Translations under genes and position numbers: made by a program
Notes under the pieces: generated by a model
Databases searched by the model: none
What the model was told of the DNA's origin: nothing
What the model saw: the letters and a program-made list of their open reading frames with translations, nothing else
Shown here: in pieces, positions 1 to 48,672 of the stretch
How positions within the stretch are numbered: position 1 is the first letter of the stretch
Layout of the letters: each line of letters starts with the position of its first letter
NCBI GenBank assembly: GCA_038045665.1
Contig: JBBSXW010000068.1
Location: 3,251-51,922 of the forward strand
From: Nanobdellota archaeon
GTDB taxonomy: Archaea; Nanobdellota; Nanobdellia; SCGC-AAA011-G17; JACPIM01
Length of the DNA stretch: 48,672 nt
Direction: 5' to 3'

Positions 1-1404
1 GTAAAAAAAGAGCAGGATTTCTCAGAGTGGTATGTCCAAGTAGTAAGAAAGGCTGAACTTGCAGATTATTCAGCAGTAAAGGGCTGTATGATCATTAAAC
101 CACATGCGTATTCTATCTGGGAAAATATTCAATCACATTTCAATAAACAGCTAAAAAATCTAAATGTAAAAAACGCCTACTTTCCTTTATTTATTCCGGA
201 ATCATTTTTTAAAAAAGAAGCAGAACACGCAAAAGGATTCTCGCCGGAAGTAGCCTGGATTTCAAACACAGAAGAAGGAGAAAGGTTAGCGATAAGGCCG
301 ACTTCAGAAACAATTATGTACGATTCTTTTTCCAAATGGATCAGAAGTCATAGAGATTTACCATTGAGAATCAACCAATGGAGCAACGTAGTAAGGTGGG
401 ATACTAAAGCAATCAGATTATTCATAAGAACTAGGGAATTCTTATGGCAGGAAGGGCATTGTGTATATGAAACAGAAAAAGAATGCGAAAAAGAAACATT
501 GCTTTACCTAAATGAATATAAAAAACTATGCGAAACTATGCTAGCCATACCGATATTAGCAGGAAAAAAAAGTGAAAAAGAAAAATTTGCGGGTGCAGTT
601 TATACTCTAAGTATTGATGCATTAATGCCAGATGGAAAAGCCTTGCAAATGGGAACTTCCCATAATCTTGGGCAAGACTTCGCAAAATCGTTCAATATAA
701 GATTCCTAGGTAAAGATGAAAAAGAACATGTTCCATGGCAGAATTCCTGGGGAATCTCAACTAGATTAATTGGTGCAATGGTAATGACTCATGGTGACGA
801 CAAAGGTTTGGTAATACCTCCGAACATAGCAACAACTAAAATAGTTATTATTCCTATATTTAACGAAAAAACAAAGGAAAAAATACTGAAAAAAGCAAAT
901 GAAATAAAAAACAAATTAAATAAATACAATCCGATTCTTGATGATCGAGACCACACCCCTGGCTGGAAATACAATGAATGGGAGCTTAAAGGCATTCCTA
1001 TTAGAATTGAAATTGGACCGAAAGATCTTGAAAAAAAACAAGTGGTCTTAGTCAGAAGGGATACCAGCCAAAAAAAGTCTGTTAAAATCACAAATCTGTT
1101 AAAAGAAGCAGAAAAAACTTTAAAAGACATTCAAGATAGTTTATTCAACAAGGCAAAAAAGCTCCTAGACCAAAATACAGTTTACGCAAAAAGCCTATCA
1201 GACCTAAAAAAAGCCATTCAAAATAGAAAATTGGCAAAAATCCCTTGGTGCGGCTCTGTTGAATGCGAAGATAATATCAAAGATCAGACCGAAGGTGCAA
1301 AAATAATCAATATTCCTTTCGAACAGCCAAAATCAATTAAAGATAATTGTGCATATTGCAACAAAAAGGCAAAGAATATTGTTCATGTTGCTAAAAGTTA
1401 CTAA
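1..1404 (+). CDS. proS: Prolyl-tRNA synthetase, archaeal/eukaryal type (5' end off window)
   Basis: Frame 1 is open from base 1 (VKKEQDFSEWYVQVVRKAELADY...) and continues into the listed ORF 88..1404. Class II aaRS blocks are present (RPTSET, FIRTREFLWQEGH, GTSHNLGQ), plus a C-terminal Cys cluster (WCGSVECE...CAYC). Confidence 0.9.
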   Translation, partial: VKKEQDFSEWYVQVVRKAELADYSAVKGCMIIKPHAYSIWENIQSHFNKQLKNLNVKNAYFPLFIPESFFKKEAEHAKGFSPEVAWISNTEEGERLAIRPTSETIMYDSFSKWIRSHRDLPLRINQWSNVVRWDTKAIRLFIRTREFLWQEGHCVYETEKECEKETLLYLNEYKKLCETMLAIPILAGKKSEKEKFAGAVYTLSIDALMPDGKALQMGTSHNLGQDFAKSFNIRFLGKDEKEHVPWQNSWGISTRLIGAMVMTHGDDKGLVIPPNIATTKIVIIPIFNEKTKEKILKKANEIKNKLNKYNPILDDRDHTPGWKYNEWELKGIPIRIEIGPKDLEKKQVVLVRRDTSQKKSVKITNLLKEAEKTLKDIQDSLFNKAKKLLDQNTVYAKSLSDLKKAIQNRKLAKIPWCGSVECEDNIKDQTEGAKIINIPFEQPKSIKDNCAYCNKKAKNIVHVAKSY

Positions 1405-3311
1405 AACCAACTTCTCACCTTATTCCAAAATCTAGCAAAAAAAGGCACATCCTCAACAATTAAAGGATAAACTCTTTCAATAAAATACCCCTCCTCACCT
1501 TCATCTTTATATTTAATCTTAATTTTCAAGCCGGAAACTAATCGTTTAGAATTAACACTAAATTGTACAGGTTTTTTTCCTTCTAATTCTATAAATTCGA
1601 TAATCCCTATATTCTCGATATCCAAAACAACATCCTTAGCTTTAAAATCAGAATTCACATCAAAAGTAACTTCTGTTTCAACGTCATATCCAACATTTTC
1701 AGGAAAAATATCAGTGATATATATTTCAGGCACTTTAATAACATCAAGTTCCAAAGTTTCTTTCTTAACGAAATTCTCATTCTCAACAACAAAAATAAAG
1801 CTATCTCGAGCAAATAATTCGTATTCAAAACTCTTCCTTTCGCCAATTCCAAAACTCTCCAAAGTACAATCATTATCTAAACATACATTAACATTTGCGA
1901 TAAAACTAGTTCCTCTATTAAAAACCTCGCAATTAATCTTTACTCTCTCATCCGACCTATATCCCCTTTCTTCGTAGCTACAATCAACATCAACATCAAC
2001 AAAAGGCTCTTTCTCATTTCGTTTACTCAAACTATCAGTAATATCTAAAACCTCTTCTTCAGAAAAAAAATCTCCTGTTTTAGCATAGAAAATCTTTCCT
2101 CTTGCCACAGAATTAAAAGAATCTTTAACTTCTAATTCAGAGGTATAAACAAATTTTTCATCCAAATCGTCAGGAACTTTAGAAATCCAAAAAACACTTC
2201 TAACCTCATTAGGAGCTAACAAGACAGCGAGACTATTATCCTCAACATTGGGCCCCCTACTTAAAAAAAGAGTCGTAGCAACATAAAAATCCTGTTTATT
2301 CTCCACAATTACCTCAATTGGGAAATAGCTCCCAAAACGTAGTTTATCTTTTAAAGGTTTGATATCTAATCTTGCTAAATTAGGAAACTTTTCACCAGTA
2401 TTCTCTACCCGAGTCACTAAATCCAGATCTCCAGCTTGAACATCTACATTAACGCTTTTCCATGAGTATTCAACACTGCTCTCGCCAGAATCAACAGTGT
2501 CGCTCAGTTTAAGATGGCTAGGGTCAACCCATCCATGCTGCCCAAATGTAACATCCCAAGGTAGCCATCCTTTTCCGGGAAAATAAACTTCAGCCCATCC
2601 ATGATTCCCCCAGCCAATGCCTTCTCCTCCATAAACAGTACCTGTAACAAACCTGGCAGGAATACCAATCATCCTTAGCATAGAAATAAACAAATTAGTT
2701 AGCTCGTCGCAAACCCCCTGTCTATTTTGCAAAACCCAGCTGGATTTTTGCACAGCCTTGGCAGTAATAGTATTCAAGTCGTATTCGACATTGTTTTGTA
2801 TCCAGTCAGCAATCTTAAACACAACCATATAATAATCATCTTCTCCTCTTACTATCTCGTTTGCTTGTCTCTTTATTTCATTATCAAAATCAATAAAATT
2901 TCCTTCTCCTAAATATTCATCAAATTCAGCATCAATCTCAGCCGGAAACCTTATTTTTGATTTTATTTTAATAAGATCATTTCTAACACGAACCTTAGAA
3001 GATATGCCATACTCATACTTAGGATACAAACCTTTCCATAAATACTCATAATTTCCATTCACTGTGATTTTTGCTTCAGGATTAGCTATAGTCTCTAAAC
3101 CTATAATCTGCTGCCTAGAATCCTCCGTAGGAAATAATTTTAAAACCACCCTTAACGAATCCAATCTCCCGCCATTTGAAGTCACAAATAGCTCAGAACC
3201 TATCTTAAAATCTAAGGTTATATCCTGATAGTCATCATAAGTTTGGGAAATAGCCCGTGGCACTAAAAGCAAGGCTAATATAAGTATCACCACTTTTTTC
3301 ATAATAAACAT
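1401..3311 (-). CDS. Secreted or anchored transglutaminase-like protein
   Basis: N-terminal signal/anchor MFIMKKVVILILALLLVPRAISQ. Transglutaminase-core Cys-His-Asp pattern (QGVCDELTNLF ... NHGWAEVYF ... WLPWDVT). Confidence 0.7.
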   Translation of the reverse strand: MFIMKKVVILILALLLVPRAISQTYDDYQDITLDFKIGSELFVTSNGGRLDSLRVVLKLFPTEDSRQQIIGLETIANPEAKITVNGNYEYLWKGLYPKYEYGISSKVRVRNDLIKIKSKIRFPAEIDAEFDEYLGEGNFIDFDNEIKRQANEIVRGEDDYYMVVFKIADWIQNNVEYDLNTITAKAVQKSSWVLQNRQGVCDELTNLFISMLRMIGIPARFVTGTVYGGEGIGWGNHGWAEVYFPGKGWLPWDVTFGQHGWVDPSHLKLSDTVDSGESSVEYSWKSVNVDVQAGDLDLVTRVENTGEKFPNLARLDIKPLKDKLRFGSYFPIEVIVENKQDFYVATTLFLSRGPNVEDNSLAVLLAPNEVRSVFWISKVPDDLDEKFVYTSELEVKDSFNSVARGKIFYAKTGDFFSEEEVLDITDSLSKRNEKEPFVDVDVDCSYEERGYRSDERVKINCEVFNRGTSFIANVNVCLDNDCTLESFGIGERKSFEYELFARDSFIFVVENENFVKKETLELDVIKVPEIYITDIFPENVGYDVETEVTFDVNSDFKAKDVVLDIENIGIIEFIELEGKKPVQFSVNSKRLVSGLKIKIKYKDEGEEGYFIERVYPLIVEDVPFFARFWNKVRSWF

Positions 3312-3393
3312 AGCTGAATTATCGTTTAAATTATTTTCTGATTGCTATTTCAAATTATAATAAAAAAATAATGCTTGATTAACAACAATAATA

Positions 3394-3400
3394 TTTATAA
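3394..3400 (+). promoter_or_regulatory. TATA-like box (TTTATAA) upstream of nrdR-nrdJ
   Basis: AT-rich TATA-like heptamer about 20 nt upstream of the first NrdR box and about 100 nt upstream of the nrdR start. Confidence 0.35.
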
Positions 3401-3416
3401 GTACTGATTTTAACAA

Positions 3417-3463
3417 ACACAAGATATTGTATTATTTTAACAATTTTACACAATATATTGTAT
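3417..3463 (+). promoter_or_regulatory. Tandem NrdR boxes (operator of nrdR-nrdJ)
   Basis: Two near-identical 16-nt palindromic sites: ACACAAGATATTGTAT (3417-3432) and ACACAATATATTGTAT (3448-3463). Both fit the remembered NrdR-box consensus acaCwAtATaTwGtgt. Their starts are 31 nt apart (about three helical turns), directly upstream of nrdR. Confidence 0.75.
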
Positions 3464-3495
3464 CCATTTTAGAGTAAAAACAGAGGTGTTCAAAA

Positions 3496-3948
3496 ATTAA
3501 ATGCCCCTACTGCTATCATGAAGAAACCAAAGTCTTGGATAAGAGAGACCCAGAAGAATCACTTACGACAAGAAGAAGGCGCGAATGCCTAAAATGCAAT
3601 AAAAGATTCACAACCTATGAAAGAATAGAAACAGATCTTATTGTTATCAAAAAAGAAAATTCAAGGGAAAAATTTTCGAGAGAAAAGCTGAAAGCAGGCA
3701 TTCTAAAAGCAATAGAAAAAAGACCTGTTTCCTTAGAGCAATTGAATAAGCTACTCGACAATATAGAAGCAAATTTAAGAAACAGAAGCTCATCTGAAAT
3801 AAGTTCTCAAGTCATAGGTGAATTAGTCATGCGAAAATTAAAATCCCTAGATCAAGTAGCTTATATAAGATTCGCATCCGTCTATAGAGAATTTCAAGAT
3901 CCATCTTCATTTATAGAAGAAATAAAAATATTAAGCAAAAAGGGGTGA
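3496..3948 (+). CDS. nrdR: Transcriptional repressor NrdR (Zn-ribbon + ATP-cone), probable ATT start
   Basis: Zn-ribbon CPYC...CLKC and ATP-cone (IVIKKENSREKFSREKL...VAYIRFASVY). The listed TTG start at 3535 removes the first CxxC. There is no ATG/GTG/TTG in frame after the TAA at 3475. ATT at 3496 gives the canonical MKCPYC N-terminus and lies 7 nt after GAGGTG (3483-3488). Confidence 0.8.
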   Translation: MKCPYCYHEETKVLDKRDPEESLTTRRRRECLKCNKRFTTYERIETDLIVIKKENSREKFSREKLKAGILKAIEKRPVSLEQLNKLLDNIEANLRNRSSSEISSQVIGELVMRKLKSLDQVAYIRFASVYREFQDPSSFIEEIKILSKKG

Positions 3949-3952
3949 TTAA

Positions 3953-6900
3953 ATGTCAATAAAAACTATAACAAAACAAGGGCTCAAAATCGAAAGGAAA
4001 TTCACAAGACAAGGAATTAATCCTTTAGAAGAAGTAGAATATGAAACTAAATCATCAAAAATAACAGAGCCAGATGGAACTATCATATTTCAAATGGATA
4101 ATATTGAAGCTCCCAAATCATGGTCGCAATTAGCTATAGACATAGCAGCATCAAAATATTTCAAAAGAGCGCAAGTCCCGACTCCGGAAGGAAGAGAAAC
4201 AAGCGTCAAGCAAATGGTCTCGCGGGTTTCATCTACAATAAGACAATTTGGAGAAGAAAATAATTATTTTGAAACAAAAGAAGATGCACAAGCTTTTGAA
4301 GATGAATTAAACTACATGTTAATAAACCAAATGGGCGCATTTAACTCCCCAGTATGGTTTAACGTTGGACTCTTCCATAAGTATGGCATTATAGGAAACA
4401 AACCAGGCACATATTTTTATAATTTAAAAACAGATCAAGTAGAAGAATGCGAAGATTCATATTCTCATCCTCAAGCATCAGCATGCTTCATCCAAAAAAT
4501 AGAAGATTCACTAGACTCAATTTACGAATTAATAACTAATGAGTCTAAGATTTTTAAATTTGGTTCCGGTACTGGGACGAATTTCTCATCATTGAGAGGA
4601 GTAGAAGAACCATTGTCAGGAGGTGGAAAATCCTCGGGCTTAATGTCTTATTTAAGAATCCTCGATAGAAGCGCAGCTGCAGTAAAATCAGGCGGCATCA
4701 CAAGAAGGGCCGCAAAGATGTGCGTCCTGGATATGGATCATCCTGAAATAGAAGACTACATAATGTGGAAAGTAAAAGAAGAAGATAAAGTGCAAGCATT
4801 AATAGCCGCAGGCTATACCTCAGATTTCAATGGAGAAGCTTATCAAACAGTTTCAGGGCAAAACTCAAACAATTCAGTCATGATTCCTGACAAATTCATG
4901 AAGACCGTTATAGAAGATAAAGATTGGCCGACAATAGAAAGAACAACTAAAAAAATAAGGAAAACTTACAAAGCACGCGATTTAATGAAAATGATTTCAG
5001 AAGCAGCCTGGCGTTGCGCAGATCCTGGAGTTATGTTCTACGATACAATGAACAAATGGAATGTATGCGCAGACACAGAACATATACACTCAACTAATCC
5101 ATGCGCCGAATTTGTATTTCTAGACGGAACTGCATGCAATTTAGCATCAATTAATCTAATGAAACTAATGAATGAAGACGTATTCGATATTGAATCATTC
5201 AGACATGCATGTAAAATATTCATAATAGCCCAAGAGATTATTGTTGATTTAGCATCATATCCCATACAAATAATCGCAAAAAGAAGTCATGATTTGAGAC
5301 CTCTAGGTTTAGGACATGCAAATCTTGGTACACTGTTAATGACGCAAAGCATTCCATATGATTCTGAAAAAGGCAGAGCAATTGCAACAGCCATAACAGC
5401 CATACTAACAGGGCACGCCTATAAAATTTCAGCAGAAATTGCAGCCATAAGGGGTTCTTTCCCAGACTATGAAAAAAACAAGGGCTCAATGATGAGAGTA
5501 ATGAGTATGCACAGAGAAGCTGCGTATAAAATTGATGTTCGTCATTGTCCATCTTACCTTTTGGATGCGGCAAGAGAAGATTGGGATCAAGTTGTAGAAC
5601 TAGGAGAAAAATACGGTTTTAGAAATGCTCAAGCAACAGTACTCGCGCCTACTGGATGCCTAGTAGGTAATTCATTAGTACCAACAGAAAATGGATTAGT
5701 GAGACTAAAAAATCTTGGAAATCCTCGAGGAGATCAATGGCAAGATACATCATTTGAAGTAATGACAGACGAAGGGCCAAGAAAGGCAACTAAATTTTAT
5801 ATTAATGGTATGGCAAAAACAAGAACAATTAAAACATCATCAGGTTATGAAATACAAGGAACCGAACAACACAAAATAAAAGTTCTAAATCCAGAAAACA
5901 AAGAATTTGTGTGGAAAAAAGTTTCTGATGTAAAAGAGGGGGATATAGTGCCACTAGCAATGAATACTTTATTCGGAAAAACACAAGAAGTTCTCTTACC
6001 ACCAATACCAGAATTACATTGGAATTGTGATTTTGAATTAAAGACGCCAAAAAATATGTCAGAGTCTTTAGCAGAAATTATTGGTTATTTCATGGGAGAT
6101 GGTAGTCTCCATAGCAAAGGATTGAGATTTTGTGTATCTAATGAAGATATAGATGTTGTAGAACATTTAGGAAAAATCATAAAAAATCTATTTAATAAAG
6201 ATATCAAAGTTTCTCAATGCAAGGGATACAAAGAAGTGGCAATTAACTCTGTACCATTAACAATGTGGTGGGATGCCTGCGGATTCTCTAAAATAAAACC
6301 ATCAGAAGAACATTATGGAAAGGGCTATAAGCCTTACATCCCAGAGGCTATACTCCATACTAATAGCAAAGATATTTACTCTGCTTTCTTAAGGGGGTTA
6401 TTTGAAGCAGATGGCACAATAACAGTAGGGAATCCTTCCTTCTCGACTGTAAACAAAGAATTCTCAGAAGAAATTAAAACACTACTTCTTTGTCTTGGCT
6501 ACCCAACAACAACAAAAATAGATGTTTCCGGATGGGGAAAATCTGCTTTATACGTATTAAGATTGAAAAATATTTCATATAATGAATACTTCATGAAAAA
6601 CATTAGTTTTATCGGAAAAAGAAAAATAAACAAAGTCAATTTAAACAGAAGCTTACAAACAGGCAACAGAGACTATGTATATTTATCAGAAGAAACAGTA
6701 GATGAAGTCGCACCAGTTGGAAATTCACATAGGGACGTTGTATTGGTTTCTCTCAAAAGACCCGGGGCTATCCCAAGAGAAAGAATAATAAGCATATATC
6801 AAGACACCCAAAATCCAAAATTACTTAGAGCTCTGCAGTTTTTCTATGACACTATTGAAAGCAACGATGATGGCGGAATACAGCCTACATATGACTTGTC

Positions 6901-8053
6901 TGTTCCAGAAAATGTAACGTACGTGGCTAATGGTTTTGTGAGCCATAATACTATAGCTTTGCTCATGGGGTGCGATACAACAGGCATAGAACCAGAATTT
7001 TCACTAATAAAGTGGAAAAAGCTTGCAGGTGGCGGCCATTTCAAAATTATAAATGCTTCCATAGAAAAAGCCCTTCAGAAGCTTAATTACGACGAAATTG
7101 AAATAAAAGAAATCATCGATTACATATCAGAAAATGGGAACATAGAACACGCACCATATATTAAAAAAGAACATATTCCAATTTTTGATTGCGCAAATAA
7201 AAATCCAGGAGGCTCAAGATTCATAGAGCCAATGGGCCATGTGAAAATGATGGCTACCGTCCAACCTTTTGTAAGTGGTGCAATTAGCAAAACAGTTAAT
7301 TTACCAAACGAAGCAACTGTAAAAGATATCCAAGACATATATTTCCAAGCCTGGCGCCTAGGATTAAAAGACATTGCTCTATACAGAGATGGCTGTAAGC
7401 TTTCCCAACCGTTAAATACAAAATTAGAGCAAGAAAAAAGTTCATCAGTAATGGAACGCGGAACGCAGAAAAAACTTCCATACAAACGAAAAGGAATCAC
7501 AATTGCAACAAAAATAAGTGGAAATAAAATTTTCTTAAGAACCGGAGAATACATAGATGGAAAAATAGGAGAAATCTTCATAGACATGCATAAAGCAGGC
7601 TCATCTTACAAAAGCCTATTAAACTGCTTTGCAATTGCAGTATCAACAGGCCTACAATATGGTGTTCCTCTAGAAAAATACGTTGAAATGTTCACATTTA
7701 CAAGATTTGAGCCAAGTGGATTAACCGATCATCCAAATATTAAATCAGCCACATCGGTAATAGATTTCATATTCAGAGTCTTAGGAATGGAATACCTTGA
7801 TAGAACCGATTTCGTCCATGTTCCTCCTAAACTTCATCCAGAAATTCAAGATCTGCCAAAAAAATCCAAAGAAGAAAGTAAAAAATCAGAAACTCAAGCA
7901 AAACTTCTTAATGACACGCTTGCATCAAAAGAAAAACATCTCAGTAACATGCTCGGCGATGCTCCATTATGCGACCAATGCGGCCACACAACAATTAGAA
8001 ACGGCTCATGCTACAAATGCCTAAACTGTGGCAACTCTATGGGTTGTTCTTAA
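3953..8053 (+). CDS. nrdJ: Class II (B12-dependent) ribonucleotide reductase, intein-containing
   Basis: N-terminal block [14 protein letters not shown], active-site NPCAEF (Asn-x-Cys-x-Glu), and a C-terminal CxxC...CxxC tail (CDQCGH...[11 protein letters not shown]). No small-subunit gene is nearby. An insertion with intein hallmarks interrupts it. Confidence 0.85.
   Translation: [1366 protein letters not shown]
5657..6949 (+). mobile_element. Intein with LAGLIDADG homing-endonuclease domain inside nrdJ (431 aa)
   Basis: The insertion starts with Cys ([11 protein letters not shown]) and ends VSHN|T. Two LAGLIDADG blocks are present ([23 protein letters not shown]). Deleting 5657-6949 restores a contiguous conserved RNR block, [23 protein letters not shown]. 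Confidence 0.85.
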
Positions 8054-8096
8054 ACCTTTCTAAAGAAATATAAATCAATCGAAATGGGAATGACCA

Positions 8097-8363
8097 ATGA
8101 TTATATGGCTATTAAACATCCTAGACTTAATAGTGGCGCTTATCTTAATAGGCGCACATTTCAATATCCTCATTTATCTAGTAATTCCTGCCATAATTTA
8201 TCTTGTTGTAAAGGGAATAATTTTCATAAAAGACCCTTTTTCAATTATAGACATAGCAATCGCGGTTTACCTAGCAATATTGGCATCTGGAATAAAAACG
8301 TTCCTAACCTGGATTTTTGTACTCTATTTATTATACAAAACAATAATTAGTTTTCAAATATAG
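8097..8363 (+). CDS. Small integral membrane protein (3 predicted TM helices)
   Basis: Hydrophobic 88-aa ORF between nrdJ and trx. The overlapping frame 8084..8350 looks non-coding (Asn/Arg/His/Cys-rich, no structure). Confidence 0.45.
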   Translation: MIIWLLNILDLIVALILIGAHFNILIYLVIPAIIYLVVKGIIFIKDPFSIIDIAIAVYLAILASGIKTFLTWIFVLYLLYKTIISFQI

Positions 8364-8401
8364 AAAATCTTATAACTCAAAATATTAAAAAAATAAAAAA
8401 G

Positions 8402-8713
8402 ATGGTAGAAAAAATAACAAGTCAAAATTTTCAGAAAATCATTGATAAAGAAAAGCCAACTATAATAGATTTCTGGGCAGAATGGTGCACCCCTTGCAGA
8501 ATTCTATCTCCTATTTTCGAAGAACTCTCAAACGAAATAAAGACTGCAGACTTCTATAAACTTAATATAGAAGAAGAACAAGAATTAGCAAATAAGTTTG
8601 AAGTGATGTCTATACCTACATTAGTTATTATGAAAAACGGAAAAGAAATCGAAAGGATAATAGGTTTCTCAAACAAGGGCGCTTTAAAAGCTAAACTACT
8701 ATCAAAAATATGA
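8402..8713 (+). CDS. trxA: Thioredoxin (active site WCTPC)
   Basis: 103 aa with FWAEWCTPCR active-site motif and thioredoxin-fold spacing (...MSIPTLVIMKNGKE...). Confidence 0.85.
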   Translation: MVEKITSQNFQKIIDKEKPTIIDFWAEWCTPCRILSPIFEELSNEIKTADFYKLNIEEEQELANKFEVMSIPTLVIMKNGKEIERIIGFSNKGALKAKLLSKI

Positions 8714-9279
8714 TAATCGGCCTAACAGGAACATTTGGTTCTGGAAAAACAACAGTAGCAGATTATCTAAAATCTAAAAACTTTAGCTACATTACTCTTT
8801 CAGACCTAGTAAGGGAGCAGGCTCAAAAACAAGATCTACCAATTGAAAGAGAGATCCTCCAAAACATAGGAAATAAAATGCGAAAACTGCATGGCAATGG
8901 CTATTGGGCGCAGCAGGCATTAAAAAAAATTAATAATAAAAATAACTGGATAATTGATGGAATTAGAAATCCAGGAGAAGTTGAAGTCCTAAGGAAAATT
9001 AAAAATTTCACGCTCATAGCTTTAGACGCTCCAATAGAGATTAGGATAAAAAGGATTACTGAAAGAAAAGGCATTAGATCTGAAAGAAAGCATTCAGACC
9101 CGAACAATATAGAAGAAATAAAAAGACTGGAAGCTAGGGATCGTGGTGAAAAAGAAAGCGAAACAGGACAGCAAGTGGAAAAATGCATAGAACTTGCCGA
9201 TTATAAAATCAACACCAATACTTCAATAGAAGAAACGCTAAAAACCATAGGGAGAATATTAAAAAACAAAATCAATTAA
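8710..9279 (+). CDS. P-loop nucleotide/nucleoside kinase (CoaE-like / dNMP-kinase-like)
   Basis: Walker A GLTGTFGSGKTT at the N-terminus, IDGIRNPGEVE block, about 190 aa. The start overlaps the trx stop (ATGA). Confidence 0.55.
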   Translation: MIIGLTGTFGSGKTTVADYLKSKNFSYITLSDLVREQAQKQDLPIEREILQNIGNKMRKLHGNGYWAQQALKKINNKNNWIIDGIRNPGEVEVLRKIKNFTLIALDAPIEIRIKRITERKGIRSERKHSDPNNIEEIKRLEARDRGEKESETGQQVEKCIELADYKINTNTSIEETLKTIGRILKNKIN

Positions 9280-9361
9280 CCGCCATCCCGTGCCTATAGC
9301 AATGAAATCATAATTTTTTGACATTTAACCAATTGAATGCCAGAGCACATATAACTCTAAC

Positions 9362-10354
9362 TTAAAGAACAAATAATATATCAAATTTACGATCTACAGT
9401 AATATAACGACTTTCACTGCTTGTTGCATTTATTATGAATATCCTATCTGTATCCCAATCTCCTCTAATTTTACCATTCTGATAAATTAAATCTTTCTTT
9501 TTGTCATAGGTTGTTACCATTGGTGTTATCAGTTCCATTTGAGCTATGTCTCCAATATAAGTTGATTGACCAGTATCTGGATTTATTAACCTTAATTCTT
9601 CTTTCCATCTATCCCAATTCCAAGTTAATCCCACTAATGCACTATCAAAGCGAACATGAAAAACAACATATTGTTTATCAGTTACGGCTCTTGTTGCCGA
9701 TCCATTTAGGGCATTGATTTTATATAGATACTCAGGTTCCTCTGGAAAATTTCGTCCAAGTAAATATAATATGTTTTGCTCTGTATCTATTGGATACATC
9801 TGCAGGATGATAAAATCCAAATCTTCAATAAAACCTAGATGATCAACCGCCCCAGTTGATGGATCTATTGATACAAGTTCTTCTTCATCAAATTCGAAAT
9901 TCCACTGAAATCCAATCAGTGTCAAATCATCCCTTATATTATAATAAATCGTACTGCTGGGTTCCAGAAGAACGTGAGTAGAGTTTGCAGTTCTTACATC
10001 TATAGTATAAATCGAGTCTGGGTCTTCCCGTCCAATACGACCATTAATATAAATTTCATTAGCTTCTCTGTTTATTGCATAGGCGCTCCATGGATAAAGC
10101 ACAAAATCATCTAAAAAACCAATTAAGCTAGACCTGCCTGTACATGTATTTATAAGGCGCACCTCCTCTTTATATAAATCCCAGTTCCAATAAAAGCCTA
10201 TCAAGTCTTGATTATCTGTACAAGTCCACCGGGCTGTCCCAATTTCAGGTTCGATATTCCACAACTGCCTTCCAGAAATATTATTCCCAATAAAAGCTAT
10301 TCCAATTATAAAAACAATAACTAAAAGCAATATAACATCAATTCTTGCTTTCAT
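9362..10354 (-). CDS. Membrane-anchored or secreted protein with three internal ~100-aa repeats
   Basis: N-terminal TM (VILLLVIVFIIGIAFIG). Three repeats carry the motif L[IV]G[FL]xWN[WF][DE]xxxEE[VL]xL[IV][ND]xxTGxS..[IL]G (LIGFYWNWDLYKEEVRLINTCTGRS / LIGFQWNFEFDEEELVSIDPSTGAV / LVGLTWNWDRWKEELRLINPDTGQS). Confidence 0.6.
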   Translation of the reverse strand: MKARIDVILLLVIVFIIGIAFIGNNISGRQLWNIEPEIGTARWTCTDNQDLIGFYWNWDLYKEEVRLINTCTGRSSLIGFLDDFVLYPWSAYAINREANEIYINGRIGREDPDSIYTIDVRTANSTHVLLEPSSTIYYNIRDDLTLIGFQWNFEFDEEELVSIDPSTGAVDHLGFIEDLDFIILQMYPIDTEQNILYLLGRNFPEEPEYLYKINALNGSATRAVTDKQYVVFHVRFDSALVGLTWNWDRWKEELRLINPDTGQSTYIGDIAQMELITPMVTTYDKKKDLIYQNGKIRGDWDTDRIFIINATSSESRYITVDRKFDILFVL

Positions 10355-10395
10355 TGAAATTCAGCCTCTTTTCAATAAATATCATCTAATCCGCC

Positions 10396-10414
10396 TATAT
10401 ATATATATATATAT
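10396..10414. repeat. (TA)n dinucleotide microsatellite (~9.5 units)
   Basis: TATATATATATATATATAT, about 42 nt upstream of the start of the repeat-protein gene (10354, minus strand). Confidence 0.9.
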
Positions 10415-10493
10415 CGATTTTTGCGATTTTTTAGACCGTAATTCTTTTAAAACAAATATCTTAAATATAATAAGGCATCTGTCTTAAATGCCT

Positions 10494-11054
10494 TCACGGA
10501 CTAGGCGCCTCTTTCCTCTCATTTAATTCTTCCTCATCAAGCTCAATAGCCTTTGGAACAATAAATCTAATCAAAGAAATCAATAAAACAAACAAGAAAA
10601 ATATTCCTATAGAAACTATCAAAGTATAAATATCTAAAGGAATCTTGGCATAAATAATAATAACAGACATATAGGCAATGAAATTCACAGGCAGATGATT
10701 AGAGATTCCAAAAGCAAACTCTCTAGACCACATATGCAAAAAATTAGAAGCGGTCAATATTACCCCCAATGTAGCAACAGCAATTGCCAACGCATTTCTT
10801 GGAGTAACGGCATTTAGTTCTCCACCAGCATTCAAAACCCTAAACAGATCAATAGAAACAAATATCAAAACTAAGGAATTAGAATAAGGCATGTTCCACC
10901 CTTCTTCCTCAAAAAAATATCTCGCAAAATAAAGCTCTATTAAAATCATCGCGAAAAACAAAGGAGTCAAAATCCACAGCATCTCTCTAAAATTATACGG
11001 TGCTAAAAGCACATCAAAAAATCTCTCAATTAGATTATTTAGCACCTCTATCAT
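10494..11054 (-). CDS. Integral membrane protein, unknown function
   Basis: Multiple hydrophobic segments. Overlaps the end of the upstream PAP2 gene by 20 nt (operon-like). Confidence 0.5.
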   Translation of the reverse strand: MIEVLNNLIERFFDVLLAPYNFREMLWILTPLFFAMILIELYFARYFFEEEGWNMPYSNSLVLIFVSIDLFRVLNAGGELNAVTPRNALAIAVATLGVILTASNFLHMWSREFAFGISNHLPVNFIAYMSVIIIYAKIPLDIYTLIVSIGIFFLFVLLISLIRFIVPKAIELDEEELNERKEAPSP

Positions 11055-11628
11055 CCAATTTAAAAGTTCTTAAAGATTTAAAAATATTTGTCCTTGAAAA
11101 AATATCCCCAAGAATTAGTCCAATTAGCAATGAAGCAATCAAATCGCTCATATAATGCACTCCAGTATACAGCCTGGCTAAGGCAATTAAAGCGACAATT
11201 ACCAGCCAAAAATACCTAAACCACTTAAAATCCTTCCAAATGAACCCCAAACAAAAAAACGCAAATATGGCATGTCCGCTTGGAAAACTATACGCACTAT
11301 CAACAGGCACCAAATTAGCAACATCTAAACTATCAAAAGGCCTTGCTCTTTTTATCAAAATCTTAAGCAGATATGCTATCGCACCAACAACTCCAAAACC
11401 AATTATAAACCTATAAATCTGTTCTCTTTTGTAATAAAACAACACTAGTCCGATAATCACAAAAGAAAATACCCCGTTAGTCAATCTGGAAAAATATCCA
11501 ATAACAGAATCAAGCAAAATCAGCCTGTTTGCTGCAATTAATTTAACAATGAAATCATCAAAGATTAGACTTAAAAATAAAGCAAGAATGCCACAAATTA
11601 ACCAAAAACTCTTCTTCATAACCCGCAA
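11035..11628 (-). CDS. PAP2-family membrane phosphatase
   Basis: The three PAP2 motifs are present: KRARPF, PSGH (SFPSGHAIFAF), and SRxxxxxHxxxD-like ARLYTGVHYMSD. Confidence 0.8.
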   Translation of the reverse strand: MRVMKKSFWLICGILALFLSLIFDDFIVKLIAANRLILLDSVIGYFSRLTNGVFSFVIIGLVLFYYKREQIYRFIIGFGVVGAIAYLLKILIKRARPFDSLDVANLVPVDSAYSFPSGHAIFAFFCLGFIWKDFKWFRYFWLVIVALIALARLYTGVHYMSDLIASLLIGLILGDIFSRTNIFKSLRTFKLDDRGAK

Positions 11629-11661
11629 ATAATATATATCCTTATAAATCTTTTTTAACTC

Positions 11662-12183
11662 ATGAAATACGGTAAAAGATTAATCTTAAGATACTCAATT
11701 GCAGTAATCTTCGCTATAGTAGGAATAAAAATAATCTACTTCATATTTTCTCCACTAACATTTTACTCATCATACTACTCTATTTATTACCTCTCCCCAA
11801 AATTAATAGGCTCCACTTCGTTCATTATCAATAACATAAAACTCAACTTTATCTCAGCATGCACAGCAGCATCTGCATATTTATTATTAGTCTTATTAAC
11901 ATTAACAACAGACATCAAGCTAAAAAAAGCATTAAGAGTTATTTTTGCAGGCTCTCTGCTAATTCTAATAGCAAACCTAATAAGAATTGATATTCTAATA
12001 ATCGCTTTAGTAAAATATGGGTCAAACTTATTTAATACATTACATTTATTTTTCTGGAAAGTGCTTTCAACGGTATTCGTAGTTATTCTCTGGATATTTC
12101 TAACAAAAGTCTTTAAAATAAAAGAAATCCCAATTTATTCTGATTTTAAAAAAATCTATAGCGTCTACAGGAAACCAAGATAA
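11662..12183 (+). CDS. Short exosortase/archaeosortase-family protein (candidate 'pacearchaeosortase'-like)
   Basis: 173-aa polytopic membrane protein. It has the ordered Cys-Arg-His signature of exosortases: FISACTAASAY (Cys), IANLIRIDI (N-x-x-R), FNTLHLFFW (His). Confidence 0.5.
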   Translation: MKYGKRLILRYSIAVIFAIVGIKIIYFIFSPLTFYSSYYSIYYLSPKLIGSTSFIINNIKLNFISACTAASAYLLLVLLTLTTDIKLKKALRVIFAGSLLILIANLIRIDILIIALVKYGSNLFNTLHLFFWKVLSTVFVVILWIFLTKVFKIKEIPIYSDFKKIYSVYRKPR

Positions 12184-12244
12184 ATATAAATATTTCTGAT
12201 AGAAAAATTGAGATAAGCACTCTTATCAAAAATAATAACAAGAG

Positions 12245-12814
12245 TTACTCCATTAAAATCTTATTCAACTTTCTAAATAGACCATCCAGGTTTAATTTTT
12301 CTTCATTTTTAATAATAATATCTGGTTTAACTATTTGAAGAAAATGTCCATGTTCCTTAAACCATCTATCTAATTCTTTAAAATATGCATCTGCGTTTCT
12401 TTTATTTCTTTTTTTTTATCCTTTCTTTTATTTTTTCTTTCGACGCTTTAATATCTATTAAAAATAAATCAAAATCATTATAGTCGACAGCCAAAAATAT
12501 CTCCTTGTATCTTCTATCTATGCTAGCGTCTAATATTATCAAACCATTTGGTAAATTGTGGTTTTTTATAAAATAATATAGGTATTCTTCTAAAACATCA
12601 TCTCTGTTTCTTTTGTTACCGATTATTTTAATTATATCTCCCTTATCGACTCTTATACCAAATATCTTTTCTCTAGGATTTTTGCAATATGAGTTTTGCC
12701 AGAACCAGGAACAGCACCAAAACAAATCAATAATTTCTTATTCTTAATTGATATATTCTCCAATTTAATCCTATGCTTTTTGTATATTTGCTCTAGTATA
12801 TTGTTACTAACCAT
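12245..12814 (-). pseudogene. P-loop ATPase/kinase gene broken by two frameshifts
   Basis: ATG at 12814 gives MVSNN...LLICFGAVPGSGKTHIAKILEKRYLV* (Walker A). The reading continues in a second frame (listed ORF 12402..12725). It then continues in a third frame (..ADAYFKELDRWFKEHGHFLQIVKPD...ILME*, stop at 12245-12247). The second shift sits at an A9/T9 homopolymer run (~12411-12419); the first is near a short A4 run (~12670). Confidence 0.6.
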
Positions 12815-13648
12815 TTAATTCCTCAACAATCTCTCTTTCTTCAAAAACAAACTCTGTACAAAGAAATACATTGCATAAAGTTCAAAAGCAAAAGGAAAAT
12901 ATCCTAAGTAGCCTAAAACCGGCATTTCAAATATCTTAAAAAATCCAACAAAAGGAACATCATAAGTCCATTTCGGAATAGCCCAGTAGTTCCAAAATTC
13001 CCAAAAAAATCCCATAATAATCCCAGCAAGTAATAAGCTAAGAGGAATAACTAACTTCCTATCCTTCAGGTGCCCAACAATGCTCGGCTGTTTATGCAAA
13101 TAATTTACAGGGTCTAATATCAAGAAAAAGCTAGCCCACACCAAAGGAAATGCAAATCTTGGAAATATCAAAGGCAAAATCAAGCTCAAAACCCCCAAGC
13201 CTATCGTCCAATGTAAAAATTTTTTAGTTATCCTATGTTTCTTTTTTAATTTCTTATCATCAAACAAATGAACATTCCTTATCAATTCGTATGTTTCAAA
13301 AAACGCAGGCAGTACAGTAGCAAATGCAAGCGTCGCATAAAAAGCATTATTATTCACGTCAACAGAAGCCCCGCCAACAGAATATGACCAATTGCCTAGG
13401 GCGTAGTTTATGAATTCAAAAACCCACCACAAAAAAGCACTAACTATAGCTATGCCTAAAAATTTGTTAAAATTATCGCTAATCAAACTTCTTCCAGAAA
13501 TCTTCTTATTAACCGCATCAATAGTCAGTATATATCCAAACCAAACAATAGGAAAGTACCAATTAGCAAAGGGCGACAGTTTATAAAAAAAGTTTAACTC
13601 GACTAAAACAATTATAAAAATTCCTAAAGTACCATACCACCTAAACAT
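12815..13648 (-). CDS. Polytopic integral membrane protein, unknown function
   Basis: 277 aa, at least 7 hydrophobic segments, Trp/Phe-rich. SD-like AAGAGGTGAA lies upstream. The stop abuts the ATG of the frameshifted P-loop gene. Confidence 0.5.
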   Translation of the reverse strand: MFRWYGTLGIFIIVLVELNFFYKLSPFANWYFPIVWFGYILTIDAVNKKISGRSLISDNFNKFLGIAIVSAFLWWVFEFINYALGNWSYSVGGASVDVNNNAFYATLAFATVLPAFFETYELIRNVHLFDDKKLKKKHRITKKFLHWTIGLGVLSLILPLIFPRFAFPLVWASFFLILDPVNYLHKQPSIVGHLKDRKLVIPLSLLLAGIIMGFFWEFWNYWAIPKWTYDVPFVGFFKIFEMPVLGYLGYFPFAFELYAMYFFVQSLFLKKERLLRN

Positions 13649-13738
13649 TATTCACCTCTTTTAGAATTAATCTATCGGTCATTTAAATTTCTTTCTTCTG
13701 CACAAATAAACCAATAGCCTAGAACTAAAACCCCATTT

Positions 13739-14515
13739 TTACCCAATATAATTAAAATCTCTAGAACTGCCAGCTGCCTTTTTTAATTTCCCAACCCTCT
13801 TCAATTTTCTTTCCTCTGTTTCAAACTCAAACTCTATATCCTTTATTTCAGAGTCTAAATCAGTCAAATCGATCTTTAATCTTAAATTTTGGTTTAATAT
13901 TCTAAGTATCTCCTTAGCGCTTCTTATCCCTAAATGGTTCGGATGCCCATATGTTTCAGCAAGTAAAGAAACAGCAGGAATTTTTCTTTTTCCAGCCAAA
14001 CCTACTAAAAGCCCGGAAACCCCAACAATAGGGCCAACAAGACCATAGATATTATTATTCAGTGCCCTGCCTGCATACTTTTTTCTAATCTTTTGATCAT
14101 TAGCAGTAGCATAAACCTTGGGGTTCTTAGGATTTCTTTCCAGAGCAATTCCTCCAAGAGTAATAACTTCCTTCTTCCCCTTAAATCCCTCGATTATATC
14201 TAGAATCTGGTCACAAAATTCATAGCAAGACGGTTCATCCAATGGTTGTATATCTCCTGCCAATAAAAGCAATGTGCGTCCGCCAACATTCTTATAGAAA
14301 ATTTCAATAGCAGGCAATTCAACCAAATTGTCTTCATTAACAAACACGCAGTGCGGCAGATTATACGAGGTAATTTCAAATATTTTCTTAGCTCCAATGC
14401 TGTCTATAATAAAATCAGTAGCAATCTTGCCAACATTGCCAACACCAGGCAATCCTTCTATCAAAACAGGATCCTTAATCCTTGCATCGCTTACTCTATT
14501 AATCTTCCATGACAC
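13739..14515 (-). CDS. PAC2-family proteasome assembly chaperone-like protein
   Basis: LIEGLPGVGNVGKIATDFII N-terminal block typical of archaeal PAC2/DUF75. GTG at 14515 is preceded by GGAGGAGGT and is my preferred start; the listed TTG 14554 start would overlap nop10 more deeply. Confidence 0.65.
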   Translation of the reverse strand: MSWKINRVSDARIKDPVLIEGLPGVGNVGKIATDFIIDSIGAKKIFEITSYNLPHCVFVNEDNLVELPAIEIFYKNVGGRTLLLLAGDIQPLDEPSCYEFCDQILDIIEGFKGKKEVITLGGIALERNPKNPKVYATANDQKIRKKYAGRALNNNIYGLVGPIVGVSGLLVGLAGKRKIPAVSLLAETYGHPNHLGIRSAKEILRILNQNLRLKIDLTDLDSEIKDIEFEFETEERKLKRVGKLKKAAGSSRDFNYIG

Positions 14516-14636
14516 TTTCTTTATACCTCCTCCTGTAAACTCCCATTCTATCAATAGGAGAATATTTAGCCGGTCTAACGCTGAAGGTTTTCATGCCGCA
14601 ATGCTCCTCAAGTAAAGTATAGCCCTGGCACCTCAT
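14499..14636 (-). CDS. nop10: H/ACA RNP protein Nop10 (45 aa, below ORF-track cutoff)
   Basis: Hand translation: MRCQGYTLLEEHCGMKTFSVRPAKYSPIDRMGVYRRRYKESVMED*. It carries the Nop10 core (YTL...P.KYSP.D....YR). It occupies the expected slot between aIF2alpha and PAC2. Confidence 0.75.
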   Translation of the reverse strand: MRCQGYTLLEEHCGMKTFSVRPAKYSPIDRMGVYRRRYKESVMED

Positions 14637-14641
14637 ACATT

Positions 14642-15436
14642 TTAAGATTTCCTTTCCCATTCTACACTCACGTTATTCGATTTGCCATATCCAAGCAAAC
14701 CGTCAATAACTTCTTGTAAAGACTTTTCTGCATTTTTATAGTTATCTGAAGATATCCTCAACCTGTAAAAAGGCGCACTTATGTAAGACAAAGATAGTTT
14801 ATATTTCTTGTGTTTCGCAAGTTCCATAGTTTTTTCCAAAGAGCTCTTAATCCTATCAATACCTTCGGGATCCTTGCTCATGAGTTTTAACTTGGCTTCA
14901 ATAACAACTTCTGGCAGTTTTATCTTTTCCTTAATCCTGGCACAAAGTGTATCGATCAATTGTTTATTTCCCTTTATACCTGAAAATGCCTTATCCCCAT
15001 TAGTCAATACAACCTTGAAAAATGCATTCAGCCCCCCATATTTTTCCATTACATGATACCCAATATTATCATAAAAATCCTTAAGGGTCATTTTTAACTC
15101 ATTAACAACACCAAAAACAAGTTTTTCAGCTTTCTGCTCTTGCTTATACTCTTCTTCCTTGTTCTTTCTTTGCGGTAAAGAAACCCTTCTCAACGATAAA
15201 TCAATGTGGCCTTTATCTTCATGAACTCTCAGAACTTTGCAGACTATCGTCTTACCTTCCCTTACAAAGTCCCTCAAATTTCTGATTCTTCCTGGAGATA
15301 CCTCACTGATATGTATCATCCCTTCTTTATTTTCATATTCTTCAATATCAACAAAAACAGAATGAGGAAGTATTTTTTTCACAATGCAAACTACTAGTTC
15401 TCCTTCTTCAAGCATTCCTTTTTTCTTATAAAACAT
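14642..15436 (-). CDS. eif2a: Translation initiation factor aIF2 alpha subunit
   Basis: S1 domain (GELVVCIVKKILPHSVFVDIEEYENKEGMIHISEVS..RIRNLRDFV). ATG at 15436 lies 1 nt after the S27e stop; the listed TTG 15445 start is less likely. Confidence 0.9.
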   Translation of the reverse strand: MFYKKKGMLEEGELVVCIVKKILPHSVFVDIEEYENKEGMIHISEVSPGRIRNLRDFVREGKTIVCKVLRVHEDKGHIDLSLRRVSLPQRKNKEEEYKQEQKAEKLVFGVVNELKMTLKDFYDNIGYHVMEKYGGLNAFFKVVLTNGDKAFSGIKGNKQLIDTLCARIKEKIKLPEVVIEAKLKLMSKDPEGIDRIKSSLEKTMELAKHKKYKLSLSYISAPFYRLRISSDNYKNAEKSLQEVIDGLLGYGKSNNVSVEWERKS

Positions 15437-15437
15437 T

Positions 15438-15611
15438 TTATTCAAGTACTTCTAGTATGCTCGCCTTAACAATCCCTTTGCCGCCGGTTGGCTGCACTAG
15501 AACATTATCACAAACCAAGCATTTCACTAAAGTGCCAGGCTTACCAAAAACTATCTGCTCATTCTTACATTTCATGCACCTTAGCCTTATGAATTTGCTT
15601 GCAGCCCTCAT
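15438..15611 (-). CDS. rps27e: Ribosomal protein S27e (57 aa, below ORF-track cutoff)
   Basis: Hand translation: [57 protein letters not shown]. CxxC...CxxC zinc ribbon. The ATG overlaps the L44e stop (ATGA). Confidence 0.85.
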
Positions 15612-15919
15612 TTTAACTCCAGCTTCTTGCTCCTAAAACTTTTAGACTGCCCGCTAGATTTGCCACAGACTTTGCATTTAAATCTTAAATCCTGTTTCTT
15701 GCTTTGTTTTGCTCCAGTTCTTTTAAACTTGCTTATTGCCGGTTTAGATCCCCACCTACCCTTATTTCCAAAATTTCTCCCTCTTCCTCTTTTTTTTCCC
15801 CTTTGCAAGGACCCTCTTTTCAGGCTTCCTCTGTCTCTTTTCTTTGCCAAAGATACTTCTTGCTCTGTATAGTTCTTGCAAAATTTGCAATACTTTCTTA
15901 TTTTTTTCCGAATTTTCAT
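15608..15919 (-). CDS. rpl44e: Ribosomal protein L44e
   Basis: Basic 103-aa protein with CKFC...CKVC zinc ribbon, in the conserved L44e-S27e-aIF2a order. Confidence 0.9.
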
Positions 15920-16542
15920 GATTTTATTTCCTTAACTCTTTTCTTACTTATCAATAGCTGGGCAACCTTATACGGTAAGTTAGCTATATCCTCTGAATTG
16001 AATGGTCCATAAATATTCAAATCTTCACCCATGAACTTGGGCATTGGATAAAGGAATCTTACTAATTTTGTATCCTCCTTGATTTCCTTTTTTATATCTT
16101 TCGGTATTTGAATTTGAGGATTTTTCAAAACTAACAAATTATCAAGAATGCCTCCCCTATAATCATTAAGTAATTCTAACAAAGAACGGTAAAACTCCTC
16201 TTCCTCCCTCAGAAAATTACTGCTGTCAGCAGGAATGTTCGCTCTAGAGGCAAATATAGCCATCTGAATTATCTTATTTTCTCTTCTTTCATAAAGCTCC
16301 TTTATTATCTTTTTTACATTTTGCAGTTGCTTTTCTGTTTTCACAGCCTCTTGAGAGAAAATAGAATTTTGAGACTTCTGCGCATCAGCTATTGATTTTT
16401 TTTCTTTCAGGTAGTTTATTACATCAGAAAAAAACCCTGCCGGCAATTTTTGTATTTCCTGTTCATATTTCTCTTTCCTCAAAATATCATAAATTCCTTC
16501 ATATGTAATCAAGTCCCCCATCAAGTATCCCCCAACAAACAT
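15916..16542 (-). CDS. GINS-like (Gins51/Sld5-type) replication protein candidate
   Basis: N-terminal block ITYEGIYDILRKEKYEQEIQKLPAGFFSDVINYLKEK resembles the GINS A-domain motif. The true start may be the internal MGDLITY (~16521). Confidence 0.45.
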   Translation of the reverse strand: MFVGGYLMGDLITYEGIYDILRKEKYEQEIQKLPAGFFSDVINYLKEKKSIADAQKSQNSIFSQEAVKTEKQLQNVKKIIKELYERRENKIIQMAIFASRANIPADSSNFLREEEEFYRSLLELLNDYRGGILDNLLVLKNPQIQIPKDIKKEIKEDTKLVRFLYPMPKFMGEDLNIYGPFNSEDIANLPYKVAQLLISKKRVKEIKS

Positions 16543-16590
16543 TTTAAAGTATAGCGATTATTAAAGATTGTTGTATTCAAAAAATAGCAT

Positions 16591-17478
16591 ATGGTCACAA
16601 TTAAAAAAACACCCCCAGACTTTAAAGTAGAGGAACTAATCAATCTCAGCTATTCAAATGGGAAATATGCATATTTTAAACTCTTCAAAAGAGATTATGA
16701 TACCTTAAAAGCTATAGAAACCATATCAAGAGCCTCGAAGATACCAGTAAAAAGCTTTGGTTGGGCAGGGAATAAAGACAAGCGTGCAGAAACCACGCAG
16801 TACATATCAATTTTAAACCCCAAAAAGGAAAAAATAAAAAACCTTAACCTTAGGGACCTCAAACTAACCTTTCTTGGTTATGGAGCTAAAAAAATAAATC
16901 TTGGGAATAATTACGGAAATAAGTTTGAAATAAAAGTCTATAATTACAAAGAGTATTATCCTAGTAATTTCTTTATAAATTATTTCGGTGAACAAAGATT
17001 TGGAAAAAATAATTGGATAATTGGGAAAAAAATCCTTAAAAAAGAAAAAATCGTCTTGGACATAAAAAGAAAAAGATTCTGTTTGTTTGCTTATCAATCG
17101 TATCTTTGGAATAACTGCGTAAAAGAGTATTTTAAAGATAAGCCAAACACTTTCAAAATAGGCGGCTACATTTTTTTAAATAAACAAATCACAAACCTAA
17201 AGATACCAATAATAAATTTTGATACAAAACTAAAAAGCAATATCGGAGAAATCTACAAATACTTACTAAAAAAAGAAGGAATATCTCAAAAGGATTTTAT
17301 AATAAAAAGTGATCCTAGACTAATAACAGAAACAGTTTATCGGGATCTTATTGTAGAAGTAAAAGACCTTAGGTTTGAAAATAGTACATTGCACTTCACT
17401 CTTCCAAAAGGCTCTTACGCTACAGTATTTATAAGACAGCTATTTAGAGAAGACATCGCAAATCCTAGACTTCCTTGA
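16591..17478 (+). CDS. truD: tRNA pseudouridine synthase TruD/Pus7 family (short form)
   Basis: PPDFKVEE N-terminus and the catalytic GxKDxxAxTxQ block (GWAGNKDKRAETTQYIS). Confidence 0.75.
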   Translation: MVTIKKTPPDFKVEELINLSYSNGKYAYFKLFKRDYDTLKAIETISRASKIPVKSFGWAGNKDKRAETTQYISILNPKKEKIKNLNLRDLKLTFLGYGAKKINLGNNYGNKFEIKVYNYKEYYPSNFFINYFGEQRFGKNNWIIGKKILKKEKIVLDIKRKRFCLFAYQSYLWNNCVKEYFKDKPNTFKIGGYIFLNKQITNLKIPIINFDTKLKSNIGEIYKYLLKKEGISQKDFIIKSDPRLITETVYRDLIVEVKDLRFENSTLHFTLPKGSYATVFIRQLFREDIANPRLP

Positions 17479-17521
17479 TTATTGGAAACCTATTTAAAAT
17501 TAATGTATTTCTACATAAATA

Positions 17522-18757
17522 ATGTTCAAATTCCTAAAAGAAAAGCTGAAAAAAGCAATTTCATCTATTGGAAAAAAGATCGAAAAAGAAGCAGAAACAA
17601 AAGAAGAAACACCGCAACCCCAAGAAGAAGTAAAAGAAATAACCAAAAAACCAGAAGAAAAAAAAGAAAAGTTCTCTTTATTTAAAAAAAAGAAAAAAGA
17701 GATAATTGAAGAGCCTAAAGAAAAGTTAGAGCAAGAAGTCAGAGAAACAAAGAAAGAGGAGCCAGAGCTAAAAAAAGAGCCAATTAAAGAAGAAAAACCA
17801 GAAATTAAAAAAATTGAAGAAATTATTAAAAAATCAGAGGTAAAGCAAACAAGAGAAGAGCCACCAATTGAAGAGAAAAAAGGTTTCTTTGAAAAGTTCA
17901 GGGAAAAAATAACCACCAAAAAAATCTCCGAAGACACATTTGAAGAATTATTTCAAGAACTGGAAATTGCGTTATTAGAAAACAATGTAGCATTGGAAGT
18001 AATTGAAAAAATCAAAGAAGACCTAAAAAAGGAATTGGTAGATAAACCGCTTCCTAGAGGCGATATAGAAAAAACCATCAAAGAAAGCTTGAAAAAATCT
18101 ATAGAGGATCTTTTTCTAATTCCGGATATAAACGTTATAAGCAAAATTAAAGAAAAAAAAGACAAGCCATTTGTAATAGTCTTTTTCGGGCAAAACGGTT
18201 CAGGAAAAACTACTTCTATAGCAAAAATCGCTAACTATCTTCAAAAAAATAAAATCTCAGTTGTTTTGGCAGCATCAGATACTTTTAGAGCGGCATCCAT
18301 CCACCAGCTTAAAGAATGGGGAGGCAGGCTAAAAGTAAAAGTAATTGCTCATGATTATGGCAGCGATCCAGCAGCGGTTGCATTTGATGGAATTAAATTT
18401 TGCCAAGCCCATAAAATAGATGTCCTTTTAGTGGATACAGCAGGAAGGCAACATTCAAATATTAATCTAATGAAAGAGATGGAAAAAATAGTAAGAATTG
18501 CAAAACCAGATTTGAAAATCTTCATAGGAGAAGCGATAGTAGGAAATGATGCAGTTCAGCAAGCAGAAGATTTCAATAAAGCCATAGGCATTGACGGCTC
18601 AATACTAACAAAAGCAGACGTAGATGAAAAAGGAGGAGCAATAGTATCCATATCCTACATAACAAAAAAACCAATACTTTTTCTTGGCGTAGGACAGATG
18701 CCTTCAGATCTTAAGGAATTCAGCAAAGAAGAAACTATCCAAAGTCTAGGGTTTTGA
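17522..18757 (+). CDS. ftsY: Signal recognition particle receptor FtsY
   Basis: Lys/Glu-rich N-terminal A-domain followed by an NG domain (FFGQNGSGKTTSIAK, DTAGRQH, TKADVDEKGG). Confidence 0.9.
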   Translation: MFKFLKEKLKKAISSIGKKIEKEAETKEETPQPQEEVKEITKKPEEKKEKFSLFKKKKKEIIEEPKEKLEQEVRETKKEEPELKKEPIKEEKPEIKKIEEIIKKSEVKQTREEPPIEEKKGFFEKFREKITTKKISEDTFEELFQELEIALLENNVALEVIEKIKEDLKKELVDKPLPRGDIEKTIKESLKKSIEDLFLIPDINVISKIKEKKDKPFVIVFFGQNGSGKTTSIAKIANYLQKNKISVVLAASDTFRAASIHQLKEWGGRLKVKVIAHDYGSDPAAVAFDGIKFCQAHKIDVLLVDTAGRQHSNINLMKEMEKIVRIAKPDLKIFIGEAIVGNDAVQQAEDFNKAIGIDGSILTKADVDEKGGAIVSISYITKKPILFLGVGQMPSDLKEFSKEETIQSLGF

Positions 18758-18801
18758 AATCTCAACCAACCTTTATAAACCCAATTTATTAGCCTTATTC
18801 T

Positions 18802-20142
18802 ATGGTTTTAGAGAAATTAAGCACCTCATTAAAAAGCATCTTAAAAAAGATAGCCAGAGCAGGATTCGTCGACAAAGCGCTTATAGAAGAGCTCATAAAA
18901 GAAATACAAAAATCCCTCATTCATGCAGATGTAAACATTAAGTTAGTTTTTGAATTAACCAAGCAAATCAAAGAAAGGGCATTAAACGAAAAACCCCCTG
19001 CAGCCATAACACAAAGAGAATATCTTATAAAGGTGGTCTATGAAGAGCTAGTAAAATTCCTAGGTGAAGAAAAGAAAGAGTTAAACCTAAAACAAAAACC
19101 TACTAAAATTCTTTTGTTGGGTCTTTTCGGTTCAGGGAAAACAACAACCGCAGCAAAAATAGCAAATTACTACAAAAAACGCGGGAAAAAAATCGCATTA
19201 ATCGGCTTAGACGTTCATAGACCAGCAGCTATAGCACAGCTTGAACAACTAGGGGGAAAAATAAACATTCCTGTATTTTCTGATAAAAAAGAAAAAGATC
19301 CTGTAAAAATTTACAAAAAATTTCAAGATGAATACAAAAAGTTTGATATGTTGTTAATAGACACAGCAGGAAGAGACGCTTTAAGCAATGACCTGATTGA
19401 AGAAATTAAAGAATTAAACAGGGCAATAAATCCACAAGAAAAAATACTAGTCGTTAGTGCAGATCTAGGTCAAGCAGCAGAGAGACAGGCAAAAAAACTT
19501 CACGACACTGTGAATATTACCGGAGTTATAATAACAAAGCTAGACGGTACCGCAAGGGGCGGCGGTTCATTGACAGCCTGTGCCATTTCAGGAGCACCTA
19601 TAAAGTTCATAGGCATCGGAGAAAAGATAGATGACCTAGAAGAATTCAACCCAAAAGGATTCGTTGGTCGCTTACTTGGAATGGGTGATTTAGAAGCTCT
19701 GCTTGAAAAAGCAAAAGAAGCAATAAGCGAAGAGCTGGCAGAAGATCTAGGTAAGAAATTTTTGAAAGGAGAATTTAATTTCTTGGACTTATATGAACAA
19801 ATGCAAGCAATGAGCAAGATGGGTCCTTTAACTAAAGTCATTGATATGATACCTGGAATGGGCGGAGTTAAGATTCCTAAAGAGATGCTTGAGGGGCAGG
19901 AAGACAAAATGAAGAAATGGAAATTTATTTTGCAATCACTTACGAGAGAAGAGCTTGAAAATCCTGAAATTTTAACAAGCAGTCGGATAGAGAGAGTAGC
20001 GAAGGGAAGCGGGACAACCACTCATGAAGTAAGAGAATTGTTAAAGCAATACAAACAATCTAAAAAATTAATGAAAATGATGAAAGGTCAAGATCCAGAA
20101 AAATTAATGAAACGGTTTAAAGGAAAAATTCCTGGGTTTTAA
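18802..20142 (+). CDS. srp54: Signal recognition particle protein SRP54
   Basis: NG domain (GLFGSGKTTTAAK, DTAGRD, TKLDGTARGG) plus Met-rich M domain (MIPGMGG...MMKG). Confidence 0.92.
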   Translation: MVLEKLSTSLKSILKKIARAGFVDKALIEELIKEIQKSLIHADVNIKLVFELTKQIKERALNEKPPAAITQREYLIKVVYEELVKFLGEEKKELNLKQKPTKILLLGLFGSGKTTTAAKIANYYKKRGKKIALIGLDVHRPAAIAQLEQLGGKINIPVFSDKKEKDPVKIYKKFQDEYKKFDMLLIDTAGRDALSNDLIEEIKELNRAINPQEKILVVSADLGQAAERQAKKLHDTVNITGVIITKLDGTARGGGSLTACAISGAPIKFIGIGEKIDDLEEFNPKGFVGRLLGMGDLEALLEKAKEAISEELAEDLGKKFLKGEFNFLDLYEQMQAMSKMGPLTKVIDMIPGMGGVKIPKEMLEGQEDKMKKWKFILQSLTREELENPEILTSSRIERVAKGSGTTTHEVRELLKQYKQSKKLMKMMKGQDPEKLMKRFKGKIPGF

Positions 20143-20789
20143 TAGCTGCGATACCTAGTCATAGTTTGCTGTCTCACTGGGTGACTTAAACAACCACCAT
20201 ACAAACCACTTCTCACTCTATTCCGCTTGCCAGATAGATCATCATCTAACCAATAGGGTATATCTTCAGATTTCCGATTGCCAGTAACACCCCAACTTTC
20301 AACACGTCTTTCTAAATCCTGCAAATCAATATGTCCAACTATCCTACATCTAGCAGGTAATCCATAGCTTCCGCTTACATTATGACTCATAGCCGCAAGA
20401 TGTACAGATCCGTGCTCGCCGTCAGGATCAAGAATCATATTAGTTCTCTGAAAAAAAGCCCCGTTAAAAACCAACAAGTCATTTTTTTCCGAATTATACG
20501 CATACCACTGGCCATTTAATTCGGCTATCCTATACCCTCTAGAGGCTAAAAAGATCTTTTCTGTTTTATCTGGCCTAAGAAGCCTTTTAGCTATATTTAA
20601 TTCGCTACTTACTCCAGAGTCTAAAAAATCATGCAAAACCTCAGGATCTCTCGTTATCCTTAAAGAAAGCCTATTAATGTCATCTCGCCCGATAAGGTCG
20701 CTATTGTCTTCTAAGCACAATGCTCTCAAGGAGTAATCATCATCAACATATTCCCCAACACCGTCAAACATCTCAGATTCATCACTCAT
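20139..20789 (-). CDS. Hypothetical protein, compositionally atypical (acidic N-terminus, Lys-poor)
   Basis: 216-aa ORF with no motif I recognise. Lys content and codon GC look clearly different from flanking genes. Confidence 0.5.
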   Translation of the reverse strand: MSDESEMFDGVGEYVDDDYSLRALCLEDNSDLIGRDDINRLSLRITRDPEVLHDFLDSGVSSELNIAKRLLRPDKTEKIFLASRGYRIAELNGQWYAYNSEKNDLLVFNGAFFQRTNMILDPDGEHGSVHLAAMSHNVSGSYGLPARCRIVGHIDLQDLERRVESWGVTGNRKSEDIPYWLDDDLSGKRNRVRSGLYGGCLSHPVRQQTMTRYRSY

Positions 20790-20892
20790 CTTTCACGCCT
20801 CCATACGACTTTTTTTCAGAAATTTCTATACACACGCTTATTATTAAATCTTTTGGAAACCTTTAAATTCAAATTAACAATATTAAGTAAAC

Positions 20893-21492
20893 ATGAAAGT
20901 CATACAAATCGGAGCAGAAGCAATTCTCATTAAAGAGAAAAATAAACTAATAAAAAATCGAATCCCAAAATCGTATAGGATAAAAGAAATCGACGAAAAG
21001 ATTAGAAAATCCAGAACAAAAAGAGAAGCAAAAATTCTCTCTAAATTAGATTTCGTTCCGAAAGTATTCTCTATTGACGATAAAAAAGCAATAATAGAGA
21101 TGGAGTTCATCCAAGGCGATTTATTGAGGGACATTCTAGACAGCATGAATCAAAGAGAGCTAGAAGAAATTTGCAATAAAATAGGAAAACAAATTTATGA
21201 AATGCACCAAAAAGGAATAATCCATGGAGACCTAACTACTAGCAATATGATCTTAAAAGATAAAAAAATATTCTTCATAGATTTTGGCCTAGGTTTTTTC
21301 TCACAAAGAATTGAAGATAAAGCAACAGACCTAAGACTCTTAAGGCAAGCTTTAGAGAGCAAGCATTATAAATGTTTTGATATAGCCTATCCGAATATAC
21401 TAAATAGTTATCAAGACAGAGAAGTTTTAGAATGGTTAAAAAACAAAGTAGAAAAACGTGGAAGGTATAAAAGAAAGAAAAATGAACTCTAA
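20893..21492 (+). CDS. bud32: KEOPS kinase Bud32 (Kae1-associated Ser/Thr kinase)
   Basis: About 200-aa minimal kinase: GAEAILIK, catalytic HGDLTTSNMIL, IDFGL. Confidence 0.85.
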   Translation: MKVIQIGAEAILIKEKNKLIKNRIPKSYRIKEIDEKIRKSRTKREAKILSKLDFVPKVFSIDDKKAIIEMEFIQGDLLRDILDSMNQRELEEICNKIGKQIYEMHQKGIIHGDLTTSNMILKDKKIFFIDFGLGFFSQRIEDKATDLRLLRQALESKHYKCFDIAYPNILNSYQDREVLEWLKNKVEKRGRYKRKKNEL

Positions 21493-21742
21493 ACAATACA
21501 TAGTTGTCAGAAATCCGTTTATAGACGTCTCGGAGAGAAGAGTTAGACCGCTGCATTTATACGCTATAGAAAATGACATTTGCGCTTTTGTTGGCAAAAG
21601 AAATCTTGCAGGACTAGTGCATACATTAAGTTCACAAAGGGCGCAACTCGAAGTTGATACAAGATCATTTACTAACAAAGATCTTTTAAATAAGCTAACT
21701 AATTATTTAGACAAACGTAAAGTGCAATATACAACAATTTAA
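21482..21742 (+). CDS. Hypothetical small protein
   Basis: ATG at 21482 (MNSKQYIVVRNPF...), overlapping the Bud32 3' end by about 10 nt. No recognisable motif. Confidence 0.35.
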   Translation: MNSKQYIVVRNPFIDVSERRVRPLHLYAIENDICAFVGKRNLAGLVHTLSSQRAQLEVDTRSFTNKDLLNKLTNYLDKRKVQYTTI

Positions 21743-21753
21743 AAATCGCAAAA

Positions 21754-21763
21754 CTTTTTAAAT
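21754..21763 (+). promoter_or_regulatory. BRE/TATA-like element (CTTTTTAAAT) upstream of tRNA-Gln
   Basis: Ends about 22 nt before 21785. The same CTTT(T)WAAA-type motif occurs about 25-30 nt upstream of the other tRNAs and of many ATGs. Confidence 0.45.
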
Positions 21764-21804
21764 CGCCACCTTATTCTTTTCATAAGCCCCGTGCTGTGGT
21801 TAGC

Positions 21805-21927
21805 AGCCCCGTAGAAATTTCTGCGGAATGTAGTGGCCAATCACAATGCCCTTTGGAGGCATTAACCCAGGTTCGAATATAGGAGTGGGCCCTTATCAAC
21901 CCTTGTGCGAAAGTCCTGGCGGGGCTA
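21805..21927 (+). tRNA. tRNA-Gln(UUG) with two non-canonical BHB introns (21815-21828; 21878-21913)
   Basis: Spliced model: AGCCCCG-TA-GTGT-AGTGGCCAA-TCAC-A-ATGCC-CTTTGGA-GGCAT-TAAC-CCAGG-TTCGAAT-CCTGG-CGGGGCT-A (73 nt). Intron 1 (14 nt, position 10/11): central helix CCGT/GCGG, bulges AGA and AAT. Intron 2 (36 nt, position 59/60): central helix TTCG/CGAA, bulges AAT and AGT, flanked by the T-stem. Confidence 0.8.
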
Positions 21928-21944
21928 ATTTTTAAAACGATCAC

Positions 21945-22676
21945 ATGAAAAAATATAGCTATCCCTCTCTTAAGGATATAGTAGAAAAATCTCTGAATGC
22001 AAGATATATTTTTGGAACATTTGGCGAGTCCACGTTTAGTAAAGATGCTTTTTTATTTATCATAGGTTTGTACCAAGAAGCTAAACTTAGAATGAGGGGA
22101 TATTTAGAAATGGTATACTCAAATCCTAGCGAAGGCAGATTTTATAATGAATTGTTTCAAAATGTTTTCGAAGAATTGCCCAGCGATAGACCTCGCCCAA
22201 CACAAAAAAAACCTAATAGAAGAAGAATTATTTTCAATAGAGATCAAGTAACCGAAGTAGTTAAATATTTAACAGGGAACAACGAACACCCGCCTTACAT
22301 TCTCTTAGATTCAAGAACAAGAATGTTACTTTATTTAAGAGGCTTTTTATTTCGTGGTCTCAATGTAACACATAGCAATGATCATTCATCAACCAAGATT
22401 TATTCAAGAAAACGTCCAAAGGCAATACTAAGATATCCTCAGGAAAAAAGCGGGTTAGTGCATAAAATCCAAAAATTATTAGGGGAAAATTTTGATATTA
22501 ATTCGGTAGATTTTGAAAATGGCTTTGGTATATTTGATTTGGCAAGCCTAAAAAAATTAATAGACCTAAATTTAGTCAGATATAAAGTTGGAAAAAAGTT
22601 ACAAGAGCTATTAAAAGGTATGGAACGTTGCAGTAACCAACCGGCCCCACAAGGTTTTAGAAATCATCAAACCTAA
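21945..22676 (+). CDS. Hypothetical protein
   Basis: 243-aa ORF directly after tRNA-Gln, with a basic central segment (PRPTQKKPNRRRIIF). No firm family assignment. Confidence 0.45.
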   Translation: MKKYSYPSLKDIVEKSLNARYIFGTFGESTFSKDAFLFIIGLYQEAKLRMRGYLEMVYSNPSEGRFYNELFQNVFEELPSDRPRPTQKKPNRRRIIFNRDQVTEVVKYLTGNNEHPPYILLDSRTRMLLYLRGFLFRGLNVTHSNDHSSTKIYSRKRPKAILRYPQEKSGLVHKIQKLLGENFDINSVDFENGFGIFDLASLKKLIDLNLVRYKVGKKLQELLKGMERCSNQPAPQGFRNHQT

Positions 22677-22737
22677 CTAAAGAATAAAAAACATTAAATA
22701 TTCCAAAATCACTAATATTTCCAAAGGGGGTACTTTT

Positions 22738-22983
22738 ATGCAAGAAATAGGAGAAATTTTCCAATATTATGGCAAGATAGGCGTAGCCGCAATAAGATTA
22801 AACAAGTCTTTAAAAGCGGGGGATAAAATAAAAATCCGCGGCAATACAACGGATTTTGAGCAAGAAGTAAAGAGCATACAAATAGAGCACACAAAAGTTA
22901 AAGAAGCCAAGAAAGGAGACGAAATAGGAGTAAAGGTCGACGACAAAGTTAGACGTGGCGACAAGATATATTTAGTAGAGTAA
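22738..22983 (+). CDS. Small beta-barrel protein, EF-Tu domain-2-like ('translation elongation factor-like')
   Basis: 81 aa. The pattern GKIGVAAIRL...GDKIKIRG...GDEIGVKVDDKVRRGDKIY is typical of the translation-factor beta-barrel. SD-like GGGGGT lies upstream. Confidence 0.4.
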   Translation: MQEIGEIFQYYGKIGVAAIRLNKSLKAGDKIKIRGNTTDFEQEVKSIQIEHTKVKEAKKGDEIGVKVDDKVRRGDKIYLVE

Positions 22984-23044
22984 AGCTTATAAACCGCGTT
23001 TGAAAGGTATCAATATTTCAATCTAACTTAGATATCTCACTAAT

Positions 23045-23500
23045 ATGGCCAAGATGCATTCACGTAAGAAAGGACGTTCAGGAAGCCATAACCCATCACA
23101 AAAAACTAAAAAAGGTTGGGTTATCTATTCTGCAAAAGAAACAGAAAAACTAGTAGCCAAACTAGCAAAATCAGGAATGACAAGTACGCAAATTGGCCTA
23201 ACATTAAGAGACAGTTACGGTGTTCCAAAAGTAAAATTAATAACAAATAAAAAAATAACTAAAATATTAGAAGAAAATAAGCTAACAAAAAAGCTCCCTG
23301 AAGACTTAATCTCCTTAATTAAAAAAGACGTAAGGCTACAAAAGCATTTTGAAATAAACAAAAAAGACAATGCAGTTAAAAGAGGCATCCAGCTGACCAA
23401 GAGCAAAATAAACAGACTTTCCAAGTACTACAAATCCAGAGGCAAACTTCCTGTTGATTGGAAATACGATAGCTCACAGGCAAAAATGATTTTAGAATAA
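23045..23500 (+). CDS. rps15: Ribosomal protein S15 (uS15, archaeal S15P/S13e type)
   Basis: MAKMHSRKKGRSGSHNP N-terminus, 151 aa, conserved neighbour of a RecJ-like gene. Confidence 0.9.
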   Translation: MAKMHSRKKGRSGSHNPSQKTKKGWVIYSAKETEKLVAKLAKSGMTSTQIGLTLRDSYGVPKVKLITNKKITKILEENKLTKKLPEDLISLIKKDVRLQKHFEINKKDNAVKRGIQLTKSKINRLSKYYKSRGKLPVDWKYDSSQAKMILE

Positions 23501-23502
23501 AA

Positions 23503-24900
23503 ATGCAGGATTTTTTACATGAGATTAAAAAAGACGCTAATGAATTAAAAAAACACAACACTGAGTTAATTAAAGTCATAAGCCATTTGGATGCAGACGG
23601 ATTAAGCTCTAGCGCGATAATAACAAGGGCATTAACAAGAGGGGGTTTCAAATTCTCTTTGGCTACAGTTCGGCAATTAGACGATTTTCTGTTCGATGAG
23701 TTAAGCAGAGAGAATTTCTCAACGCTGATCTTTCTTGATTTAGGCAGTGGCAGCATCAAGCAAATTGAAGAAAGGTTCAAAAACAGAACTATATACATCT
23801 TAGACCATCACAAACCGCAAGACCACAAACCAAAAAATGCTACAGTAATCAACCCGCACTATTATAATATAGACGGCAGCAAAGAGATTTCAGGAGCGGG
23901 CATCGCCTATCTGTTCGCCAAAGCCCTTGACTCTGCAAACATAGACATGGCCCACATAGCAATCTTAGGTGCAATTGGTGACATGCAAGAAAACAACGGA
24001 TTCCACTCAGATCTTAACAATTTTATTCTTGAAGATGCAATTAATTCTGGAAAAATTGAAGTGAAAATCGGTTTGAGAATGTTTGGCATGCAAACAAGGC
24101 CAATAAACAAAGTTCTAGAATATACAACAGATCCATATATCCCTGGAGTTAGCGGTAACGAGCTCGGAACTAAAAAATTCTTAGAAGAGATAGGGCTCAA
24201 TTTTGTAGAGAATGGCAAATACAAAAAATTAGTTAATCTAACAGATGAGGAAATGAAAAAATTAGTAACAGGAATAATTCTAAGAAGAATAGGTTCAGAA
24301 GAAAAACCTGATGACGTTCTCGGCAAGGTATACTTATTAGTAGAAGAAGAAGACGAAAATCCATTAAAAGACGCAAAAGAATTCAGCACCTTATTAAACG
24401 CATGCGGGCGCCTTAATAAGCCAAGCGTCGGCATAGGATGTTGCTTGGGCGATAAAAAATCGAAGGAAGAAGCAATTATATTGTTACTCGATTACAAAAG
24501 AGAGATAATCAACTCGCTAAATTGGTTCTACGCGAATAAGAATAAATTCATCGAAGGTCCAGGATACTTAATCATCAATGCAGAAGATAATATAAAAGAC
24601 ACAATGATAGGCACAATCGGAAGTTTAATTTCCAAAAACAGCATGTATAAAGAAGGAACAATCATCATAACAATGGCTTATACAATAGATGGAAATATTA
24701 AAGCCAGTTTAAGAACAGTAGGTAAAACAAAAAAAGACCTGATGGCAATAACAAAAACAATTGTAACAAAAGTTGGCGGGATAGGCGGTGGCCATAAATA
24801 TGCGGCAGGAGCGCTGATACCTCTAGATAAAGAAAAAGAGTTCATAGAAGCCACCAAAGAGGTTCTAAAAGCAGGCATAATGGAAAAAACAATTGAATAA
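23503..24900 (+). CDS. RecJ/Cdc45-like DHH phosphoesterase (GAN-type)
   Basis: DHH-family motifs (ISHLDADGLSS, ILGAIGDM, DHH-like ILDHHKP) and DHHA1 GGGHKYAAGA. Confidence 0.8.
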   Translation: MQDFLHEIKKDANELKKHNTELIKVISHLDADGLSSSAIITRALTRGGFKFSLATVRQLDDFLFDELSRENFSTLIFLDLGSGSIKQIEERFKNRTIYILDHHKPQDHKPKNATVINPHYYNIDGSKEISGAGIAYLFAKALDSANIDMAHIAILGAIGDMQENNGFHSDLNNFILEDAINSGKIEVKIGLRMFGMQTRPINKVLEYTTDPYIPGVSGNELGTKKFLEEIGLNFVENGKYKKLVNLTDEEMKKLVTGIILRRIGSEEKPDDVLGKVYLLVEEEDENPLKDAKEFSTLLNACGRLNKPSVGIGCCLGDKKSKEEAIILLLDYKREIINSLNWFYANKNKFIEGPGYLIINAEDNIKDTMIGTIGSLISKNSMYKEGTIIITMAYTIDGNIKASLRTVGKTKKDLMAITKTIVTKVGGIGGGHKYAAGALIPLDKEKEFIEATKEVLKAGIMEKTIE

Positions 24901-24936
24901 AAATGGTTATAATTGCTATATTTAAAACAACTTAAA

Positions 24937-25497
24937 ATGGCTCAAATAACAAAAAAACGCAAAAAAAGCTGGGTCAAGATAATTGCTCCCAGAGAATTCA
25001 GAAACGCAGAGTTAGGAGAAAGCCTCGTTTATTCTCCTCAAGATCTAATAGGCAAGAGACTGAATGTTAATCTGTCAACGTTAATAGGGGATATGCGGAA
25101 ACAAAACACAAATATTCTTTTTAAAATTGAAGAGATAAAGGGAAGTCAAGCAATAGCAAACATTATCTCTTTCGAAATTTTGCCTGCTCACATTAAACGT
25201 ATGGTGCGAACATTAAAAGACAGGATAGATGACTCGTTCGTGGTTTCCAGCAAAGACCATCCAAAGATTCGCATAAAGCCCTTTGTGTTAACTAAGGCTA
25301 AAACCAGCAACTCAATATTAACTTTAATAAGAAAGAGAACAAGAGAAGAAGTAACAAAAATCGCATCAAAAAGCACATTTGCAGAATTCACAATAGAAGT
25401 CATATCCGGGCAATTAAAAAAACAACTAAAGCAAGAGTTGAATAAGATATACCCTATTACTATTTTTGAAATAAGAAAAATCGAACTGCTTAAATAG
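24937..25497 (+). CDS. rps3ae: Ribosomal protein S3Ae (eS1)
   Basis: MAQITKKRKKSWVKIIAP... from ATG 24937. The listed TTG 24913 start is unlikely. Confidence 0.88.
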   Translation: MAQITKKRKKSWVKIIAPREFRNAELGESLVYSPQDLIGKRLNVNLSTLIGDMRKQNTNILFKIEEIKGSQAIANIISFEILPAHIKRMVRTLKDRIDDSFVVSSKDHPKIRIKPFVLTKAKTSNSILTLIRKRTREEVTKIASKSTFAEFTIEVISGQLKKQLKQELNKIYPITIFEIRKIELLK

Positions 25498-25534
25498 ATA
25501 ATTTTTTAAATATCCATATTAGTTTCTTTCTTAA

Positions 25535-25700
25535 GCCACCGTAGCTCAGACTACTTTTGTGGTAGGAGCAATGGTAGAGCAAATCTTCAGAGAAGAGCTT
25601 TTCTGCCTTGTATGGGAAAGAAGCCTTGAGTGAGCAGAGAAACTTGAAAGAAATTTCTATTTCACTCTCTAGGTCGGGGGTTCAAATCCCTTCGGTGGCT
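25535..25700 (+). tRNA. tRNA-Thr(UGU) candidate with four BHB introns (25550-25571, 25583-25602, 25613-25632, 25638-25669)
   Basis: Spliced model (72 nt): GCCACCG-TA-GCTC-AGTGGTA-GAGC-A-ACTGC-CTTGTAA-GCAGT-AGGTC-GGGGG-TTCAAAT-CCCTT-CGGTGGC-T.
- Intron 15/16: helix GCTC/GAGC, bulges AGA/AAT, inner helix CTAC/GTAG.
- Intron 27/28: outer helix GGTA/TGCC, central helix GAGC/GCTT, bulges AAA/TTC, inner helix TCTTC/GAAGA.
- Intron 37/38 (canonical): central helix CTTG/TGAG, bulges TAT/TGA.
- Intron 42/43: helix GAGC/ACTC (one mismatch), bulges AGA/TCT, inner helix GAAA/TTTC.
The A27-U43 pair exists only after both flanking introns are removed. Confidence 0.65.
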
Positions 25701-25702
25701 TA

Positions 25703-26329
25703 TCATTTCCTCAATACAAAAACTAAATTCTTTCCAAAAATATTAGATTCCAAAATTCCGAATCCAGTTTTTCTTACAAATTTTTTCAACTCAAAATAAT
25801 CAAATAAATGAACATTCCTGAAATAAACCTTATCTCCAATTTTCCAAGGCATTCGTATATTTTTTCTTCTAAAAAGAAACCGTAATTGTAATTTATTCCA
25901 TACCGTCAAAAGCAATATTCCTTTTTTCTTCAAAACCCTATTCATTTCACTTAAAGCTTTCTTACTATCTTTATCATCAGTAACGTGATGCAAAGACGCC
26001 ACACTCAACACATAATCAAACTCTCTATCTTTAAAAGGCAATCTAAGCATATCGGCCCTGATTAATTTAATTTTAACATTATTTTTCTGCACGTATTCTT
26101 TAGCCTTCTTCAACATATTCTTCGAAAAATCAACTCCATAACATTCAAACCCATTTTTGGCAAAGGGTATCAAATTCCTCGCATTTCCGCATCCTATCTC
26201 TAAGATCTTGCCTTTTTTTGGTTTATACTTTTCCAAGAATTCATAAACTGGCTTAAACTTCATCTGCCTAAAATTATGCCATTGCTCAGCTATGTTATCC
26301 CAAACTTCTTCTTGGTTCATGTTTAACAA
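25703..26329 (-). CDS. Class I SAM-dependent methyltransferase
   Basis: Motif I ILEIGCGNARNL, motif II-like CYGVDFS, post-I acidic residue; about 200 aa (type 11-like). Confidence 0.8.
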   Translation of the reverse strand: MLNMNQEEVWDNIAEQWHNFRQMKFKPVYEFLEKYKPKKGKILEIGCGNARNLIPFAKNGFECYGVDFSKNMLKKAKEYVQKNNVKIKLIRADMLRLPFKDREFDYVLSVASLHHVTDDKDSKKALSEMNRVLKKKGILLLTVWNKLQLRFLFRRKNIRMPWKIGDKVYFRNVHLFDYFELKKFVRKTGFGILESNIFGKNLVFVLRK

Positions 26330-26333
26330 TAAA

Positions 26334-26351
26334 GCTTTTAAAACTTAAATA
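26334..26351 (+). promoter_or_regulatory. 18-nt promoter-like element GCTTTTAAAACTTAAATA (copy 1)
   Basis: Exact copy of 27256-27273. It lies in the divergent region between the methyltransferase and nucleotidase genes. Confidence 0.5.
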
Positions 26352-26400
26352 GATGACTGTAATAATCCATAGGTATAGTAATCTTAAAAATAATAATAAA

Positions 26401-27255
26401 ATGTCAAAAAATGTTATTATAACGAATGCTGAAAAACTAGAAAAAACAAAAAAAACTATTTCTACAGCAGGTGCCAAAAAATTTCATGTTTTATCAGATT
26501 TTGACAGAACGCTTACAAAGGCATTTGTCAATAGAAAAGAAGTTCCTTCTCAAATTTCTGTTTTAAGAGAGAGGGGTTACTTATCTAATGATTATGCAAC
26601 AAAAGCGTACGCTCTATATAACAAGTATCATCCCATCGAAGTTGATCCGAAAATTCCAATAAAAGAAAAAAAAGCTCAGATGCAAGCGTGGTGGGAAGCT
26701 CACTTTAAACTATTAATTGAATCTGGATTAAACAGAAGGGACCTAGAAAGAGTAGTTGAATCAAAGAAGATAAAATTCAGAAAGGGCGCATTAGAATTAA
26801 TTGATTTTTTATATAAACATAATATTCCTTTGGTTATTCTTTCCTCAAGCGGTTTAGGCACAGATGCAATCAGAATGAGCTTAGATAAGAAAAGAAGGCT
26901 ATATGACAATGTCTACATCGTTTCTAATTCGTTTGAATGGGATGAAAAAGGCAATGCAATTGGGGTTAAAAAGCCCATAATTCATGGAATGAACAAAGAT
27001 GAAACCGTAATTCAGACTTTTCCTTTTTTTAATGTAATTCGCCATAGGACCAATGTTCTATTATTGGGAGATAGCTTAAGCGACGTTGATATGGTTAAAG
27101 GTTTTGATTATGAAAATTTAATCAGAGTTGGATTTTTAAATAAAGACATCGAAAATAGTTTGGAGGCATATAAAAGAAATTTTGATATCATTATATTGAA
27201 TGATTCTCCCATGGATTATGTTAACGACCTGATTGCGGGTATGTTCGGGCAATAG
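26401..27255 (+). CDS. HAD-superfamily pyrimidine 5'-nucleotidase, cN-III/UMPH-1-like
   Basis: DxDxT motif (VLSDFDRTLT), YHPIEVDPKIPIKEKKAQMQAWWEAH, LSSSGLG, VSNSFEWDEKGN..IHGMNKDE and LLLGDSLSDVDM all match my memory of the cytosolic 5'-nucleotidase III family. The start could be 26353 or 26401. Confidence 0.65.
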   Translation: MSKNVIITNAEKLEKTKKTISTAGAKKFHVLSDFDRTLTKAFVNRKEVPSQISVLRERGYLSNDYATKAYALYNKYHPIEVDPKIPIKEKKAQMQAWWEAHFKLLIESGLNRRDLERVVESKKIKFRKGALELIDFLYKHNIPLVILSSSGLGTDAIRMSLDKKRRLYDNVYIVSNSFEWDEKGNAIGVKKPIIHGMNKDETVIQTFPFFNVIRHRTNVLLLGDSLSDVDMVKGFDYENLIRVGFLNKDIENSLEAYKRNFDIIILNDSPMDYVNDLIAGMFGQ

Positions 27256-27273
27256 GCTTTTAAAACTTAAATA
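27256..27273 (+). promoter_or_regulatory. 18-nt promoter-like element GCTTTTAAAACTTAAATA (copy 2), upstream of tRNA-Val
   Basis: Exact repeat of 26334-26351. It ends 15 nt before tRNA-Val position 1. Confidence 0.5.
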
Positions 27274-27287
27274 AATAATTACGATAA

Positions 27288-27403
27288 GGGCCCGTAGTCT
27301 AGAACATAGTGGACAATAGCTATGACGTCGCCTTGAAAGGTTTATTTTTTTAAACTTTGGGCACACGTGGCGGAGGTCGCGGGTGCAAATCCTGCCGGGC
27401 CCA
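27288..27403 (+). tRNA. tRNA-Val(GAC) candidate with two BHB introns (27303-27316; 27336-27364, the latter inside the anticodon)
   Basis: Spliced model (73 nt): GGGCCCG-TA-GTCT-AGTAGCTA-TGAC-G-TCGCC-TTGACGT-GGCGG-AGGTC-GCGGG-TGCAAAT-CCTGC-CGGGCCC-A.
- D-loop intron (14 nt): helix GTCT/GGAC, bulges AGA/AAT.
- Anticodon intron (29 nt, position 34/35): central helix GCCT/GGGC, bulges TGA/ACA, 8-bp inner helix AAGGTTTA/TAAACTTT.
The unspliced loop reads TTGAAAG and mimics Phe(GAA), but the canonical 37/38 BHB does not fold. Confidence 0.55.
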
Positions 27404-27451
27404 TTTCCTCAATACAAAAAATTTAAATATCCGATAGTAGTAACGAAAAAA

Positions 27452-28378
27452 ATGAAAACCAGCCTTTATCACAATAATAGGCAAAGAGCTTCTCACTATG
27501 TAAGTATTAAAAAAAATCGTGAAACAAGGATTAGAAAGAAATTATTTAAAGAGCCTGAACGTGGTGGATTAAGACCGGATATAAATATAGATACATCAAG
27601 CATAGACGATTTCATAGAAAAAGCAAGGGCAACACTACCAGTTAAACATGCAGACCTATTTATTGACACATCTGGAATATTTGGAGTTGATGTAGTTAGA
27701 GAAAATAACAATGGTAATATTGCGCTAGAATCTTTGTTTGATTTTTACCAGAACCTAATTGAATATGCTAATGACCCAGGGTGGAGTGTATTAACTTTAG
27801 AGTTATATGATCAATATACAAAATTAGCACAATTTTATAGTGGAGAATTATTCAACAGGAAAAATGTTTTTATAATTAAAGAAGTTTTAGATGAGATTAA
27901 ACGAACTCTTAATATAGTAAAAAATCAAGTAAATAAAAGTGATTGCAAAAAATATGCGAGAAAATTTACAAAACCAATAGAAAATATATATTTTGCTGCT
28001 GAAGAAAATGAAAATATGACTAAATGGTTGGAGACAGATCCTCTATCTGATATTATTTATAGTGTGCTACCAACAATGACCCCGGGGGGATCATTAAGCA
28101 GAACAGATAGAAGGTTAATAGCTATCCCTCTAGCACGCAGTCTTAGAGATGGAAGGGAAAAGGTTATCCTTACAAAAGATAGAGGAATTCGCGAGGCTTT
28201 AAAAGTTTTAAGTCTCCATGTTACTAATGAAAATATTGTTAGTCAACTTGAATTGCATGCTCCGCCAGAAGGATTTAAACAAGTAACTATAAGTACAGCA
28301 GGCTTACGGTTTGATTTAGAAAGCAGGCTTTATTTATACGCTACCAGCCACAAATACCATAATTTCTTCAATAAGTAA
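27452..28378 (+). CDS. PIN-domain-like protein (putative ribonuclease) with basic N-terminal extension
   Basis: The start is moved to ATG 27452 because the listed 27383 start overlaps tRNA-Val. Four acidic PIN-like positions are present in order: LFIDTSG, IIKEVLDEI, SRTDRRLIA, ILTKDRGI. Confidence 0.4.
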   Translation: MKTSLYHNNRQRASHYVSIKKNRETRIRKKLFKEPERGGLRPDINIDTSSIDDFIEKARATLPVKHADLFIDTSGIFGVDVVRENNNGNIALESLFDFYQNLIEYANDPGWSVLTLELYDQYTKLAQFYSGELFNRKNVFIIKEVLDEIKRTLNIVKNQVNKSDCKKYARKFTKPIENIYFAAEENENMTKWLETDPLSDIIYSVLPTMTPGGSLSRTDRRLIAIPLARSLRDGREKVILTKDRGIREALKVLSLHVTNENIVSQLELHAPPEGFKQVTISTAGLRFDLESRLYLYATSHKYHNFFNK

Positions 28379-28409
28379 ATTAAACCCGAATTATGCTTGT
28401 CACTAACTA

Positions 28410-28424
28410 ACTTACTAAGTAAGT
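28410..28424. promoter_or_regulatory. Perfect 15-nt palindrome ACTTACT-A-AGTAAGT (candidate operator) within a CTAA-rich tract
   Basis: 7-nt arms around a single central nucleotide, so it cannot form an RNA hairpin loop. It lies about 15 nt upstream of a TATA-like GATTTAAATAG and about 55 nt upstream of the RHH-like ORF. Confidence 0.4.
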
Positions 28425-28478
28425 AACTAATTAAGAAAGATTTAAATAGAGCAAATTAATGCATTTTTCTAAAAGAGG

Positions 28479-28604
28479 ATGAAAAAATATCTGCTTTTAA
28501 TAGAGGACGAGAAGCTTTGGGCTAGATTCAAGTCTCTAATTAAAAACGACATCAACACAGAGATCATAAAATTAATTAAAAAAAAGGTAGAAGAAAAAAA
28601 ATGA
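28479..28604 (+). CDS. 41-aa ribbon-helix-helix-like ORF (below ORF-track cutoff)
   Basis: MKKYLLLIEDEKLWARFKSLIKNDINTEIIKLIKKKVEEKK*. The pattern is beta-strand then two helices, as in CopG/Arc. Its stop overlaps the next ATG (ATGA). Confidence 0.4.
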   Translation: MKKYLLLIEDEKLWARFKSLIKNDINTEIIKLIKKKVEEKK

Positions 28605-30505
28605 AAAGAGGTCAAACTACAATATTCATAATCCTAGGAATTTTAGTAGTATTGGCAGCAATAGGATTTATTTACTTAAGAGACAGATTAACTTTTGGAG
28701 GTTTACGTCCAACAGAAATTCAAGTGCCGTTACAAGCTGAAAGCGTTAAACAATATATTGGCACATGCATAGAAAATATTCTTAATAAAGCAATAACCAT
28801 TTTGGGCTCACAGGGAGGCTACATAGAATTCCCATCAGATCCTATTAACACAGGTACATTCTCAAATACATTAACTCTTTTTGGAAATAATAAAGTTACA
28901 ATCTGGAATTATATAGCAGATAATAACGTCTTATTTAATCAAAAACCAATTATAAACTCAATGGAGAGTGAAATCTCAAATTACATAACAAATAATCTAA
29001 GGCCTTGTTTAGGAGAATTCAACACATTCGATGGCTTCACTATAAAAAGCGGTAGAATTTTAACACAAACGGATATCCAAAATAAAAGAGTCGTAACAAA
29101 GGTAACATTTCCTACTTTAATCGAAAAAGAAGATTTTAAGTTTCAGTTCAGTGACTTTTACATAGCAAAAGAATCAAGTCTTAGGGAATTATTTGAGATA
29201 GCAGAAAAATTATTTGAAGAGGAAGAAAAATCACATTTCCTAGAAACAAGGACCATAGGAATGATGAGCGTGTATAAAGAAATACCATTTGTAGGAGAAA
29301 CTAATGACTGCGTAGCCCCAATCTGGTTTAAAGACCAAGTAACAAAGGACTTCAAAAATATTTTAAAAACAAATATTCAAGCCCTAAAAGTCAAAGGAAC
29401 AAATTATACCTTAACAAGAGAACAAGATAAGTACCTAGAAATAGATATTGGCACAGAAAATAAAGATGCTCTGTCTTATTTCATGTTCTCAGAAATCTGG
29501 CCATTTGAATTACAAGTAATCCCAGAAGACAATGGTATCCTCAGAGGCTACAGCGTTACAGAAGCCTTGGGAGAAGCAAGAGGCATAGCAGAAAGCTTCA
29601 TCTGTCTAAGTACGTATGAATTTATTTACACAGTAAAATACCCGGTTTTAGTAATCCTAAACAAAGAAGATTTAACCTTCCAATTCTCACTAATGTCTTT
29701 CATCGATAGAAACGAGCCTAGAATAAATACAGAAGAATACTTGAGCTTTGAGCAATACGATCAAAGATTCTGCAATGAGCAAATAAGTTTCGTAGTTGAC
29801 ACAGTAGATGAAAATTTCAAAAGCTTAGATAATGTAGAAATAAAATATAAATGCATCAATCACTTATGTGACCTAGGAACTACTGAAACAGGCACGTGGC
29901 AGGGCTTAGTTCCCTTATGCATTAACGGAGAGTTTATTGGAAATAAAGAAGATTATCACACTGGAAAATCATTATTAAGCACGAACATTCCAGGAAGCGC
30001 CCTTCTTATCCTAGAAAAACTAAAAGAAATAGAGTTAGAAGTTCTTATAGCCAGAGCAGGCAGCGGAGAATTAAGGCCGAGAGAATCTGCTCATATCTCG
30101 TTGCAGGAAGGATTTAAAGAGTTTAACACAAACATAATCTACCCAGAGCAAAAAACAGTAAAATTAATACCTGGATTCTATAGGGCAAAAATAAACCTAG
30201 TAAGCCCATTAACGCAAGAATTAAGCATTCCTGAAAAAAGATTTACCAGTTGCCACAGGGTGCCAAAACCTGGTATAGGCGCAATATTTGGCTTTTTAGA
30301 AGAAAAATGCGACGAAATAGTCATTCCTTCAACAACAATTGATCAAATTATTACAGGCACAGAAGAATTCACTTTTTCAATTTCAAAAGAAGACCTGAAT
30401 AAAAAGAAAATAAGGTTTTACGCTCCTTGGCATGGAACAATAAGCGACGTCACAGAATTAGCCAACTTAACAAAACAGCCAGCAAGGCAACCAGAGATAA
30501 TATGA
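28601..30505 (+). CDS. Large extracellular protein with class III (type IV pilin-like) signal peptide
   Basis: N-terminus MKRG|QTTIFIILGILVVLAAIGF: a basic residue then Gly, followed by a hydrophobic helix, as in archaeal prepilins. The remaining ~600 aa have no recognisable domain and scattered Cys pairs. Confidence 0.55.
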   Translation: MKRGQTTIFIILGILVVLAAIGFIYLRDRLTFGGLRPTEIQVPLQAESVKQYIGTCIENILNKAITILGSQGGYIEFPSDPINTGTFSNTLTLFGNNKVTIWNYIADNNVLFNQKPIINSMESEISNYITNNLRPCLGEFNTFDGFTIKSGRILTQTDIQNKRVVTKVTFPTLIEKEDFKFQFSDFYIAKESSLRELFEIAEKLFEEEEKSHFLETRTIGMMSVYKEIPFVGETNDCVAPIWFKDQVTKDFKNILKTNIQALKVKGTNYTLTREQDKYLEIDIGTENKDALSYFMFSEIWPFELQVIPEDNGILRGYSVTEALGEARGIAESFICLSTYEFIYTVKYPVLVILNKEDLTFQFSLMSFIDRNEPRINTEEYLSFEQYDQRFCNEQISFVVDTVDENFKSLDNVEIKYKCINHLCDLGTTETGTWQGLVPLCINGEFIGNKEDYHTGKSLLSTNIPGSALLILEKLKEIELEVLIARAGSGELRPRESAHISLQEGFKEFNTNIIYPEQKTVKLIPGFYRAKINLVSPLTQELSIPEKRFTSCHRVPKPGIGAIFGFLEEKCDEIVIPSTTIDQIITGTEEFTFSISKEDLNKKKIRFYAPWHGTISDVTELANLTKQPARQPEII

Positions 30506-33500
30506 AACATAAAGAAATAATCGCAATCGTATGTATGTTTTTAATAGTGAGCCTGCCAATTTCTTTAGCACAGCAAACACAGAATAAAAACAATGCCGAG
30601 GATAACAATCAGGATAACAAAGAAGCTTCAGCTACTGTAGGTGCTGGAGAAATTAATGTTGGCTACATTGGCCCGGAAACAAAAGAAGAATTCAAAGAAG
30701 ATACCTTTTATTCAGATATTACAATCAACGTAAACAGATACGAGCCAACTGTTTTAACAACAAACCTAGTTGAAGAGCAAGATACTCCGATTTACGCATT
30801 CCTTTCAGCGCTTCCCAGCATTGATCTAGGAGAAGTGCCAAGAATAAGCAGCGTAGATGTTGCAGTTATTGGCGGCGATACCCAATATGTTGCAAGAAAA
30901 CCACAATACTTCCCCCCTCCAATTTACACATATGAAGACATAGGCTACATAGCAACCTGGATAAAAAGAATTCCAAAAGAGCAAGATGTCCCAAGAAAAA
31001 TAGACCTAGATCTAAAAGCAAGAATAAGATTTGAAGGAGAAGTCACCGCTCCAGTTTTAGGAGGAGAGCAAAAAAAGATTTTCAGTTCGACAGCATCTAG
31101 AAGAATCTTCTCAGGTGACAGATTTATAGACCCAGAATTTTCAGTATTCGGTGGAAGAGGATACCTAAGGCCAAGTTTTATCGGAAAAGATTTCGCAGTT
31201 TTTGATGTTTACGGCCATGACGGAGTAAGAATAGGCCAAATGCGCGCAGCAATAGGGCAAGAAAGCGAATCTGTAAGTCTTGTCCCAGGAAGCAAATTCG
31301 TAGAAGATCAAGTTAGAGTAAGGGTTGAAAGAATAATAGATGAATCACAAACAAACGTAAACCTAGAAATAGAGGGAGTACAGCAAACCTACAACGTAGG
31401 CAACGAAATTGGGTTAAGCACATGGTTTGTAGAAGACATTTTTGTTCCAGATGATAAGGATACTAGCGCTTCTTTTGTTTACCTAGTAAAAAAAGAAGGC
31501 AATATTATTGAAAGAACAACAAGAACAGTAGAAAGAATAACAAGTGGTGCATCTACAGAAAACGAATTAATCTTAATACTTAAAGATGGAAAAAGCCTGA
31601 CTGAAGAAGAAACATTAAAATGGTATGAAGCAATTTATTCTTTAAGTGATGATGCAAGAACAAGAAGGAATTTACTAAACGATCCAGAAAAAATATTAAA
31701 TTCTGATTTAAAACAACAACTTGGAATAAACTCTCAACAAGCAGGAAGATTCCTCTCGAGAAAAATACCTGCTCTTGAAAATGAACTCTCTCCTCAAGAT
31801 TTTGTAAAAGAGTCTATTGGCGAGCTAAAAGCTGGCCTAGACAATAAAGAGGAAGAAGATGAATTTCCAATAATAATTAGCACAAACAAAGGTTTTGATT
31901 TGGGGGCTAACTTGAGAATACGGGGCTCAAACAGGATTTTCCATGAAGGCGATGAGTTAACAGACTCTCCGTTTAACTCTTGCACAGATCCAAGAACAAA
32001 TAGAGAAATATTCTGTACTATAGAAACAATAACAGACAACAGCGTCACTATATCATATCCTAGAATAAATAATCAAGATGGGTGCATCGGTACAGCAAGA
32101 GAAACATTATACATAAACACTTTATTCACCCAAGAACAACAAGCGCGAACAATTCCAAGAGAGCAAGGCTCGCAAGATATTCCTCCTAGCACAACCTTAA
32201 ACACAAGAGAAAGTATCCTAGGAAGTGAAAGGTGCGGAGCCGCAATAGAGCTTATCGATATAGAATCAAACAAGCAAGTGGAAGTAACAATCCTTTCAGG
32301 TTTAAAAAGAGGCTATACAGAGAGCCTAATCAAATTGCATGTTCCGATTGAAAAAAGAGCGATAAATATCTCGATAGACGAATTAGATAAAAAAATAGAA
32401 GAAACACAAAAACTAATTGAAGACCTAGATCATTTAATTGAAAAATTAGAAAAATTCGTCTCAACATGGAGCAAAGTCTGCCTAGGTGTAAGCGCATGGT
32501 TCACTTTAGAAGCATTCCTAGTAGGCCTACCTAAATACAAAAAAGGCACAAGTGATCGAGAAACGTTTTACAATAAAGAATTCCAATCAGCACCAAGTCA
32601 AGACGCAGAAACTTATTATACAATAGAACCAAAAGAAGGCCAACCACTTTCGGTTAATTCTCAGATATTCGGCATAGAAAACGGTATGTTTTACGGTCAA
32701 AAAGAAGGAGCAAGAATACCATTAGAAAATCAGCAGTATGTTTACAATACAAAAAGAGAACAACTCGTATGGGATCCAAAAACAGGAGAGCTAGTGCCTG
32801 CTCCAAAATTATCAGGCAGCGATGAAAGATCAATCAGGGTTTACAGTGGGCAAAGCGGCAAAGATAAAATAGTAATAGGCGTAGATGATAAAGAAAAAGC
32901 AATAAAACTAGTTCAAAGCTTGGGAAACAGGCAATTATCCCAGCAGCTTGAAGATGCATTGCAAGGTTACAACAATCAGGGATTTTATTTCGTTTATGAT
33001 CAAGGAGAATCCGTAACATTATTCCAAAAAAGAGGCAACATCATAGATTTCCAAGAAAGAGGAGCTTCTGGAGAATTAGATGATGTAGCAGTGCCATTCT
33101 TTGCATTCAAAACAGGAGGCTCATCACAAGAAAGATTTTTCTACGATAAATTTGAACAGCAGCTAGCCAGAGTAAGAGAAGCTCAAATAAGAGGCCAAAG
33201 AAGGGCATTTTTCGCAGGCTCGACATTTGACATAAATGACATGGGCAAACTAAACACAGCCAAATACAGATGCGAAGATGTTCTGGGGAGCGAAGCAAAA
33301 TGCAGCATTCTTTACAACGCATGTGATCCAGTTGTATGCCCAAGAAGCAGGTGCAACCTAGGCGGGCAATATCAGCAAACAGGTCCTAGTGGCGTAATCG
33401 GAAGCGGCTTAGTTGGAAGCTTAGTCTTATGCCTGCCAAACATACATCCTGATAATGGCGGTGTTCTTGTTCCTATCTGCCTCAGCGGAATACTTGCATC

Positions 33501-35613
33501 ATTAAAGGGAATAAGAAGTCATCTCCAAACATATAAGCAGTGTCTTGAAAAGCAAAAAGTAGACGGCGTAGTTGAAGGCACTTGCGATAAATTAAGAAGC
33601 ATCTTCCTTTGTCAATTAATCTGGAGAGAAGTTCTAGTCTTATTACAAGCCAAAGCAGGCTTAATCAATTTATTCAACAGCCAAGGCGCTGGCGGAGGAG
33701 AAGAATACTTCACACAAGGCATAGGTGGAAGCATAGAAGAGGCAAACGAAGTAGTTGGGTTCATGGTCAATGACTATGCAGACGATGTTTTAGCGGCATA
33801 CAGAGGAAAAGGCTTGGCTGAAATAGGTGTAGAAGTATGTAAAGCAAGCATCGCACAAAGAATCCCATTCTTAGACGCACTAGTCCAAGAATTTGCAACA
33901 CCAGCAAACCCACCTCAATTCACAGCATATTTCGAAGAAGCGCCATACGCCCCAACATTAGGAAAATCACTTTATTCAGTATATCTTCACATTTACGCAG
34001 GCACACCACAAAGAGAAGGCCAAACAATGAACTATTTTGTATATTTAAAATCCTTCGGCAGCAGTCCAAGACTAGTTGTAGATTCAGGAAATCTAGGATC
34101 TGAACAAAGCGCAGATAAGAACATTGACCTAATAGGTGATGCTGGCTATCAAGAGATCTGCACAGTAATTAATGGCCTAGAGCAATGCGGTTTTGGAAGA
34201 GTAGTCAGCAGCAGTTTCCTAATCTCCGGGTTAGATGATTACCTAGCATCAATAGATCTAGCAAGAGAAATAAAGACAGCAGCACAATGCAAGGCAGAGC
34301 CAACCGCACCTATAACTTACACATTACAAACCGGAGCACTTCCTTTTGCAAGAGTTAGAAGAGTTTGCTCATCAAGCAATCCCGGTCTTGGCTTAGGAGA
34401 AGAAAATTCATGGAAAAGAGTTGGCTCTTGTGGTCAAAACGAGCAAGGAATAAGCCTAGGATTGTGTTGGGAGTTCGGTGATCTAAGCAGATATCCAGAA
34501 CTAGAAAAACAAGCCCTTGACTTAAGCTGCAACGGAGGAGAAATTTGTGAATCTACCCAAGAATGTAAAGGCCATAGGTTAAGAGAAGACAGCAGAGGCA
34601 GAGTATGCTGTGTACCGAAAGGAAGCTGTGAAGATATCGAAGCTTTCACAACAGCAAGGGAATCTATAGGCTCATCTGGTCTAGACTCTAAAGAAATAAA
34701 CAAGCTAGTTAATGATTTCAAAAAAGGAGTAGTCACTACAACCACAAGATTAACACCAGAAGAATCTTTTGAACTCGGTCTTCATGCATGCTCAACAAAC
34801 GAAATAGCAAAATGCGAAGAATTCTTTTTCAACATACCAGCAAGCCACAAGCTATACGCTAAAGCAAACCTCGTTCTAGGAATAATCTATTTAGAGTTAA
34901 ATGAATTGGAAAAAGCCAAAAGCGCGCTTGAAAAAGCCCAGCGCAACAAAAAAGACCTTTCAACACAAGAGCAAAAAGACCTAGAAGAGAAACTAGCAGC
35001 AGTTAAAGTAAAACTAGAAGAGAAACAAAAAACAAAAGAAGAAAAAAGTAAGGTAGCAAGCTTAAAAGATACAGCAAACAAAATATTAAGAGAGGCCATA
35101 AGTCTCAAAAATTCATATAGTAGTTTTGCTTCTGTCAGGACAGAATTAGAGAAATCAATAAGCAACCTCACAACAATCACAAACACAATAGGCTCAACTA
35201 AAGAGCAAAAAGATGAAATAGTAATTCAAAACTTAAATGATGCATTAACAACAATAACGAACATCAACATAGAAGAAGATCAGGAATACAAAAAGATAAT
35301 TGATTCTATAGATAAAATCAAAGAGGACCTAAATCAAAATAAGATAAAAGGCGAGATACGCACAACAATAACAGCAGTAAAGGATAGGATTTCATCCTCA
35401 TTAAGGGACCTCACCACCCCAAGAAAGGAAATCATCAGCATCTTGGATTCAGTATATAATGGTTTACAAACTCAAACAAATGAGTTACTTATCCAAGAGT
35501 TAGACGGTATCCAAAATAAAATGCCTCAACTAAAAGAGCCTCTCGCATCACTAAAAGAAAAAATAGAAACCCTGAAAACAAGATACGAAGCAACAAATGA
35601 AAACCCTTCTTAA
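30502..35613 (+). CDS. Giant (~1703 aa) secreted/membrane-spanning Cys-rich protein with C-terminal TPR-like and coiled-coil region
   Basis: ATG 30502 overlaps the upstream stop (ATGA) and gives a Sec-type signal, MKHKEIIAIVCMFLIVSLPISLAQQ. Internal hydrophobic segments are VCLGVSAWFTLEAFLVGL and GVIGSGLVGSLVLCL...LVPICLSGILASL. A Cys-dense middle region is followed by a Lys/Glu heptad-like C-terminus. Confidence 0.6.
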   Translation: MKHKEIIAIVCMFLIVSLPISLAQQTQNKNNAEDNNQDNKEASATVGAGEINVGYIGPETKEEFKEDTFYSDITINVNRYEPTVLTTNLVEEQDTPIYAFLSALPSIDLGEVPRISSVDVAVIGGDTQYVARKPQYFPPPIYTYEDIGYIATWIKRIPKEQDVPRKIDLDLKARIRFEGEVTAPVLGGEQKKIFSSTASRRIFSGDRFIDPEFSVFGGRGYLRPSFIGKDFAVFDVYGHDGVRIGQMRAAIGQESESVSLVPGSKFVEDQVRVRVERIIDESQTNVNLEIEGVQQTYNVGNEIGLSTWFVEDIFVPDDKDTSASFVYLVKKEGNIIERTTRTVERITSGASTENELILILKDGKSLTEEETLKWYEAIYSLSDDARTRRNLLNDPEKILNSDLKQQLGINSQQAGRFLSRKIPALENELSPQDFVKESIGELKAGLDNKEEEDEFPIIISTNKGFDLGANLRIRGSNRIFHEGDELTDSPFNSCTDPRTNREIFCTIETITDNSVTISYPRINNQDGCIGTARETLYINTLFTQEQQARTIPREQGSQDIPPSTTLNTRESILGSERCGAAIELIDIESNKQVEVTILSGLKRGYTESLIKLHVPIEKRAINISIDELDKKIEETQKLIEDLDHLIEKLEKFVSTWSKVCLGVSAWFTLEAFLVGLPKYKKGTSDRETFYNKEFQSAPSQDAETYYTIEPKEGQPLSVNSQIFGIENGMFYGQKEGARIPLENQQYVYNTKREQLVWDPKTGELVPAPKLSGSDERSIRVYSGQSGKDKIVIGVDDKEKAIKLVQSLGNRQLSQQLEDALQGYNNQGFYFVYDQGESVTLFQKRGNIIDFQERGASGELDDVAVPFFAFKTGGSSQERFFYDKFEQQLARVREAQIRGQRRAFFAGSTFDINDMGKLNTAKYRCEDVLGSEAKCSILYNACDPVVCPRSRCNLGGQYQQTGPSGVIGSGLVGSLVLCLPNIHPDNGGVLVPICLSGILASLKGIRSHLQTYKQCLEKQKVDGVVEGTCDKLRSIFLCQLIWREVLVLLQAKAGLINLFNSQGAGGGEEYFTQGIGGSIEEANEVVGFMVNDYADDVLAAYRGKGLAEIGVEVCKASIAQRIPFLDALVQEFATPANPPQFTAYFEEAPYAPTLGKSLYSVYLHIYAGTPQREGQTMNYFVYLKSFGSSPRLVVDSGNLGSEQSADKNIDLIGDAGYQEICTVINGLEQCGFGRVVSSSFLISGLDDYLASIDLAREIKTAAQCKAEPTAPITYTLQTGALPFARVRRVCSSSNPGLGLGEENSWKRVGSCGQNEQGISLGLCWEFGDLSRYPELEKQALDLSCNGGEICESTQECKGHRLREDSRGRVCCVPKGSCEDIEAFTTARESIGSSGLDSKEINKLVNDFKKGVVTTTTRLTPEESFELGLHACSTNEIAKCEEFFFNIPASHKLYAKANLVLGIIYLELNELEKAKSALEKAQRNKKDLSTQEQKDLEEKLAAVKVKLEEKQKTKEEKSKVASLKDTANKILREAISLKNSYSSFASVRTELEKSISNLTTITNTIGSTKEQKDEIVIQNLNDALTTITNINIEEDQEYKKIIDSIDKIKEDLNQNKIKGEIRTTITAVKDRISSSLRDLTTPRKEIISILDSVYNGLQTQTNELLIQELDGIQNKMPQLKEPLASLKEKIETLKTRYEATNENPS

Positions 35614-36385
35614 AAATTTTAATAAAGCAACATATTTTAAGGCTCTTGGGTTAGAGCTATTATTTCTATTGATTTTTTTCCTTATTTCAAAATTTTTCAT
35701 TTCTAAAATCTATAGCCTGATAGTAATCATCCAATCTATGCAGCAAAATATCGGTCAATTCGAAAATTTCGATATAGACAGCGCAGAGCTGTCAGAAATA
35801 CTCGAATTTAGAGAAATCGTCTCTCAAGTAAGCTCATCCTTAAACCAGCTAATACTTACATTAATAATATTTGCAGTTCTTATCTATCTAACCTACACAA
35901 TCATAAAGTCTGCCCAATGGAATATTATCCAGAATAATAAATTAACAAATTTCAAAAAATATTTTTTAAAATTCTCTATGCTTTCAATTTTCTTGCATGT
36001 AATATTAGCTGTTTTAATATTTAATATTCTAAAATACAGCAGAACCTTTCTAATCTCGTATATATTTGAAGGAAATTTCACTTATGCTCCATTCGTTAGG
36101 CTCATAATAATCGGTCTTATTCTAATCTTCGTATTTTACTTATTCTTCATCCTCTACATAAAGATAAACAAACTTTCACTATCACAATCATTCAAAGAGG
36201 CTTTCAAATTTAAAAAATTCCACTTGTTTTTCATATTTATCTTAATTTCGATAATGAGCGCTTTAATAGTAAGATACGGCCTAATACTCAGTTCTTCTGT
36301 CATAAGCATCTCAATCCAAGGCATTCTCGTCGCTTTCTTAATAACATGGTATAAGATATTCCTAAATAACCAGCTAGAAGCATAG
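35597..36385 (+). CDS. Polytopic membrane protein (about 6 TM), last gene of the operon
   Basis: Its start overlaps the giant gene's end by 17 nt. It is hydrophobic throughout. Confidence 0.55.
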   Translation: MKTLLKNFNKATYFKALGLELLFLLIFFLISKFFISKIYSLIVIIQSMQQNIGQFENFDIDSAELSEILEFREIVSQVSSSLNQLILTLIIFAVLIYLTYTIIKSAQWNIIQNNKLTNFKKYFLKFSMLSIFLHVILAVLIFNILKYSRTFLISYIFEGNFTYAPFVRLIIIGLILIFVFYLFFILYIKINKLSLSQSFKEAFKFKKFHLFFIFILISIMSALIVRYGLILSSSVISISIQGILVAFLITWYKIFLNNQLEA

Positions 36386-36467
36386 GTTCAACCCAATTTG
36401 AAGTTAAAAATATATTTATATATCCTAATATTAACAAAAAACCATGACAGAAAGCCACATACTTGTT

Positions 36468-38012
36468 TCACTGGAGCAGTCTCGGGAAATTAAGGAATCC
36501 TTCTTCATCACACGAAACTATTCGTGCAGTAGGTGGATTTTGTCCAGTGCATTGATAACAAACAGGATCTTCAATAGTACACACTAAATTCTCTGCATCA
36601 AAGGCAGTCTCAGGTCTGTCCCCAAACTTAAGATGCGGGGCCCAAGTAACCTCAATATTTGTTCTGCTTACTTTAATCTTTGATCCTGGAATAGCCGCAC
36701 TACAATAATTTGCAACCATCCTAGGCAACCCAAAAATTCCTAAAATCTGAGGTGTTCCCGCCCGACAAGAAACCAAAGTAGCATATCCTTCGTCGCAAAC
36801 AAGAGACCCAAAACTACCTCCACTATCGATAGCAGTCCCACGAGAATCTCCATGAGCCATAACTATTATTTTTTTGAATTTACCAGCATTATTAATTCTT
36901 GTTTCTGGATTATAAACTACATTATCCATCCCATCGAAATCTGGCACATAGACCCCAAAAGTACATGGACCATTCTCATTTTGTATTTGATTATATATAA
37001 AGATTTGATAGTTTAGCAATCCATCAAAAACCGGATCGCCAAATATCACCAAAACAGAATTACTGCAATCGCACTCTTCTGGCACTCCGACACGTGGATC
37101 TAGCCAACGAATAATATCTAAACCCTCAGCTTCTCCCCACGTATAAACCCACCTATACTCACATCGTCCTGGAATTGATCCACAACTCTGTGGAAAATTG
37201 CTCCGTATCTTATCACAGCACCACTCAGTAAAAGAACGTGCACCAGGCATTGCACCAGAACAATGAAGTTGTTCATCTCCGCATTCTAATTCTTCACTAT
37301 CATCTTCCGGACTTTCGCAATGTGGGTCTGGTCTATCGCTACTGAAGTCTATCGTTAAATCACCATCGTTATCAACACCATCGCTACATTCAGATTGATC
37401 ATCAACAATTGTACTAATACATTCAATAAGAACTTCAGTAAAAATAACTCCTACACAACCAGGATTAGGATTAGCAACCCACCTCCATTCTGTTATAGGC
37501 TCACAATCAGATCTTTCATCACAAATAGCTAGAGAGGCAACTTCATTACATGGGGCCTCGTCATTACTTATGCTTGGTCCACCAATATTAGGAGGCATAG
37601 CATTATCATTATCTCTTTCTACAGCAATACCTCTAACTGCCGTAGCGCCCCCATCACTGCAATAAACCTTCCTTTCTCCTGTAAATGGAAAAGTAACAGT
37701 TCCTTCTTCATTTTCTCTCGTTATTATACTGTAAACATTATCATCTTTTGTTGAATCTTCATAAATAGCATTAGGATAAAATTCAGCAGGAAAAGGATAC
37801 GAAGGAGTTGCCTCTTTTATACTAACAATTCCATTAGAATCCCTATAAACATAAGCATTACCTATAACATTATTATTTAAGTCAAATATCTCAACAACAC
37901 ATACATCTTCATCAACAACTTTTCCCGTTATATTATCAAAATTAAAAAAGAAGCTAAAACTCACAAGAAGAATTAAAACAATGAAATAAATATTAGCATA
38001 ACCTCTTTTCAT
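36468..38012 (-). CDS. Secreted Cys-rich protein with DNDGD metal-binding-like motif and candidate clan-CD (caspase/gingipain-like) His-Cys dyad
   Basis: N-terminus MKRGYANIYFIVLILLVSF. ECSDGVDNDGDLTIDF motif. Hydrophobic strand + HG (KKIIVMAHGDSRG), then about 30 aa later hydrophobic strand + SC (ATLVSCRAGT). About 35 Cys in total. Confidence 0.4.
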   Translation of the reverse strand: MKRGYANIYFIVLILLVSFSFFFNFDNITGKVVDEDVCVVEIFDLNNNVIGNAYVYRDSNGIVSIKEATPSYPFPAEFYPNAIYEDSTKDDNVYSIITRENEEGTVTFPFTGERKVYCSDGGATAVRGIAVERDNDNAMPPNIGGPSISNDEAPCNEVASLAICDERSDCEPITEWRWVANPNPGCVGVIFTEVLIECISTIVDDQSECSDGVDNDGDLTIDFSSDRPDPHCESPEDDSEELECGDEQLHCSGAMPGARSFTEWCCDKIRSNFPQSCGSIPGRCEYRWVYTWGEAEGLDIIRWLDPRVGVPEECDCSNSVLVIFGDPVFDGLLNYQIFIYNQIQNENGPCTFGVYVPDFDGMDNVVYNPETRINNAGKFKKIIVMAHGDSRGTAIDSGGSFGSLVCDEGYATLVSCRAGTPQILGIFGLPRMVANYCSAAIPGSKIKVSRTNIEVTWAPHLKFGDRPETAFDAENLVCTIEDPVCYQCTGQNPPTARIVSCDEEGFLNFPRLLQ

Positions 38013-38144
38013 CTAATAACATCTAAATGAGATTTATTTAAACTTTTCTGATCTGCCCAAAATAAAGTCCTAAAATTTAAGTAAGGTTTATAAAATTTAT
38101 TAAAGCTACATACAAATTTATTTAACCATAAGGAGGATTAAAAA

Positions 38145-38879
38145 ATGAAAGCTAACAATATTATAACCATAGTTGCAATAATAGCTCTCGTTATAGCAGT
38201 AATTTTCTTATCTATAAATAAGTTGCCAGCATCAGACCTAGAAAAAGAGACATTATCTGCAACAGGAACATCAAGCATTAAAACATTGCCTGATCAAGCT
38301 AAAATTTACATAGGCATAGAAACATTAAGCGATAATGCAGAACAAAGTAAAGAAGAAAACAACAGAATCACAGAACAAGTAAGTAATGAGATTTACAATA
38401 TTAATATTCCAAGAAGCGAAGTCAAAACGCAAAACTTCAATGTTTATCCAGATTACGAATATTACCCAAAGCAAAAGCTTAAAGGATTCAAAACTACTAA
38501 TAGCCTTATTATAACAACAACAGATTTCATAAAAGTAGGCCAAATAGTAGACGCAGCAGTAAAAGGCGGAGCAACCAGAATAAATAACATACAATTTGAA
38601 CTGTCTGAAGAAAAGCAAGCAGAAGTAAAGAAAGAGGCCTTAAAGAAGGCATCAGAAGATGCAAGAGAAAAAGCATTATCCATAGCCGAAGGATTAAATG
38701 TTAAACTTGGAAAACTTAAGTCAGTAAGCTCGCAGGATTACTACTATTTGCCATACAGAGCATTCGAAGGTGCAACTTTAGCAGCAGAAGACGCCCAATC
38801 AGAAATAGCAAAAACAACAATCATACCAACAGAGCTTGAAACAACTGCATCAGTAGTAGTCGCATTTGAAATAAGTTAA
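38145..38879 (+). CDS. SIMPL/DUF541-family protein, membrane-anchored
   Basis: N-terminal TM (IITIVAIIALVIAVIFL). Overall pattern (...KIYIGIETLSDNAEQSKEENNRITEQV...VKTQNFNVYPDY...KGFKTTNSLIITT...) is typical of SIMPL / 26-kDa periplasmic immunogenic proteins. Strong SD AAGGAGG. Confidence 0.6.
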   Translation: MKANNIITIVAIIALVIAVIFLSINKLPASDLEKETLSATGTSSIKTLPDQAKIYIGIETLSDNAEQSKEENNRITEQVSNEIYNINIPRSEVKTQNFNVYPDYEYYPKQKLKGFKTTNSLIITTTDFIKVGQIVDAAVKGGATRINNIQFELSEEKQAEVKKEALKKASEDAREKALSIAEGLNVKLGKLKSVSSQDYYYLPYRAFEGATLAAEDAQSEIAKTTIIPTELETTASVVVAFEIS

Positions 38880-38936
38880 TCAAAAAAACTTTTTTCTTTT
38901 TTTAAACAAACGCACAACAAAGTATTTATATCCCAA

Positions 38937-39836
38937 GTGCATCATTCTAGCATGCACAAAGAGGTTTACCAGATTGGTGTCATCTGCACACCAAAAGGAA
39001 ATGCAACAGAAAAATTTCTTTTTCCCCTCATTAAGAAAAAATTTGATGTAGTCTTCTTTCCTTTGCATAACGATATTGATTATGACGATTTGAAGAAAAA
39101 ATCTGAGTCTCTTCGCGTTGTCTTGAACACTGCTGGAGATATTCCCTATGCTTTTGATGCTCTTGAGATGATTAAAACATTTGAAGGTTTTGGGAAGCAC
39201 GTTATTGATTCTTCAAAATCTTTTTATTATCGAGAAGATAAATGGCTGTTTTATCAAACGTGTTTGAAGCATCATCTGCCTACACCAAAATCATATTATA
39301 TCCCGAGGAATATTAACTTATTGAGAGGAAAATTGCGCAATATCTTGAAAGAAGGACCTGTTGTCTTTAAAGGTATTTTTTCTGATACAGGAAGAGACGT
39401 GAAAAGAGCCTCTACATATTCAGAAGCATTAAGAGCCGTGAGTATTTTGAGAAAGCATATTGGAACAATGCCAATAGTTGCCCAGAAGTATATAGAACAC
39501 GGAACAATAAGTTATCGCGTTACGCTGGTAGGCGATCATATTGTTCAAGCAATCACTAAATACGGAAAAACATGGAAAGAGGGAAAATTATTTTGGAAGA
39601 ACGAAAAATACCGCTTGTTTATCCCGGATAAATTTGTTACTGAGCTATGTAAAAAAACAGCCAGAATTTTTGGGCTAGAGTGGTGTGGCATTGATTTAAT
39701 GAAGGATTCAGAAGGGCAATGGTACTTGATTGAAGTAAATAGCTGCCCAAGCATGGATTTTATAATAAGAGATGCAAAGCGCGCTTCTGAAGAACTTGTA
39801 GATTATTTGTTAAATGTTCATAAAAAGACAATTTAA
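38937..39836 (+). CDS. ATP-grasp ligase, RimK/LysX-like
   Basis: C-terminal ATP-grasp block WCGIDLMKDSEGQWYLIEVNSCPSMDF and a central VVFKGIFSDTGRDV. The start may be the internal ATG at 38952. Confidence 0.6.
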   Translation: MHHSSMHKEVYQIGVICTPKGNATEKFLFPLIKKKFDVVFFPLHNDIDYDDLKKKSESLRVVLNTAGDIPYAFDALEMIKTFEGFGKHVIDSSKSFYYREDKWLFYQTCLKHHLPTPKSYYIPRNINLLRGKLRNILKEGPVVFKGIFSDTGRDVKRASTYSEALRAVSILRKHIGTMPIVAQKYIEHGTISYRVTLVGDHIVQAITKYGKTWKEGKLFWKNEKYRLFIPDKFVTELCKKTARIFGLEWCGIDLMKDSEGQWYLIEVNSCPSMDFIIRDAKRASEELVDYLLNVHKKTI

Positions 39837-39839
39837 GCA

Positions 39840-39968
39840 TTATTTTTTATCAGCCTTTTTTCTGAGCCATTCTGCATATTTCTCAACAAACTCTAATCTC
39901 TCTTTCCTATTTCTTTCTACGCTTTCTCTTATTTCATCTAAATCTATTTTTAAATTTTTTTTATTCAT
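39840..39968 (-). CDS. 42-aa helical ORF coupled to the upstream nucleotidyltransferase gene
   Basis: MNKKNLKIDLDEIRESVERNRKERLEFVEKYAEWLRKKADKK*. Its ATG overlaps the upstream stop (ATGA). Confidence 0.3.
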   Translation of the reverse strand: MNKKNLKIDLDEIRESVERNRKERLEFVEKYAEWLRKKADKK

Positions 39969-40567
39969 CTTACTATTCGGTCTATAACCTCTACTTTGAC
40001 CTTTAATTCATTACAAAAATGTATAATCTCTTCCATATTTAAATATTTTCTAAAAAATATCCATAAATGTCTCGCATCTTCTAAATCCTTATCACTGCCC
40101 AAATATAACTTAAAAGCTATTTGTAGCTCTAATACAGAAGTATTTATCCTATATTCTTGGTTTACCTCAATTATCAATTTGTTATTTAAACAAAAAATGT
40201 CTAGTGAGGTTTTAACAAACTTGAGCTCAATATTTGGTATGTATTCTCCCTCTCTTGAAAACCTCAAACCGCTACCATTAACAAGATAATCGTAAGCATC
40301 ATTAAAATCTTTCGTGTTCAAGCATTCGTACTTCTGTATCAAAGTTCTCCATACAAGAGTAAACTTCTCTAAGGATAACCTATTTATAAAAAAATCAACG
40401 TCTTCCGTATTCCTGCTCCTGCCAAAAAGTATTGCAATGTAACCAGAGATTATCACATAGTCTATATTTAGTTTATCTAATACGCTAACGAACTCTTTAA
40501 CAAAAAAGTCCAAGCTATCGATTTTTTTATCCAAGTAGATAATCTTGCCTTTAACTTTAAATTGCAT
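39965..40567 (-). CDS. Nucleotidyltransferase-fold protein (AbiEii/DUF6036-like)
   Basis: ISGYIAILFGRSRNTEDVDFFI matches the G-x-A..yG..R.T.D(I/V)Df minimal NTase signature of AbiEii-type toxins. Confidence 0.45.
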   Translation of the reverse strand: MQFKVKGKIIYLDKKIDSLDFFVKEFVSVLDKLNIDYVIISGYIAILFGRSRNTEDVDFFINRLSLEKFTLVWRTLIQKYECLNTKDFNDAYDYLVNGSGLRFSREGEYIPNIELKFVKTSLDIFCLNNKLIIEVNQEYRINTSVLELQIAFKLYLGSDKDLEDARHLWIFFRKYLNMEEIIHFCNELKVKVEVIDRIVR

Positions 40568-40613
40568 TTATATCGCATAGGTAACAATCATTAATAAACA
40601 TTTACATAATAAT

Positions 40614-40801
40614 TGCGGGGAGGAGGACTTCCGTCAAGGTTGCAGGTTGATAAGGATGCAATCCTTATGTTCGAACCTCCGTAGGCACTAAGCCAATAGG
40701 TCCTAAGCTTGGACTTCAAATGAATCTATCCCGTCTGGTCAAGTTTCTTTCCCAAGGCTTTCTTCTTAAGAAAGGCTTTTTGACCGCTCCGGCATCCCCG
40801 C
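40614..40801 (-). tRNA. tRNA-Leu(UAG) with three BHB introns (plus-strand coordinates 40735-40779, 40709-40725, 40628-40669)
   Basis: Spliced model (84 nt, minus strand): GCGGGGA-TG-CCG-GAGCGGTCAAA-CGG-G-ATAGG-CTTAGGA-CCTAT-TGGCTTAGTGCCTAC-GGAGG-TTCGAAT-CCTCC-TCCCCGC-A.
- D-loop intron (45 nt): helix GGTC/GACC, bulges AAA/AGA.
- Anticodon-stem intron (17 nt, position 30/31): helix GGAT/GTCC, bulges AGA/AAG, inner helix TTC/GAA.
- T-loop intron (42 nt, position 59/60): helix TTCG/CGGA, bulges AAC/AGT. Confidence 0.72.
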
Positions 40802-40901
40802 GCTACATTAAATCTGTCATAAAGGCCTCATAAAAACCTTGCGGTAATTATAAAAAACATTAAAAACTAAGCTATTTCTACAAATAAGAAGAGGTATTCA
40901 A

Positions 40902-41993
40902 ATGCAAGTAGATCCTTGGTCATTAACAGCCATAAAAGACTATTCAAAACTAATGAAAGAATTCGGAGTTGACGACTTCTCAGACTATGCTAAAAAGTTA
41001 CCAAATGCCCCTCTAGAGATAAAAAGAAATCTCGTAATAGGTCATAAAAACTTTGAAAAAATTTACGAATGCATTAAGAAAAAAAGCAAATTCGCAATAC
41101 TGACAGGATTAATGCCATCTGGCTCATTTCATCTAGGCCACATGTCAGTTATCAATCAGGTAATATACTATCAAAAGTTAGGAGCAAAAATCTATTTATT
41201 GGCAGCAGATATAGAAACCCAATTAACAAGAAACATCTCACAAGAACAAGCAAGAAAAATAGCCATTGAAGAATATCTAACTAATTACTTTGCCTTGGGA
41301 GTGTCAACAAAGAACCTTGAGTTTTATTTTCAGTCAGACGGTCCAAAACTAAAAACAAAAGAATACGTAAACCTAAGTAAGCTAGCCTCAGCAAAAACCA
41401 CGTTCAATGAAATAAAAGCAATCTATGGAGAAATCTCGCCACAAAAATTAATCTCTGCTTTAACACAGGTGGCAGATATTCTCTACCCTCAATTAGAAGG
41501 TTACAAAGCAACGCTAACCCCAATTGGATTTGACCAGTTGAATCACGCAAATTTGGTTCGTGACCTTGCATCCAGAATGAAATTCAGTCTCCCAAGCTTC
41601 ACGTTCCATAAGCTATTGCCTGGTTTAAAAGGCATGTCATCCAAAATGTCATCCTCAGATCCAAATAATGCAATCTTTTTAACAGACTCCCCAAAAACAG
41701 TAGAATTAAAAATTAAAAAATATGCATTCTCAGGCGGTCAAGCTACTGAAGAAGAACACAAGAAAAAAGGCGGCAACCCCGAAATAGATATTTCATTCAT
41801 TTATCTGAAAACAACATTCGAGCAAGATGATAAAAAATTAGAAAAAATCTACAATGACTACAAATCAGGCAAACTCCTAACATCAGAACTAAAGCAAATT
41901 GCAATAGACAAGATAAATTCATTCCTAAAAACGCATCAAAAAAACAGAGAAAAAGCAAGAAAACAAGTAGATAAATTGTTGCAAAAAAGTTAA
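40902..41993 (+). CDS. trpS: Tryptophanyl-tRNA synthetase (archaeal/eukaryal type)
   Basis: HIGH-type motif (PSGSFHLGH), KMSKS-type motif (KMSSS), and the FSGGQATEEEHKKKGGNPEIDISFIYL block typical of archaeal TrpRS. Confidence 0.85.
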   Translation: MQVDPWSLTAIKDYSKLMKEFGVDDFSDYAKKLPNAPLEIKRNLVIGHKNFEKIYECIKKKSKFAILTGLMPSGSFHLGHMSVINQVIYYQKLGAKIYLLAADIETQLTRNISQEQARKIAIEEYLTNYFALGVSTKNLEFYFQSDGPKLKTKEYVNLSKLASAKTTFNEIKAIYGEISPQKLISALTQVADILYPQLEGYKATLTPIGFDQLNHANLVRDLASRMKFSLPSFTFHKLLPGLKGMSSKMSSSDPNNAIFLTDSPKTVELKIKKYAFSGGQATEEEHKKKGGNPEIDISFIYLKTTFEQDDKKLEKIYNDYKSGKLLTSELKQIAIDKINSFLKTHQKNREKARKQVDKLLQKS

Positions 41994-41995
41994 GA

Positions 41996-42187
41996 TTATT
42001 TTTTCCTTCTACCCCAGCTTGGAATCTTTTTCTGCCAAGAATACTTTCTCATTTTTTTAGTCTTACCATATCCGCAATGACTGCAAACGCCACTTTTCTT
42101 ATGATAGCTAGATCTTCCGCATCTTCTGCAAGGATAATGCAGTTTAGCCCTCCCCTTCAAGCCCTTTGACGCAGTTCCCTTTACCAC
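41996..42187 (-). CDS. rpl37e: Ribosomal protein L37e
   Basis: VKGTASKGLKG...CRRCG...CSHCGY zinc ribbon; GTG start. Confidence 0.9.
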   Translation of the reverse strand: MVKGTASKGLKGRAKLHYPCRRCGRSSYHKKSGVCSHCGYGKTKKMRKYSWQKKIPSWGRRKK

Positions 42188-42240
42188 AACTAACTCACTT
42201 TTAAATCATTTTAAAAATCTTCCGCTAAAGAACTAGCTGC

Positions 42241-42465
42241 TTACTGGGGCGAAATCAAGATTATAGTATCTCCCCTTAAAAAAACAGTTCCTATCTTCCT
42301 TATTACCTGATTATCCATACGCTCCTCTGCATTGTCTAATACTGTATTGATATGTATGTCAAAAGCCTTCAACGTTCCTGCAAACTGTTTTCCATTCTTC
42401 AATTCTACTAGCACTGTCTTTCCTCGTGACTGGTTCAATGAATCTAGTGGTCTGTCAGAGTCCAT
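42241..42465 (-). CDS. Sm-like archaeal protein (SmAP/LSm)
   Basis: Sm1/Sm2 motifs (VLVELKNGKQFAGTLKAFDIHINTVL ... VFLRGDTIILI), in the conserved pairing with L37e. Confidence 0.9.
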   Translation of the reverse strand: MDSDRPLDSLNQSRGKTVLVELKNGKQFAGTLKAFDIHINTVLDNAEERMDNQVIRKIGTVFLRGDTIILISPQ

Positions 42466-42574
42466 AAATTAAAAACCCCCATAAAAAACCGCATATAAGC
42501 TGCTTTAAAAATCTTTGTATTTAAAATATTAATTATCGCTATCTATTTATATCTTGACTTCTCTAAATATCTAA

Positions 42575-43912
42575 ATGAAAAGGGGACTATCGCCATTAAT
42601 CTCAACAGTAATCCTGATTGCATTGGTAGTAGTAGTCTTTGTCATAACAGGCTCTTGGTTCAGGCAATTTTCAGAGGAAATACTAAGAGTTACAGGAAAA
42701 GAGTCAGCAAAGCAAATAACCTGCTCATCCCCAGAAGTTTTTCTAGAAATTGACACTGCATGCTACAATCAAGATGAAGCAATTCTTGTCTTAGGAGCAG
42801 GAAAACTCAAATTTGAAAATTTTATCATAGCATTGTCATCAAATGAGCAAGTTACATTAGAAACAACAAGCGGTTTAGATCAATTCAAAATAAAAAAATT
42901 CACGCTAAGTACAGACTCTCAAGATTTAACAGACGAGTCAAGAGAAAAGTTAGAAAGTATAGACTTTACAAAAACTCAGCAAATAAAGGTAGTGCCTCAA
43001 ATTATAAACGAAAATGAATTAGCCGTATGCCAAAACCTGATAAAAACAAAAACAAATATAGAATGCTGCAAAGGGGGAAATGCTTGTGGTTGCTCAGATA
43101 ATTCAGACTGCGCCAACAATTTCCCTAATAATATCTGTGATAATAGCTTTTGTGTCGAATGCGGAAATGATAACGATTGTGAAAATGATCCAAATAAACC
43201 AGACCATTGCGATACCACAAATAAAAGGTGCGTAGAGTGTTTAGAGAATCAGCATTGCCAGCAAGAAGAACAGTGCATTGATAATCAATGCGTACAGCAA
43301 CTTAGTTGCAATGATATAGGCTCATCAGATTATAATGTCATAGAAGGAACCCCAGAATCATTATGCCTAACTGATAGAGAAGTAAGATTAAAGATAAATA
43401 GCATTTCAAACGAGATAGAAGATTTCAAGATAAAAATAAAAGACAGCTCACAAACTCAAATCTATGATAGTATTATTTCAATTTCTAATGGAGAAACTAC
43501 TTTACCAAATGTAATGTATCACGATAGTTTTCAAACAAATAACTTTTTAGACAATATAGAAATAATTCCAAGAATAAACGGACAAAATGGAATTGAAGAA
43601 TGTCCAAATGCCGCCTTAATAAAAACTCTTAAAGTTGCTGACAATATTGCAATATGCTGTGATAAGAGTATAGAATGCAATCAAAACGGAGAACCGCAAG
43701 GCTCTCAAAGTTGCTGTGACAGAGACTGTGGCAATAATCCTTTTACTGCATCTGCTATAAAAAAATTAGGAGATCCATTTGAAGAAGAAGACCAATGCAA
43801 CCCATTTGACACAAACAAATTAAATGAGAAAATTTGTGATGAAATTATAGAAAATGATTGCTGGGTGTATAATGAAGCCCAATGTCAAAATAACAAATGC
43901 TTAGCCCAATAA
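42575..43912 (+). CDS. Archaeal type IV pilin-like protein with large Cys-rich C-terminal region
   Basis: N-terminus MKRGLSPLISTVILIALVVVVFV matches the archaeal pilin/flagellin N-terminal (DUF361-type) class III signal. The C-terminal half has repeated CxxxxDC/CxxC modules (CVECGNDNDCENDPNKPDHCD...CVECLENQHCQ...). Confidence 0.7.
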   Translation: MKRGLSPLISTVILIALVVVVFVITGSWFRQFSEEILRVTGKESAKQITCSSPEVFLEIDTACYNQDEAILVLGAGKLKFENFIIALSSNEQVTLETTSGLDQFKIKKFTLSTDSQDLTDESREKLESIDFTKTQQIKVVPQIINENELAVCQNLIKTKTNIECCKGGNACGCSDNSDCANNFPNNICDNSFCVECGNDNDCENDPNKPDHCDTTNKRCVECLENQHCQQEEQCIDNQCVQQLSCNDIGSSDYNVIEGTPESLCLTDREVRLKINSISNEIEDFKIKIKDSSQTQIYDSIISISNGETTLPNVMYHDSFQTNNFLDNIEIIPRINGQNGIEECPNAALIKTLKVADNIAICCDKSIECNQNGEPQGSQSCCDRDCGNNPFTASAIKKLGDPFEEEDQCNPFDTNKLNEKICDEIIENDCWVYNEAQCQNNKCLAQ

Positions 43913-43941
43913 ATATAAATAACAAGACTAAACACATTAGA

Positions 43942-44463
43942 TTATTTAACTTTCCTTCTATATAAAAAAGGCAGGCCTACTAGAAACAAAGCCACTGTGC
44001 TTGGCTCAGGAGGCGTCGGGGTTCTATCAATTTGATCTGGATAGACCACATTGCCAAAAATTTCATTATTGGGATCTCTATTGTTTGTAAAGTATTCAAT
44101 ATTAACATGCCATCTTGCTCCATTGTCACTAGCGTCAAATCTCGCTTCATCTGGCCCTAATTCAAAAAGCGGTACATAAAGATCTCCATCTCTCTCTAAT
44201 CCAAAATCTATCAGGCCACTCCTATTCGCCCATGCTTGGATTAGGTAATTTCCATCTCCGATGCGATGATTACTAACGTGTATAGGATCTGTATACTCGC
44301 CCTCCCAAAACAATTTCAAAACATCGCTTTCTAAAGCCGGTTGACCATCAAACATAACAGTACCGGTATAATCGTTCTCAACATACTGTGCATTCACATC
44401 CTTGCTAAAATACAAACTACCTAAAATAGTAGCCCCAATACCTAATCTTCTTAATAAGCTCAT
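43942..44463 (-). CDS. Secreted protein with PEP-CTERM-type C-terminal sorting signal
   Basis: Sec signal MSLLRRLGIGATILGSLYFSKDVNAQ. The C-terminus TPTPPEPSTVALFLVGLPFLYRRKVK has a Pro-Glu-Pro motif, a hydrophobic helix and a basic tail. Confidence 0.65.
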   Translation of the reverse strand: MSLLRRLGIGATILGSLYFSKDVNAQYVENDYTGTVMFDGQPALESDVLKLFWEGEYTDPIHVSNHRIGDGNYLIQAWANRSGLIDFGLERDGDLYVPLFELGPDEARFDASDNGARWHVNIEYFTNNRDPNNEIFGNVVYPDQIDRTPTPPEPSTVALFLVGLPFLYRRKVK

Positions 44464-44580
44464 TTTATTTCTCTAATATATTTTCTAATATTTAATATTA
44501 TTTAACTACTAATCAATAGTATTTAAATCTTTCGTAATCAAAAGCAACCTTTTTAAACACCGCTAAAATAAGCCAACTAA

Positions 44581-44955
44581 ATGGCAATATCTCAATTAAG
44601 ATCAAGAAGAAAACCATCAGGAGCAAGATACAAAAAAATAGTCAAAAAGCTCAGAAATAAAGGAAATCTCCCAACCCTAACAGGCATAGGAAAACTAAGA
44701 AAAACAGCAGCAAAAACTAGAGGCGGGCATATTAAACAAAGAATACTCAAAACGGACATAGCAAACATCTATGATCCAAAATTAAAAAAATACTTCAAAT
44801 CTAAAATAGAAAGCGTAATAGACGCCCCTAGCAACAGAAACTTTGTAAGAAGAAACATCATGACAAAAGGCACTATTATAAAAACAGAAAAAGGCAATGC
44901 CAAAATAACCTCCCGCCCAGGACAAGAGGGAACTGTTAATGCTATTTTAGTATAA
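44581..44955 (+). CDS. rps8e: Ribosomal protein S8e
   Basis: MAISQLRSRRKPSGARYKK... basic N-terminus, 124 aa. A CCTTTTTAAA promoter-like box lies about 30 nt upstream. Confidence 0.88.
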   Translation: MAISQLRSRRKPSGARYKKIVKKLRNKGNLPTLTGIGKLRKTAAKTRGGHIKQRILKTDIANIYDPKLKKYFKSKIESVIDAPSNRNFVRRNIMTKGTIIKTEKGNAKITSRPGQEGTVNAILV

Positions 44956-44957
44956 AA

Positions 44958-45254
44958 ATGAGATTTAGAATTCAAACATTAAAATCCATTTACATAGTAG
45001 ACTTAGAGGCCAGAACGTTATCTAAAAACAAAAAACCAATAGAATTAGAGGATCACGCAGTAAATATAATCTCTCAAGAGCAGAAAAAAGAAGTAGTTAC
45101 AGAAGAAAACGCAATGAACTTATTTAATTATCAACAAGCTCCTCCTCACATCAATAAAGGAAGCCAACCATATCAAATAGCCTACAAACAAAAAAACTGT
45201 CCAGCAACTCAATTCTCAAGTAAAATCACATCTATAAAACAAGTATTAAATTAG
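44958..45254 (+). CDS. Hypothetical protein
   Basis: 98-aa ORF tightly following S8e. No recognisable motif. Confidence 0.35.
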   Translation: MRFRIQTLKSIYIVDLEARTLSKNKKPIELEDHAVNIISQEQKKEVVTEENAMNLFNYQQAPPHINKGSQPYQIAYKQKNCPATQFSSKITSIKQVLN

Positions 45255-45526
45255 CCTATCCCTCTCCTAACATCAGTAACATCCACGCTCATAACCCCAT
45301 CTATATTCCTTATATTGTCTTCCAATGGATCAAGATTGCTTATTTTCTCATCTAAGCTAAATCTTGTTATTAAAGCATTTAGTCCAAAAGCAACAGGCTC
45401 TTTTTCAAAACCAGAAACCTTCCCGCCGAACTTCTCAATCAAATTCTTAGCTTCTTTTTGAATTTCATCTAGATCAACATCAACGCTTTCAGGCATTATC
45501 TTAAAAGTAACCAGAACTATACCCAT
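45251..45526 (-). CDS. ef1b: Translation elongation factor aEF-1 beta
   Basis: MGIVLVTFKIMPESVDVDLDEI...EPVAFGLNAL...VDVTDVRR is the typical 90-aa aEF-1beta. Confidence 0.88.
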   Translation of the reverse strand: MGIVLVTFKIMPESVDVDLDEIQKEAKNLIEKFGGKVSGFEKEPVAFGLNALITRFSLDEKISNLDPLEDNIRNIDGVMSVDVTDVRRGIG

Positions 45527-45528
45527 TT

Positions 45529-45687
45529 TTAGTTAGGACCTTCAAATTGACAGCGTTGACAAACATATTTAGTGGCTATTTCCCTCTCGTGATAGCTTCT
45601 GACTATTTTCGTTTCTCCGCATTGCGGGCATACAAACTTCACACTTCCAGGAAGCAGCGCTTTTCCATTAGGCGTTCTCTCAACCAT
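45529..45687 (-). CDS. Zn-ribbon protein (52 aa, below ORF-track cutoff), conserved EF-1beta neighbour
   Basis: Hand translation: MVERTPNGKALLPGSVKFVCPQCGETKIVRSYHEREIATKYVCQRCQFEGPN*. CPQC...CQRC zinc ribbon. Confidence 0.7.
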   Translation of the reverse strand: MVERTPNGKALLPGSVKFVCPQCGETKIVRSYHEREIATKYVCQRCQFEGPN

Positions 45688-45741
45688 AGGAAAACAATCT
45701 AAATAAATATTTATAAAGATTTCTTTAATCTATTAGCTTAT

Positions 45742-45843
45742 GCCCTCGTAGTTTAGGCTGGATATTATATAAACCAGTAAGAATGCGACCTTGCGGATTT
45801 TAGCGAAAAGGTTGTGACCGAGGTTCAAATCCTCGCGAGGGCG
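45742..45843 (+). tRNA. tRNA-Arg(GCG) with two BHB introns (45764-45779; 45797-45808)
   Basis: Spliced model (74 nt): GCCCTCG-TA-GTTT-AGGCTGGATA-GAAT-G-CGACC-TTGCGGA-GGTTG-TGAC-CGAGG-TTCAAAT-CCTCG-CGAGGGC-G.
- D-loop intron (16 nt): helix CTGG/CCAG, bulges ATA/TAA.
- Canonical 37/38 mini-intron (12 nt): helix TTGC/GCGA, bulges GGA/AAA. Confidence 0.72.
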
Positions 45844-45915
45844 TCCATTATAGAAAATAAAACCCAAACATTTAAATACTATAACACTTTATAATGGATT
45901 ATAAGGAGTTATAAA

Positions 45916-46134
45916 ATGCCAACCACAATACAAATCTCTGATAATGTAAAATCAGTTTTAGATAGAATGAAAATGATAGAGAGAGAAACCTATAACGATG
46001 TAATTGAAAGAATGATAGAAGATGATCTAGAATTAAACGAAAAAACAAAAGTTGAGATAGAAGAAGCTAGAAAAAGAATAAAAGCTGGAAAATTCATAAC
46101 TCAAGAGGAAGTTAAAAAAAGGCTTGGATTATAA
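45916..46134 (+). CDS. Type II antitoxin (RelB/VapB-like)
   Basis: 72-aa ORF with SD AAGGAG. Its stop overlaps the ATG of the RelE-like gene. Confidence 0.6.
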   Translation: MPTTIQISDNVKSVLDRMKMIERETYNDVIERMIEDDLELNEKTKVEIEEARKRIKAGKFITQEEVKKRLGL

Positions 46135-46382
46135 TGCCATTTAAAATTGTTTGGGACGAAAAGGCATATGATTCCTTAAACAAACTTGAACCAACCATAT
46201 CAAGAAGAATTCTAAAAAAAGTTGATGGATTATCAGAAAATCCTTTTTCTAAAGATATAAAAAAATTAAAGGGAAGTGACGATTTTAGACTTAGAGTTGG
46301 AGATTATAGGGTTATTTTTTCTATTGAAAGTAATGTAATCCAAATTCTAAAAGTTGGACATCGGAAAAATATATATGGTTAA
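46134..46382 (+). CDS. relE: RelE/ParE-family toxin
   Basis: 82 aa; pattern ...KKVDGLSENPFS...KKLKGSDDFRLRVGDYRVIFSIE..VIQILKVGHRKNIY is typical RelE. Confidence 0.8.
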   Translation: MPFKIVWDEKAYDSLNKLEPTISRRILKKVDGLSENPFSKDIKKLKGSDDFRLRVGDYRVIFSIESNVIQILKVGHRKNIYG

Positions 46383-46406
46383 TTGCTGCATAATAAAAAT
46401 TTACAA

Positions 46407-46862
46407 TTAATTCTTTTTAAAAATCATCTTATCCAGACTTATTTTTCCAGCACCAGAGAATATCAAAGAAACAGCCATTAATCCTAGTACAAATACAAAC
46501 TCAAAACCATTATTGGAAACTAAAAATCCATTCTTTCCATGCACCAATATAAATGCAACTAGCATATCTATAAAAATCAATGCGCTTGCTATCCTAGTAA
46601 ATATCCCTAACAAAACAGCAATGCCGCCAAAAAACTCAACTATTGCAACAACAATCGCAAAAAATCCGGCAGTAGGTATTCCTAAACTAGAAAAAAATCC
46701 AGTTGTGCCTAAAATCCCACCAAATAACTTCATATAGCCATGAACAATAAAAACAATACCCAAAGCTACCCTTATTAATAAATATGCCCAATCAGGATAT
46801 TTTTTCGAAAACATCGTATAGCAACATTCAAAAATAGGTATATAAATATTTAGATACCCCAA
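46407..46862 (-). CDS. DoxX-family membrane protein
   Basis: LIRVALGIVFIVHGYMKLFG and four TM segments. The likely start is the internal MFSKKYPDW (~46815). Confidence 0.7.
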   Translation of the reverse strand: MGYLNIYIPIFECCYTMFSKKYPDWAYLLIRVALGIVFIVHGYMKLFGGILGTTGFFSSLGIPTAGFFAIVVAIVEFFGGIAVLLGIFTRIASALIFIDMLVAFILVHGKNGFLVSNNGFEFVFVLGLMAVSLIFSGAGKISLDKMIFKKN

Positions 46863-46909
46863 TCAAGTAATTTATTAAATAATGTCAATAAGTATAAATT
46901 TACCTAAGA

Positions 46910-47140
46910 TTAAGCACTAATCTCAAATTTGAATGGTAGTGAAAGTTTAATCTCGCCCAATTTCCTCATTCTAGCCTTAAAGCTGAATATGGCTATGCCC
47001 TTGATGTCTTTTGTTGCCTTATCTACTATTTCAAAAACTCCATTATCTAAATTATCAAAATACGAATTTGAAATATCTCCAGAGGTTATCTCTAGAAAAT
47101 CCCCGTCTTCATCATAATAAATATTCATTTTATTTTCCAT
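46910..47140 (-). CDS. DUF2283-like small protein (putative antitoxin partner)
   Basis: MNIYYDEDGDFLEI...GIAIFSF pattern typical of DUF2283. It overlaps the end of the upstream gene. Confidence 0.6.
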   Translation of the reverse strand: MENKMNIYYDEDGDFLEITSGDISNSYFDNLDNGVFEIVDKATKDIKGIAIFSFKARMRKLGEIKLSLPFKFEISA

Positions 47141-47439
47141 TTTAATCCAGCTACCTTATTAGTAAAAAACGATGTTATTATATAGCCTTCACCATTTAAA
47201 TATTTAACTGAGATCAACAAATATCTTTCTAACGGATTCCTATATTTAAAATCCTTATAAAAATAAACCACAGTTTCATCTTGTTCAAAATACCTTATGG
47301 TCATTGGATTTTTCAAAGTATCTTGAATACTCTCTATCTGATCATGCATATGGGGATGTTTTAGTATATGTCTCCGCGCCTTGTCGGATAAGGATATTCT
47401 CCTACCAGTTTTATCTGTTATCTCGAATACGATACCCAT
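47125..47439 (-). CDS. DUF4258/PBECR-like putative toxin
   Basis: 104 aa; ...SDKARRHILKHPHM... followed by beta-rich YLLISVKYLNGEGYIITSFF. Pairing with DUF2283 is a known two-gene module. Confidence 0.45.
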   Translation of the reverse strand: MGIVFEITDKTGRRISLSDKARRHILKHPHMHDQIESIQDTLKNPMTIRYFEQDETVVYFYKDFKYRNPLERYLLISVKYLNGEGYIITSFFTNKVAGLKWKIK

Positions 47440-47492
47440 TTAATATTTGAACATGCGGTATATTTAAATATGTTTAGTAATTTTTATATAAA

Positions 47493-47843
47493 ATGTTAAC
47501 TAAAAAAAAGAAACTATTATTTATATGCACAGAAAATCTTCAAAGAAGCCCAACCGCTGAAGAACTAGTCAATACTTCTCCTAAATTTAAAGACTATACA
47601 GCAAGATCAGCTGGCACTTCAATTACTGCAGTAAGTCAAATAACTAAAACATTAATAGAATGGTCAGACATCATATTTGTTTTTAATGAAAAATACGAGA
47701 AGCATAAAACAATCCTTCTAAAAAAATTTCCAAATCTAAAAAAGAAAATAATTGATCTTGATATTCCAGACCGATATTATAGAAACGATCCTGAGCTTAT
47801 AAAAATACTGAAAATAAAATTAAAAAAATATTTATTAGATTAG
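47493..47843 (+). CDS. Low-molecular-weight phosphotyrosine phosphatase / ArsC-like (short form)
   Basis: CX5R(S/T) P-loop at the N-terminus (LLFICTENLQRSPTAE) and a later DIPD acid motif. Confidence 0.7.
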   Translation: MLTKKKKLLFICTENLQRSPTAEELVNTSPKFKDYTARSAGTSITAVSQITKTLIEWSDIIFVFNEKYEKHKTILLKKFPNLKKKIIDLDIPDRYYRNDPELIKILKIKLKKYLLD

Positions 47844-48672
47844 ACATCTCTAATACCAGTATCGTTAACTAAAAACAAGCACTCAGAATCTGGCATTGCG
47901 GGAGCATCAATAAGCTTCGCTACTCTTGTTCCTTTTTTCCCTCTTCTCAAATAACATCTGTACGTCGATGCGTGATGTAGTACGTGCCCACCAACAGCTT
48001 CCGTAGGATCACCAAAAAACATATCTGGTTTAGCCATCACTTGATTTGTAACATAAACTGCTATATTGTAAGTATGCGCTAATTTTAATAATGCATGTAT
48101 ATGCTTATTCAATTTTTGTTGTCGGTCTGCCAACATCCCCCTGCCTGCAAATTCGCTTCTAAAATGGCTCATCAAGGAATCGACAATGACTAATTTTATC
48201 GGCAAGCCTTGTTGAATTAGTTCTTCTATTTTCTCAACCATAAGCATTTGATGATCACTATTAAACGCCCTGCTCCCCCTAAAGTTTTTTAAGGCCTTTT
48301 CAGCATTCAAACCATAAGCATTGGCGATCTTCACTATAAACTCCGGCCTCAAAGTTCCTTCAGAATCAATCCAAAGAGCCATTCCGTTTGCCCCCCCTTT
48401 CTCCTTAGGCAACTGCACGCTTACAGCTAGTTGATGCGCAATACTGGTCTTGCCAGAACCATAAGCTCCATAAACTTCGGTCACAGCCCCAGTTTCTACA
48501 CCGCCGCCTAGCAATGCATCCAACGCCTTAGACCCCGTAGTAATTCTTATCACGTTTTGTCTTTTCTTCATCAAATCAACACCATCTTCAAATCCCATAT
48601 CTAACTTATTCCTAGCGGTATTAATGATTTTTCTAGCAACTGCTTCTCCAACACCAGCAGCCTCAACTAACT
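47840..48672 (-). CDS. radA: DNA repair and recombination protein RadA (N-terminus off window)
   Basis: Walker A GAYGSGKTS, Walker B LVIVDS, VYVTNQV. The frame stays open upstream of the listed Met to the window edge (..VEAAGVGEAVARKIINTARNKLD-MGFEDG), which is the HhH domain. Confidence 0.92.
   Translation of the reverse strand, partial: LVEAAGVGEAVARKIINTARNKLDMGFEDGVDLMKKRQNVIRITTGSKALDALLGGGVETGAVTEVYGAYGSGKTSIAHQLAVSVQLPKEKGGANGMALWIDSEGTLRPEFIVKIANAYGLNAEKALKNFRGSRAFNSDHQMLMVEKIEELIQQGLPIKLVIVDSLMSHFRSEFAGRGMLADRQQKLNKHIHALLKLAHTYNIAVYVTNQVMAKPDMFFGDPTEAVGGHVLHHASTYRCYLRRGKKGTRVAKLIDAPAMPDSECLFLVNDTGIRDV

Follow-up and report, generated by a model that had tools for sequence, protein, structure and literature searches.

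tRNA genes of the window and their spliced products

All five tRNA genes in the window, i.e., the whole 48,672-nucleotide piece of a Woesearchaeota (DPANN) genome analyzed herein, were confirmed to carry short introns, 13 in total and mostly at unusual positions. The genes delimited by an acceptor scan were tRNA-Gln(UUG) (21805..21927, 123 nt), tRNA-Thr(UGU) (25535..25700, 166 nt), tRNA-Val(GAC) (27288..27403, 116 nt), and tRNA-Arg(GCG) (45742..45843, 102 nt) on the plus strand, with two, four, two, and two introns, respectively, and tRNA-Leu(UAG) (40614..40801, 188 nt), with three introns and a long variable arm, on the minus strand. Neither ARAGORN nor Rfam detected an intact tRNA in the window, Rfam giving a tRNA-like T-arm/acceptor match at the tRNA-Arg locus, and no additional T-arm, nor any further intergenic stretch resembling a tRNA, turned up there. 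Upon in silico removal of the 13 introns, the genes yielded cloverleaves of 73 (Gln), 72 (Thr), 73 (Val), 84 (Leu), and 74 nt (Arg), all five of which were called by ARAGORN with the expected anticodons, namely Gln-UUG (called as Gln(ttg)), Thr-UGU, Val-GAC, Leu-UAG, and Arg-GCG. The introns are 12-45 nt long and reside at positions 10/11, 15/16 (twice), the 3′ side of the D-loop (twice), 27/28, 30/31, 34/35, 37/38 (twice), 42/43, and 59/60 (twice), leaving in tRNA-Thr a fourth exon of just 5 nt (AGCAG, 25633-25637, positions 38-42). These gene lengths and intron positions bore out the first-pass annotation, of which some details required correction: tRNA-Leu lies on the minus strand, the gene start placed at 21785 is that of an upstream acceptor-strand copy, and the term "split" does not apply to genes that are collinear, contiguous, and intron-containing.

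TATA-like boxes, all of them consensus matches only, precede the genes at 25505..25512 (Thr, +, about 30 nt upstream), 27259-27266 (Val, +), 45710-45717 (Arg, +), 40827-40834 (Leu, -), and 21757-21763 (Gln, +), the last being 48 nt upstream of the gene and 28 nt upstream of its leader copy.

Bulge-helix-bulge motifs at the exon-intron junctions

The junctions were evaluated by the bulge-helix-bulge (BHB) rule, in which exon bases -6 to -3 of the 5′ site form a 4-bp central helix with intron bases -6 to -3 of the 3′ site, and each 3-nt bulge is cut after its second base (slash in the bulges below). A full 4/4 helix was found at the rule-predicted place in 12 of the 13 introns and a 3/4 helix in the remaining one, Thr 42/43, while shuffled introns gave a 4/4 helix in 0.4-6% of cases (mean 2.4% per intron), figures that apply to boundaries partly picked with the same rule. 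The boundaries are nevertheless not set by the rule alone, since 8 of the 13 junctions allow a single register and the orthologues determine the products; for each of the other five there is one alternative, a shifted register in which fewer helix pairs form. With the helices, the ARAGORN calls, and the orthologues all agreeing, the 13 BHB introns and boundaries proposed earlier were sustained, except that the 4-bp helix claimed for every intron does not extend to Thr 42/43, which is relaxed and dependent on intron 37/38.

In tRNA-Gln, the 14-nt BHL-like intron 10/11 (21815..21828, +; CCGT:GCGG; bulges AG/A and AA/T) draws on acceptor-stem bases 5-8 for its central helix, and the 36-nt hBH intron 59/60 in the T-loop (21878..21913, +; TTCG:CGAA; AA/T and AG/T) uses the T-stem as outer helix. 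The four introns of tRNA-Thr are 15/16 (25550..25571, +; 22 nt, HBh′; GCTC:GAGC; AG/A and AA/T; 5-bp inner helix), 27/28 (25583..25602, +; 20 nt, strict hBHBh′; outer, central, and inner helices of 4, 4, and 5 bp), 37/38 at the canonical position (25613..25632, +; 20 nt, strict hBHBh′), and 42/43 (25638..25669, +; 32 nt, relaxed; inner helix GAAA:UUUC), whose three central pairs form only in a precursor still holding intron 37/38 (G98-C133). tRNA-Val carries intron 15/16 (27303..27316, +; 14 nt, HBh′; GTCT:GGAC; AG/A and AA/T) and intron 34/35 (27336..27364, +; 29 nt, HBh′; GCCT:GGGC; 8-bp inner helix); a cut of the latter at 35/36 would leave an identical product, the rule fitting 34/35 only. 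In tRNA-Leu, the introns are located on the 3′ side of the D-loop (40735..40779, -; 45 nt, HBh′; GGTC:GACC; AA/A and AG/A), at 30/31 (40709..40725, -; 17 nt, HBh′; GGAT:GTCC; AG/A and AA/G; 3-bp inner helix), and at 59/60 (40628..40669, -; 42 nt, hBH; TTCG:CGGA; AA/C and AG/T), the last containing a hairpin, ATAAGGAT/ATCCTTAT, followed by CAACC. Those of tRNA-Arg lie on the 3′ side of the D-loop (45764..45779, +; 16 nt, HBh′; CTGG:CCAG; AT/A and TA/A) and at 37/38 (45797..45808, +; 12 nt, hBH/BHL; TTGC:GCGA), where the anticodon stem serves as outer helix.

By simple contiguous pairing, two of the 13 motifs (Thr 27/28 and 37/38) were strict hBHBh′, defined as both flanking helices being at least 2 bp, and the rest were HBh′ (seven), hBH (three), and BHL-like (one), relaxed classes that are recognized in the literature (PMC5829648). 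When full precursors were folded, six of the 13 central helices showed a mean pair probability of at least 0.78: Gln 59/60 (0.91), Thr 15/16 (0.99), Val 34/35 (0.78), Leu D-loop (0.99), Arg D-loop (1.0), and, once intron 34/35 was removed, Val 15/16. The probability was approximately 0.5 for Gln 10/11 and near zero for the three Thr anticodon-arm motifs, for which the competing fold differs locally in having a 4x4 internal loop in place of the two bulges. The Thr gene also contains a stronger BHB-like structure, with cuts after 100 and 134, that would yield a non-functional product.

Orthologous genes in related Woesearchaeota

In related Woesearchaeota (loci with L numbers below), orthologous genes have or lack introns at exactly the sites seen in the window. 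The relatives keep the order SRP54, Gln, Thr, Val, with tRNA-Gln downstream of SRP54 and the Val genes syntenic, and the spliced products of the window are equal in length to intron-less orthologues or one base apart, with gap-free alignments in the closest comparisons, as between the spliced Thr and the intron-less 72-nt orthologue of L024. Likewise, the spliced Leu (84 nt) aligned without gaps to the spliced tRNA-Leu of L153. The Gln 10/11 intron recurs in tRNA-Gln of L036, L033, L057, and L044, and L004 has an intron at Gln 59/60; Thr 15/16 is occupied in L003 and L068, Thr 37/38 in L001, L003, and L022, and Val 15/16 in the Val gene of L009. At the Leu D-loop site, a 15-nt intron is present in tRNA-Leu of L163, and the spliced Leu D-loop, GGTCAAAC, matches that of L153. 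Among 67 tRNA genes in related loci, 61% exceed 78 nt, with lengths of 177-208 nt in some; interrupted tRNA genes are a clade-wide trait. ARAGORN mis-calls intron-bearing tRNA-Gln orthologues of the relatives as "tRNA-Stop(tta)".

The orthologues also bear on the possibility of genuine genes with some boundaries placed elsewhere, mainly in tRNA-Thr, where introns at 25582-25601 and 25639-25670 would give U27-A43, and secondly in tRNA-Arg, where the D-loop would read AGGCUGGUAA. The L024 and L004 orthologues do have U27-A43, and the imperfect helix of Thr 42/43 and the low folding probability of the Thr anticodon-arm motifs point the same way. However, the alternative registers yielded 0-2 of the four central-helix pairs (a hand check, with computed shifts), and L001, which has orthologous introns at Thr 27/28 (as does L004) and, with equal geometry and C-G for the window's G-C as read from the sequence, at Thr 42/43, has A27 under any boundary, which requires its U43 partner to come from the other side of the same intron. 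The 27-43 pair covaries as the cut rule predicts, A27-U43 in the window and L001 against U27-A43 in L004. As for tRNA-Arg, CUGGAUAG is supported by tRNA-Arg of L060, which the spliced D-loop CTGGATAG matches. We therefore regard other boundaries as improbable.

Still less probable is that the loci are randomly interrupted, decaying pseudogenes whose functional intron-less counterparts are located elsewhere in the genome. While this would accord with their going unrecognized by ARAGORN and Rfam, all five spliced products are cloverleaves accepted by ARAGORN, the insertions are in BHB register far more often than chance, TATA-like boxes are retained at the usual distance, and distant orthologues retain these very introns at a syntenic single-copy position. 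Split or permuted tRNAs of the Nanoarchaeum kind, with halves transcribed apart and joined in trans, have hardly any likelihood despite the shared superphylum and a 2026 preprint ascribing "missing" tRNAs of the phylum to possible split genes (10.64898/2026.05.13.725050), as the exons of every gene follow one another collinearly over a span of 102-188 nt, each gene has one promoter-like box, and separate loci show no leader/trailer complementarity. It is thus very likely that the 13 segments are protein-spliced introns of five functional collinear tRNA genes with two to four introns each.

Intron families

The first-pass annotation had grouped the introns into look-alike classes and suggested their spread. 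Its motif details, AG/A with AA/T in three D-arm introns and TTCG with AG/T in both 59/60 introns, were accurate, and the 59/60 class withstood comparison: the Gln and Leu introns have in common an identical 11-nt block, CCTTATCAACC, and the hairpin preceding it, their similarity score was reached by one of 2000 dinucleotide shuffles, and members occur at 59/60 of tRNA-Leu in two unrelated metagenome contigs, L153 and L163. This is the only real sequence family among the introns, represented within the window by one pair, and its distribution fits intron transfer between tRNA species. The D-arm trio (Gln 10/11, Thr 15/16, and Val 15/16) was not supported as a family, pairwise tests revealing no significant similarity among its members, which have bulge bases alone in common; that likeness is mostly fixed by conserved exon bases (A14 G15 / U16, or A9 G10 / U11) and an A-rich intron end. 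The orthologues show the 10/11 and 15/16 introns to be old and site-specific in each tRNA.

Upstream acceptor-strand copy and proposed processing

Immediately upstream of tRNA-Gln, a 20-nt leader (21785..21804, +), which is probably transcribed, duplicates the gene's initial 8 bases (AGCCCCGT); base pairing of this leader with the acceptor strand at the 3′ end is predicted. Such a copy preceded 5/5 Gln genes carrying the 10/11 intron, 0/15 Gln genes lacking it, and 0/63 tRNA genes of other kinds in related loci; its invariable association with the Gln 10/11 intron is the one new detail. While acceptor bases 5-8 are engaged in the intron helix, the upstream AGCCC copy may keep the first, 10-nt exon of tRNA-Gln attached to the 3′ acceptor strand.

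For the protein-spliced introns as a whole, each gene would be transcribed from its own TATA-type promoter into a precursor with two to four introns, in which every exon-intron pair would form a BHB or relaxed BHB. EndA would cut both bulges and an RtcB-type ligase would join the exons into standard 72-84-nt tRNAs, cleavage and ligation at the predicted bulges being what we infer from the sequence. Of the Thr introns, 42/43 would probably be removed earlier than 37/38, as the final base of the latter is required for the 42/43 helix.

Splicing endonuclease

The first-pass annotation had named EndA as a check on splicing. None was present among the scanned ORFs of the window, which has no ligase gene either, whereas related Woesearchaeota contigs encode EndA with the catalytic and N-terminal domains (PF01974 and PF02778) and also hold multi-intron tRNA-Gln genes. 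The EndAs of L036, L025, and L073 are of the single-unit alpha type; that of L036 aligned gap-free over residues 42-188 to the M. jannaschii enzyme (1A79), which is of narrow specificity, and the His loop of the L036 protein is 6 residues shorter than that of the N. equitans alpha subunit. Relative to alpha4 enzymes, the relatives' EndAs showed no insertion near the catalytic site of the kind described as the L1 (crenarchaeal), L2 (ARMAN-2), and L3 (N. equitans) loops (PMC3488258). With 11 of the 13 motifs relaxed, an endonuclease of broad specificity can reasonably be inferred, and there may be a fourth route to such specificity, e.g., a Lys/Glu-rich N-terminal extension or an unseen partner. 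An EndA devoid of these loops seems at odds with the relaxed motifs. As a linked pair, the proposals that the AGCCC copy acts as a functional tether or chaperone for the pre-tRNA-Gln 5′ exon and that a plain alpha-type EndA processes mostly relaxed motifs in this fourth way are put forward tentatively, and we consider them rather doubtful together; the tether, if true, would be an accessory element not described before, for introns invading the acceptor/D region.

Comparison with known systems

The five-gene set is a fresh example of an already known phenomenon. The earlier view that such intron density is known mainly from Thermoproteales is outdated, as ARMAN (PMC3239211), Asgard (PMC11291895), and DPANN archaea in general (PMC5829648) are on record. 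Kaneta et al. (2018) tied DPANN EndAs to more tRNA gene disruption, urged manual curation, and predicted such missed, heavily interrupted genes (PMC5829648). Across 208 complete genomes of the phylum, a survey from 2026 counted only 26-54 tRNAs per genome, with Trp and Val "missing" (10.64898/2026.05.13.725050); heavily interrupted genes are the likely cause, and the invisibility of all five genes of the window to standard detectors helps explain tRNAs missed in these genomes. The patchy introns of the Gln, Thr, and Val orthologues make a good data set on archaeal tRNA-intron gain, loss, and transfer, for which the family shared by Gln and Leu is likewise useful.

The multiple-intron tRNA genes of Thermoproteales (Sugahara 2008; Fujishima 2010; reviewed in PMC4033280) are likewise interrupted several times each by BHB or relaxed-BHB introns at non-canonical D-arm, anticodon-stem, and T-loop sites, with similar introns in different tRNA species suggesting transposition. 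The window, in contrast, belongs to another superphylum and a mesophilic AT-rich genome, includes a gene with four introns, where three is the maximum stated for Thermoproteales, and has relatives in which EndA consists of a single alpha unit lacking the crenarchaeal loop rather than being an (alpha-beta)2 enzyme. ARMAN-2 and Nanoarchaeum equitans, whose disrupted tRNAs accompany epsilon2 or (alpha-beta)2 EndA (PMC3239211, PMC3488258, PMC5829648), are also DPANN with relaxed BHB motifs (HBh′, hBH, BHL), T-loop introns included; the EndAs of L036, L025, and L073 are instead collinear with the M. jannaschii alpha4 enzyme, and, unlike in N. equitans, these Woesearchaeota EndAs lack a Lys/Arg-rich loop around the catalytic His and no trans-split genes were seen. 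The nuclear tRNA genes of Cyanidioschyzon merolae, with up to three ectopic BHB introns, D-arm and T-loop included, and ordered intron removal demonstrated by RT-PCR (PMC3728597), differ in being eukaryotic and in some cases also permuted. In the Asgard Atabeyarchaeia and Freyarchaeia, introns occur in 92-95% of tRNA genes, at up to four per gene (PMC11291895, Supplementary Data 4), so that there, too, hardly any tRNA gene is uninterrupted, and non-canonical introns are frequent and under-detection by standard tools is observed; the lineage and EndA type are different, and the 2.6 introns per gene of the window, a small sample of five interrupted genes out of five, exceed the approximately 1.7 per gene that we obtained by dividing the 228 introns of three Asgard genomes.

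Interrupted tRNA genes in the window

The window, with a GC content of ~34%, is archaeal; it encodes SRP54, FtsY, a GAN/Cdc45-like DHH protein, GINS, aIF2-alpha, RadA and archaeal-type ribosomal proteins, and its SRP54 shared 60-76% identity with proteins of Woesearchaeota/Nanoarchaeota metagenome-assembled genomes. ARAGORN called no tRNA in the unspliced window, and a search of its whole length against Rfam gave no match at gathering thresholds and, at permissive ones, solely a tRNA-like T-arm/acceptor at 45787-45842. Searching the whole window for 7-bp acceptor stems around a T-loop-like motif yielded five candidates, namely tRNA-Gln (21805-21927, + strand, 123 nt), tRNA-Thr (25535-25700, +, 166 nt), tRNA-Val (27288-27403, +, 116 nt), tRNA-Leu (40614-40801, − strand, 188 nt) and tRNA-Arg (45742-45843, +, 102 nt), whose lengths were exactly those reported in the first-pass annotation. 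No further intact T-arm or tRNA-like intergenic sequence was found in the window, nor did a short, partly masked matching contig of a different assembly (Hainich well H51) carry an extra tRNA. The window also carries a class II (B12-dependent) ribonucleotide reductase gene (3953-8053) split by an intein that bears a homing-endonuclease domain of the LAGLIDADG type, and directly preceded by an NrdR-like regulator gene (3535-3948).

Assignment of the intron boundaries

The genes were parsed by hand with the rule that exon bases -6 to -3 pair with intron bases -6 to -3 and that each 3-nt bulge is cut behind its second base, a register in agreement with the known geometry of anticodon-intron pairing. 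This reproduced all 13 bulge-helix-bulge (BHB) introns listed earlier, located at 10/11 and 59/60 in tRNA-Gln, 15/16, 27/28, 37/38 and 42/43 in tRNA-Thr, 15/16 and 34/35 in tRNA-Val, the 3' side of the D-loop, 30/31 and 59/60 in tRNA-Leu, and the 3' side of the D-loop and 37/38 in tRNA-Arg. Removal of the 13 segments left 73 (Gln), 72 (Thr), 73 (Val), 84 (Leu) and 74 nt (Arg), and ARAGORN called the products as regular Gln(ttg), Thr(tgt), Val(gac), Leu(tag) and Arg(gcg) tRNAs, bearing out the claimed collapse to standard cloverleaves.

The central helix had 4/4 pairs in 12 of the 13 introns, Thr 42/43 having three, and a 4/4 helix arose at a fixed junction in 0.4-6% of trials with shuffled introns (mean 2.4%). 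Eight junctions had no other register giving an identical product, and the other five had a single equivalent shift, with fewer helix pairs. Classified by contiguous flanking pairs, the motifs comprised two strict hBHBh', seven HBh', three hBH and one BHL-like; a strict BHB finder requiring at least 2 bp in each flanking helix found only Thr 27/28 and 37/38 among them. Its extra hits (Thr cuts 100/134, Leu 102/122 within the T-stem, and Leu 98/113) were rejected, their products not being tRNAs.

Comparison with orthologous tRNA genes

Related Woesearchaeota loci (numbered with the prefix L) keep the gene order SRP54 > tRNA-Gln > tRNA-Thr > tRNA-Val, and the insertions in their tRNA genes coincided exactly with the intron sites assigned in the window. 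Orthologues of tRNA-Gln(UUG) were intron-less in L053, L058, L024, L009 and L027, carried the 10/11 intron in L036, L033, L057 and L044 and the 59/60 intron in L004, and in many relatives had a 37/38 intron, with further D-loop or anticodon-stem sites in others. As to tRNA-Thr, the 15/16 intron was present in L003 and L068, L001 had the same 27/28, 37/38 and 42/43 introns as the window, and L004 had 27/28 only. The spliced products equalled the intron-less orthologues in length or differed by one base at most, and gap-free alignments were obtained for Gln (73/73 nt, 59 identical), Thr (72/72 nt, 62 identical) and Leu against the spliced gene of L153, an unrelated metagenome contig (84/84 nt, 66 identical); more distant orthologues (Gln of L024, Thr and Val of L053) needed 1-4 gap positions.

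In tRNA-Thr, the window and L001 have A-U at pair 27-43 where L004 has U-A, a swap expected from a cut behind the second base of the bulge. A minor alternative, boundaries placing U27-A43 instead of A27-U43 in the window product, would entail a poor central helix and is contradicted by L001; it stays a minor rival to the assigned boundaries.

Among tRNA genes with an intact T-arm in the related loci, 41 of 67 exceeded 78 nt, and T-loop-interrupted genes of 100-208 nt also occurred, so that intron richness is a trait of the clade. Long tRNA genes on related or co-binned contigs (L043 3276-3483, 208 nt; L071 9418-9594, 177 nt; L070 3774-3935, 162 nt) are each likely to contain three or four introns. 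The ARAGORN intron search on the relatives also returned five 'tRNA-Stop(tta)' calls, of which three (L001 5896-5986, L022 12964-13052 and L068 5092-5183) are really tRNA-Gln(UUG) with a misregistered 37/38 intron and two (L044 3793-3898 and L009 18601-18799) fall on intron-containing genes of tRNAs other than Gln; such calls are a ready source of mis-annotation. In the window tRNA-Val(GAC), with D-loop AGUAGCUAU and T-loop UGCAAAU, A18 (27318) and G55 (27385) replace the near-universal G18/U55 tertiary pair; the double change recurs in tRNA-Val of L004 (16822-16909), other relatives being canonical.

Intron families

The proposed likeness of the two 59/60 introns was borne out, as those of Gln and Leu share CCTTATCAACC after a hairpin (ATAGG.../ATAAGGAT...), and their alignment score was reached by only 1 of 2000 dinucleotide shuffles. 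A metagenome scan with the pattern TTCGAA...CCTTATCAACC gave mostly chance matches, and real T-loop introns were found only in tRNA-Leu of L153 (minus strand, ~694) and of L163, likewise an unrelated metagenome contig (3030-3270), whose clearly related 59/60 introns carry the ATAAGG...CCTTATCAACC module of the window Leu and Gln introns. These similarities support a 59/60 intron family, with probable transfer between Leu and Gln, and conservation of the hairpin beyond the need of the BHB hints at a function. The D-arm class claimed for the Gln, Thr and Val introns did not hold, since no significant sequence similarity was detected, and the AG|A and AA|T bulges that they have in common mainly reflect conserved exon bases. 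In addition, the first base of an intron is preferentially A (10 of 13 cases vs 34% A within introns; binomial estimate ~0.002).

The Leu D-loop intron (40735-40779, minus strand, 45 nt), whose site is also occupied in L163, contains AAAGCCTT twice, as a direct repeat, and an anticodon-loop-like CTTAAGA, rejected as an anticodon because the flanking stem is impossible. It shares 10-nt blocks with Thr 37/38 (TGGGAAAGAA) and Thr 42/43 (AGAAACTTGA); this weak, purine-rich similarity (27 of 2000 shuffles) was not relied on as kinship.

Order of intron removal and precursor folding

A 5-nt micro-exon, AGCAG (25633-25637, tRNA positions 38-42), separates the Thr introns 37/38 and 42/43 and is shared with L001 (11430-11553), pointing to sequential rather than simultaneous removal. 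In both loci the last base of intron 37/38 supplies an extra pair to the 42/43 central helix (window G-C, L001 C-G), which suggests that 42/43 leaves before 37/38.

In thermodynamic folds of whole precursors, the pair probability of the central helix was 0.78-1.0 in six introns (in Val 15/16 only once 34/35 was gone), ~0.5 in Gln 10/11 and 0.02-0.31 in Leu 30/31, Leu 59/60 and Arg 37/38; the values for the three Thr anticodon-arm introns were all near zero, so that folding was uninformative on splicing order for Thr. The fold competing at Thr 27/28 differs solely by a 4x4 internal loop in place of the two bulges. Intron 37/38 is, moreover, complementary to the 3' part of intron 42/43 (window 25625-25673, gene positions 91-139), forming an almost perfect BHB-like fold (4 outer, 4 central and 3 inner bp) that, if cut behind positions 100 and 134 of the gene, would leave a non-functional product; this pairing may be a decoy or folding intermediate.

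A leader copy upstream of tRNA-Gln

The first-pass annotation had started tRNA-Gln at 21785, which proved to be a second copy of AGCCCCGT lying 20 nt upstream of the gene; this first-encountered copy yields no D-stem in any exon combination and was rejected as the start. The upstream copy of the first 5-8 tRNA-Gln bases (AGCCC...; window 21785-21804) also occurs in L036, L033, L057 and L044. A copy of the five initial bases lay in the 30 nt preceding the gene in 5/5 Gln genes with the 10/11 intron vs 0/15 without it (Fisher 6e-5), and in 0/63 other tRNA genes of related loci. The TATA-like box is moved upstream by the leader length and lies about -28 to -35 from the copy, not from the gene, a spacing indicating that the copy is probably transcribed. 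In minimum-energy folds the copy pairs with the 3' acceptor strand and the true exon 1 with the intron; it is plausible that the copy tethers the 10-nt 5' exon during splicing. The association of leader copy and 10/11 intron could possibly also stem from common descent or from one event creating both.

The splicing endonuclease

The window ORFs scanned gave no match to the splicing endonuclease EndA. A probe with an M. jannaschii EndA sequence, whose matches were confirmed independently by Pfam and PDB, led to the related contigs L036, L025 and L073. These code for a protein of 188-220 aa that combines the catalytic and N-terminal domains of tRNA-intron endonucleases, and in the alignment its Tyr, His and Lys fall on the catalytic triad. 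Its closest structures were the M. jannaschii alpha4 enzyme (1A79) and the N. equitans alpha subunit (3IEY_A). The L036 EndA can be aligned to 1A79 along residues 42-188 with no gap; relative to the N. equitans subunit it lacks six residues at the Lys/Arg-rich loop that surrounds the catalytic His, a loop counted among three insertions proposed for broad specificity (PMC3488258; PMC5829648). The relatives' EndA has a ~40-residue Lys/Glu-rich N-terminal extension and lacks every known specificity-loop insertion. A broad-specificity EndA is a reasonable expectation, since 11 of the 13 motifs are relaxed; judging from these sequences, the known specificity loops do not explain such specificity in these relatives, and a second subunit may possibly be encoded elsewhere. 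In L036 (17789-18355 (-) and 18349-19299 (+)) and L025 (17335-17997 / 17897-18865), the EndA gene forms a head-to-head pair with one for a metallo-beta-lactamase protein that has a weak, below-cutoff match to a tRNase Z family.

Comparison with known multi-intron systems

The window tRNA genes constitute a well-supported new case of a known multi-intron phenomenon, and they are of practical value for the 'missing tRNA' problem in this phylum. An earlier study that covered a Woesearchaeota genome noted that tRNA disruption is increased in DPANN and that their incomplete tRNA sets require manual curation (Kaneta et al., 2018; PMC5829648). The window and its relatives offer two leads, the Gln leader copy and the loop-less EndA. 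The view that such density is known mainly from Thermoproteales was too narrow, as ARMAN and N. equitans are likewise known to possess tRNA genes with several BHB introns at non-canonical positions (PMC3239211; PMC5829648), and the Asgard Atabeyarchaeia/Freyarchaeia have introns in 92-95% of their tRNA genes, with four-intron genes in the supplementary table (PMC11291895). Thermoproteales have multi-intron tRNA genes with non-canonical BHB introns, for which transposition has been proposed, at a stated maximum of three per gene (PMC4033280). The local density in the window is high, with 5/5 genes interrupted, 2.6 introns per gene and one four-intron gene (Thr).

Follow-up and report, generated by a model that had tools for sequence, protein, structure and literature searches.

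Can a tRNA gene be interrupted so often that one of its five exons is only 5 nt long and still encode a functional tRNA? This question is raised by a 166-nt segment within a stretch of archaeal DNA of 48,672 nt (48.7 kb), which was analyzed over its full length and is referred to here as the window. A sequence-only reading had proposed that the segment is a gene for tRNA-Thr(UGU), whose 72-nt cloverleaf appears once four introns of 22, 20, 20, and 32 nt have been taken out. We found these introns, with the proposed lengths and coordinates, matched in the sequence, and twelve orthologous genes back the model; the 72 nt that remain form a perfect cloverleaf with the anticodon UGU (Table 1). On comparative grounds, we consider it highly probable that a DPANN archaeon has in this segment a functional tRNA-Thr(UGU) gene whose transcript is spliced in cis.

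The window has a G+C content of 34% and encodes the archaeal proteins eIF2alpha, GINS51, PAC2, Rad51/RadA, S3Ae, S8e, S15, TruD, and SRP54 as well as synthetases of both classes, I and II. Woesearchaeota/Nanoarchaeota assemblies contain the closest counterparts of its S3Ae and RecJ/GAN proteins, and the same two proteins are found on contigs from Hainich groundwater. Judged by sequence, the host is a Woesearchaeota/Nanoarchaeota-like DPANN archaeon of the Hainich groundwater.

The tRNA-Thr gene is housed in a 205-nt gap between the S3Ae gene and a convergent methyltransferase gene. Directly 3' of the S3Ae stop codon lies an A/T-rich, TATA-like box. The sequence ATAGATAAT(T/C)TTTTAAA(T/G)A recurs at equal spacing 5' of the orthologous tRNA genes in L001, L034, and L041, and L040 carries the near variant ATAGTTAAATTTTTAAAGA (L numbers designate the sequences compared with the window). 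The box is read as the putative promoter of the gene. The 3' end of the gene reads TAGGTCGGGGGTTCAAATCCCTTCGGTGGCT and comprises the variable loop, the T arm, and the complementary acceptor strand, while CCA is not encoded. Features of tRNA-Thr identity include, besides the anticodon UGU, the pairs G1-C72, C2-G71, and C3-G70 and the discriminator U73, which were invariant in all 12 orthologs. Neither ARAGORN nor Rfam (at the gathering threshold and at E<=10) reported a tRNA in the raw 48.7-kb window. This silence is explained by the introns, which interrupt the genes, and not by an absence of genes.

Table 1. Coordinates of the tRNA genes, their exons and introns, and associated features. In the bulge-helix-bulge (BHB) motifs, bulges are in parentheses with a caret at the cut; "central" gives the pairs formed in the 4-bp central helix.
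Feature	Position	Strand	Length	Remarks
S3Ae gene (window)	24913-25497			stop codon 25495-25497
A/T-rich TATA-like box TTTTTTAAATAT	25502-25513	+		22-33 nt 5' of the mature end; read from the sequence
tRNA-Thr(UGU) gene (window)	25535-25700	+	166 nt	4 BHB introns, 5 exons
Exon 1 (GCCACCGTAGCTCAG)	25535-25549	+		acceptor 5' strand, U8 A9, D-stem 5' strand, A14 G15
Intron 1, 15/16 (D-loop)	25550-25571	+	22 nt	GCTC(AG^A)CTACT..GGTAG GAGC(AA^T); central GCTC/GAGC 4/4, inner CTACT/GGTAG 5 bp, outer 0
Exon 2 (TGGTAGAGCAA)	25572-25582	+		D-loop remainder, D-stem 3' strand, A26, A27
Intron 2, 27/28	25583-25602	+	20 nt	ggta GAGC(AA^A)TCTTC aga GAAGA GCTT(TT^C)tgcc; central 4/4, inner 5, outer 4 bp
Exon 3 (CTGCCTTGTA)	25603-25612	+		anticodon-stem 5' strand C28-C31, loop C32-A37 with UGU
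Intron 3, 37/38 (canonical)	25613-25632	+	20 nt	CTTG(TA^T)GGG..CCT TGAG(TG^A); central CTTG/TGAG 4/4, inner GGG/CCT 3, outer 8 bp unspliced
Exon 4 (micro-exon AGCAG)	25633-25637	+	5 nt	A38, G39-G42
Intron 4, 42/43	25638-25669	+	32 nt	GAGC(AG^A)GAAA..TTTC ACTC(TC^T); central GAGC/ACTC 3/4, inner GAAA/TTTC 4, outer 1 bp
Exon 5	25670-25700	+		U43, variable loop AGGUC, T arm, acceptor 3' strand, discriminator U73
Methyltransferase gene (window)	25703-26329	-		convergent
tRNA-Thr ortholog, L016				0 introns
tRNA-Thr ortholog, L019				1 intron: 37/38
tRNA-Thr orthologs, L001/L027/L028, L021, L030/L031				1 intron: 15/16
tRNA-Thr orthologs, L032/L033, L040				1 intron: 27/28
tRNA-Thr ortholog, L014/L029				2 introns: 15/16, 37/38
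tRNA-Thr orthologs, L034/L035, L038				3 introns: 27/28, 37/38, 42/43
tRNA-Thr gene of the window				4 introns: 15/16, 27/28, 37/38, 42/43
tRNA-Thr ortholog, L036	2668-2848	-	181 nt	5 introns: 15/16, 27/28, 37/38, 42/43, 59/60 (T-loop)
tRNA-Thr ortholog, L041	4522-4731	+	210 nt	5 introns: 15/16, 27/28, 37/38, 42/43, 59/60 (T-loop)
Partial 5'-end copy of tRNA-Gln(UUG), AGCCCCGT	21785-21792			~20 nt upstream of the gene
tRNA-Gln(UUG) gene (window)	21805-21927	+		two non-canonical BHB introns
tRNA-Gln(UUG) intron, 10/11	21815-21828	+	14 nt	central 4/4
tRNA-Gln(UUG) intron, 59/60 (T-loop)	21878-21913	+	36 nt	central 4/4, outer 5
tRNA-Gln ortholog, L001	2603-2701
tRNA-Val(GAC)-like gene (window)	27288-27403	+
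tRNA-Val(GAC)-like intron, 34/35 (inside the anticodon)	27336-27364	+	29 nt	central 4/4, inner 8 bp
GTG-start ORF (window)	27383-28378			overlaps the 3' end of the tRNA-Val(GAC)-like gene
tRNA-Val ortholog, L001	7361-7436			intron-less
tRNA-Arg(GCG) gene (window)	45742-45843	+		two introns
tRNA-Arg(GCG) intron, D-loop	45764-45779	+	16 nt
tRNA-Arg(GCG) intron, 37/38 (canonical)	45797-45808	+	12 nt	central 4/4, outer 7 bp
LAGLIDADG match, L032	4575-5207			clear
LAGLIDADG match, L036	3216-3800			weak
LAGLIDADG match, L039	5387-6112			faint
SRP54 gene (window)	18802-20142		446 aa	uninterrupted
SRP54 gene, L001	1-613		1031 aa	with LAGLIDADG intein

The introns were evaluated with a coded BHB geometry, in which a central helix of 4 bp is bordered by one 3-nt bulge per strand and each bulge is cut behind its second base. 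Introns 1 to 3 show exactly this arrangement of opposed bulges around a complete central helix, in agreement with the claim of three good motifs. Intron 2 is a full hBHBh' motif, with the outer (GGTA/TGCC), central (GAGC/GCTT), and inner (TCTTC/GAAGA) helices just as claimed. The central helix of intron 3 includes two G·U pairs. Its outer helix is the anticodon stem, which has 4 bp of its own and reaches 8 bp in the precursor (window 25599-25641), where the UUUU that closes intron 2 pairs with the AGAA that opens intron 4. No such lengthening is seen in the orthologs, where the outer helix of the intron measures 4 to 5 bp. Motifs of such quality are rare in the window: among 2,283,636 site pairs tested on its + strand, the quality of intron 2 was matched by 3 motifs, that of intron 3 by 26, that of intron 1 by 233, and that of intron 4 by 4682. 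Comparison of introns 1 to 4 by eye revealed no convincing sequence similarity among them.

We searched for orthologs through synteny (S15, RecJ/GAN, S3Ae, tRNA, methyltransferase) and two DNA-pattern scans. The homolog search with S3Ae yielded 5 proteins only, and the one with RecJ/GAN was much richer. The orthologous tRNA-Thr(UGU) gene was recovered from twelve other lineages of Woesearchaeota/Nanoarchaeota assemblies. In addition, the window gene itself was present, identical base for base, in three further independent assemblies (L005-L007). A metagenome pattern scan for genes with a D-loop intron found four loci and no further multi-intron copy. The comparison with orthologs, which the sequence-only reading had named as a check, showed the same intron sites, colinear exons, and covariation in support of the model. 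The L001 ortholog occupies the same place in the S15-RecJ/GAN-S3Ae-tRNA-methyltransferase order and has the D-loop intron as its sole interruption; window exons 2 to 5 align colinearly with GAGCATCTGCCTTGTAAGCAGAAGGTT, which is continuous in L001. The intron-less gene of L016 scored 75.7 bits with the Rfam tRNA model and was called Thr(tgt) by ARAGORN. Thus, what the window gene yields upon intron removal is a canonical cloverleaf that is colinear with intron-less homologs.

At the other end of the series are two five-intron tRNA-Thr(UGU) genes outside the window, in L036 and L041, each of which encodes a 72-nt tRNA; the L036 gene is inverted relative to S3Ae. The AGCAG micro-exon, which had been predicted at 25633-25637 and is present there, recurs in identical form between the 37/38 and 42/43 introns of L041, L036, L038, and L034. 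The homologs of introns 2 to 4 in L034/L035, L038, L036, and L041 differ in sequence while their pairing is kept. The central helix has all four pairs in every homolog of the 15/16 intron (L036, L041, L014, L001, L021, and L030) and of the 27/28 intron (L041, L036, L038, L034, L032, and L040). The inner helix of the latter reads TCTTC/GAAGA in the window as compared to TCTTT/GAAGA in L036 and L041. The 37/38 intron of L041 is very similar to that of the window, and its counterparts in L036, L038, L034, L014, and L019 are shorter, at 12 to 14 nt. As judged from this distribution, introns have evidently been gained and lost piecemeal in the lineage, with the orthologs holding 0 to 5 of them at five fixed sites.

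The exon boundaries were supported independently of the BHB motifs. The spliced 72-mer is identical at 63 to 70 of 72 positions to five orthologous mature sequences of 72 nt, and at 65 of 72 to L016. A blind global alignment of the window gene to intron-less L016, made with no BHB input, returned five blocks and four gaps over gap-open penalties from -5 to -12, and the AGCAG micro-exon was lost only at -16. When the 12 spliced orthologs were aligned on the cloverleaf, 100% of 252 cells were paired, and 9 pairs showed compensatory changes. None of 500 shuffles reached these values, and slid controls were paired at 28 to 60%. The central helices of the introns gave a similar picture: 110 of the 112 pairs formed in the 28 introns of 13 genes, as opposed to 36 to 48 when the 3' site was slid by 1 to 3 nt. 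In the 42/43 intron, the central helix begins with a pair that is C-G in some of the genes and G-C in others.

These statistics also bear on how far the gene could be something else. A chance resemblance or an assembly artifact, with no gene at the locus, could call on the silence of ARAGORN and Rfam on the raw sequence and on the permissiveness of ARAGORN toward artificially spliced candidates, as the program accepted many arbitrarily spliced versions of the Arg locus as tRNAs. Because ARAGORN does not discriminate among spliced candidates, orthologs were used as evidence instead. Syntenic orthologs with conserved exons occur in more than ten independent assemblies, the gene is identical in four, and the covariation of both the cloverleaf and the BHB motifs is strong. 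We thus give almost no credence to an artifact, and the comparative data appear effectively to refute it. It is likewise very improbable that the gene is real but spliced at other junctions. Models with three introns or fewer must omit AGCAG, which destroys the anticodon stem, and they arise in the L016 alignment solely at the gap-open penalty of -16. A subtler variant shifts the cuts by one base and gives U27-A43, the pair found in L001 and L016. This pair is also Watson-Crick, it is preferred by the blind L016 alignment, and the ligated product alone cannot tell apart sliding junctions of equal sequence. The pair 27-43 spans the junctions of introns 2 and 4, and in the 12 sequences it is A-U in 7, U-A in 3, and G-C in 2. 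The sequence-only reading had used A27-U43 as a consistency check, and the check is valid: the standard rule applied at both introns gives A27 and U43, and a standard junction at one intron combined with a shifted one at the other leads to an A·A or U·U mismatch. The shifted cuts break the rule of cutting after the second bulge base, which correctly yields every other junction in 13 genes. By the same reasoning, the shift would create G27·A43 mismatches in L036 and L041. The one-base-shifted junctions were rejected, as the cleavage rule is validated across the orthologs.

More weight belongs to the possibility that the window holds a decaying or inactivated copy, in which introns 1 to 3 are spliceable, a mismatch blocks intron 4, and another locus supplies tRNA-Thr(UGU). 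The single mismatch announced for the central helix of the 42/43 intron was found as C25635·A25664, and a G-to-A change relative to L041 produces it. In the orthologs, the corresponding helices are perfect: GAGC/GCTC in L041, CAGC/GCTG in L036 and L038, and CAGC/GTTG in L034. Intron 4 is alone among the 28 introns in having three of four central pairs with no compensating outer helix, since the only other such central helix (L036 59/60) is accompanied by an outer helix of 5 bp. The modeled energy of its BHB is unfavorable (+5.5 to +6.3 kcal/mol) and the worst of the 28. The motif is rivaled by a 7-bp helix, GAGUGAG/UUCACUC, of -10.6 kcal/mol and by another, seemingly stricter BHB, cut after 25634 on the 5' side and before 25669 on the 3' side, with a complete central helix, 3 inner pairs, and 4 outer pairs. 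The alternative cuts were rejected, as they would give a defective 70-nt product that lacks two bases and has a broken anticodon stem. Against decay, all 72 exon positions still fit a perfect cloverleaf, and the sequence is the same in four independent assemblies. A second, simpler tRNA-Thr(UGU) gene, which might lie beyond the 48.7 kb of the window, would also be out of keeping with small DPANN genomes, which usually have one gene per tRNA. Furthermore, the 42/43 BHB is marginal in energy in all five lineages that have it (-1.4 to +3.5 kcal/mol outside the window) and is conserved nonetheless. We therefore regard the intron 4 BHB as a putative relaxed, enzyme-stabilized motif rather than a defect, and decay of the gene as unlikely. 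Archaeal endonucleases of broad specificity tolerate relaxed BHB motifs (PMC5829648, PMC4090602), and intron 4 would fit the relaxed HBh' motif only if the EndA of the host has such specificity.

With the window gene taken as functional, its expression can be outlined. Transcription from the A/T-rich TATA-type promoter, ~25-30 nt upstream, would produce a precursor of roughly 166 nt. EndA would cut every 3-nt bulge of the four BHBs behind its second base, making eight cuts in total; the five exons would be joined by an RtcB-type ligase, and CCA would be added later. We infer these steps and their order from sequence features. No match to EndA or RtcB was found among the 30 ORFs scanned in the 48.7-kb window. 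DPANN lineages including Woesearchaeota have EndA variants with an L3 loop, which have been linked to more disrupted tRNA genes (Kaneta et al. 2018, PMC5829648).

The order of removal is constrained by the geometry. G25632 is both the final base of intron 3 and the first central base of the intron 4 BHB. Because the central helix of intron 4 uses this base, intron 4 is probably removed before intron 3: the helix has three of four pairs as long as intron 3 is present and two of four after its removal, and in the orthologs the 42/43 helix has 4/4 with the 37/38 intron present versus 3/4 without it. The shared base also covaries with its pairing partner. If intron 4 leaves first, a free AGCAG pentamer need never exist. 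A second overlap sets the anticodon stem against the outer helix of intron 2. Because the helices of introns 2 and 3 share bases, the four motifs cannot form simultaneously. The minimum free energy (MFE) fold of the whole precursor did not reproduce the BHBs, as the intron 2 outer helix competes with the intron 3 helices; such a fold is uninformative for a motif recognized by an enzyme.

How exceptional is this gene? The sequence-only reading had put the number of introns described per tRNA gene at up to three and had asked for a literature check. This holds for the reviews and the tRNAscan-SE 2.0 paper, which state three as the maximum per archaeal tRNA gene (PMC4033280, PMC8450103), and tRNA genes of red algae and nucleomorphs also have up to three (PMC3728597, PMC4090602). 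It does not hold for Supplementary Data 4 of Valentin-Alvarado et al. 2024 (PMC11291895), which includes four-intron tRNA genes of the Asgard lineages Freyarchaeia and Atabeyarchaeia. Four introns were both predicted and observed in each of Freyarchaeia Arg-TCT and Ile2-CAT, and four were observed in each of Freyarchaeia Leu-GAG and Atabeyarchaeia Trp-CCA. Because of these entries, four introns per tRNA gene are rare but not unprecedented. Our full-text literature searches on four or five introns returned no claim in a main text, and we found no earlier report of four-intron tRNA genes in DPANN, of an exon as short as 5 nt, or of a tRNA gene with five introns.

The Asgard genes resemble that of the window in having four introns at mostly non-canonical sites, in genomes whose tRNA genes are mostly interrupted and only partly detected by tRNAscan-SE (PMC11291895). 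They differ in superphylum and isoacceptor, and no entry has five introns, in contrast to L036 and L041. Their internal exons measure 7 to 22 nt (Arg-TCT and Ile2-CAT, with the columns read as four starts followed by four ends), as compared to 5 nt in the window. In Thermoproteales (Pyrobaculum, Thermofilum, and Caldivirga; Sugahara 2008 and Fujishima 2010, via PMC4033280, PMC4090602, and PMC8450103), genes likewise have several introns, some so near each other that ordered splicing is needed, and intron content varies between close relatives. Their maximum is three, however, and they are hyperthermophilic Crenarchaeota with an (alpha-beta)2 EndA, whereas the window derives from a low-G+C groundwater DPANN archaeon; a 5-nt exon was not found described in these three sources. 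The multi-intron tRNA genes of Cyanidioschyzon merolae and Guillardia theta, for which ordered removal was shown by RT-PCR (PMC3728597, PMC4090602), are nuclear and nucleomorph genes, some of them circularly permuted. The split and tri-split tRNAs of Nanoarchaeum equitans and Caldivirga maquilingensis share BHB-compatible breaks and reassembly by EndA and a ligase, but their parts come from separate loci and are joined in trans, while the five exons of the window gene are contiguous, in order, and on one strand. Thus, the tRNA-Thr gene of the window is an extreme multi-intron BHB tRNA gene.

Three more tRNA genes of the window are interrupted by BHB introns, some of them non-canonical, and all three were missed by ARAGORN and Rfam. 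The tRNA-Gln(UUG) gene is preceded by a partial copy of its own 5' end. Its L001 ortholog, which ARAGORN mislabels as Leu(aag), seems to have a D-arm insertion instead of these introns. The tRNA-Val(GAC)-like gene, the ortholog of an intron-less L001 gene, contains a further D-arm insertion of ~12 nt, and its T-loop, TGCAAAT, has a G in place of the near-universal U55. The start assigned to the GTG-start ORF is probably wrong because it overlaps the 3' end of this gene. The third gene, for tRNA-Arg(GCG), combines an intron in the D-loop with one at the canonical site.

Matches to LAGLIDADG homing endonucleases were seen near some of the orthologous loci. In L032 and L036, the ORF is a direct neighbor of the tRNA-Thr gene within the interval from S3Ae to the methyltransferase. 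No tRNA-Thr gene was found in L039, and its ORF lies downstream of S3Ae, past a shikimate dehydrogenase gene. The L032 ORF is flanked by the complementary sequences AAAATTCAC ... GTGAATTTT and preceded by a fragment resembling a tRNA 5' end, CCAGCCGTAG. A mobile element is one possible reading of it, and the leftover of an intron that carried an ORF is another. No ORF of this kind is present in the window. A LAGLIDADG intein is also present in the SRP54 of L001, while the SRP54 of the window is uninterrupted.

Together, the data raise the documented intron load of a DPANN tRNA gene to four, and to five in close relatives, where L036 and L041 exceed any tRNA gene that we found in the literature. 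The recognition motifs of the 37/38 and 42/43 introns overlap by one base around the conserved 5-nt exon. We lean toward the view that the cis-spliced tRNA genes of this Woesearchaeota/Nanoarchaeota clade are more fragmented than any others seen to date, with 0 to 5 introns, overlapping motifs, and an obligatory order of 42/43 before 37/38. If this is true, the endonuclease-ligase system of the clade would have to cope with eight to ten cuts per 72-nt RNA. The 5-nt exon between overlapping BHBs offers a testable case for ordered splicing and for the minimum substrate of EndA and RtcB, and the series of orthologs with 0, 1, 2, 3, 4, and 5 introns at one locus constitutes a record of intron gain and loss. 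The tRNAs that DPANN genomes seem to lack have been suggested to be probably encoded by disrupted genes that escaped detection (PMC5829648). Because ARAGORN and Rfam missed all four tRNA genes of the 48.7-kb window, tRNAs are probably heavily under-counted in the inventories of such genomes, and the inferences on completeness and auxotrophy drawn from these inventories probably suffer with them. The 'missing tRNAs' of DPANN assemblies would be explained if most of the tRNA genes in these genomes are alike.

What the first reader, a model, noticed from the sequence alone, without database searches (positions are those of the whole stretch)
27288..27403. Intron inside the anticodon: the gene looks like Phe(GAA) unspliced but splices to Val(GAC)
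The unspliced anticodon loop reads TTGAAAG, so a naive call would be Phe. The canonical 37/38 BHB cannot form there: TTGA versus CACA.

A clean motif does form with these parts:
- central helix GCCT/GGGC
- bulges TGA and ACA
- an 8-bp inner helix

This cuts between anticodon positions 34 and 35 and gives loop TTGACGT (GAC, Val). The tRNA body (GGGCCCG...TATGACG...GGCGGAGGTC) also resembles archaeal tRNA-Val as I remember it.

A second oddity appears after removal of the 14-nt D-loop intron. The D-loop reads AGUAGCUA, with G18 C19 instead of G18 G19. The T-loop reads UGCAAAU, with G55 instead of the near-universal U55. This may be a compensating change in the D/T-loop elbow contact, but that is speculative.
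Basis: partly seen in the sequence, partly recalled or inferred. Interest (0 to 1): 0.6.

Follow-up and report, generated by a model that had tools for sequence, protein, structure and literature searches.

The report
Two-intron valine tRNA with swapped elbow
A valine tRNA gene of a tiny uncultured archaeon is split twice, once inside the anticodon so that the raw DNA reads like a phenylalanine tRNA, and its mature form replaces a 'universal' corner contact of tRNA (G18 with U55) by a matched A18/G55 pair that many relatives share.

Summary
The sequence is exactly as described. Window 27288-27403 (+) is a tRNA-Val(GAC) gene with two protein-spliced (bulge-helix-bulge) introns: 14 nt between positions 15/16 and 29 nt between 34/35. 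Removing both gives a 73-nt cloverleaf that ARAGORN calls Val(gac). Intron-free orthologues in related genomes have the same body and the same anticodon loop. Two orthologues keep an intron at the same anticodon site. In one of them the junction is unambiguous.

A separate Phe(GAA) gene exists in the genome, so the Phe reading is rejected.

The D-loop differs from normal orthologues by one base, G18 to A18; G19 and C56 are kept. A18 co-occurs with G55:
- Among 124 intron-free Val genes of the order, 118 are G18/U55, 6 are A18/G55 and none is mixed.
- All 13 archaeal hits selected on G55 have A18.
- 46 of 49 metagenome hits selected on A18 have G55.
- The 28 distinct variant sequences keep all stems through compensatory changes.

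A18/G55 matches the general T-loop rule seen in riboswitches. I found no paper describing it in tRNA. This scan has already noted the same swap on other DNA (bacteria, phages, an Asgard archaeon).

The parts
27258..27265 (+). TATA-like box TTTTAAAA, 23-30 bases upstream of tRNA position 1 (inferred promoter)
   Evidence: Read directly. The spacing is typical of archaeal promoters (established knowledge). Not tested.
27288..27302 (+). Exon 1: tRNA positions 1-15 (acceptor 5' strand, U8 A9, D-stem 5' strand GTCT, A14 G15)
   Evidence: Intron-free orthologues carry the same string.
27303..27316 (+). Intron 1: 14 nt between positions 15 and 16. It is a relaxed BHB: central helix 27297-27300 with 27311-27314, bulges AGA and AAT, only a 2-bp inner helix
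   Evidence: The same site and the same central helix, with unrelated inner helices, occur in G007, G194, G278, G012, G004 and G047.
27317..27335 (+). Exon 2: positions 16-34. U16, A18 (27318), G19 (27319), the rest of the D-arm, G26, anticodon stem 5' strand TCGCC, U32 U33 G34 (27335)
   Evidence: For the alignment with the normal D-loop AGTGGCTA.
27336..27364 (+). Intron 2: 29 nt between anticodon positions 34 and 35. Central helix 27330-27333 with 27359-27362, 5' bulge TGA (27334-36), inner helix 27337-44 with 27351-58 (8 bp), 3' bulge ACA (27363-65), no contiguous outer helix (HBh' type)
   Evidence: G007 and G194 have an intron at the same site, with a compensatory change in the central helix and unrelated inner helices.
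27365..27403 (+). Exon 3: positions 35-73. A35 C36 (27365-66), G37 U38, anticodon stem 3' strand, variable loop AGGTC, T-arm with T54 G55 C56 A57 A58 (27384-27388), acceptor 3' strand, A73. No encoded CCA
   Evidence: The T-loop TGC is shared by orthologues.

Best explanation
This is the gene for the tRNA-Val that reads GUU/GUC (anticodon GAC) in a small DPANN archaeon. Relatives' record titles say Woesearchaeota/Nanoarchaeota.

How it most likely works:
1. The primary transcript carries two short introns.
2. Each intron folds with neighbouring exon bases into a relaxed bulge-helix-bulge motif.
3. The archaeal splicing endonuclease cuts after the second base of each 3-nt bulge.
4. RtcB joins the exons.
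5. The anticodon intron borrows three bases of the anticodon stem plus U32 for its central helix. This shifts the cut from the usual 37/38 site to 34/35. The anticodon G34|A35 C36 is therefore assembled only by splicing.

The mature 73-nt tRNA has an unusual elbow: A18 in the D-loop and G55 in the T-loop replace G18 and (pseudo)U55. The outer G19-C56 pair and the T54-A58 pair are kept.

Shown: the sequence features, the spliced product, conservation of both intron sites, strict A18/G55 co-occurrence, and stem covariation in the variant class.

Inferred: actual splicing in vivo, and that A18 intercalates and bonds to G55 as the adenosine/guanosine pair does in non-tRNA T-loops. If so, the swap is a structurally equivalent solution and not a defect.
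For: Splicing outcome:
- Removing the two introns gives a cloverleaf that ARAGORN calls Val(gac). With only the D-loop intron removed, ARAGORN itself places a 29-nt intron at 34-35.
- Intron-free or differently split orthologues have the same body and the loop TTGACGT or TTGACTT (L005, L010, L025, L040, L045).
- G007 and G194 keep an intron at the same anticodon site. The central helix covaries with the exon: GCCT/GGGC becomes ACCT/GGGT. The inner helices of 8, 5 and 9 bp share no sequence. In G194 the intron starts with T, so only a 34/35 cut gives GAC.

Gene set of the genome:
- Val(UAC) at C29 has the same anticodon stem and D-stem.
- Phe(GAA) is a separate gene at C55.
- GUU is the commonest Val codon at 30 per 1000.

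Splicing enzymes:
- One EndA homologue is present.
- RtcB is present.

Elbow:
- A pattern left open at positions 18 and 55, run over 240 genomes of the order, gave 118 G18/U55, 6 A18/G55 and 0 mixed.
- 11 of 11 A18 genes in a sample of 401 genomes of the phylum have G55 (one is an unpublished genome, G555).
- 13 of 13 archaeal hits selected on G55 have A18.
- 46 of 49 metagenome hits selected on A18 have G55.
- 28 distinct variant sequences pair in 94.9% of stem cells. 12 of 21 pairs show double changes. The covariation score is 0.571, against 0.203 when shuffled (0 of 500 shuffles reach it) and 0.06-0.13 when the partner is slid.
- Intron-free variants score 54-62 bits against Rfam tRNA.

Structural logic:
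- Residue 18 intercalates between T-loop positions 4 and 5 and bonds to residue 55 (PMC4810234).
- Non-tRNA T-loops prefer UGNRA, with an intercalated adenosine bonded to the position-2 G (preprint 10.1101/2022.12.26.521914).
Against: - No RNA data exist. Splicing and the mature sequence are predictions.
- Both BHB motifs are relaxed. Neither has a contiguous outer helix, the D-loop intron has only a 2-bp inner helix, and the minimum-free-energy fold pairs two bases of the 3' bulge.
- The only EndA found aligns without gaps to the strict alpha4 enzyme of M. jannaschii. No second subunit was found, and the assembly is 78% complete.
- The A18-G55 contact is inferred from sequence and analogy. 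No 3D model was made.
- Intermediates with A18 and U55 exist (L072/L098, and the outer gene in L085), so the pairing is not absolute.
- Relatives are not independent samples.
Confidence: 0.87

Rival explanations
1. It is a tRNA-Phe(GAA) gene with an ordinary intron one base 3' of the anticodon (37/38).
For: The unspliced loop reads TTGAAAG. Cutting at 37/38 also removes 29 nt and gives a cloverleaf that ARAGORN calls Phe(gaa).
Against: - The central helix needed for a 37/38 BHB has 1 pair of 4.
- The body matches Val genes, not the genome's Phe gene.
- Intron-free orthologues read GAC.
- The G194 orthologue would read GTA, not GAA, if left unspliced.
- A separate Phe(GAA) gene exists.
Confidence: 0.02
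2. It is a decaying pseudogene. The loss of G18 and U55 and the failure of tRNA finders reflect damage, not design.
For: ARAGORN and Rfam miss it. G18 and U55 are called universal in reviews.
Against: - 28 distinct A18/G55 Val sequences keep 95% of stem pairs, with many compensatory changes.
- Both changes always come together.
- It is the only Val(GAC) gene seen in this assembly, and in the 95-98% complete genomes G025 and G051, in the searches run.
- GUU and GUC make up 58% of Val codons.
Confidence: 0.03
3. The elbow change is G18 C19 with G55. That would mean a re-paired 19-55 or 18-56 contact and not an 18-55 swap.
For: The D-loop string AGTAGCTA contains GC, and the T-loop contains GC. 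In principle two antiparallel Watson-Crick pairs could form.
Against: - Normal orthologues with the same 8-nt loop read AGTGGCTA, one substitution away (L006, and many rows).
- C56 is invariant in all variants.
- The 18-55 swap matches the general T-loop rule.
Confidence: 0.06
4. The A18/G55 tRNA-Val is a separate, mobile or specialised gene lineage. It might spread by transfer, escape a T-loop-directed enzyme, or not serve in ordinary translation. On this view it is not a simple neutral variant of the housekeeping gene.
For: - The distribution is patchy: 12 of 240 genomes of the order in 3 families, and 11 of 401 in the phylum sample.
- G181 has both a normal and a variant Val(GAC).
- Two species of one genus (G006, G011) have different elbow types with different intron layouts.
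- One metagenome contig shows one Val gene nested in an intron of another.
- Earlier scan notes report the swap in many phage tRNAs (unchecked).
Against: - In G000, G025 and G051 it is the only Val(GAC) gene seen.
- It shares a homologous 15/16 intron with normal orthologues of the same family.
- A neighbouring ORF is shared with the normal locus of G006.
- The same genus has an A18/G55 tRNA-Thr(CGU). This argues for a tolerated design, not one special gene.
Confidence: 0.1

Closest known systems
Non-canonical and multiple BHB introns in archaeal tRNA genes (Thermoproteales, Nanoarchaeum, ARMAN/DPANN; reviews PMC4090602 and PMC4033280; Kaneta 2018, PMC5829648)
   Same: - Short protein-spliced introns defined by a 4-bp helix flanked by 3-nt bulges.
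- Relaxed HBh' forms.
- Several introns per gene.
- Missed by standard finders.
- EndA and RtcB are present in the genome.
   Different: - One intron lies inside the anticodon triplet (34/35). That site is not among those listed in the review I could read (20/21, 22/23, 25/26, 29/30, 30/31, 45/46, 53/54, 56/57, 59/60). I could not consult the full Thermoproteales catalogue.
- The only EndA found shows no insertion relative to the strict alpha4 enzyme.
Canonical tRNA elbow (G18-Psi55, G19-C56, T54-A58; Zhang and Ferre-D'Amare 2016, PMC4810234)
   Same: G19, C56, T54, A58, G53-C61 and the loop lengths are kept, so the flat outer face read by RNase P, the ribosome and enzymes is unchanged.
   Different: G18 is A and U55 is G, so there is no substrate for pseudouridine-55 formation. 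The review calls Psi55 universally conserved.
General T-loop with intercalated adenosine (FMN and cobalamin riboswitch T-loop/receptor pairs; preprint 10.1101/2022.12.26.521914)
   Same: The loop sequence U-G-N-R-A has G at position 2, and an adenosine is supplied by the partner loop. This is the combination favoured in those RNAs.
   Different: Here it occurs in a tRNA, where the G/U combination is the rule. The actual A18-G55 geometry is untested.
Non-proteinogenic tRNA-Gly of Staphylococcus (PMC4574755)
   Same: Natural cytoplasmic tRNAs that lack G18, G19, U55 and C56.
   Different: - Those tRNAs lose the contacts without a matched replacement and serve cell-wall synthesis.
- Here only the 18-55 layer is exchanged, in a matched way.
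- Here the tRNA appears to be the housekeeping decoder of GUY codons.

Membership tests
Archaeal BHB (protein-spliced) tRNA intron | 4-bp central helix with a 3-nt bulge 3' of each strand; cuts after the second bulge base | tested here: met
   Both introns have the 4-bp helix and two 3-nt bulges. The cuts give a 73-nt cloverleaf.
Archaeal BHB (protein-spliced) tRNA intron | Flanking outer and inner helices (strict hBHBh') | tested here: not met
   The anticodon intron has an 8-bp inner helix but no contiguous outer helix. The D-loop intron has a 2-bp inner helix and no outer helix. Both are therefore relaxed forms, which the literature reports as substrates only for broad-specificity endonucleases.
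Archaeal BHB (protein-spliced) tRNA intron | Structure conserved while sequence drifts in orthologues | tested here: met
   Same sites in G007 and G194 (34/35), and in G007, G194, G278, G012, G004 and G047 (15/16). The inner helices are unrelated, and the central helix shows a compensatory change.
Archaeal BHB (protein-spliced) tRNA intron | Splicing endonuclease and RtcB ligase encoded | tested here: met
   EndA is at G000:C54:5238-5762 (96 bits to PF01974; best PDB match 3IEY_A). RtcB is at G000:C5 (496 bits).
Archaeal BHB (protein-spliced) tRNA intron | Intron actually removed in vivo | not testable with these tools
   No RNA data are available.
tRNA (Rfam RF00005) | Cloverleaf that scores above the family threshold | tested here: inconclusive
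   The unspliced gene scores 13.7 bits against a threshold of 29. The spliced product could not be given to Infernal, but ARAGORN accepts it. Intron-free orthologues of the same type score 54-62 bits.
tRNA-Val | Anticodon NAC (A35 C36) and discriminator A73; body like the other Val genes | tested here: met
   GAC after splicing and A73. The D-stem and anticodon stem are identical to the genome's Val(UAC) gene. All orthologues read GAC, CAC or UAC.
tRNA-Val | Charged by ValRS | not testable with these tools
   Needs an aminoacylation assay.
Canonical tRNA elbow | G18 and U55 | tested here: not met
   A at 27318 and G at 27385.
Canonical tRNA elbow | G19-C56 and T54-A58 | tested here: met
   G 27319, C 27386, T 27384, A 27388. 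These are invariant in 28 variant sequences.
General T-loop motif with adenosine intercalator | Pentaloop U-G-N-R-A plus an adenosine from the partner loop | tested here: met
   The T-loop is TGCAA and the partner is A18. A18 and G55 co-occur strictly in the neutral sample.
General T-loop motif with adenosine intercalator | Adenosine stacks between positions 4 and 5 and bonds to G2 | not testable with these tools
   Needs a 3D structure or probing.

The most novel reading that the evidence does not exclude
The A18/G55 elbow is a working alternative tRNA design that the searchable literature does not describe. It recurs across archaea, bacteria and phages. It has consequences of its own: no pseudouridine-55, altered recognition by T-loop-directed enzymes or defence nucleases, and perhaps altered translocation, which depends on the 18-55 pair. 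In these DPANN archaea it would mark a tRNA-Val lineage that is exchanged or repeatedly re-created, not simply inherited.
Probability: 0.25. Interest if true: 0.75.

Novelty: new variant of a known kind. Interest (0 to 1): 0.5.

Why it matters
Practical point: a gene needed to read the commonest valine codons is invisible to standard tRNA finders. A canonical-intron assumption would mislabel it as Phe. tRNA inventories and 'missing tRNA' claims for DPANN genomes therefore need BHB-aware curation.

Structural point: G18 and Psi55 are treated as universal, and the 18-55 pair has been tied to translocation speed. A natural elongator tRNA class that is conserved and covarying, and that swaps the pair for A18/G55, gives a ready-made test. 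One can ask what that contact does, and whether tRNA can use the same T-loop solution as riboswitches and rRNA.

Tried and rejected
- A loose genome-wide scan for further GAC or GAA anticodon arms followed by a T-arm gave only noise. I did not use it. The absence of a second Val(GAC) gene rests on the stricter acceptor/T-arm scan and on an assembly that is 78% complete.
- Literature searches for A18-G55, U55G and related terms found no paper on this swap in tRNA.
- I could not confirm whether a 34/35 intron has been catalogued before. The Thermoproteales catalogue (Sugahara 2008) is not held, and the reviews I read do not list that site.
- The record titles 'uncultured Methanosarcinales' for three variant-bearing MAGs suggested a spread to methanogens. 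These genomes are 0.9-1.4 Mb. Two of them are placed in the same class as this genome, so I rejected that idea.
- I first took the swap to be specific to Val. The same-genus genome G001 has an A18/G55 tRNA-Thr(CGU), so it is not.
- EndA subtype (alpha4 or alpha-beta) could not be settled.

Full report
WHAT IS THERE

Window 27288-27403 (+) begins with a GC-rich 7-base string that pairs perfectly with 27396-27402, followed by A. It sits in an AT-rich spacer. A TTTTAAAA box lies 23-30 bases upstream, and no CCA is encoded.

ARAGORN finds no tRNA in the whole window. Rfam finds nothing at gathering score. The Rfam tRNA model reaches only 13.7 bits on part of the region.

The window belongs to a 717-kb, 34% GC, 82-contig assembly that is 78% complete. 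ARAGORN finds only 8 tRNAs in that assembly, and Rfam finds 9 above threshold. A simple scan of my own for a T-arm followed by an acceptor strand with its complement upstream found 17 tRNA-like genes of 86-171 nt. Nearly all are interrupted. Titles of related records read Woesearchaeota or Nanoarchaeota.

THE TWO INTRONS

I enumerated all 4-bp helices flanked by 3-nt bulges.
- GTCT/GGAC with bulges AGA and AAT, giving intron 27303-27316.
- GCCT/GGGC with bulges TGA and ACA and an 8-bp inner helix, giving intron 27336-27364.

About forty weaker cores also appear, so the motif alone proves little. Both motifs are relaxed: neither has a contiguous outer helix, and the D-loop intron has only a 2-bp inner helix.

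Cutting after the second bulge base and joining the exons gives a 73-nt cloverleaf that ARAGORN calls tRNA-Val(gac). With only the D-loop intron removed, ARAGORN in intron mode itself reports Val(gac) with a 29-nt intron at 34-35. The minimum-free-energy fold of the precursor contains both central helices and the 8-bp inner helix. The canonical 37/38 alternative needs TTGA to pair with CACA, which it cannot.

COMPARATIVE PROOF

A BLAST of the gene against 60 related genomes, with the sequences read, shows the following:
- G025 and G051 (another family) have an intron-free gene with the same D-loop, the same kind of T-loop and anticodon GAC.
- G004 and G047 have the loop TTGACGT uninterrupted. 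That is exactly the loop predicted here.
- G045 has an ordinary 37/38 intron in the same loop.
- G007 (same family) and G194 (a third family) have introns at both of the sites used here.

At the anticodon site the central helix changes from GCCT/GGGC to ACCT/GGGT, together with the matching change in the mature anticodon stem. The inner helices (8, 5 and 9 bp) share no sequence. In G194 the intron begins with T, so only a cut between 34 and 35 yields GAC. In G000 and G007 the base A is repeated at both junctions, so 34/35 and 35/36 give the same product.

The 15/16 intron recurs at the same site with the same central helix in seven genomes. Some of these have a normal elbow. A Val(UAC) gene of G020 has its intron at 33/34, so introns that displace the cut into or next to the anticodon are a habit of this order.

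The genome has a separate Phe(GAA) gene at C55:11947-12065. It scores 45.7 bits, and the model alignment shows CUGAA in the loop.

It also has a Val(UAC) gene at C29 whose D-stem and anticodon stem are identical to those of this gene.

No other Val(GAC) gene was seen, but the assembly is incomplete. GUU is the commonest Val codon at 30.0 per 1000, and GUC adds 5.7. A GAC tRNA is therefore needed.

One EndA homologue is present: 175 aa, best PDB match the N. equitans catalytic subunit, next to an RNase Z-like gene. RtcB is also present. Kaneta et al. 2018 (PMC5829648) had already linked DPANN EndA variants to heavily disrupted and incompletely predicted tRNA sets.

THE ELBOW

After splicing, the D-loop is AGTAGCTA and the T-loop is TGCAAAT. 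Normal Val genes of the order with the same loop length read AGTGGCTA or close variants (L006; about 118 rows). The variant therefore differs by one base, G18 to A18. G19 is kept, and so is C56.

I tested the link between A18 and G55 in three directions:
1. Selecting on G55. A pattern for the T-arm and acceptor end, run over one genome for each of 185,579 species, gave 13 archaeal hits. All are tRNA-Val (GAC or CAC), and all have AGTAGCTA or AGCAGCTA.
2. Selecting on the A18 D-arm in metagenome contigs. This gave 50 loci, of which 49 are assessable. 46 have TGC. Three have TTC (L072 and L098, which are identical, and the outer gene of L085).
3. A neutral pattern left open at both positions, run over all 240 species genomes of the order. 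It gave 124 intron-free Val genes: 118 G18/U55, 6 A18/G55, none mixed. The reversed-pattern control gave 0 hits.

In a sample of 401 high-quality genomes of the phylum, 11 carry an intron-free A18 Val gene, and all 11 have G55. One of these, G555, is an unpublished genome. No claim here rests on it alone.

Kinship inflates any p-value, so I give counts only.

THE VARIANT GENES ARE UNDER tRNA CONSTRAINT

An alignment of 28 distinct intron-free variant sequences pairs in 94.9% of stem cells. Twelve of 21 pairs show changes on both sides. The covariation score is 0.571, against 0.203 for shuffles (0 of 500 reach it) and 0.06-0.13 for slid partners. Intron-free variants score 54-62 bits against Rfam tRNA, close to a normal neighbour at 65 bits.

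DISTRIBUTION

The variant T-arm occurs in 12 of 240 genomes of the order, in three families, and in several further families of the class.

It is found in Val(GAC), in Val(CAC) and once in Val(UAC) (G002, L103). Other genomes keep a normal Val(UAC) beside a variant GAC (G025, G051, and G000 itself).

G181 has one normal and one variant Val(GAC). The same-genus genome G001 has an A18/G55 tRNA-Thr(CGU), so the swap is not confined to Val.

Variant and normal Val(GAC) genes of this family share a homologous 15/16 intron. A flanking ORF of G000 is homologous to the ORF beside the normal gene of G006. Switching within one gene lineage therefore seems to occur, and A18/U55 intermediates exist. Gene replacement or transfer is not excluded.

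WHY A18/G55 IS PLAUSIBLE

In the tRNA elbow, residue 18 intercalates between T-loop positions 4 and 5 (57 and 58) and bonds to residue 55. G19-C56 forms the flat outer face that RNase P, the ribosome and many enzymes read (PMC4810234).

In T-loops outside tRNA, the favoured loop is U-G-N-R-A, and the intercalating base is almost always adenosine, bonded to the position-2 G (preprint 10.1101/2022.12.26.521914).

The variant thus changes only the inner layer, and it changes it to the combination that other RNAs use. This is inference from sequence and analogy. No structure was modelled.

One consequence follows directly: there is no U55 to convert to pseudouridine. I found no Pus10 homologue above threshold in this assembly, but the other tRNAs keep U55.

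COMPARISON WITH WHAT IS KNOWN

Non-canonical, multiple and relaxed BHB introns are well known in Thermoproteales, Nanoarchaeum and ARMAN. This gene is a new member of that kind, with an uncommon site.

For the elbow, the nearest published natural case I found is the non-proteinogenic tRNA-Gly of Staphylococcus. Those tRNAs lack G18, G19, U55 and C56 without a matched replacement (PMC4574755). Searches for A18-G55 in tRNA found nothing.

Earlier notes of this scan (AI notes, unchecked by me) report the same A18/G55 swap in CPR bacteria, SAR11, an Asgard tRNA-Cys and many phage tRNAs. They make the same T-loop comparison. I reached the A18/G55 reading before seeing them (note). They suggest the design is widespread.

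VERDICT

- Observation: confirmed.
- Interpretation: supported, with the 18/19 numbering corrected.
- The intron is a new member of a known kind.
- The elbow is a new variant of a known kind.
- Both still need RNA-level evidence.

Noticed in passing
L085 (metagenome contig OBEQ010818746.1), minus strand, about 1-330 as printed: A complete normal tRNA-Val(GAC) gene lies inside what reads as a 26/27 intron of an outer tRNA-Val(GAC) gene. The outer gene has the A18 D-loop but a TTCGA T-loop that is itself split. This is a tRNA gene nested in another tRNA gene's intron.
   Followed up: no
L100 (G181:C16:1600-1900, minus) and L091: A variant Val(GAC) gene with a 37/38 intron of about 170-190 nt built from tandem A-rich repeats of about 37 nt. 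The same genome also has a normal, intron-free Val(GAC) (L104).
   Followed up: partly
L107 (G001:C26:55300-55620), about 168-257: The same-genus genome has a tRNA-Thr(CGU) with a 37/38 intron, D-loop AGTTAGTG (A18) and T-loop TGCAAAT (G55). The elbow swap is therefore not limited to tRNA-Val.
   Followed up: partly
L099:1261-1785 (G000:C54:5238-5762): The only splicing endonuclease homologue is 175 aa. It aligns without gaps to the strict alpha4 enzyme of M. jannaschii and lacks the insertion present in the N. equitans catalytic subunit. No second subunit was found, yet the genome is full of relaxed, non-canonical introns. It lies beside an RNase Z-like gene.
   Followed up: partly
G000:C5:1094-2469 (-): The RtcB ligase gene shows one in-frame TAA near its N-terminal end in the six-frame match. 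The cause could be an annotation or start-site matter, a sequencing error or a real break.
   Followed up: no
Rows (order-wide Val genes) and alignment A1: Many Val(GAC) genes of this order have U at position 37 (loop TTGACTT), where a purine is usual. All of them have a conserved U13-U22 mismatch closing the D-stem.
   Followed up: no
L038, L046, L048 (records titled 'uncultured Methanosarcinales archaeon'): These MAGs are 0.9-1.4 Mb. For L046 and L048, the genome search places them in the same class as this DPANN genome (same contig coordinates under handles G439 and G289). The record titles look wrong.
   Followed up: partly
L031, L032, L039 (bacterial MAG contigs): A T-arm plus acceptor end with T-loop TGCAAAT also occurs in Caulobacterales, Acidimicrobiaceae and Actinomycetes contigs. 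These may be A18/G55-type tRNAs or tRNA-like ends.
   Followed up: no
L016 (G020:C3), Val(UAC) gene: The intron lies at 33/34, directly 5' of the anticodon. Its central helix CGCC/GGTG is borrowed from the anticodon stem, and it has a 9-bp inner helix. This is a second example in the order of a cut displaced towards the anticodon.
   Followed up: partly
G000:C55:6622-6861 (-): The only match to the archaeal Pus10 (pseudouridine 54/55 synthase) model is a partial 41.5-bit hit, far below the 200-bit cut-off. No clear Pus10 is present in the 78%-complete assembly.
   Followed up: no

Follow-up and report, generated by a model that had tools for sequence, protein, structure and literature searches.

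Four genes in the DNA of a Nanobdellota archaeon, encoding proteins of 41, 634, 1703 and 262 aa, are a genuine operon that is kept in hundreds of Woesearchaeota-type (DPANN) genomes. We infer that this operon is autoregulated and builds a surface complex through which the cell touches another cell's envelope and, in many lineages, breaks it down locally, a function to which we give about an even chance. At the center of the putative complex is a giant protein whose cysteine-rich core defines a large archaeal family.

The operon, its promoter and its candidate regulator

The DNA analysed here (the window, 48,672 nucleotides) carries the four ORFs and the promoter elements as follows:

28404..28435, + strand: array of eight T-[A/T]-A-[C/G/T] units, candidate operator for the 41-aa protein, enclosing a 15-nt palindrome
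28441..28448, + strand: TATA box TTTAAATA, 31 nt 5' of the first ATG
28479..28604, + strand: 41-aa basic protein (MKKYLLLIEDEKLW..DINTEI...), candidate small DNA-binding autoregulator
28601..30505, + strand: surface protein of 634 aa with 10 Cys; its archaeal class III (prepilin-type) signal, KRG|Q, is followed by an N-terminal hydrophobic helix
30502-35613, + strand: gene of the giant protein, which has 1703 aa when read from its ATG; in the program-made ORF list the frame opens at a TTG further upstream, 30427
35597..36385, + strand: 262-aa protein without Cys, predicted to have six transmembrane segments; it may be the membrane base of the complex or a partner in it

Successive ORFs overlap by ATGA (41/634 aa and 634/1703 aa) and by 17 nt (1703/262 aa), which agrees with the translationally coupled four-gene module described in the initial annotation, and synteny is very strong. 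In 56 of 58 related loci the gene immediately 5' of the giant gene is a homolog of the 634-aa gene, and the two overlap in 47 of these; an ORF of ~250 aa with six transmembrane segments lies directly 3' of the giant gene in 39/65 loci and within 5 kb in 47/65. Because the arrangement recurs in dozens of independent genomes, it goes far beyond what chance would produce. The organism is of the DPANN type (Woesearchaeota/Nanoarchaeota-type), as had been proposed, and the operon is inherited vertically within Woesearchaeota/Pacearchaeota-type DPANN archaea. Its setting is chromosomal: the neighbors in the window are archaeal housekeeping genes, and those that recur beside the module encode S8e (33/82 loci), S3Ae (22/82), S15 (11/82) and DHH (11/82) proteins. 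Near-universal and, it seems, present in a single copy, the module occupies a core-genome position beside ribosomal protein genes. Such conservation would also be compatible with a purely structural role in the envelope.

The perfect 15-nt palindrome (ACTTACTAAGTAAGT, 28410-28424) and the TATA-like box previously noted upstream of the module are both present, but the exact palindrome is found in the window alone, where four differing nucleotides create it within a longer array of repeats that is itself conserved. The array, defined as (T[AT]A[CGT])>=5, occurs once per locus and directly upstream of the 41-aa gene in 12/12 loci that have this gene, and in 0 of ~68 loci that do not; similarly, of 80 independent metagenome loci, 67 have it no more than 120 nt 5' of the gene. 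The usual layout is eight units, the last of them TAAG, followed by AAAnA and the TATA box. The latter is a strong consensus box, TTTAWAWA, kept at a fixed 5-nt spacing from the array (33 distinct loci), and its distance from the first ATG implies a near-leaderless transcript with a predicted start.

The 41-aa protein is 68-85% identical across 12 genomes, in which the large proteins reach merely 25-60%. It has at least 317 relatives in metagenomes, and the 634-aa homolog is the next gene in 76 of 77 metagenome loci. No profile match to any ribbon-helix-helix (RHH) family backs the earlier designation of this ORF as RHH-like; its sequence pattern, a strand followed by two helices, resembles that fold, of which it is a putative member. 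It shares with the RHH repressors that act on tandem short repeats (CopG/Arc/omega type) its small size and this pattern, its place at the head of the operon that it would control, an array that overlaps the promoter, and the presence of a canonical RHH protein in the same slot of another locus (L009). It differs from them in the missing family match and in a repeat unit of just 4 bp that is degenerate at positions 2 and 4. In other lineages the slot holds that canonical RHH protein or a 61-64-aa winged-helix protein; these occupants are non-orthologous small DNA-binding proteins.

It may thus be proposed that the 41-aa protein represses the operon by binding to the array, whose roughly eight T-W-A-S units abut the TATA box. 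Gene and array co-occur exclusively, and the bound protein would gate the access of the transcription factors TBP and TFB. A single near-leaderless transcript would then yield the four proteins by translational coupling, through stop/start overlaps that are conserved across loci.

The giant protein and its family

Five parts are distinguished in the giant protein:

30502..30570, + strand: Sec-type signal peptide MKHKEIIAIVCMFLIVSLPISLA|QQ, cleavage site predicted by the -3/-1 rule
30679..31521, + strand: conserved N-terminal ectodomain, residues 60-340, delimited by sequence conservation
32197..32532, + strand: conserved middle block, residues 566-677, with an IPIEKRAI motif and an invariant C660
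33142..34506, + strand: family-defining Cys-rich core, residues 881-1335 (455 aa), with 17 invariant Cys and the motif NACDPVxCPxSRC
34507..35613, + strand: variable C-terminal region and stop codon; in the window, a small Cys-rich stretch, a weak TPR match and a helical tail

The Sec signal reported initially is shared by the family, in that a strongly hydrophobic N-terminus is found in 93% of relatives. Residues P82, G148, E160, P164 and Y237 of the ectodomain are invariant across the family, and the middle block contains a 49-residue helix (625-673). The Cys-dense middle was also well recognized: 17 of the 31 Cys of the protein fall within residues 881-1335, and all 17 are invariant. However, the description of the protein as membrane-spanning is not supported, because the hydrophobic stretches in its interior are not conserved as transmembrane helices. 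They are marginal in the window (Kyte-Doolittle 1.3-1.7), with medians of 1.0-1.4 across 63 relatives; a strong internal segment is absent in 56 of 62 relatives, and the hydrophobic end of the middle block (residues 659-677) is not kept as a transmembrane segment. The giant protein is most likely secreted or surface-exposed, to judge from its sequence.

A profile of the core retrieved 1,098 clusters (50% identity level), of which 919 reach E<=1e-30, and at least 545 matches in species-representative genomes; the best 80 of these all come from Woese-, Nano- or Pacearchaeota MAGs, save one oddly labelled bin. In the model of the core, which is of moderate confidence (pLDDT 71.9), residues 924-1134 form a helical bundle and residues 1139-1236 a beta-sandwich; it has no PDB or viral fold match below E=0.03. 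As in the initial annotation, no catalytic or named domain was recognized in either large protein: no Pfam, PHROG or NCBIfam domain was matched. More generally, Pfam, PDB and viral searches gave no structural homolog or known domain that fixes the function of the conserved core, of the N-terminal half of the 634-aa protein or of the six-helix protein, and revealed no confident relationship with any named adhesin family or with a structural or tape-measure module of viruses.

The claim of an undescribed system stands in part, since the family itself is not wholly undescribed. It has been proposed that members bearing an SLT domain attach to bacterial walls or break them down (PMC8204110, 2021; Vigneron et al. 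2022, PMC9723730), and in the passages concerned the family is recognized solely through this domain. The giant protein of the window belongs to the same superfamily, in the same lineages: it shares the N-terminal domain, the middle block and the Cys-rich core with the SLT-bearing proteins P0016 and P0017 (34% identity over 470 residues, E=1e-64), and differs from them in having no SLT or other enzyme domain. The passages of these two papers, and the other literature searched, make no mention of the conserved core, of the variety of alternative cargo domains, of the obligatory 634-aa partner with a prepilin signal, or of the six-helix partner with regulator and array.

The ends of the giant proteins vary. 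In relatives, the C-terminal tails carry SLT (7), Amidase_3 (3) or Peptidase_M15_4 (3) domains, and further VanY, DPBB_1, 3D, NlpC/P60, GDSL lipase, trypsin and SH3_3 domains, and the N-terminal parts carry SLT (6), Phage_lysozyme2 (3) or Peptidase_M23 (1). No recognizable enzyme is present in the giant protein of the window or in its close relatives P0001-P0015, so the argument for an action on a host envelope is borrowed from distant members of the family. In the window, the variable region has 8 Cys in residues 1336-1440 and then a tail of about 260 residues (1441-1703) without Cys, helical, Pro/Gly-poor and rich in Lys/Glu (24%). The composition agrees with the long Lys/Glu coiled-coil tail described earlier, but the heptad periodicity is modest. 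The TPR-like stretch fared less well, with a single match of 16.5-20 bits against a Pfam cutoff of 25.7.

These ends also bear on an origin from a virus or mobile element, as a tape-measure or tail-lysin module either domesticated or still mobile. The tail has weak PHROG matches to tape-measure and minor tail proteins (E=0.015 and 0.081), and the Phage_lysozyme2 and SLT domains of some relatives are typical of tail lysins. However, the PHROG matches are confined to the low-complexity helical tail, the best match of the core in the BFVD viral library has E=0.039, and the housekeeping flanks and the position of the module are kept across many species. In addition, no tRNA was found, and nothing integrase-like or capsid-like was present among the ORFs scanned, a part of those in the window. 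This origin is already close to refuted.

Partner proteins and alternative functions

The N-terminus of the 634-aa protein, MKRG|QTTIFIILGILVV, had been read as an archaeal prepilin (class III) signal, and this reading gains weight from the family: ~52 of 66 homologs (about 80%) have [KR][GA]Q and, after it, a hydrophobic stretch. The AlphaFold2 model (mean pLDDT 82.8) has an N-terminal helix and a second helix, alpha/beta domains at residues 44-370 and beta-sandwich domains at residues 394-610. The modeled beta-sandwiches resemble those of Gram-positive pilins, adhesins and SlaB, and Foldseek returned just generic CnaB/Ig-like pilin, adhesin and SlaB matches.

The signal, the two helices and the adhesin-like sandwiches would suit a type IV pilus-like accessory or tip module, in which the 634-aa protein, as a minor pilin of large size, would join a pilus encoded elsewhere and hold the giant protein as its adhesin. 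Archaeal class III signals, however, occur also on non-pilus surface proteins, such as the sugar-binding proteins of Sulfolobus. The protein is like archaeal type IV pilin-like proteins in its [KR]G|Q and hydrophobic helix, but its ~630 aa are far above the size of structural pilins, and no prepilin peptidase, pilus ATPase or platform protein is encoded in the window or listed for the flanks of loci L001, L002 and L004, the three with precomputed annotation. We consider such a module improbable.

The same model raises the question of an S-layer-like envelope system, in which these archaea would use the giant protein as their chief lattice or canopy component and the 634-aa protein as its membrane-anchored stalk, as in SlaA/SlaB of Sulfolobales; the enzyme domains of relatives would then be secondary decorations. 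Consistent with this are the near-universal, apparently single-copy occurrence of the module by ribosomal protein genes, the strong TATA box, the pairing in one operon of a large exposed protein with a smaller anchored partner, and the match of the partner to the beta-sandwich of SlaB (8qox_B, E=9e-5), although at a TM-score <=0.18 this match reflects a generic Ig-like fold. S-layer proteins are Cys-poor as a rule, whereas the giant core has its 17 invariant cysteines; swappable hydrolase, lipase and protease cargo at both protein ends and a dedicated repressor-like gene, unusual for a constitutive lattice protein, also argue against a lattice. Sequence homology to SlaA/SlaB is absent, the anchor is an N-terminal prepilin-type helix and not a C-terminal transmembrane helix, and the DPANN module adds a six-helix protein and a regulator. 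An S-layer-like role is therefore rather unlikely.

The fourth gene had been described as encoding a membrane protein of about six transmembrane segments, and six strong hydrophobic segments are indeed present. Since the protein matches no Pfam family and has no invariant residue, it is unlikely to be an enzyme. It is the fastest-evolving product of the module (34% identity vs 80% for the 41-aa protein, locus L002). A role as cargo-specific immunity protein was ruled against, because the protein is homologous across loci in which the giant protein carries quite different cargo or none.

This last point weighs on the possibility that the giant protein is a secreted antibacterial effector of the polymorphic kind (a bacteriolysin), with the N-terminal part and core for delivery and translocation, the variable region as toxin, and the six-helix protein as immunity protein or exporter. 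Polymorphic toxin and surface effector systems of bacteria and archaea likewise join variable enzymatic regions to a conserved N-terminal scaffold and have a gene for a small membrane protein immediately downstream; here this gene is the fastest-evolving one of the module. A moderately hydrophobic, Gly-rich segment pair (residues 963-1004) could, we assume, be a latent membrane-insertion element. Moreover, archaeal peptidoglycan hydrolases able to kill bacteria provide a precedent (PMC12352652). Against this, the six-helix protein does not change along with the tip, in contrast to immunity proteins, and an archaeon without peptidoglycan needs no immunity against peptidoglycan hydrolases. No known toxin-trafficking or processing domain was found in the giant proteins, cargo sits at either end, the clade of the window has no enzyme, no tip cassettes or orphan immunity genes were seen in the flanks, and the locus is a vertically inherited part of the core genome. 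A bacteriolysin is thus quite unlikely.

A possible cell-contact complex

We favor a surface complex that touches another cell. The giant protein would be exported through Sec and remain outside the cell as a disulfide-stabilized scaffold, as suggested by the conserved signal peptide, the invariant cysteines and the lack of conserved internal transmembrane helices. A prepilin peptidase would cut the 634-aa protein at KRG|Q; its hydrophobic N-terminal helix would then anchor it in the membrane or in a short stalk of pilin type, with the Ig-like domains facing outward. The signal motif and the fold class are the observed parts of this step. The six-helix protein may be the membrane base that docks the complex. 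The variable regions of the scaffold would act as lineage-specific "business ends", which in relatives are peptidoglycan hydrolases, lipases or a protease. In the lineage of the window they are a putative protein-binding TPR and a helical tail, so that this complex would adhere rather than cut.

The cell-surface or cell-contact structure proposed at the outset thus receives indirect support from the hydrolase, lipase and protease cargo of relatives and from the adhesin-like folds of the 634-aa protein, and its function is what we infer from them. If the complex does contact the envelope of a host, this operon could help to show on whom the tiny DPANN archaea live.

The four-gene module and its genomic setting

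The module consists of four genes on the + strand, and its successive ORFs overlap by ATGA, ATGA and 17 nt. A palindrome and a TATA box precede them:

28410-28424: palindrome ACTTACTAAGTAAGT
28441-28448: TATA box TTTAAATA, 31 nt ahead of the first ATG
28479-28604, + strand: ORF call, 41-aa protein
28601-30505, + strand: ORF call, 634-aa protein
30502-35613, + strand: ORF call, giant protein (1703 aa counted from ATG)
35597-36385, + strand: ORF call, six-helix protein (262 aa)

Since the gene that follows (36468-38012) is convergent, the module forms a self-contained transcription unit. The window is low-GC (~34%) chromosomal DNA of a DPANN archaeon, in which no tRNA was found, and the neighbours of the module are archaeal housekeeping genes. 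These encode ProRS, a class II ribonucleotide reductase with an intein, thioredoxin, aIF2-alpha, L44e, GINS and TruD, as well as FtsY, SRP54, a RIO kinase, S15, a DHH/GAN-type protein, S3Ae, TyrRS, S8e, EF-1beta and RadA.

The nearest relatives of the giant and 634-aa proteins come from Woesearchaeota, Nanoarchaeota and Pacearchaeota MAGs, where all are annotated as hypothetical. The four-gene order is kept in a Woesearchaeota MAG (locus L001; 40, 636, 1679 and 260 aa), with overlapping stop and start codons, and in a Nanoarchaeota MAG (locus L002; 41, 665, 2159 and 256 aa), with overlaps at two of the three junctions; in a third related locus, L004, a 614-aa gene is coupled to a giant gene of 2639 aa. 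More widely, ORFs were called in related loci and searched with purpose-built HMMs. The gene order proved to be kept across genomes: of the 58 loci with room for it, 56 have a homolog of the 634-aa protein immediately ahead of the giant gene, 47 of these with a stop/start overlap. Immediately after the giant gene, 39 of 65 loci have an ORF of ~250 aa with at least five strong hydrophobic segments; the count rises to 47 of 65 if a distance of up to 5 kb is allowed. Among 82 loci, many of them partial, the conserved neighbours are S8e (33), S3Ae (22), S15 (11) and DHH (11), which indicates a vertically inherited core-genome locus rather than a mobile element.

Several other genes of the window deserve mention. 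The convergent ORF (36468-38012, - strand; 514 aa) has a KRG-type start (MKRGYANIYFIVLILLV...), is very Cys-rich and carries acidic CxDGxDNDGD-like repeats, with a weak match to the NCBIfam 'acidic double-disulfide repeat' (E=0.009). It is probably a further pilin-signal surface protein, and its adjacency to the module is not kept in other loci. On the - strand at 1401-3311, a 636-aa protein with a hydrophobic N-terminus and a transglutaminase-like core domain may likewise be secreted or exposed on the surface; it is about as long as the 634-aa protein but unrelated to it. The ribonucleotide reductase (3953-8053, + strand) is of the B12-dependent class II; its gene is split by an intein that carries a LAGLIDADG homing endonuclease, and is preceded by an NrdR-like ATP-cone gene (3535-3948). 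A UMPH-1-type pyrimidine 5'-nucleotidase is encoded at 26353-27255 on the + strand (strong Pfam match, E=4e-66). The UMPH-1 family is mainly eukaryotic, and the presence of this enzyme is consistent with nucleotide scavenging in DPANN archaea. Finally, a 104-aa ORF (47125-47439, - strand) matches PBECR2/PBECR3 barnase/EndoU/colicin-E5-like nuclease domains and may act as a toxin in a conflict or toxin-antitoxin system.

The 41-aa protein and the upstream array

The initial annotation had described the first ORF as RHH-like and had pointed to a 15-nt palindrome ahead of it. The ORF is sound, and a strand and two-helix pattern can be read from its sequence, but the RHH assignment is weaker than was claimed. 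No RHH match was obtained in Pfam, NCBIfam or PHROG, the family profile found nothing under E=0.4 in the PDB, and hhalign against CopG was uninformative, with a probability of 1%; because no RHH profile matches, membership in this class is unproven. The palindrome is present too, as a fragment of a larger conserved array of T-[A/T]-A-[C/G] tetranucleotides and not as a stand-alone element. In each unit, positions 1 and 3 are fixed and positions 2 and 4 vary, and both strands read alike. There are usually eight units (range 5-10), and 32 of 33 arrays end in TAAG; next come a 5-nt spacer, in most cases AAAnA, and a TATA box, TTTAWAWA. With such a repeat array at its promoter, the 41-aa protein would resemble RHH proteins, which are associated with repeated or palindromic operators ahead of their own genes.

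Three lines of comparison bear on the relation between this protein and the array. First, an array of at least five units occurs exactly once, directly upstream of the gene, in all 12 loci that have the 41-aa gene, and in none of the ~68 loci that lack it. Across the 12 genomes the protein is 68-85% identical, while the giant cores there are only ~35-88% identical. Second, an independent metagenome scan with the 41-aa protein returned at least 317 relatives; among the best 80 of these, 77 loci have room downstream for a homolog of the 634-aa protein and 76 contain one, and 67 of the 80 have the array no more than 120 nt upstream. Third, in loci without the 41-aa protein, the slot upstream of the 634-aa gene is usually occupied by a gene coupled by -4 nt. 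In one related locus, L009, this slot (431-ish) holds a canonical 43-aa RHH protein (ParG, 24.0 bits, above the ParG cutoff). In nine others (L013, L025, L029, L031, L032, L034, L054, L059 and L084), it holds a winged-helix protein of 61-64 aa (MIPTEKEL...GGSKVV), mostly with a -4 nt overlap with the 634-aa homolog. Such occupants look like non-orthologous replacements of an operon regulator.

Taken together, the co-occurrence with the array, the metagenome loci and the replacement of the slot by DNA-binding proteins make a strong comparative case for the 41-aa protein as a dedicated autoregulator that would bind DNA at the array, its putative operator, and repress the operon. Because the array abuts the TATA box, binding there would compete with TBP and TFB.

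The giant protein: scaffold and cargo

The giant protein starts with a Sec-type signal (MKHKEIIAIVCMFLIVSLPISLA/QQ), and a strongly hydrophobic N-terminus is found in 93% of its relatives. The Sec signal and the internal hydrophobic segments that had been reported earlier are both present, the latter with Kyte-Doolittle values of 1.3-1.7, but the description of the protein as membrane-spanning did not hold: in 63 relatives the medians are 1.0-1.4, and a strong internal segment is absent in 56 of 62. Since these segments are not conserved as transmembrane, a multi-pass topology was discarded and the protein is read as exported and extracellular. Its 17 invariant Cys residues would agree with this location, if they form disulfides.

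Three blocks are conserved in the family: an N-terminal domain (residues ~60-340), a segment with an IPIEKRAI motif and a long helix (566-677), and a 455-residue core (881-1335), which contains the invariant Cys and the motif NACDPVxCPxSRC. With these blocks, an end-to-end alignment to family members and every invariant Cys retained, the window protein belongs to a giant Cys-rich scaffold family of Woese- and Pacearchaeota that includes fam00969-type proteins. Family size was gauged with a profile of the core. In a one-genome-per-species collection, at least 545 stretches matched, and the best 80 of these are all from Woese-, Nano- or Pacearchaeota MAGs except for one bin. Among 1.8 billion representative proteins, the profile found 1,098 clusters (50% identity); 919 of them have E<=1e-30, so that the boundary of the family is sharp. 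A third homolog search, with the core alignment as query, gave three matches and nothing new. The exceptional bin is labelled 'uncultured Methanosarcinaceae archaeon' (L073, contig CAWKGG010000031.1) and carries a giant-family gene; no 634-aa homolog was detected upstream of this gene. The contig is probably mis-binned DPANN sequence and would, if real, be an interesting transfer.

Known domains are scarce in the window protein. Pfam, PHROGs and NCBIfam returned for the four module proteins only a sub-threshold TPR and weak tape-measure matches in the helical tail. The TPR-like stretch noted in the initial annotation comes down to a single match of 29 residues (1453-1481; 16.5-20 bits against a cutoff of 25.7), and the tail (1441-1703) has 24% Lys+Glu, no Cys, low Pro/Gly and modest heptad periodicity only. 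No significant match to the PDB was found with the family sequence profile. Modelled by AlphaFold2 from 43 aligned sequences (mean pLDDT 71.9), residues 560-1440 run from a 49-residue helix through a beta-rich region, a helical bundle (924-1134) and a beta-sandwich (1139-1236) to small C-terminal subdomains. Foldseek searches of this model against the PDB and the BFVD viral library gave nothing below E=0.03, the sole recurring matches being generic Ig-like sandwiches; thus neither profile nor structure searches, the latter with the 560-1440 model, led to a known system. The Lipocone/Wnt superfamily was also considered, being Cys-rich and helical; DPANN has no occurrence in the paper on this superfamily (PMC12419801), and the archaeal passages retrieved do not concern such proteins.

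A viral or mobile origin would find its evidence in the PHROG matches, which are weak and confined to the helical tail (E=0.015). Set against the synteny, flanks of housekeeping rather than phage structural genes, and a core model with no viral fold match in BFVD, such an origin is extremely improbable, and the idea of a viral tape measure was rejected because of the Foldseek result on the core.

In the relatives, the parts around the core are far more informative. The region after the core was scanned in 65 family members and yielded SLT (7), Amidase_3 (3), Peptidase_M15_4 (3) and GDSL lipases (2-3), as well as VanY, DPBB_1, 3D, NlpC/P60, a trypsin-like protease, SH3_3 and Ig-like domains. 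A scan of 40 members ahead of the core gave SLT (6), Phage_lysozyme2 (3) and Peptidase_M23 (1). The family therefore appears as a conserved scaffold with swappable wall-, lipid- and protein-degrading modules at either end. An SLT domain is present in relatives P0016 and P0017; no recognisable enzyme was found in the window protein, which lacks an SLT match at E<=0.1, or in its closer relatives P0001-P0015. Peptidoglycan hydrolases have been reported to be prominent in Nanoarchaeota (PMC12352652). The giant family has already been partly noticed, solely through its SLT-bearing members; the conserved core, the partner genes and the regulator of the module are not described in the literature searched.

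Two further observations concern related loci. In seven of them (L022, L027, L037, L044, L062, L067 and L083), the giant protein stops shortly past the core and a second ORF of 430-1270 aa follows, with one hydrophobic segment and an overlap of -1 to -11 nt, which could reflect a split into scaffold and cargo genes or assembly frameshifts. In the Nanoarchaeota genome of L004, a VKOR homolog lies ~8 kb from the module (positions 1-18, the gene running off the locus end); this would fit extracytoplasmic disulfide formation in Cys-rich surface proteins.

Partner proteins and a putative cell-contact complex

The N-terminus of the 634-aa protein, MKRG/QTTIFIILGILVVLAAIGFIYL (also MKRG/QTTIFIILGILVV...), fits an archaeal class III (prepilin-type) signal, in which a [KR][GA] cleavage motif is followed by a hydrophobic helix of ~20 residues. 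The initial annotation was right on this point, as [KR][GA]Q and the hydrophobic stretch are kept in ~52 of 66 homologs, with Q5 nearly invariant. The signal is also what would speak for the module being the tip or an accessory part of a type IV pilus. This is very unlikely, as assembly genes are missing from the window and the annotated flanks: no prepilin peptidase, pilus ATPase or platform protein was found among the window ORFs or in the Pfam annotation of L001, L002 and L004. A T4SS or conjugation system, with a VirB1-like SLT and a VirB6-like membrane protein, was rejected as well, since neither an ATPase nor a coupling protein turned up in the window or the flanks that are annotated.

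In its AlphaFold2 model (pLDDT 82.8), the 634-aa protein comprises an N-terminal helix, alpha/beta domains (44-370) and beta-sandwich domains (394-610). Foldseek assigned nothing in the PDB to the N-terminal alpha/beta half, and the family sequence profile had no significant match there. Foldseek produced solely generic Ig/CnaB-like beta-sandwich matches, to the Gram-positive pilins and adhesins SdrD, PitA, SpaA/SpaC and Cna B-repeats, and to SlaB, with TM-scores of ~0.1-0.3 over whole chains; values this low denote a fold class typical of surface stalks and are not evidence of homology. The likeness to SlaB, generic as it is, could point to an S-layer-like envelope structure, as could the universality of the module, its place in the core genome and the combination of a large protein with an anchoring one. 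We consider this unlikely in view of the Cys-rich composition of the giant protein with its invariant Cys, the swappable enzymes of the relatives and the dedicated regulator.

The six-helix protein has six strong hydrophobic segments and no Cys, and its gene is the least conserved of the module (34% identity to L002). It belongs to no Pfam family and no residue is invariant across 40 homologs, which makes an enzymatic role unlikely; with no Cys and no invariant residue, an archaeosortase or rhomboid identity is unlikely as well. Its homology across loci with very different cargo or none speaks for a structural partner in the membrane and against an immunity protein specific to the cargo. This bears on the possibility that the module encodes a secreted polymorphic bacteriolysin and its immunity protein, as the architecture of scaffold and variable cargo might suggest. 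In polymorphic toxin systems the immunity gene co-varies with the toxin tip, whereas the six-helix gene does not. In addition, the window clade has no enzymes, and trafficking or pre-toxin domains (RHS/YD, T5SS-T7SS markers and similar) are absent from the Pfam matches of the window giant protein and of 65 tails and 40 N-terminal parts of relatives. A bacteriolysin is therefore quite unlikely.

The observation of four linked genes was thus real and largely accurate in the initial annotation, apart from the overstated 'membrane-spanning', 'TPR' and 'RHH', and of the readings available the best is the one it proposed, in which an episymbiotic archaeon has a dedicated apparatus for its surface or for cell contact, although we can only infer it. 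We give even odds that the module is a translationally coupled operon under its own control, encoding a cell-surface complex that engages the envelope of another cell. In such a complex, the giant scaffold would be exported by Sec, remain outside the cell and probably be stabilised by disulfides. The prepilin-signal partner would sit beside it, held by its N-terminal helix or forming part of a short stalk, and the six-helix membrane protein would be the base. The variable regions of the scaffold would contact the envelope of the other cell and, in many lineages, cut it; in the window lineage, the envelope would be bound through the TPR and helical tail. Established here are the gene structure, the coupling, the conservation, the signal motifs, the Cys pattern, the cargo repertoire and the covariation of regulator and array; that the three proteins associate physically, lie at the surface and act on a host, and that the regulator binds DNA, is deduced.

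Four features appear to be new at the system level: an obligatory prepilin-type partner together with a six-helix partner, a Cys-rich core without a fold match common to ~1,100 clusters, interchangeable cargo domains, and the pairing of a small regulator with an operator-like (T-W-A-S)n array. A bolder proposal is that the four genes are a distinct, previously uncharacterised archaeal cell-cell contact machine, near-universal in and specific to Woesearchaeota/Pacearchaeota-type DPANN. This machine would be built on a disulfide-rich fold without known structural relative and be anchored in the membrane by its six-helix base and prepilin-type partner. Its control would lie with a 41-aa repressor of a new type that reads a phase-conserved (T-W-A-S)8 array, and swappable wall-, lipid- or protein-degrading heads would open the host envelope for nutrient uptake. 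As a whole, this proposal is possible but doubtful; if it were true, the head type of each genome would predict the envelope type of its host.

Few uncultured archaea are as abundant as Woesearchaeota and Pacearchaeota, and to our knowledge the hosts, attachment mode and feeding mode of these two groups have not been described. If a surface complex of this kind exists, the module would provide a conserved, surface-exposed and apparently single-copy molecular handle on these organisms, for use as antigen or marker in cryo-ET and proteomics, and its cargo domains would be biochemically testable. The Cys-rich domain family without structural assignment, with its ~1,100 clusters, would be a further lead, and the 41-aa protein with the T-W-A-S array could be a simple new archaeal repressor-operator system. 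Finally, peptidoglycan-cutting heads would point to bacterial hosts, and non-enzymatic heads such as that of the window protein may point to hosts without murein.
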